The position numbers and the translations under genes were made by a program. A stretch of DNA of 15,364 nucleotides from Abditibacteriaceae bacterium (lineage in GTDB: Bacteria > Armatimonadota > Abditibacteriia > Abditibacteriales > Abditibacteriaceae), in contig JANPJS010000112.1 in NCBI GenBank assembly GCA_031425655.1, positions 1 to 15,364 of the forward strand. The letters are read 5' to 3'. Shown here piece after piece: positions 1 through 15,364 of the stretch (position 1 is the first letter of the stretch; each line of letters starts with the position of its first letter). Below the pieces are notes generated by a model that made no database searches, was not told where the DNA came from, and was given only the letters and a program-made list of their open reading frames with translations.

Positions 1-182
1 GTTGCTACCTATTGAAGATAAATAATGGAGCCGCACTTTGCCCTCACCCAACCTCCCCCGGAGGGGGAGGAGCCGCGTTTTCTCAAGGATTTTTGCCCTG
101 AAGAGCGCACTCCTCCCCCTCCGGGGGAGGTTGGGTGGGGGTTGAATGCGACTCCACTACTTCGGATGTGATAGGTAGCAAC
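1..182. repeat. Nested inverted-repeat element (REP doublet inside an outer inverted repeat), truncated by the window start
   Basis: Inner arms 41-72 (ccctcacccaacctcccccggagggggaggag) and 110-141 are reverse complements with 1 mismatch, and each arm has its own hairpin (cctccccc-gga-gggggagg). Middle arms 26-37 and 145-156 match 10/12. Outer arms 1-12 (gttgctacctat) and 171-182 (ataggtagcaac) match perfectly. Confidence 0.9.
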
Positions 183-192
183 TTGGGTTAAT

Positions 193-1611
193 TTATGCTG
201 CGCTTTTCCAATCGGCATCGCGCAATCCGGCGAGTTCGCCGGTGCTGTCGCCGAAAGCGGCGAGCGGCGTGCCCATGCAATCGAGCATCGTGCGATACAG
301 GTTGCACAGCGGCGTTTTCTTTTCGTAGACGAGATGGCGGCCCGTGACGATTTTGCCGCCGCCTTTTCCGGCCAAAACAATCGGCAGATTGTGCGGCGAA
401 TGCGCGTTGCCGTCTTTCATGCCGCTGCCGAACATCACCATGCAGTTGTCGAGCAGCGTGCCGTTGCCTTCCTTGATGGACTTCAATTTTTCCAACAAAT
501 ACGCATATTGCTGCAAGTGCCAGATGTTGATTTTCTGATACTGCTCCAACTTCGTTTTGTCGTTTTCGTGGTGCGAAAGGTGATGATGCCCGCCGCTCAC
601 GCCTTCAAGAAACGAGAAATTCTTGCCCGAAACCTCGTTGCCGAACATGAAAGTCGCAATGCGTGTGGCGTCCGTCCAAAAGGCCAGAGCGATGATATCG
701 AGCATCAAACGCACTTGCTCGGTGTGGTTAATGGCACGCTCGCCAAGTCGCGCCGGATCGCTGTAATAATCCTTGATGCGCCCGCCGAGTTTCTCCACTT
801 CGCGGCGCGCTTCGGCATCAGTTTCGTATTCGCCTTTACGACGCGCGGCATCGAACGCGATGCGTTTTTCCACAGAGCGCACCGACTCAAAATACTCGTC
901 TAATTTCAAGCGATCCGCAGCGCCGACTTTATTTCGCAGACTTTGCGCGTCTTCCCGCACGGCATCAAGCACGCTGCTGTCATTGACACCCGAACGGCGC
1001 GCGGTGCGCGGACGGAAAAGGCGGTCGAACGCCAGTTGCGGATTGATTTCGCGCATGACAGGCGTGGTCGGCGTGGCCCACGAAATGTGCGAGCCGTAAA
1101 TGCGTGTGAAGCCGACATTGATATCCACGCCCATCGTGACCGGCTCAACAGAAAGCTCCAGCGACGGCAGCGGCGTCAGGTTGCCGATGCGCTGCGCCAT
1201 AATCTGATCGAGCGAAACCGCTCCGACGCGCAATTCGCTGCCCGTTGTTTTAGTGATAGCGGTTCCGGTCAGAAACGGCGCGACTTTGACGTAGTGCCCA
1301 TCGCCTTCGATGCTGGCCTTGTTCATCAACTCGCTCAGCACCAGAATGTCGGATTTCACATTGGAAAGCGGTGCTAAAATCGGCGATAGCTCAAACGCGC
1401 CGCCGATGCCGCCCGGCGTCCACGCCGCCGGATTGACACCGTTCGGCATATAAAGCGCGGCCATGCGAATCGGCGGGCCGCCGGGCGTATTCGGCCCCGA
1501 TTCCCCTTTTTCTTCGGCGAGCGCCGGGCGCGACAAAGCTTCCATCCACGGCAGGCACATCGTCACGCCCAAGCCTTTTAACACGGTGCGACGCGAGATT
1601 TCACGATTCAT
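193..1611 (-). CDS. DUF1552 (HxxSHH) family protein, probably Tat-exported
   Basis: About 472 aa. N-terminus SRRTVLKGLGVTMCLPWMEA (twin-arginine-like), R-x-AALYMPNG, ISWATPTTP...INPQLAFDRLF, SVLDAV, HHHLSHH, GTLLDN...GNAHSPHNLP...GG...GRH, PLCNLY...FGDSTG are typical of DUF1552. GAGG lies upstream at 1623-1626. The start is either ATG 1611 or TTG 1617. Confidence 0.93.
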   Translation of the reverse strand: MNREISRRTVLKGLGVTMCLPWMEALSRPALAEEKGESGPNTPGGPPIRMAALYMPNGVNPAAWTPGGIGGAFELSPILAPLSNVKSDILVLSELMNKASIEGDGHYVKVAPFLTGTAITKTTGSELRVGAVSLDQIMAQRIGNLTPLPSLELSVEPVTMGVDINVGFTRIYGSHISWATPTTPVMREINPQLAFDRLFRPRTARRSGVNDSSVLDAVREDAQSLRNKVGAADRLKLDEYFESVRSVEKRIAFDAARRKGEYETDAEARREVEKLGGRIKDYYSDPARLGERAINHTEQVRLMLDIIALAFWTDATRIATFMFGNEVSGKNFSFLEGVSGGHHHLSHHENDKTKLEQYQKINIWHLQQYAYLLEKLKSIKEGNGTLLDNCMVMFGSGMKDGNAHSPHNLPIVLAGKGGGKIVTGRHLVYEKKTPLCNLYRTMLDCMGTPLAAFGDSTGELAGLRDADWKSAA

Positions 1612-1629
1612 AAGCAATTCAGCCTCATT

Positions 1630-1789
1630 TTTTCAATGGAACACGGATTTTCGCGGAAACGGCCACGGATTTTTAATTGAATGCGTTGTTGCGCCACGCT
1701 TAAAGGAAAGGGACATACAAAACCAAATCCAATTAAAAATCCGTGTCAATCCGTGGCCGTTTCCGCGAAAATCCGTGTTCCATTGAAAA
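1630..1789. repeat. Long inverted repeat built from short CACGGAT/CGCGGA units, lying between the two genes of the operon
   Basis: Arms 1630-1671 and 1748-1789 are a perfect 42-bp inverted repeat. 1664-1679 also pairs with 1730-1745, so the right arm carries one extra 10-nt unit. Confidence 0.95.
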
Positions 1790-1791
1790 TC

Positions 1792-3693
1792 TTAATTCTT
1801 CCGATATTGAAACGGGTAGCTTTTCACGATTTCGAGAATCAACGTTTGCGCGCGATAATCGTTGCCTTCGACTTTTTTGGCGATGGCGCGCACGGTCGGG
1901 ACATCGTGCGGCTCCAAGCCGCGTCCGAGCGCATAAGCGAGCATTTTTTCCGTCAAATTCCGCACGAAATCAGCTTTCCGTTTTTGCAAATGCGCTTTGA
2001 GTTCCAGCGGGCCGCTGAACTTTTCGCCGTTGACTAAAACGCCGCTGGCATCCACCGGCGCGCCACCGATTTCTTCGCGCCAGCGGCCAGTCGCGTCGTA
2101 GTTTTCCAAACCGAAACCAATCGGGTCCATGCGCGCGTGGCAGCCGGCGCATTCGGGCTTTTTGCGATGTTCTTCGAGGCGCTGGCGAAAACTCAAGCCG
2201 TCTTGCACGGCATCATTGGCGGGCAAAGCACCGACACTGGGCGGCGGCGGCGGCGGCGGTGTGCCCAGCACTTCTTCGAGCACCCATTTGCCGCGCAAAA
2301 CCGGACTGGTGCGCTGAGGAAACGAAGTGACGGTAAGAACCGCCGCCGTCGTTAAAAGCCCGCCGCGACGGCCTTTTTCGACATTTACGCGCCGCAATTC
2401 GGCGCCGCTGACGCCCTCAATGCCGTAATGCTTAGCCAGTTCCTCGTTGACAAAACTGTAATCGGCGTCCAGCAGTTGCAGCAGATTGGCGTCTTCGCGC
2501 GCCACGCTGCCGAAAAACTGTGTGACTTCTCCGAACATGGCGTCGCGCAGCGTGGGCGTGAAGTTGGGAAATTTATTCGGATCAGGCTGCACGACGCCGT
2601 ATAATTCGCGCACATGGAGCCACTGCCCGGCGAAACTTTGCGCGAAGGACTCGAATTTGGCGCTGGCGATGAGGCGCCGCACTTGTGCTTCGAGGATTTT
2701 CGGATCGCGCAGCTTCTTTTTCGCCGCGAGATTGAGCAGTTCGCCATCCGGCATCGAAGACCATAAAAAATACGACAAACGGCTGGCCAATTCCCAATCA
2801 TTGACAAGATACGGGGCCGCCGATTTCTGCTGATTTTCGATGCGAAACAAAAAGTGCGGCGACACCAAAACCGCTTTAAGTGCCAGTTTTATAGCGTCCT
2901 CGAAATTCGCGCCGCGCGCCGTTGCGCCGCTAAAAAGGCGCATCAAACGCTCGATTTCCAGCTTTTCGGCAGGGCGGCGAAAAGCGCGCGACGCCAAACG
3001 CTCAAGAATCGCGCGGGCCGCAGCCGGCGATTTTTTAAGCGGCTGCGTGCCGAAAATGCGCTCGCGTGGTGCTTCGCTGAGAATTTCTTCGGCGGCTTCG
3101 AGATAACGCTCCATCAAAATCGGAGGCACGAAAAGCGTGTCGGCATTGTTGTCAAAACCGCCGCCACCGCCGCCGTCGGCGGGAAATTTATCCGCCGGAT
3201 TCGAGGTCACGCCCAACAAATCCCGAATCGTGTTGTTATATTCGAGGCGATTGAGGCGATGAATAACCACGCGGCCCGGATCACGCGAAACGGCGTTTTC
3301 CTCGAAGTTGTCGAGCGTTTCTTTGAGCCATTGCACGATTTTTTCGCGCTGCTCGTCGCCGGGTTGAGGTTTGTTGGCCGGCGGCATGGCGCGCTCGTGC
3401 ATTTGCGTGATGACTTTGCGCCACAGCGCCGGGTCGCGTTGAATCGAAAGCGCCGTGTCAAAGCCCGACAAATTCACCTCGCCCGATTGCTTTTTCGCGC
3501 CGTGGCACGAGCCACAATATTGATCGAGCGCCGGACGAATCTCTTTTTCAAAGCGGCTCTGTGAAGAAAGAGGCTCAAATTTCTTTTCGTCCGCTGGCCG
3601 CGCCGCGCGCACGCCGAGCAACAAAACCGGCAGGGCCACAAAAAGCCAAACGCGGCGCGAGTGCGGCGAAAATTGAGTGTCCAACAAAGGCAT
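1792..3693 (-). CDS. Planctomycete-type cytochrome c protein with DUF1587/DUF1595/DUF1592/DUF1588/DUF1585 domains
   Basis: 633 aa with a hydrophobic N-terminal signal and two heme motifs (CGSCH, CAGCH). MPP, RLNRLEYNNTIRDLLG, GFDN, AFRRP, LVSPHFLFR, ELASRLSYFLWSSMPD, FAGQWL, RGGLLT...TSPVLRGKWV, DPIGFGLENYDATGRWR and YALGR are the characteristic motifs. It precedes DUF1552, the usual partner. Confidence 0.95.
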   Translation of the reverse strand: MPLLDTQFSPHSRRVWLFVALPVLLLGVRAARPADEKKFEPLSSQSRFEKEIRPALDQYCGSCHGAKKQSGEVNLSGFDTALSIQRDPALWRKVITQMHERAMPPANKPQPGDEQREKIVQWLKETLDNFEENAVSRDPGRVVIHRLNRLEYNNTIRDLLGVTSNPADKFPADGGGGGGFDNNADTLFVPPILMERYLEAAEEILSEAPRERIFGTQPLKKSPAAARAILERLASRAFRRPAEKLEIERLMRLFSGATARGANFEDAIKLALKAVLVSPHFLFRIENQQKSAAPYLVNDWELASRLSYFLWSSMPDGELLNLAAKKKLRDPKILEAQVRRLIASAKFESFAQSFAGQWLHVRELYGVVQPDPNKFPNFTPTLRDAMFGEVTQFFGSVAREDANLLQLLDADYSFVNEELAKHYGIEGVSGAELRRVNVEKGRRGGLLTTAAVLTVTSFPQRTSPVLRGKWVLEEVLGTPPPPPPPSVGALPANDAVQDGLSFRQRLEEHRKKPECAGCHARMDPIGFGLENYDATGRWREEIGGAPVDASGVLVNGEKFSGPLELKAHLQKRKADFVRNLTEKMLAYALGRGLEPHDVPTVRAIAKKVEGNDYRAQTLILEIVKSYPFQYRKN

Positions 3694-3766
3694 AGAGAAT
3701 TTTCAGACAGCCGCGCGACGGCTTTTGTGGCTTTCAACCGCCCAAAAAGAGAAAATCAAAGCCAAT

Positions 3767-4483
3767 ATGAAACACCAAATCGAAGTGACCGGACATCGCG
3801 GCGCGGCGGCTGTTGAGCCGGAAAATACCTTGCGCGGCTTTCACTATGCGCTGTCGTTGGGCGTCAATTACGTGGAATTAGATGTGCATTTATCCAAAGA
3901 CGATGAGCTAATCGTCATGCACGACGCAGCGGTAGACCGCACCACAAACGGCAGCGGACAAATCGCCGACATGACATTGGCGGAAATCAAACGCCTTGAT
4001 GCTGGACAAGGCGAAAGCGTGCCGACTTTGCACGAAGTCGTCGCAACATTTCAAGCCGCGTGGGCAAAAGGCAGCCAAACGCGCTTGAAAATCGAACTCA
4101 AAGGCCCAAATACCGCTCAGCCGACGGTCGCCTGTGTTCAGCATTACGGCATCGAAGATCGCGTCGTGCTTTCCAGTTTCGACGCAGAGCGAGTCGCCGA
4201 AGCCAAAAAGCTGCTGCCACAAGCAGCTTGCGCTTTTATCAGCAGTAAATTAGACCCCGACCCGTTGAAAATCGCGCTTCGCATCGGCGCCGGCGCGGTG
4301 AACTTACAGCACAAATCAGCGACGCGCGAAATGGTCGAACGCGCTCACGCCGCCGGTTTGCAAGTGTGCGTGTGGACTATTGACGAAGCCAAACTCATGA
4401 AAGCGGCGATTGATCTCGGCGTGGACGGCATCTGCAGCAACAAGCCGCAGCTTTTACTCGAAGTCCTCGCCGGACGCGCTTAA
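3767..4483 (+). CDS. Glycerophosphodiester phosphodiesterase (GDPD family, cytoplasmic)
   Basis: 238 aa from ATG 3767; the longer ORF-track start overlaps the divergent gene. Motifs GHRG-x5-PENT, VELDVHLSKD, VMHD..VDRTTNG, IELK, SSF, VWTID and GVDGI are present. No signal peptide. Confidence 0.95.
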   Translation: MKHQIEVTGHRGAAAVEPENTLRGFHYALSLGVNYVELDVHLSKDDELIVMHDAAVDRTTNGSGQIADMTLAEIKRLDAGQGESVPTLHEVVATFQAAWAKGSQTRLKIELKGPNTAQPTVACVQHYGIEDRVVLSSFDAERVAEAKKLLPQAACAFISSKLDPDPLKIALRIGAGAVNLQHKSATREMVERAHAAGLQVCVWTIDEAKLMKAAIDLGVDGICSNKPQLLLEVLAGRA

Positions 4484-4535
4484 CGCGCTTCAAAAATCGG
4501 CGAACTATCGAGAGTCGAAGGTTTTCATAAACTCC

Positions 4536-5525
4536 ATGCGACACCATTTTGCTTTTTTTCCCGCTTTTGCATTTACGCTTTGCAGTTTTCAAAACGCGAC
4601 GGCGCAGCCACCGACGCTGGTTTCTCAACAGCCACCGCCCCGCGTGGGCACGCCGGAAAAGTTATTGGTTGATGATGTAAAGGCGTTCGTAGCTGCACTC
4701 AATGGAGAAGACCCAGTGTTGGACGCCGGAAAGTATGTGTGGAAGGCACACATCGGCTTTTATGGCGCCACTGAATGGCAGAGGTGGTGGCTTGAAACAC
4801 GCGGAACTCATTGGCTGGCGATAAGTGATGTGCGTGTCGTCAAAATAGAGGGCACCGAAGCCGAAATCACGCTTTCGCATCGCCGCGATGCCAAGCAGGC
4901 ACAGGCCACCATCGAAGGCCCATTTACCCTGAAATTCGGCCCCTCGCCGTTGGATAAAAGCATCGGAGGGCCAATCGCAATCTGGCAATTCGTGCCGCAA
5001 AGACCGACAGCGGCGGAATCGCTATCGGTGGCGCCGCTGCGCTGGGCAATTTGGATGGTGGCGCAATCTCCTAATGCGAATGCGACCAAATCGTTTCGAG
5101 AAGCCGAATTAGCAAGCCAGCCCGAAAAACGAGCCTCAAATCGAGAAGCCGAATTAGCAAGCCAGCCCGAAAAACGAGCTTCAAATCGTCTTAAACAGGT
5201 GGCCCGCGCAGTCTTCAGGTTTGTGAACGATTTCGAGGAAATCTACGCCTTTTTGCCGGAATTTCAAGAAGAAGCTCTCGATCCTTATCTCGAAAACTCC
5301 GAAGCGTGGAATGTTCCCGGCACAACCGAAAAATTTCTCTTTAATGGGCGGTTGAGCGGAAAGAGAGAAGCTCAAGTCGCTGAAAAAGAGCGCACGATTC
5401 TCTTCTACGACGGCGCTGATGAAAAGCCGATTTATCGCTTCGATGGCAAAACGGCGGTCGCTTTAGCCGATGGCCACGTCGAAATGGCCGATGCCCAACA
5501 ATTTAAAACTTTCCTGTGGCAATAA
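4536..5525 (+). CDS. Secreted hypothetical protein with a degenerate C-terminal DUF1559/H-X9-DG-like (pilin-associated) region
   Basis: 329 aa from ATG 4536 with a signal-like N-terminus (MRHHFAFFPAFAFTLCSFQNATA). The C-terminal half (SNRLKQVARAVFRFVNDFEE...LDPYLEN...FLFN..LSG...TILFYDG...YRFDGKTAVALADGHV) resembles the 'SNLKQI...Y.QDYDE...RH.GG.N..F.DGHV' pattern. Confidence 0.75.
   Translation: MRHHFAFFPAFAFTLCSFQNATAQPPTLVSQQPPPRVGTPEKLLVDDVKAFVAALNGEDPVLDAGKYVWKAHIGFYGATEWQRWWLETRGTHWLAISDVRVVKIEGTEAEITLSHRRDAKQAQATIEGPFTLKFGPSPLDKSIGGPIAIWQFVPQRPTAAESLSVAPLRWAIWMVAQSPNANATKSFREAELASQPEKRASNREAELASQPEKRASNRLKQVARAVFRFVNDFEEIYAFLPEFQEEALDPYLENSEAWNVPGTTEKFLFNGRLSGKREAQVAEKERTILFYDGADEKPIYRFDGKTAVALADGHVEMADAQQFKTFLWQ
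5096..5185 (+). repeat. 45-bp in-frame tandem duplication (REAELASQPEKRASN x2)
   Basis: 5096-5140 and 5141-5185 are identical at 44/45 positions; the difference (gcc vs gct) is synonymous. Confidence 0.97.
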
Positions 5526-5539
5526 ACCGCAATTTTGAA

Positions 5540-7819
5540 TTAACCCGGCTCCCAACCGCCCAGCACGTTGGCGATGGTGTAATGTGCGGCTTCGTCGGGC
5601 GCAAGCCGTTTGGCCCACGCAACACGCGCCGATAAATCAACCGGCTTGCCGTCGGAGGTTACGCTGCCAAATTCGGCGTAGCGGGCGGTTTTTTCGGCGT
5701 CGGGCTTGTCCCAGTTGTGCCAGCCTTCGGGCTTTATCACATTGTCCATCGTGGTGTTCAGCCAAACGGTATGGGCATAATCGCGCCACGGGCGGCCCAG
5801 CATGGTTTTCACGCCCGGCTCGCCGGTGATTTTGCAGTGCGAGAAAACCAGTCCGTAAGGCCGCTCCTGCGGCGTGTTAGCGGCGGTAATCCATCCTGCT
5901 GCGTCAACGACGTGAATATGGCAGCGGTCGAAAAACGCGGTCGCTTCGCCATAAATGAAATCAGTGCGTCCGACGATGAAACATCCGTCGAAATACTGGC
6001 GCCCGCTGCGAACACGAATCGTGTCCTGATAACCCAAAAAGCGGCACTTGCGAAAGATGGCGCGGTCGGCATCCACATAAATGGCGAGAGCCTGCTCGAT
6101 ACGCGGCGCGTTGTTCTCGAAAGTCAAGTTTTCGGCGCGAAAATCGGCGCCCGCGATGACTGTGCTGGCACTGCCGATGGTGCCGACTGGCCTGCCGTCC
6201 GCGCCCGACGAATTGATGCGTAAGTCGTTGGTCAACACCGTTTTTTCAGCGTCCTGACCGAGAAAAGTGATGAAAGGCTTGTCCTTCGGCACCACGATGT
6301 GCGCTTTATAAAGACCGGGCTTGATAAGAATGATGACGCGCTTTGAATTGTTGGCTGGAACCGCATCAATAGCTTGCTGCACCGTTGTAAAATCGCCGCT
6401 GCCGTCTGCCGCGACTATGAAATCGGGCTTGGCTTGCGCTTGAATTTGGCGAGGATCAATGTTGTTTTTCGGGTCGCGGTAGTCTATGAATTGATGCGGA
6501 TCGGTGCTGTTTAGAAACTCTTCGACGTTGCTATAACTGTCTTTGTCATCGTCCGCTGCGCCATCAGCGGCATTTTGCGGATTTAACGTGTTTTGCGTTT
6601 CCCACGCGTCCGGCATTCCATCGTGATCGCGGTCAGCAGGCGCGGGCAACGACTTGAGTTCGGGCCAGCCGCCGACTTGCGTTTGCGAGTCAATCATGCG
6701 CCCGCCGCGCGTTTTGACTTGCTCGATAATGCGCGCATCCACAGCATCGCGCGCGGGCAGCGAAGCGCCGACAAAAGCCAAAACATCGGCATAAGCCTCA
6801 CGCGCTCCCGTCGTGCGAACAATGGGCACGGGAAACGGGTTGGGCACGATTTCGACTTGCTTTTTGCCGTCCATTTCAATTTTGTCGAAGAACTGGTTAT
6901 TGTCCGCCGTTTGCGCCGCATCGCCCTCGAAAATGTTGTCTCGAATGAAGAATTGCAGCTTGGACGGCGCGCCGATGCGAATCGGATGTTTGGCTTCGCT
7001 GGAGGGGCCGGGCAAGATGAAATTTCCGATGTAATTCGCCCCAAAAACACCTTGCGTCATGCCGGTGCAGAGCTTTCCGTAATTGTAGATGAGGTTGTTT
7101 CGCACGTCGAAAACGGGAAACGGCGGCTTATCGTAGTTATCGCCCAAGCGCGGATTGCGCGCGTCGTTGTGCGCCCACAAATTATGATGCAGCGACATGC
7201 CGCCGTTCGCACGCACCAGCGAGCCGTAGCCATGCGAGCCTTTGGCATGAACGCTTTGGCGCAGCGCTTCGGAAATAATGCACCATTGCACCGTGACGTC
7301 GGAAACATCGCCGCCAAGCGAAAGCGCTTCGTCTGTTGACCAACTCGCCGAACAATGATCCAAAATCACATTGCGCGCCCCGCGCCAAATCGTGATGGCG
7401 TCGGCTTCCTTGCCGCTTGTGTCGCCCATGCGCGAACGCAAATAGCGCACAATGATGTTCTGTCCGGCGATGTTCAGCGTGTAGTTGCGAAGGCAAATTC
7501 CCTCGCCGGGCGCCGTCTGTCCGGCAATAGAAATGTTCGACTTCAGAATATCTAATTTTTTTTGTAAGGCGATAGTGCCCGACACGCGAAAGACAATGAT
7601 GCGGTTGCCCTCGCTGACCGCCTCGCGCAGTGAACCGGGGCCGGAATCGTTCAAATTGGTGACTTCGTATACGGCTCCGCCGCGCCCTCCCGTCGCCCCG
7701 CCACCAAAGCCTTCGGCGCCGGGAAAAGCGGGCAGAAAATCCGCCGCGATTGCTGCCGGACAACAACTCAACACTGCGAACGCGACGACGATTGCGAAGC
7801 GTAATTTGATGACTTTCAT
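5540..7819 (-). CDS. Secreted pectate lyase (PL1-like) fused to a C-terminal pectin methylesterase (CE8)
   Basis: 759 aa from ATG 7819 with a Sec signal (MKVIKLRFAIVVAFAVLSCCPAAIA). Lyase part: AFPGAEGFG, GGRGG.VYEVTNLNDSGPGSLR, IAGQTAPG, ILDHCSASWSTDE, RNPR, and a DRDHDGMPDAWE...EEFLN tail. CE8 part (about 5543-6424): VAADGSGDFTTVQQAI, PGLY, QALA, GYQDT, DFIYG, LGRPW. Confidence 0.93.
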   Translation of the reverse strand: MKVIKLRFAIVVAFAVLSCCPAAIAADFLPAFPGAEGFGGGATGGRGGAVYEVTNLNDSGPGSLREAVSEGNRIIVFRVSGTIALQKKLDILKSNISIAGQTAPGEGICLRNYTLNIAGQNIIVRYLRSRMGDTSGKEADAITIWRGARNVILDHCSASWSTDEALSLGGDVSDVTVQWCIISEALRQSVHAKGSHGYGSLVRANGGMSLHHNLWAHNDARNPRLGDNYDKPPFPVFDVRNNLIYNYGKLCTGMTQGVFGANYIGNFILPGPSSEAKHPIRIGAPSKLQFFIRDNIFEGDAAQTADNNQFFDKIEMDGKKQVEIVPNPFPVPIVRTTGAREAYADVLAFVGASLPARDAVDARIIEQVKTRGGRMIDSQTQVGGWPELKSLPAPADRDHDGMPDAWETQNTLNPQNAADGAADDDKDSYSNVEEFLNSTDPHQFIDYRDPKNNIDPRQIQAQAKPDFIVAADGSGDFTTVQQAIDAVPANNSKRVIILIKPGLYKAHIVVPKDKPFITFLGQDAEKTVLTNDLRINSSGADGRPVGTIGSASTVIAGADFRAENLTFENNAPRIEQALAIYVDADRAIFRKCRFLGYQDTIRVRSGRQYFDGCFIVGRTDFIYGEATAFFDRCHIHVVDAAGWITAANTPQERPYGLVFSHCKITGEPGVKTMLGRPWRDYAHTVWLNTTMDNVIKPEGWHNWDKPDAEKTARYAEFGSVTSDGKPVDLSARVAWAKRLAPDEAAHYTIANVLGGWEPG

Positions 7820-7929
7820 GTTCAAAATCCTACAACACGTCGCGCCGTTTGCACCGCGCACTCAACAACAAAAAAACAATATGCGTCTTGCCTGTTTGAA
7901 AAATAGCTATCACTCCTAGGTTGAGCCGC

Positions 7930-8050
7930 TTTAAATAGGACGCGGAGCTTCGCTACGCAGATTTTATGCGCGGATTCTCGCTGATTTCTTTCGGTAAAAT
8001 CGCGCCTTCAAAGCCGTTTCCGCGAAGCGAAGCTCCGTGTCCTATTGAAA
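7930..8050. repeat. REP doublet (REPIN-like) with ATAG-initiated arms
   Basis: 7930-7958 and 8022-8050 are inverted, 26/29 identical. Each arm has ATAG followed by an imperfect hairpin (gcggagc-ttc-gctacgc), the classical REP layout. Confidence 0.85.
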
Positions 8051-8105
8051 AGTCTTCGATTTGAGGCTTTGACGAATTCTCAAACAGCTTGTAAGTCTTT
8101 CCAAG

Positions 8106-8174
8106 CGGGGCTAATGCCCTCTTCCAAACAGAGAACATCCATCACTCCGCTGTTTGGAAGAGGGCTTAGCCCCG
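8106..8174. repeat. Second REP-like doublet / long hairpin (GGGGCTAA-GCCC type)
   Basis: 8106-8131 pairs with 8150-8174 as a 25-bp stem with one bulged T and an 18-nt loop. The arms contain the small hairpin gggc-taa(t)-gccc. Confidence 0.88.
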
Positions 8175-8272
8175 GCCTACGGCTCAGCATCAGCCGCAAT
8201 GCCACTTTTGCAAGAGGTCTAATGAGATTCACGGCTTTCATTGGAAGGTCTCTCAACGAAGCATCGAGGCAC

Positions 8273-10234
8273 TTAGAGATGCGGATGAGCGCGGTTGCTG
8301 TCCCACCAATTGCGCCAAGTTTTGAGCAGCGCGTCAGGGTTTTCTTGCAGCGCGCGGCCTAAGCCATGCTTCGGCAAATGCGTGATGCTCTGCAAAGCAC
8401 GACGCGCCTGCGCCTGCACTTCCGCCGTCGGGCCACGTTGGGCCAAAGCGATCATTTCGCCAACGTATTGCCTGCCGGCGTGCGGCAAAAGCGCCAAACC
8501 GCGCTCTGGCCAGTGCGGCGGATTGTGGGAAGCTAAGGTTTCCAACAGCCCGGCGCGGTCAGACGGCGTGCCGCTACGCAAGATTGTGACGATTATCGCT
8601 CGCGCTTCGGGCAAATCAAGGCGCTTGAGAATCAAATCGTAAGCGCGGTCGCGGTCGAATTGCGTGAAGCGTCCGCGATTGGTGAACACAGTTTTTAGCA
8701 ACGAGAACGCGGCGCGCGGCGAGTTGAGCGCGACCGCTTCGATAATCGGCAACACGTTGGCGCGAGGCTGCTTGACGAGCGAAGCGAAAACCGCGCGCAA
8801 TTCATCGAGCGTGGCGGCTTGCCCACAGTCGCGCAAATAAGCAACGGCTTCCTCGCGCTGCTGCCAATCGGCAGAGGCACGCATTCGCGCCAATACACGC
8901 ATTCGCGCCAATAAAAGCACGGCACGTTCGCGCGTTTTGTAGCTGCCCAGCAGCGCGTGCGTGCGCTTATCGAACAGGGGCGACGGCGAAGCCAAATCAC
9001 GAAAAATTACTTCACGCACTCCGACATCGCCCGCCAAAAGCAACACTTTTAACGCCGCCGAGCGCAGTTCAGCGTGCAAACCTTGATTCATCGCCACCGG
9101 GCGCAGCAACGCTTGCAATGTGGCATCGCGCGGCATTTTGTTCAGCAGAAGGGCCAACGAACCTTGCTGCTTGCGCTCTATTAAGGAGGCATCGCGCAGA
9201 AGGCGGCGCCACAACCTCGCATCGCTGCGCGCCGACGGCGTATTCATCATAAGCGCAACGGTAAACTCGGCTGCTTCTTTGGGTTGAAGGCTCTCGACAC
9301 GACTCATCATCTGCGGCATCAATTTCGTTTTCCAATGCTCGTAAAACGCCCGAAACGCTTTGGAATACGCCGCGCTCGAATAACCAGGTTCGGGATTCTG
9401 CAAGCGCATTTCGGTATGCGCGAGGATGAAGGCCATCTGTGAGATATGTCCCGGTTGGCGCAAAGCGTCCGTCTCATCGAGCACGCGCAGTAATGCGGCT
9501 TTGACTTTTGTCGCGTCCGGGATATTTTGCAATCCGAGTCCGGCGTGCTGGGCCGATTGCTCGCCTGCAAGAAGTCCGCGCGCTAAAAACGGCAAGGCGC
9601 GTTCGTCGCGCACGACGCGCAGTTCGCGCATGATTTCCTGTCGTGCGATGCGGCTGGAACCATCGTCGTCGCGCGGCATTTGTGCGGCGCGCTCGAACAT
9701 TTTTTGGCGCGCGGCCTCGTCGGGCGGCGTGATTTCCAGAATTAACGGCGCGCTTGATGGAGCATTTGGGTTCGAGCCGAAACCGTCGAGATATTTGTCG
9801 CCAGCGCGCCCGACGCTTTTGTGAGCGCGAATCGTGTATTTTCCGGGCCGGTCGAGAGCGAGCCACTGGTTAAGAAAAGCCGTCTGCTCGTAAGGTTTGC
9901 CGGGCGAAATGGCCTGTGTCGGCAGTGGCCCGCCGAAAACGCACGCCGTCGGCCCTCTCAAATGCGGCACCGCCTTGCCCTGTTGGTCAGTGGCAGCGAA
10001 GGAGGGCGAAAAGCAGAGATCAAGCCAGTCGGCGCCGGACGATAACACATAAAACGTCCCGTTTTCGCTGCTGAAACGCATTCGCACCGCGATGATTTCG
10101 CCCGCCGCGAAGTTCGTTTTATCGGCGAGTAATTCAAATTTCAGACCGGCAGGCGGGGCGGCGCCCGGCAATTTTTCCAGCGCCAACGCGCCACGCGCCG
10201 ACAGCAACATCACGAGAAACAGGAAAATTTTCAT
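8273..10234 (-). CDS. Secreted hypothetical protein with a beta-rich N-terminal domain and an alpha-helical (HEAT-like) C-terminal region
   Basis: 653 aa from ATG 10234 with a signal peptide (MKIFLFLVMLLSARGALA). The N-terminal region has an Ig/intracellular-proteinase-inhibitor-like pattern (F..GE.I.V...ISPG......LNQW..LDRPGKYTI). It is followed by DERALPFL, ELRSAAL and EVQAQARRALQSIT...W..WW, a pattern typical of HEAT-repeat proteins. The domain calls are inference. Confidence 0.75.
   Translation of the reverse strand: MKIFLFLVMLLSARGALALEKLPGAAPPAGLKFELLADKTNFAAGEIIAVRMRFSSENGTFYVLSSGADWLDLCFSPSFAATDQQGKAVPHLRGPTACVFGGPLPTQAISPGKPYEQTAFLNQWLALDRPGKYTIRAHKSVGRAGDKYLDGFGSNPNAPSSAPLILEITPPDEAARQKMFERAAQMPRDDDGSSRIARQEIMRELRVVRDERALPFLARGLLAGEQSAQHAGLGLQNIPDATKVKAALLRVLDETDALRQPGHISQMAFILAHTEMRLQNPEPGYSSAAYSKAFRAFYEHWKTKLMPQMMSRVESLQPKEAAEFTVALMMNTPSARSDARLWRRLLRDASLIERKQQGSLALLLNKMPRDATLQALLRPVAMNQGLHAELRSAALKVLLLAGDVGVREVIFRDLASPSPLFDKRTHALLGSYKTRERAVLLLARMRVLARMRASADWQQREEAVAYLRDCGQAATLDELRAVFASLVKQPRANVLPIIEAVALNSPRAAFSLLKTVFTNRGRFTQFDRDRAYDLILKRLDLPEARAIIVTILRSGTPSDRAGLLETLASHNPPHWPERGLALLPHAGRQYVGEMIALAQRGPTAEVQAQARRALQSITHLPKHGLGRALQENPDALLKTWRNWWDSNRAHPHL
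8878..8913. repeat. Perfect 18-bp in-frame tandem duplication
   Basis: cacgcattcgcgccaata at 8878-8895 and 8896-8913, giving LARMRV-LARMRA in the protein. Confidence 0.95.
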
Positions 10235-10493
10235 GGTGGGATTTTTCAAACCTGCCTTTCAAAAACGGGGCGCTGATGGCAGTGTGGCGGCTCACGGCGT
10301 TTCAAACAATAAGACTTGTATCAAACGACAGTGCAGCGGAGCCAATTTAAGCATCGCGCGTCTTCCAAAGCCACCAAAACCGAAGCAGCGGGCATGAAAG
10401 TCGCGCTTTCGTGCCTCAAAAGCTCTGCTGCGGGGTCAAACCACTGTTCAAAATCCGGCGAATCGCCGAAACTGGGCCTACTTTTCAAATCCC

Positions 10494-13400
10494 ATGACAC
10501 AATTTTCAAGTCGAATCCTCTGCTTGTCTGCGCTCTCGTTTTCCGCCGTTTTGACCGTAAAAGCGGCGGACGCACCTAAAATCACGCCGGAGCAAAGCGC
10601 CTTTTTTGAAACCAAAGTGCGTCCGGTTTTGGCCGACAATTGCTACAAATGTCACAGCGAAAAAAAGCAAGCCGGCAACTTGCGCGTGGATTCGCTGGCG
10701 GCGCTTCTCAAAGGCGGCGATTTCGGGCCGAGTCTGGTGCCCGGCGATCCCGAAAAAAGCAAGTTGGTCGAGGCGATTCGCTACCACAATGACGATTTGC
10801 AAATGCCGCCCGCCGGCAAAATGAAACAGCCGGACATTGACGCCATCGTCGAATGGGTCAAAATGGGCGCGCCGTGGCCTAATGCCGGCGGCGCTGGAGA
10901 AGCGCCCAAAACTGTCGCCAAAGTTTGGACGATCACGCCGCAGCAACGCGCGTTTTGGTCGCTGCAACCGATTAAAAAAGTCGCGCTGCCCGTTGTCAAA
11001 GACAAGGCGTGGATCAAGTCTCCGATTGACAATTTCATCCTCGCGCGCCTCGAAGCGGCAGGTTTACAGCCCGCGCCGCCCGCCGACCGCCGCACGCTTA
11101 TTCGCCGCGCTTATTTCGATCTCGTCGGTTTGGCGCCAACGCCCGAAGAAGTGGACGCCTTCCTTAATGATAAAGCGCCGGACGCTTACGCCAAAGTCGT
11201 GGACAAGCTGCTGGCGAGTCCTCAATACGGCGAGCGTTGGGGCCGTCGCTGGCTGGATGTGGCGCGCTACGCCGATTCCAATGGTTTGGACGAAAATACC
11301 GCGTTCGGCAACGCCTGGCGCTACCGCGATTACGTCATCGCGGCGCTGAACAAAGACAAGCCTTATAACGAGTTCGTCAAAGAGCAAATCGCCGGCGACC
11401 TGATGCCGACCGACGACCCAATGCTACGCAACGACCGCCTCACCGCGACGGCGTTTATGAGCTTAGGCGCGAAAGTCTTGGCCGAGCCGGACAAACCGAA
11501 ATTCGCCATGGACATCGTGGACGAGCAAATTGACACCACGACCAAAGCCGTTCTCGGCCTGACCGTCGCGTGCGCGCGTTGCCACGATCACAAATTCGAC
11601 CCGATTTCGACCAAAGATTATTACGCCATCGCCGGCATTTTCAAAAGCACGCGCACGATGGTCAACCTCAACACCGTGGCGAAGGTTTTCCAGCGGCCTT
11701 TGGCTTCGCCCGAAGTCGAAGCGGAAATCAAAATCAAGCAGGAAGACGTAAAAAAGGCCGACGGCGAAGTTAAGAGAATTTCCAACGCAGCCAATCAGGA
11801 TTTACGCAGCGCGCTGAACAACGATGTCGGCAAATACATTTTGGCCGGTTGGGAATTGGCGCAGGGCGGCGGCTTGTTTACGATTGGTGACACGCCGGTC
11901 AAGGCGGGCGACCCGGAGCGACTGATTATCGAAGCTGAAAAGTATAATCGTGGGGATTTCACCAAGAACTTCGACTCCTACGGCAAGGACATCGGCGTGA
12001 TTCATTCCGCCAACTCAACTTTCGCTGAATGGGACATCACCTTGCCCGCAGCCGGTGATTATCAACTGGAATTGCGCTATGCGGCGCAGGATTCACGGCC
12101 CGTGCGCTTGAAAGTTAACGACCAAACCATCGCCGAAAACGCCCTGACCGGCACAACCGGCAGTTGGAATCCCGACGGGCAAAAATGGGAAGCGCAGGGC
12201 ATTTTCAAGTTTATTGAAGGCAAAAATGTGCTGCGCCTCGAATCGAAAGGCGTTATTCCGCACATTGACAAGCTGCTCGTCGTCGCCTCGAAAGCGCCCG
12301 AAGGACAGGCCGCGCCGTCGCGCACCGCGCAGCAAATCGCGGGGCAGCGCAAGCTGATTCAAAGCGTGGTCGAGGCATGGGCGAAGACTCTGCGTCCTCT
12401 GCGCGGCAAGGCGGAATTTGCGGCGTGGAAAGAACTGGCGATGGCGCCCGACGCCGATTTCAACGCATCCGCACAAAAAATCGCCACACAGGTTAAAGGC
12501 ACCGAAGGCGCCGAACTGGCGCCAATCCGCGCCGCGATTACAGCGAAAAAAGGCCCGCTCACGGTGCCGGATAAGGCCGAAGAACTGTATCCCAAAGACG
12601 TAAAAGACAAGCTCGCCAAAGCCAACGAAGTCTTGAAAAAAGCGCAGGAAGCTGTGCCTCAAGCGCCGATGACCATCGCCGTCGAAGACGCCGCGACCAT
12701 CGAAAACGTCAAGGTTCACATTCGTGGCAGCACGCAAAGTTTGGGCGACGAAGTGCCGCGCCGCTTTCCGACCGTTTTGGCCGGCGAAACTCAGACGCCT
12801 CTGCCTGAAAAGACCAGCGGACGCCTGCAATTCGCCGAATGGATGGCCAAAGACGATCATCCTCTCACTTCGCGCGTGATGGTCAACCGCGTCTGGCAGG
12901 GGCATTTCGGCGAGGGCATCGTGCGCTCGCCCGATAACTTCGGCTTGCGCGGCGAACTGCCCTCACATCCCGAATTGCTCGATTATCTGTCGGCTACGTT
13001 CGTCGAAAACGGCTGGTCGCTGAAAAAGATGCATCGCCAAATCATGCTGTCCAACACCTATCAAATGAGCAGCCTCAGCAACGCAAAGGGCGAATTGAAA
13101 GACCCGGACAACAAATTGTTCTGGCGCATGAATCGCCGCCGCCTGGAAGCCGAACCGCTGCGCGACACGCTGCTCCAAGTTTCCGGCCAACTTGATTTAT
13201 CGCCCGGCGGCACGCTTTTGAGCACCAAAGACTCCGATTACGTGACCAACGACCAGTCGAAGAACGGCGCGCAATACGACAAGCCGCGCCGCAGTATTTA
13301 TCTGCCGGTCATCCGCAACGCGGTCTACGACTTTTTTCAAGCCTTCGATTTCGGCGATCCGTCGTCGGTCAACGGCAAACGCGCCGATACCACCATCGCA

Positions 13401-13697
13401 CCGCAGGCGCTTTATATGATGAACAGCCCGTTCGTCATGGAACAAGCGCGCCATTTTGCCGAAAGCCTATTGGCGCAGAAGGACAAAAGCGATGCCGATT
13501 TGCTACGTATCGCTTATCTGCGTGCTTATAGCCGCGTGCCCGCAGCGGCGGAAACCACGCGTGCGACCGCGTTTTTAGCGCGCTACGACGCAGCTTTAAT
13601 CGCTTCCGAACCCGACGCCGCCAAGCGCCGCGTCAAGGTGTGGAGCGGGCTTTGTCAGGTTTTGTTGGCAGCCAACGAATTTGTGTTTGTGAATTAG
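10494..13697 (+). CDS. Planctomycete cytochrome c (PSCyt1) + DUF1549 + DUF1553 protein with an inserted CBM6/CBM35-like module
   Basis: 1067 aa with a Sec signal. FFETKVRPVLADNCYKCH...PGDPEKS...MPP...WVKMGAPW (PSCyt1); PIDNFI...LIRRAYFDLVGL.P, YGERWGRRWLDVARYADS, AWRYRDYVI, CARCHDHKFDPI (DUF1549); SGRLQFAEW...HPLTSRVMVNRVWQGHFG.G, PSHPELLD, RRLEAE..RD, QALYMMN (DUF1553); ends in NEFVFVN. Confidence 0.96.
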   Translation: MTQFSSRILCLSALSFSAVLTVKAADAPKITPEQSAFFETKVRPVLADNCYKCHSEKKQAGNLRVDSLAALLKGGDFGPSLVPGDPEKSKLVEAIRYHNDDLQMPPAGKMKQPDIDAIVEWVKMGAPWPNAGGAGEAPKTVAKVWTITPQQRAFWSLQPIKKVALPVVKDKAWIKSPIDNFILARLEAAGLQPAPPADRRTLIRRAYFDLVGLAPTPEEVDAFLNDKAPDAYAKVVDKLLASPQYGERWGRRWLDVARYADSNGLDENTAFGNAWRYRDYVIAALNKDKPYNEFVKEQIAGDLMPTDDPMLRNDRLTATAFMSLGAKVLAEPDKPKFAMDIVDEQIDTTTKAVLGLTVACARCHDHKFDPISTKDYYAIAGIFKSTRTMVNLNTVAKVFQRPLASPEVEAEIKIKQEDVKKADGEVKRISNAANQDLRSALNNDVGKYILAGWELAQGGGLFTIGDTPVKAGDPERLIIEAEKYNRGDFTKNFDSYGKDIGVIHSANSTFAEWDITLPAAGDYQLELRYAAQDSRPVRLKVNDQTIAENALTGTTGSWNPDGQKWEAQGIFKFIEGKNVLRLESKGVIPHIDKLLVVASKAPEGQAAPSRTAQQIAGQRKLIQSVVEAWAKTLRPLRGKAEFAAWKELAMAPDADFNASAQKIATQVKGTEGAELAPIRAAITAKKGPLTVPDKAEELYPKDVKDKLAKANEVLKKAQEAVPQAPMTIAVEDAATIENVKVHIRGSTQSLGDEVPRRFPTVLAGETQTPLPEKTSGRLQFAEWMAKDDHPLTSRVMVNRVWQGHFGEGIVRSPDNFGLRGELPSHPELLDYLSATFVENGWSLKKMHRQIMLSNTYQMSSLSNAKGELKDPDNKLFWRMNRRRLEAEPLRDTLLQVSGQLDLSPGGTLLSTKDSDYVTNDQSKNGAQYDKPRRSIYLPVIRNAVYDFFQAFDFGDPSSVNGKRADTTIAPQALYMMNSPFVMEQARHFAESLLAQKDKSDADLLRIAYLRAYSRVPAAAETTRATAFLARYDAALIASEPDAAKRRVKVWSGLCQVLLAANEFVFVN

Positions 13698-13761
13698 GTT
13701 CTGGGTTTTGGGTGCTGGGTTTTGGGGTATTTCCAGTCCCCATCACCTAACCCCCAAAACC
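13695..13761. repeat. Inverted arrays of degenerate heptamer repeats (STRR-like)
   Basis: Plus strand: taggttc tgggttt tgggtgc tgggttt tggggta (13695-13729). Minus strand of 13732-13761: ggttt tgggggt taggtga tggggac tgga. Both have the consensus TRGGKNN and face each other. Confidence 0.85.
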
Positions 13762-13764
13762 GCC

Positions 13765-13769
13765 GGAGG
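13765..13769 (+). promoter_or_regulatory. Shine-Dalgarno site of the DUF1501 gene
   Basis: GGAGG located 5 nt before ATG 13775. Confidence 0.75.
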
Positions 13770-13774
13770 CATTT

Positions 13775-15223
13775 ATGACTTTTTGTAACAATCGCAGAAA
13801 CGCCGTCACGCGACGGGAGATGCTGAAGCAGTTCAGCGGTGGCTTTGGAATGCTGGCTTTAGCCGGACTCGTCGGCGAAAACGACGCCAAAGCCGCTGCC
13901 GCAGTGGCTAAAGCCACCGCGAAAAGCGGCGCCGCGAATCCCTTAGCGCCCAAAGCGCCGCAGTTTCCGGCCAAAGCCAAGCGCGTGATTTACCTCTTCA
14001 TGCACGGCGGGCCATCGCAAGTGGACACTTTCGACCCGAAGCCGCTGCTGACGCGCGATCACGGCAAGCCACTGCCTTTTGCCAAGCCGCGCGTGACTTT
14101 CGCCGGAACCGGCAACTTGCTGAAATCGCCGTGGGAATTCAAGCAATACGGGCAAAGCGGCACGCCTGTCAGCGACTTGTTTCCCGAAGTCGCCAAATTC
14201 GTGGACGATTTGTGCGTGATTCGCTCGATGAAGGCCGACAACAACGCACACGGCGGCGCGCTTTTGCAAATGCACACCGGCTCTGATTCGTTCGTGCGTC
14301 CCAGTATTGGCTCGTGGGTGACTTACGGATTGGGCACGGAAAATCAGAATTTGCCCGGTTTCATCACCATTTGCCCGACGCTGGGACACGGCGGTGTGCA
14401 AAATTGGTCGAGCGCCTTTTTGCCGGCTTACGCGCAGGGCACGCCGATTGGCAACGCCAGCATCGCCGCCGAAAAAGCGAATTTCGCTTACATCAACAAT
14501 CCCAGCGCCAGCACCGATTTACAGCGAATGCAGCTCGATTTGCTCAAAGACATGGGCGAAGATCAGCTCAAGCATTTCGGCCACGACCCGAATTTAGAAG
14601 GGCGCATTCAATCGTTCGAGTTGGCCTATCGAATGCAAACCGAAGGGCCGGGTTTAATGGACATTTCCGGCGAAAGCAAGGCCACGCTCGATCTCTATGG
14701 CATCGGCGACAAAACGACGGACAATTTCGGACGCCAATGCCTTTTGGCGCGCCGCTTCGCTGAGAAAGGCGTGCGCTTTATCCAGGCGACGCATTCTTAT
14801 AAGTGGGATCAGCACGGTAACCTCAAAGGCGGGCACACACAGAACGCCAAAGAAGTGGACAAGCCGATTGCCGGCCTGCTTGCTGACTTGAAGGCGCATG
14901 GAATGTTGGACGACACCTTAGTTTTATGGGGCGGCGAGTTTGGCCGCACGCCTGTGGCACAAGGCGACGATGGGCGCGATCACAACCCGAACGGTTTTAC
15001 AGTTTGGATGGCCGGCGGCGGCGTCAAGCCCGGCTCGATTTACGGCGCCACCGACGATTACGGTTATTACGCCACGCAAAACGTGATGCACATCCACGAT
15101 TTACACGCCACAATTCTGCATCTGCTCGGCTTAGATCACTTGAAGCTAACTTATCGCTACGGTGGCCGCGACTTCCGCCTCACCGACGTTTACGGCGAAG
15201 TCGCACACGACGTGATTGCTTAG
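13775..15223 (+). CDS. DUF1501 family protein, Tat-exported
   Basis: 482 aa. TRREML...GFGMLALAGL signal, KAKRVIYLFMHGGPSQVDTFDPKP, RPSIGSWVTYGLGTENQNLPGF, SFELAYRMQ, FGRQCLLARR..EKGVRF, WDQH, GEFGRTP, GRDHNP.GF..WMAGGG and HDLHATILHLLG...RLTDV are present. This is the usual partner of DUF1549/DUF1553 proteins. Confidence 0.96.
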   Translation: MTFCNNRRNAVTRREMLKQFSGGFGMLALAGLVGENDAKAAAAVAKATAKSGAANPLAPKAPQFPAKAKRVIYLFMHGGPSQVDTFDPKPLLTRDHGKPLPFAKPRVTFAGTGNLLKSPWEFKQYGQSGTPVSDLFPEVAKFVDDLCVIRSMKADNNAHGGALLQMHTGSDSFVRPSIGSWVTYGLGTENQNLPGFITICPTLGHGGVQNWSSAFLPAYAQGTPIGNASIAAEKANFAYINNPSASTDLQRMQLDLLKDMGEDQLKHFGHDPNLEGRIQSFELAYRMQTEGPGLMDISGESKATLDLYGIGDKTTDNFGRQCLLARRFAEKGVRFIQATHSYKWDQHGNLKGGHTQNAKEVDKPIAGLLADLKAHGMLDDTLVLWGGEFGRTPVAQGDDGRDHNPNGFTVWMAGGGVKPGSIYGATDDYGYYATQNVMHIHDLHATILHLLGLDHLKLTYRYGGRDFRLTDVYGEVAHDVIA

Positions 15224-15230
15224 AATAATT

Positions 15231-15364
15231 CACCGCAGAGGACGCAGAGAGCGCAGAGGATTTAAGAGAAACAAGCAAAAAGAGATGAGCATCGAATCGT
15301 AATCAGCTTTCGTTACTCGTTTGCCGTTTCTCTTAAATCCTCTGCGCTCTCTGCGTCCTCTGCG
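15231..15364. repeat. Long inverted repeat built from 9-nt CGCAGAG units, truncated by the window end
   Basis: 15234-15272 and 15326-15364 are a perfect 39-bp inverted repeat. The units are accgcagag gacgcagag agcgcagag. Pairing continues imperfectly inward (gcaaa/tttgc). Confidence 0.95.

What the first reader, a model, noticed from the sequence alone, without database searches (positions are those of the whole stretch)
1..15364. Six different palindromic repeat types occupying gene 3' ends in one 15-kb window
Seen: inverted-repeat elements at 1-182, 1630-1789, 7930-8050, 8106-8174, 13695-13761 and 15231-15364. They share architecture (two facing arms around a unique spacer) but little sequence. 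Four sit within about 10 nt of a stop codon (193, 1792, 13697, 15223). Neither divergent promoter gap (3694-3766, 10235-10493) has one. No mobilising enzyme is encoded in the window. Inference: the genome hosts several independent non-autonomous element systems converging on the same post-stop niche, each spread in trans. Only the REP/RAYT type has a described mechanism that I know of; the short-tandem-unit types may represent an undescribed mode of mobility.
Basis: partly seen in the sequence, partly recalled or inferred. Interest (0 to 1): 0.8.

Follow-up and report, generated by a model that had tools for sequence, protein, structure and literature searches.

The report
Hairpin repeats swapping at operon junctions
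All six mirror-image repeats are real members of about 30 repeat families that fill 2.5% of this bacterium's genome: two (likely three) ride inside miniature transposons, and three are gene-less copies of arms that elsewhere enclose small unstudied genes and that appear to replace one another at the same gene junctions, likely by a DNA-copying route I did not find described.

Summary
The six inverted repeats are real and multi-copy (24-96 loci each). They are not six independent systems, and the density is ordinary here: 990 paired elements, 2.5 per 15 kb.

There are two routes. E1 and E3 (probably E4) are hairpin cores inside MITEs with IS982- or IS5-type ends. Sister MITEs have target duplications, and a transposase with the same ends exists (this genome; a congener). 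That mobility is known.

E2, E5 and E6 are naked hairpins; those between co-directional genes fill tight stop-to-start junctions. Their arms elsewhere enclose a GxxExxY nuclease-fold gene (E2, E6) or, for E5-like arms in relatives, a four-helix-bundle gene. They show no target duplication, no gene remnant and no G·U bias of an RNA stem.

At 230 orthologous junctions, occupied sites stay occupied in congeners (65/119 vs 13/111), usually by the same class but a different family (same family 7/91). This points to replacement in place. The enzyme step is inferred.

This scan found the cassette-hairpin link before on other DNA of this genome and in other genomes. My paper searches did not find it in print.

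The parts
1..188 (.). E1 whole element: IS982-type MITE. The left terminal repeat is cut by the contig end (1-12 remain); the right terminal repeat is 171-188, 4 nt before the stop codon at 193-195.
   Evidence: 28 short pairs of this terminal repeat genome-wide, 15 of 28 with a 5-9 bp exact duplication; a 989-bp element with the same ends at G000:C114:17783-18771 encodes an IS982 transposase, NF033520 146 bits vs cut-off 130. The duplication of this copy cannot be checked.
36..147 (.). E1 core: REP-like doublet of family F13, the type found upstream of a DUF559 gene
   Evidence: Same doublet upstream of DUF559 at G000:C144:550-861; similar arms beside DUF559 genes of relatives, read by eye
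1630..1789 (-). E2: naked hairpin of family F0 (9-10-nt units) filling the junction between the DUF1592-group gene (stop 1792) and the DUF1552 gene
   Evidence: Same arms enclose GxxExxY gene G000:C215:20824-21159 and a metagenome homolog L311. Site empty in G001, F28 hairpin in G003, collapsed remnant in G002.
7892..8091 (.). E3 whole element: IS5-family MITE with two different subterminal halves; left end damaged; right end followed by TAA (8092-8094)
   Evidence: 29 short pairs, 28 holding an F0 core; 15 of 29 with a direct 3-bp duplication, 52 of 58 flanking triplets TNA; full-length IS5 with matching ends in congener G003, L144, NF033580 222 bits; extent from blast coverage
7930..8050 (.). 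E3 core: F0 hairpin, same family as E2
   Evidence: Same arms enclose GxxExxY gene G000:C228:10664-11002; clustered with E2
8105..8176 (.). E4: REPIN-like doublet of family F10, partner of a REP-associated tyrosine transposase; no conserved GTAG/GTGG foot
   Evidence: Motif on both sides of RAYT G000:C100:58-594 (NF047646 106 bits); related arms beside 5 of 5 homologs in relatives, one partly masked
8206..8220 (-). IS-type terminal repeat outside E4. Its partner end appears to be split by the E3 MITE (remnants near 7886-7890 and 8092-8097); this nesting is inferred.
   Evidence: Same end beside other F10 and F13 copies and one complete 384-bp pair with a 3-bp duplication
13698..13766 (+). E5: naked heptamer hairpin (family F20, GGGTTTT/GGGTGTT units) between the DUF1549/1553 gene (stop 13697) and the DUF1501 gene (start 13775)
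   Evidence: Clean empty site in G001; related heptamer hairpins in G002 and G003; 15 paired and 17 solo copies in G000. The G002 arms enclose a four-helix-bundle gene at L074. No such gene with these arms was found in G000.
15229..15364 (+). E6: naked hairpin of family F5 after the DUF1501 stop (15223); right arm cut by the contig end
   Evidence: Same arms enclose GxxExxY gene G000:C54:9204-9551. Site holds F28 in G002 and G003 and F9 in G001.

Best explanation
The six repeats are gene-less hairpins of four arm types that reach their sites by two routes: E1 and E3 (likely E4) are cargo of miniature IS982- and IS5-type transposons that would be moved in trans by ordinary DDE transposases, while E2, E5 and E6 are naked hairpins that are likely copied over an older hairpin at the same operon junction by a DNA-level cut-and-copy repair, with their small partner genes as the predicted drivers. 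Shown: family membership, the MITE ends and duplications, the pairing of arm type with partner gene, the junction niche, persistence of occupied sites with change of family, and the lack of duplication, of gene remnants and of RNA-stem bias in the naked class. Inferred: that the PD-(D/E)XK-fold GxxExxY protein nicks hairpin or cruciform DNA, and that repair templates on another copy. Also inferred: that the four-helix-bundle protein, which has no known catalytic activity, binds its heptamer arms and recruits a host nuclease or recombination step. The split into two routes I put at about 0.9; the replacement mechanism at about 0.5.
For: Partners: same-family arms on both sides of 6 of 9 GxxExxY and 5 of 7 four-helix-bundle genes of G000 by HMM; 4 of the 6 short genes (of 1022) enclosed by facing arms are GxxExxY. 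Outside the genome, 77 of 79 homologs of the L074 four-helix gene have a period-7 array on at least one side and 60 of 79 have facing arms (9 of 79 in mismatched controls). 37 of 70 homologs of the C215 GxxExxY gene have facing arms (6 of 70 controls), and only 5 of 70 have period-7 arrays (1 and 10 of 80 loci dropped for short flanks). Two routes: 286 of 287 heptamer and 296 of 361 GxxExxY-type pairs lack IS-type ends. Duplications of 5 bp or more: 7 of 229 and 14 of 247 naked copies (shuffled 4.8 and 11), against 17 of 28, 19 of 28 and 14 of 23 for three MITE families (shuffled 3.7, 1.8, 1.9). Naked classes avoid divergent gaps (11 of 259, 14 of 277 vs 519 of 4116; p about 1e-5). Persistence: 65 of 119 junctions occupied in G000 are occupied in the relative against 13 of 111 unoccupied (p 2.5e-12), with class concordance 29:3 and 9:14 (p 7e-5). 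A folding-only repeat gives 42 of 88 vs 25 of 99 (G003) and 15 of 26 vs 1 of 17 (G002). The same family was seen at only 7 of 91, and dominant families differ by lineage (F2 39 arms/Mb in G000, 6.5 in G003; F28 1.7 vs 11.6 and 26). Five junctions that carry a gene cassette in a relative carry a gene-less hairpin of another family in G000. DNA level: sense-strand G·U:A·C is 244:240 and 153:203 and 118:97 and 88:134 ungapped, against 48:19 in 304 terminator-like controls. The GxxExxY model (pLDDT 91.5) has a restriction-endonuclease-like fold.
Against: No cleavage, binding or movement was observed. Relatives are 72-79% identical in coding DNA, too far to give breakpoints or the direction of change; G001's empty sites could be losses. 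54 of 119 occupied junctions scored empty in the relative, some through detector misses. HMMs were built from G000, which biases family counts toward it. The junction sample is 1.38 Mb of G003 and 0.42 Mb of G002, chosen by handle and not at random, and kin are not independent. No four-helix gene with E5 arms was found in G000. The IS5 matches in G000 are fragments or contain stops; the intact partner of the E3 ends is in G003. The IS982 ORF has an odd repeated stretch and may be damaged. Fold matches are middling (best Z 8.6, rmsd 2.9 over 96 residues; Foldseek E 3e-5) and show no function. The four-helix protein has no known catalytic activity. Gene starts come from my own simple caller.
Confidence: 0.5

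Rival explanations
1. Independent insertion into hot spots. Each naked family is cut and pasted in trans by its own partner protein, REPIN-style, into tight operon junctions that tolerate it. The same junctions are hit again in each lineage, and no resident hairpin is needed.
For: Clean empty sites exist: E5 and E2 in G001, and a TAATG overlap in G000 where three congeners have a GxxExxY cassette. Lineage-specific expansions. RAYT/REPIN and Ssn/NTS give a precedent for one gene plus many gene-less copies (passages).
Against: Tight junctions are not scarce, yet most stay empty in both genomes (98 of 111). Where G000 has a naked hairpin and the relative has no HMM hit, the relative's gap is 35 nt or less in only 9 of 52 cases, against 51 of 105 for junctions empty in G000. 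Class concordance at the site needs a further assumption of class-specific targets.
Confidence: 0.2
2. Vertical descent with drift. The hairpins are old, their tandem units change in place by slippage and arm-to-arm copying, host recombination homogenises copies, and the partner genes are passengers.
For: The E5 site keeps a related unit and the same distal flank in G000, G002 and G003. A copy's own two arms match better than arms of random copies in 10 of 12 families. Cassettes persist at one junction in three congeners. Mixed subterminal halves in E3-type MITEs (23 AB, 6 AA) suggest exchange between copies.
Against: Cross-class exchanges occur (heptamer to GxxExxY type 3, reverse 9; the E6 site holds F5, F28 or F9), which drift of a unit cannot give. 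One family reaches 95 paired copies in one lineage only. Arm type tracks protein family across the phyla sampled.
Confidence: 0.17
3. Host-selected RNA elements: terminators, stabilisers or RNase III sites that tune operon expression, like the 23S rRNA intervening sequence.
For: Very stable predicted hairpins. Strong bias to transcribed junctions. 14 of 14 gene cassettes with an upstream neighbour are co-directional with it. The Coxiella IVS has a four-helix ORF, heptamer repeats and RNase III excision (passages).
Against: No G·U excess on the sense strand, unlike terminator controls. The sense strand is more stable in only 104 of 231 and 103 of 210 copies. None of the 33 terminator-like sites lies in the six elements. 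Occupant sequence is not conserved.
Confidence: 0.08
4. Scar model: only the gene-bearing cassette moves, and each gene-less hairpin is a separate internal deletion of it.
For: Spacers of F1, F5 and F12 are mostly unique (3 of 45, 9 of 31, 6 of 28 shared). The E2 spacer has a short look-alike of a GxxExxY start (p 0.007 in one of 40 comparisons).
Against: 0 of 217 GxxExxY-type and 0 of 233 heptamer copies reach 5 bits against the partner profile in the co-directional frame. Short or old remnants would be missed.
Confidence: 0.05

Closest known systems
Prokaryotic MITEs of IS982 and IS5 families (PMC7335449 and PMC10969869, passages read; IS1031-subgroup features recalled, from no call)
   Same: E1 and E3 wrappers: terminal inverted repeats, target duplications in sister copies, no ORF, a ~1-kb or ~0.85-kb autonomous element with the same ends; IS982 5'-AC ends.
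   Different: Their middles are hairpin doublets from other repeat families, and one set of IS ends carries several different cores. Left and right halves are shuffled.
REPIN/RAYT (REPtron, TIRtron; PMC3116915, PMC6006769, PMC3733652, passages read)
   Same: Inverted doublets with conserved arms and variable spacers; one partner gene flanked by its own repeat; several families per genome; location near 3' ends. E4 is of this kind.
   Different: E4 lacks a conserved GT[AG]G foot. For E2, E3, E6, E5 and the E1 core the partner is a PD-(D/E)XK-family or four-helix protein, not an HUH transposase. The arms are short tandem units, often one arm on each side of the gene, and they abut both stop and next start.
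Ssn nucleases with NTS/SRM hairpins (PMC11893778: abstract, Results part 1 of 4, Discussion read)
   Same: A small single-domain nuclease gene flanked by a hairpin with many gene-less copies; proposed domestication. Family F4 of this genome lies beside a small GIY-YIG gene.
   Different: None of the six window elements is F4. GxxExxY and DUF559 are PD-(D/E)XK-family, not GIY-YIG. No activity has been tested for them here.
ORF-bearing 23S rRNA intervening sequence (Coxiella, Leptospira; PMC4990558, passages read)
   Same: Four-helix-bundle PF05635 gene inside inverted repeats, with heptamer repeats before the start.
   Different: Here the cassettes and their gene-less copies lie at mRNA operon junctions, in hundreds of copies, with no sign of selection for an RNA stem.
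Cyanobacterial STRR heptamer repeats (recalled; search returned 0 papers)
   Same: Intergenic 7-bp tandem units; cyanobacterial four-helix genes have such flanks.
   Different: I did not compare them with published STRR sequences; the link rests on recall.

Membership tests
IS982-family MITE (E1) | Terminal inverted repeats beginning 5'-AC | tested here: met
   ACCC-started repeat at 171-188 and in 28 short pairs; feature from PMC7335449 abstract
IS982-family MITE (E1) | Autonomous ~1-kb element with the same ends and an IS982 transposase | tested here: met
   G000:C114:17783-18771, 989 bp, NF033520 146 bits over cut-off 130; intactness not shown
IS982-family MITE (E1) | Target-site duplication | tested here: met
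   Family level: 17 of 28 with 5 bp or more vs 3.7 shuffled. The window copy is cut and could not be checked.
IS5-family MITE (E3) | Terminal repeats shared with an autonomous IS5 element | tested here: met
   L144 in G003, NF033580 222 bits, ends within 4 mismatches of the 18-nt probe; only fragments found in G000
IS5-family MITE (E3) | 3-bp TNA duplication (IS1031 subgroup; feature recalled) | tested here: met
   15 of 29 direct, 52 of 58 flanking triplets TNA; the window copy's left end is damaged
IS5-family MITE (E4 wrapper) | Two terminal repeats, duplication, autonomous partner | tested here: inconclusive
   One clear end at 8206-8220; one complete pair elsewhere; no autonomous partner found
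REPIN/RAYT (E4) | Same repeat flanks a RAYT gene | tested here: met
   G000:C100 RAYT, NF047646; 5 of 5 homologs in relatives
REPIN/RAYT (E4) | Inverted doublet forming a hairpin, many copies | tested here: met
   43 paired copies; z -8.1
Canonical GTAG REP (E4) | GT[AG]G tetranucleotide at the hairpin foot | tested here: not met
   No conserved 5' context among 151 arms; GT[AG]G is not among the 15 commonest
REPIN/RAYT (E2, E3 core, E5, E6, E1 core) | Same repeat flanks an HUH tyrosine transposase | tested here: not met
   None of 6 PF01797 genes of G000 has F0, F5, F13 or F20 arms
MITE (E2, E5, E6) | Target-site duplication and IS-type ends | tested here: not met
   Class level: 7 of 229 and 14 of 247 vs 4.8 and 11 shuffled; no IS-type end near these three
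Ssn/SRM | Partner is a single-domain GIY-YIG protein | tested here: not met
   Partners of the six are PF13366, PF05635, PF04480, PF01797; the small GIY-YIG gene pairs with F4
Ssn/SRM | Specific cleavage of single-stranded DNA at the repeat | not testable with these tools
   Needs a nuclease assay
23S rRNA intervening sequence (E5 class) | PF05635 ORF inside inverted repeats | tested here: met
   L074 and 60 of 79 homologs; E5 itself is gene-less
23S rRNA intervening sequence (E5 class) | Located in a 23S rRNA gene | tested here: not met
   E5 lies between protein genes; no Rfam match in the window
23S rRNA intervening sequence (E5 class) | Excised from RNA by RNase III | not testable with these tools
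   Needs RNA end mapping
Rho-independent terminator | Short GC stem with U tract, sense-strand G·U bias, conserved at the site | tested here: not met

The most novel reading that the evidence does not exclude
Bacteria host a widespread kind of selfish DNA in which several unrelated small proteins (a GxxExxY nuclease, DUF559, and a four-helix bundle with no known catalytic activity) each drive their own hairpin family to overwrite older hairpins at operon junctions. This homing into a structure rather than a sequence needs no transposase or reverse transcriptase and leaves no duplication, and IS ends then capture such hairpins as MITE cores. It would give a function to three unexplained protein families and tie together heptamer repeats and rRNA intervening sequences.
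Probability: 0.3. Interest if true: 0.87.

Novelty: new variant of a known kind. Interest (0 to 1): 0.64.

Why it matters
Half of the finding reduces to known biology (MITEs, a RAYT doublet). The other half names concrete protein-DNA pairs for families with no known function: GxxExxY/PDDEXK_3 is listed as 'Unknown' in PMC3424549, and S23p proteins 'have no known function' in PMC4990558. One genome offers three GxxExxY proteins with their own arms for a cross-specificity assay. If they cut their own hairpins they would be new structure- and sequence-specific nucleases, as Ssn turned out to be. Replacement in place would explain why repeat-rich bacteria keep the same operon junctions filled while the repeat sequences turn over.

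Tried and rejected
Chance: 0 inverted repeats of score 18 or more in 1.57 Mb of codon-shuffled genome, against 1646 in the real 5.98 Mb. Known RNA families: none. Terminators: rejected. Gene remnants in spacers: none; the E2 look-alike does not survive 40 comparisons. Target duplications of naked copies: none above shuffle. Retro-mobility through an Avd-like role of the four-helix protein: no PF00078 reverse transcriptase found in G000 (97% complete), so set aside but not excluded. A four-helix gene with E5 arms in G000: not found with TIGR02436 or PF05635. Contig ends joining the window's ends: none found. Relatives of the C100 RAYT in viral contigs: none. Solved structures by sequence: none for GxxExxY; 2RLD and 2GSC for the four-helix family. 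Fold search gave only a general restriction-endonuclease-like fold; no specific family stands out. Sequencing runs: no RNA holder listed. Contigs of four DNA runs showed no listed joint that skips an element; one contig in X3/X4 (98.6% alike over 1794-2001) begins with 63 unlike letters at the E2 site, a weak hint whose letters I did not see. Orthologs of the E3/E4 junction: not found, since only the pectinesterase half of the 5540-7819 gene matched relatives and the 8273-10249 gene did not. Paper searches for the pairing found nothing on it: GxxExxY + repeat (1 unrelated paper); four helix bundle protein + tandem repeat + flanked + intervening sequence; REPIN/RAYT/DUF559 (0 occurrences of DUF559 in the 9 listed); MITE + IS982 + duplication; nested MITE/REP (none relevant by listing); heptamer/STRR/four-helix; Avd/IVS (1 review, listing only); PDDEXK_3 + palindrom (1 survey). 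The library lacks most subscription papers, and I read no supplements.

Full report
Observation. The window is the whole of contig C112 of a 5.98-Mb, 327-contig genome. The six inverted repeats are at the stated coordinates and fold far better than shuffles. Each has 24-96 related loci. The eight ORFs include DUF1552, DUF1592-group, GDPD, pectinesterase, DUF1549/1553 and DUF1501 proteins, two have no Pfam family, and none matched a mobility enzyme. A de novo scan found 1161 short inverted-repeat elements, against none in 1.57 Mb of shuffled DNA. They cluster into 30 families of five or more members. Profile search gave 990 paired elements and 764 solo arms, 2.5% of the genome, 2.54 pairs per window length. 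57 of 555 sliding windows hold five or more pairs, the count this window gets by the same rule. Two of the six sit at the contig ends, as at 315 of 654 ends. The window is rich but not exceptional.

How many kinds. E2 and E3 belong to one family, F0; E1 is F13, E4 F10, E5 F20 and E6 F5. I looked for genes inside or beside such arms. G000 has 9 GxxExxY, 7 four-helix-bundle, 3 DUF559 and 6 Y1-transposase matches. E2-type arms enclose the GxxExxY gene on C215, E3-type arms that on C228, and E6-type arms that on C54. The E1 core lies upstream of DUF559 on C144, and the E4 motif flanks the RAYT on C100. Related arms flank 5 of 5 homologs of that RAYT in relatives, without a GT[AG]G foot. No four-helix gene with E5 arms is in the assembly. 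The hairpin at the E5 site of congener G002 has the arms that enclose the four-helix gene L074. Among outside homologs of L074, from records titled Acidobacteriota, Cyanobacteria, Planctomycetota, Chloroflexota and others, 77 of 79 have a period-7 array and 60 of 79 have facing arms (9 of 79 controls). Among homologs of C215, 37 of 70 have facing arms (6 of 70 controls) and 5 of 70 a period-7 array. Arm type thus follows protein family: four superfamilies, not six.

First route: MITEs. Comparing flanks showed an outer layer on many elements. E1 ends at 188 in a terminal repeat that bounds 28 short elements, 15 with a 5-9-bp duplication. The same repeat bounds a 989-bp element encoding an IS982 transposase; 5'-AC ends and ~1 kb are the family's marks (PMC7335449). 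E3 is the core of a ~200-bp element, 7892-8091. 28 of its 29 sister pairs hold the same core, 15 have a direct 3-bp duplication, and 52 of 58 flanking triplets are TNA. An intact IS5 with matching ends lies in G003; G000 shows only fragments with related ends. TNA includes TAA and TGA, and 9 of 23 such MITEs with an upstream stop lie within 2 nt of it, so target choice alone can explain part of the post-stop position. E4 has one IS-type end at 8206-8220, and the E3 MITE seems to have split the other (inferred). In all, 233 of 990 pairs have an IS-type end on one or both sides, and wrapped elements do not avoid divergent gaps (37 of 182). This route is known biology.

Second route: naked hairpins. 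286 of 287 heptamer and 296 of 361 GxxExxY-type pairs have no IS end. In tandem gaps these two classes begin a median -1 and +2 nt from the stop and end 7 and 15 nt before the next ATG. They avoid divergent gaps. They show no duplication above shuffle, while three MITE families do under the same test. Their spacers carry no detectable remnant of the partner gene (0 of 217, 0 of 233). Mismatches between arms show no G·U excess on the transcribed strand: 244:240 and 153:203, or 118:97 and 88:134 by an ungapped method. Terminator-like hairpins of the same genome give 48:19 (a different detector). This argues for a DNA-level life and against selection as RNA stems.

Orthologous sites. The E2 junction is empty in G001, holds an F28 hairpin in G003 and a collapsed remnant in G002. 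The E5 junction is cleanly empty in G001 and holds related heptamer hairpins in G002 and G003. The E6 site holds F28 in G002 and G003 and F9 in G001. The E1 site has a plain terminator-like hairpin in G003 (by eye). I then compared 230 orthologous tandem junctions, 187 in 1.38 Mb of G003 and 43 in 0.42 Mb of G002. Occupied sites tend to be occupied in the relative (65 of 119 vs 13 of 111), mostly by the same class (29:3, 9:14). A folding-only test agrees in both relatives. The same family was found at only 7 of 91, and the dominant families differ by lineage. Of 25 cassette loci of relatives, 10 gave an adjacent gene pair in G000. Three of these (one site) are a bare TAATG overlap, five carry a gene-less hairpin of another family, one carries a family not in my profiles or none, and one was not interpretable. 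The slot persists and the occupant changes.

Mechanism. For the wrapped class, DDE transposases in trans are the standard reading, and the parts are shown. For the naked class I favour replacement in place: a partner protein recognises and nicks a hairpin or cruciform, and repair copies another element over it. The GxxExxY model is confident (pLDDT 91.5), keeps invariant D71 and K83 with nearly invariant E81, and has a restriction-endonuclease-like fold with middling scores. That fits a nuclease but proves no activity. The four-helix protein matches only uncharacterised structures, and no reverse transcriptase was found, so its step is the weakest. The rivals are repeated insertion at hot spots, vertical drift with host conversion, RNA function and scars; each is weighed in its own section.

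Comparison and novelty. The design of one gene flanked by its repeat plus many gene-less copies is that of REPtrons and TIRtrons (PMC6006769, PMC3733652, PMC3116915; passages) and of Ssn/NTS (PMC11893778). The four-helix gene with heptamers inside inverted repeats is that of the Coxiella 23S intervening sequence (PMC4990558; passages). E4 passes the RAYT-partner test but not the GTAG-foot test. E2, E5 and E6 fail the RAYT, MITE, Ssn and rRNA-location tests. My searches found no paper linking GxxExxY, DUF559 or four-helix genes to dispersed hairpin families; the library is incomplete and I read no supplements. This scan's earlier notes report the cassette-hairpin link and swapping in this genome and in others; they are not independent support. 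What I tested here is the split into wrapped and naked classes, the duplication and G·U tests with controls, and the count of site persistence.

Noticed in passing
genome-wide; e.g. G000:C108:54427-54560, L010, L085: A ~17-nt motif (CTGCCCAGAGGGCRCCC type) occurs 238 times, 164 of them in or beside catalogued elements of several unrelated families, as an optional insert in the arms. It may be a tiny mobile unit of its own.
   Followed up: partly
L123 (G000:C256:25891-26106): A small GIY-YIG gene has an F4 hairpin doublet upstream, like Ssn/SRM; F4 has 49 paired copies.
   Followed up: partly
L136 (G001:C621), L143 (G005:C40): Full IS5-family elements appear inserted into an F4 arm at CTCAG/CTGAG, a possible first step in making MITEs with hairpin cores (read by eye).
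   Followed up: no
G000:C281:18074-19325 and 29 short pairs: A 1252-bp element with an ISAs1-like ORF (family named from recall, not scanned) and MITEs with the same ends, 12 of 29 with a 10-bp duplication, carrying RAYT-type and other cores.
   Followed up: partly
window 3698-3711: The first divergent gap contains 14 nt resembling the inner part of the E3-type IS5 end, without the terminal bases. The flanking genes lie on different contigs or far apart in relatives, so it may mark a rearrangement.
   Followed up: no
window 5096-5185 and 8878-8913: In-frame tandem duplications of 45 nt and 18 nt inside the two ORFs without a Pfam family.
   Followed up: no
window 5540-7819 (-): The 759-aa protein has a pectinesterase domain at 466-754; only that half matched the orthologous regions fetched from G001-G003, so the N-terminal half may be a lineage-specific fusion.
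   Followed up: no
L047, L048, L049 vs G000:C193:13437: A GxxExxY cassette is kept at one junction in three congeners, while G000 has a bare TAATG overlap there.
   Followed up: partly
L033 (G010:C33): In this other genus the E5 and E6 sites hold a short palindrome around CAAAGTACTTTG, a family not among my 30.
   Followed up: no
heptamer families genome-wide: Most heptamer left arms fit one frame, purine-purine-purine-T-N-N-N, and often begin on the upstream stop codon; F2 shows more A·C than G·U on the sense strand (104 vs 51), unexplained.
   Followed up: partly
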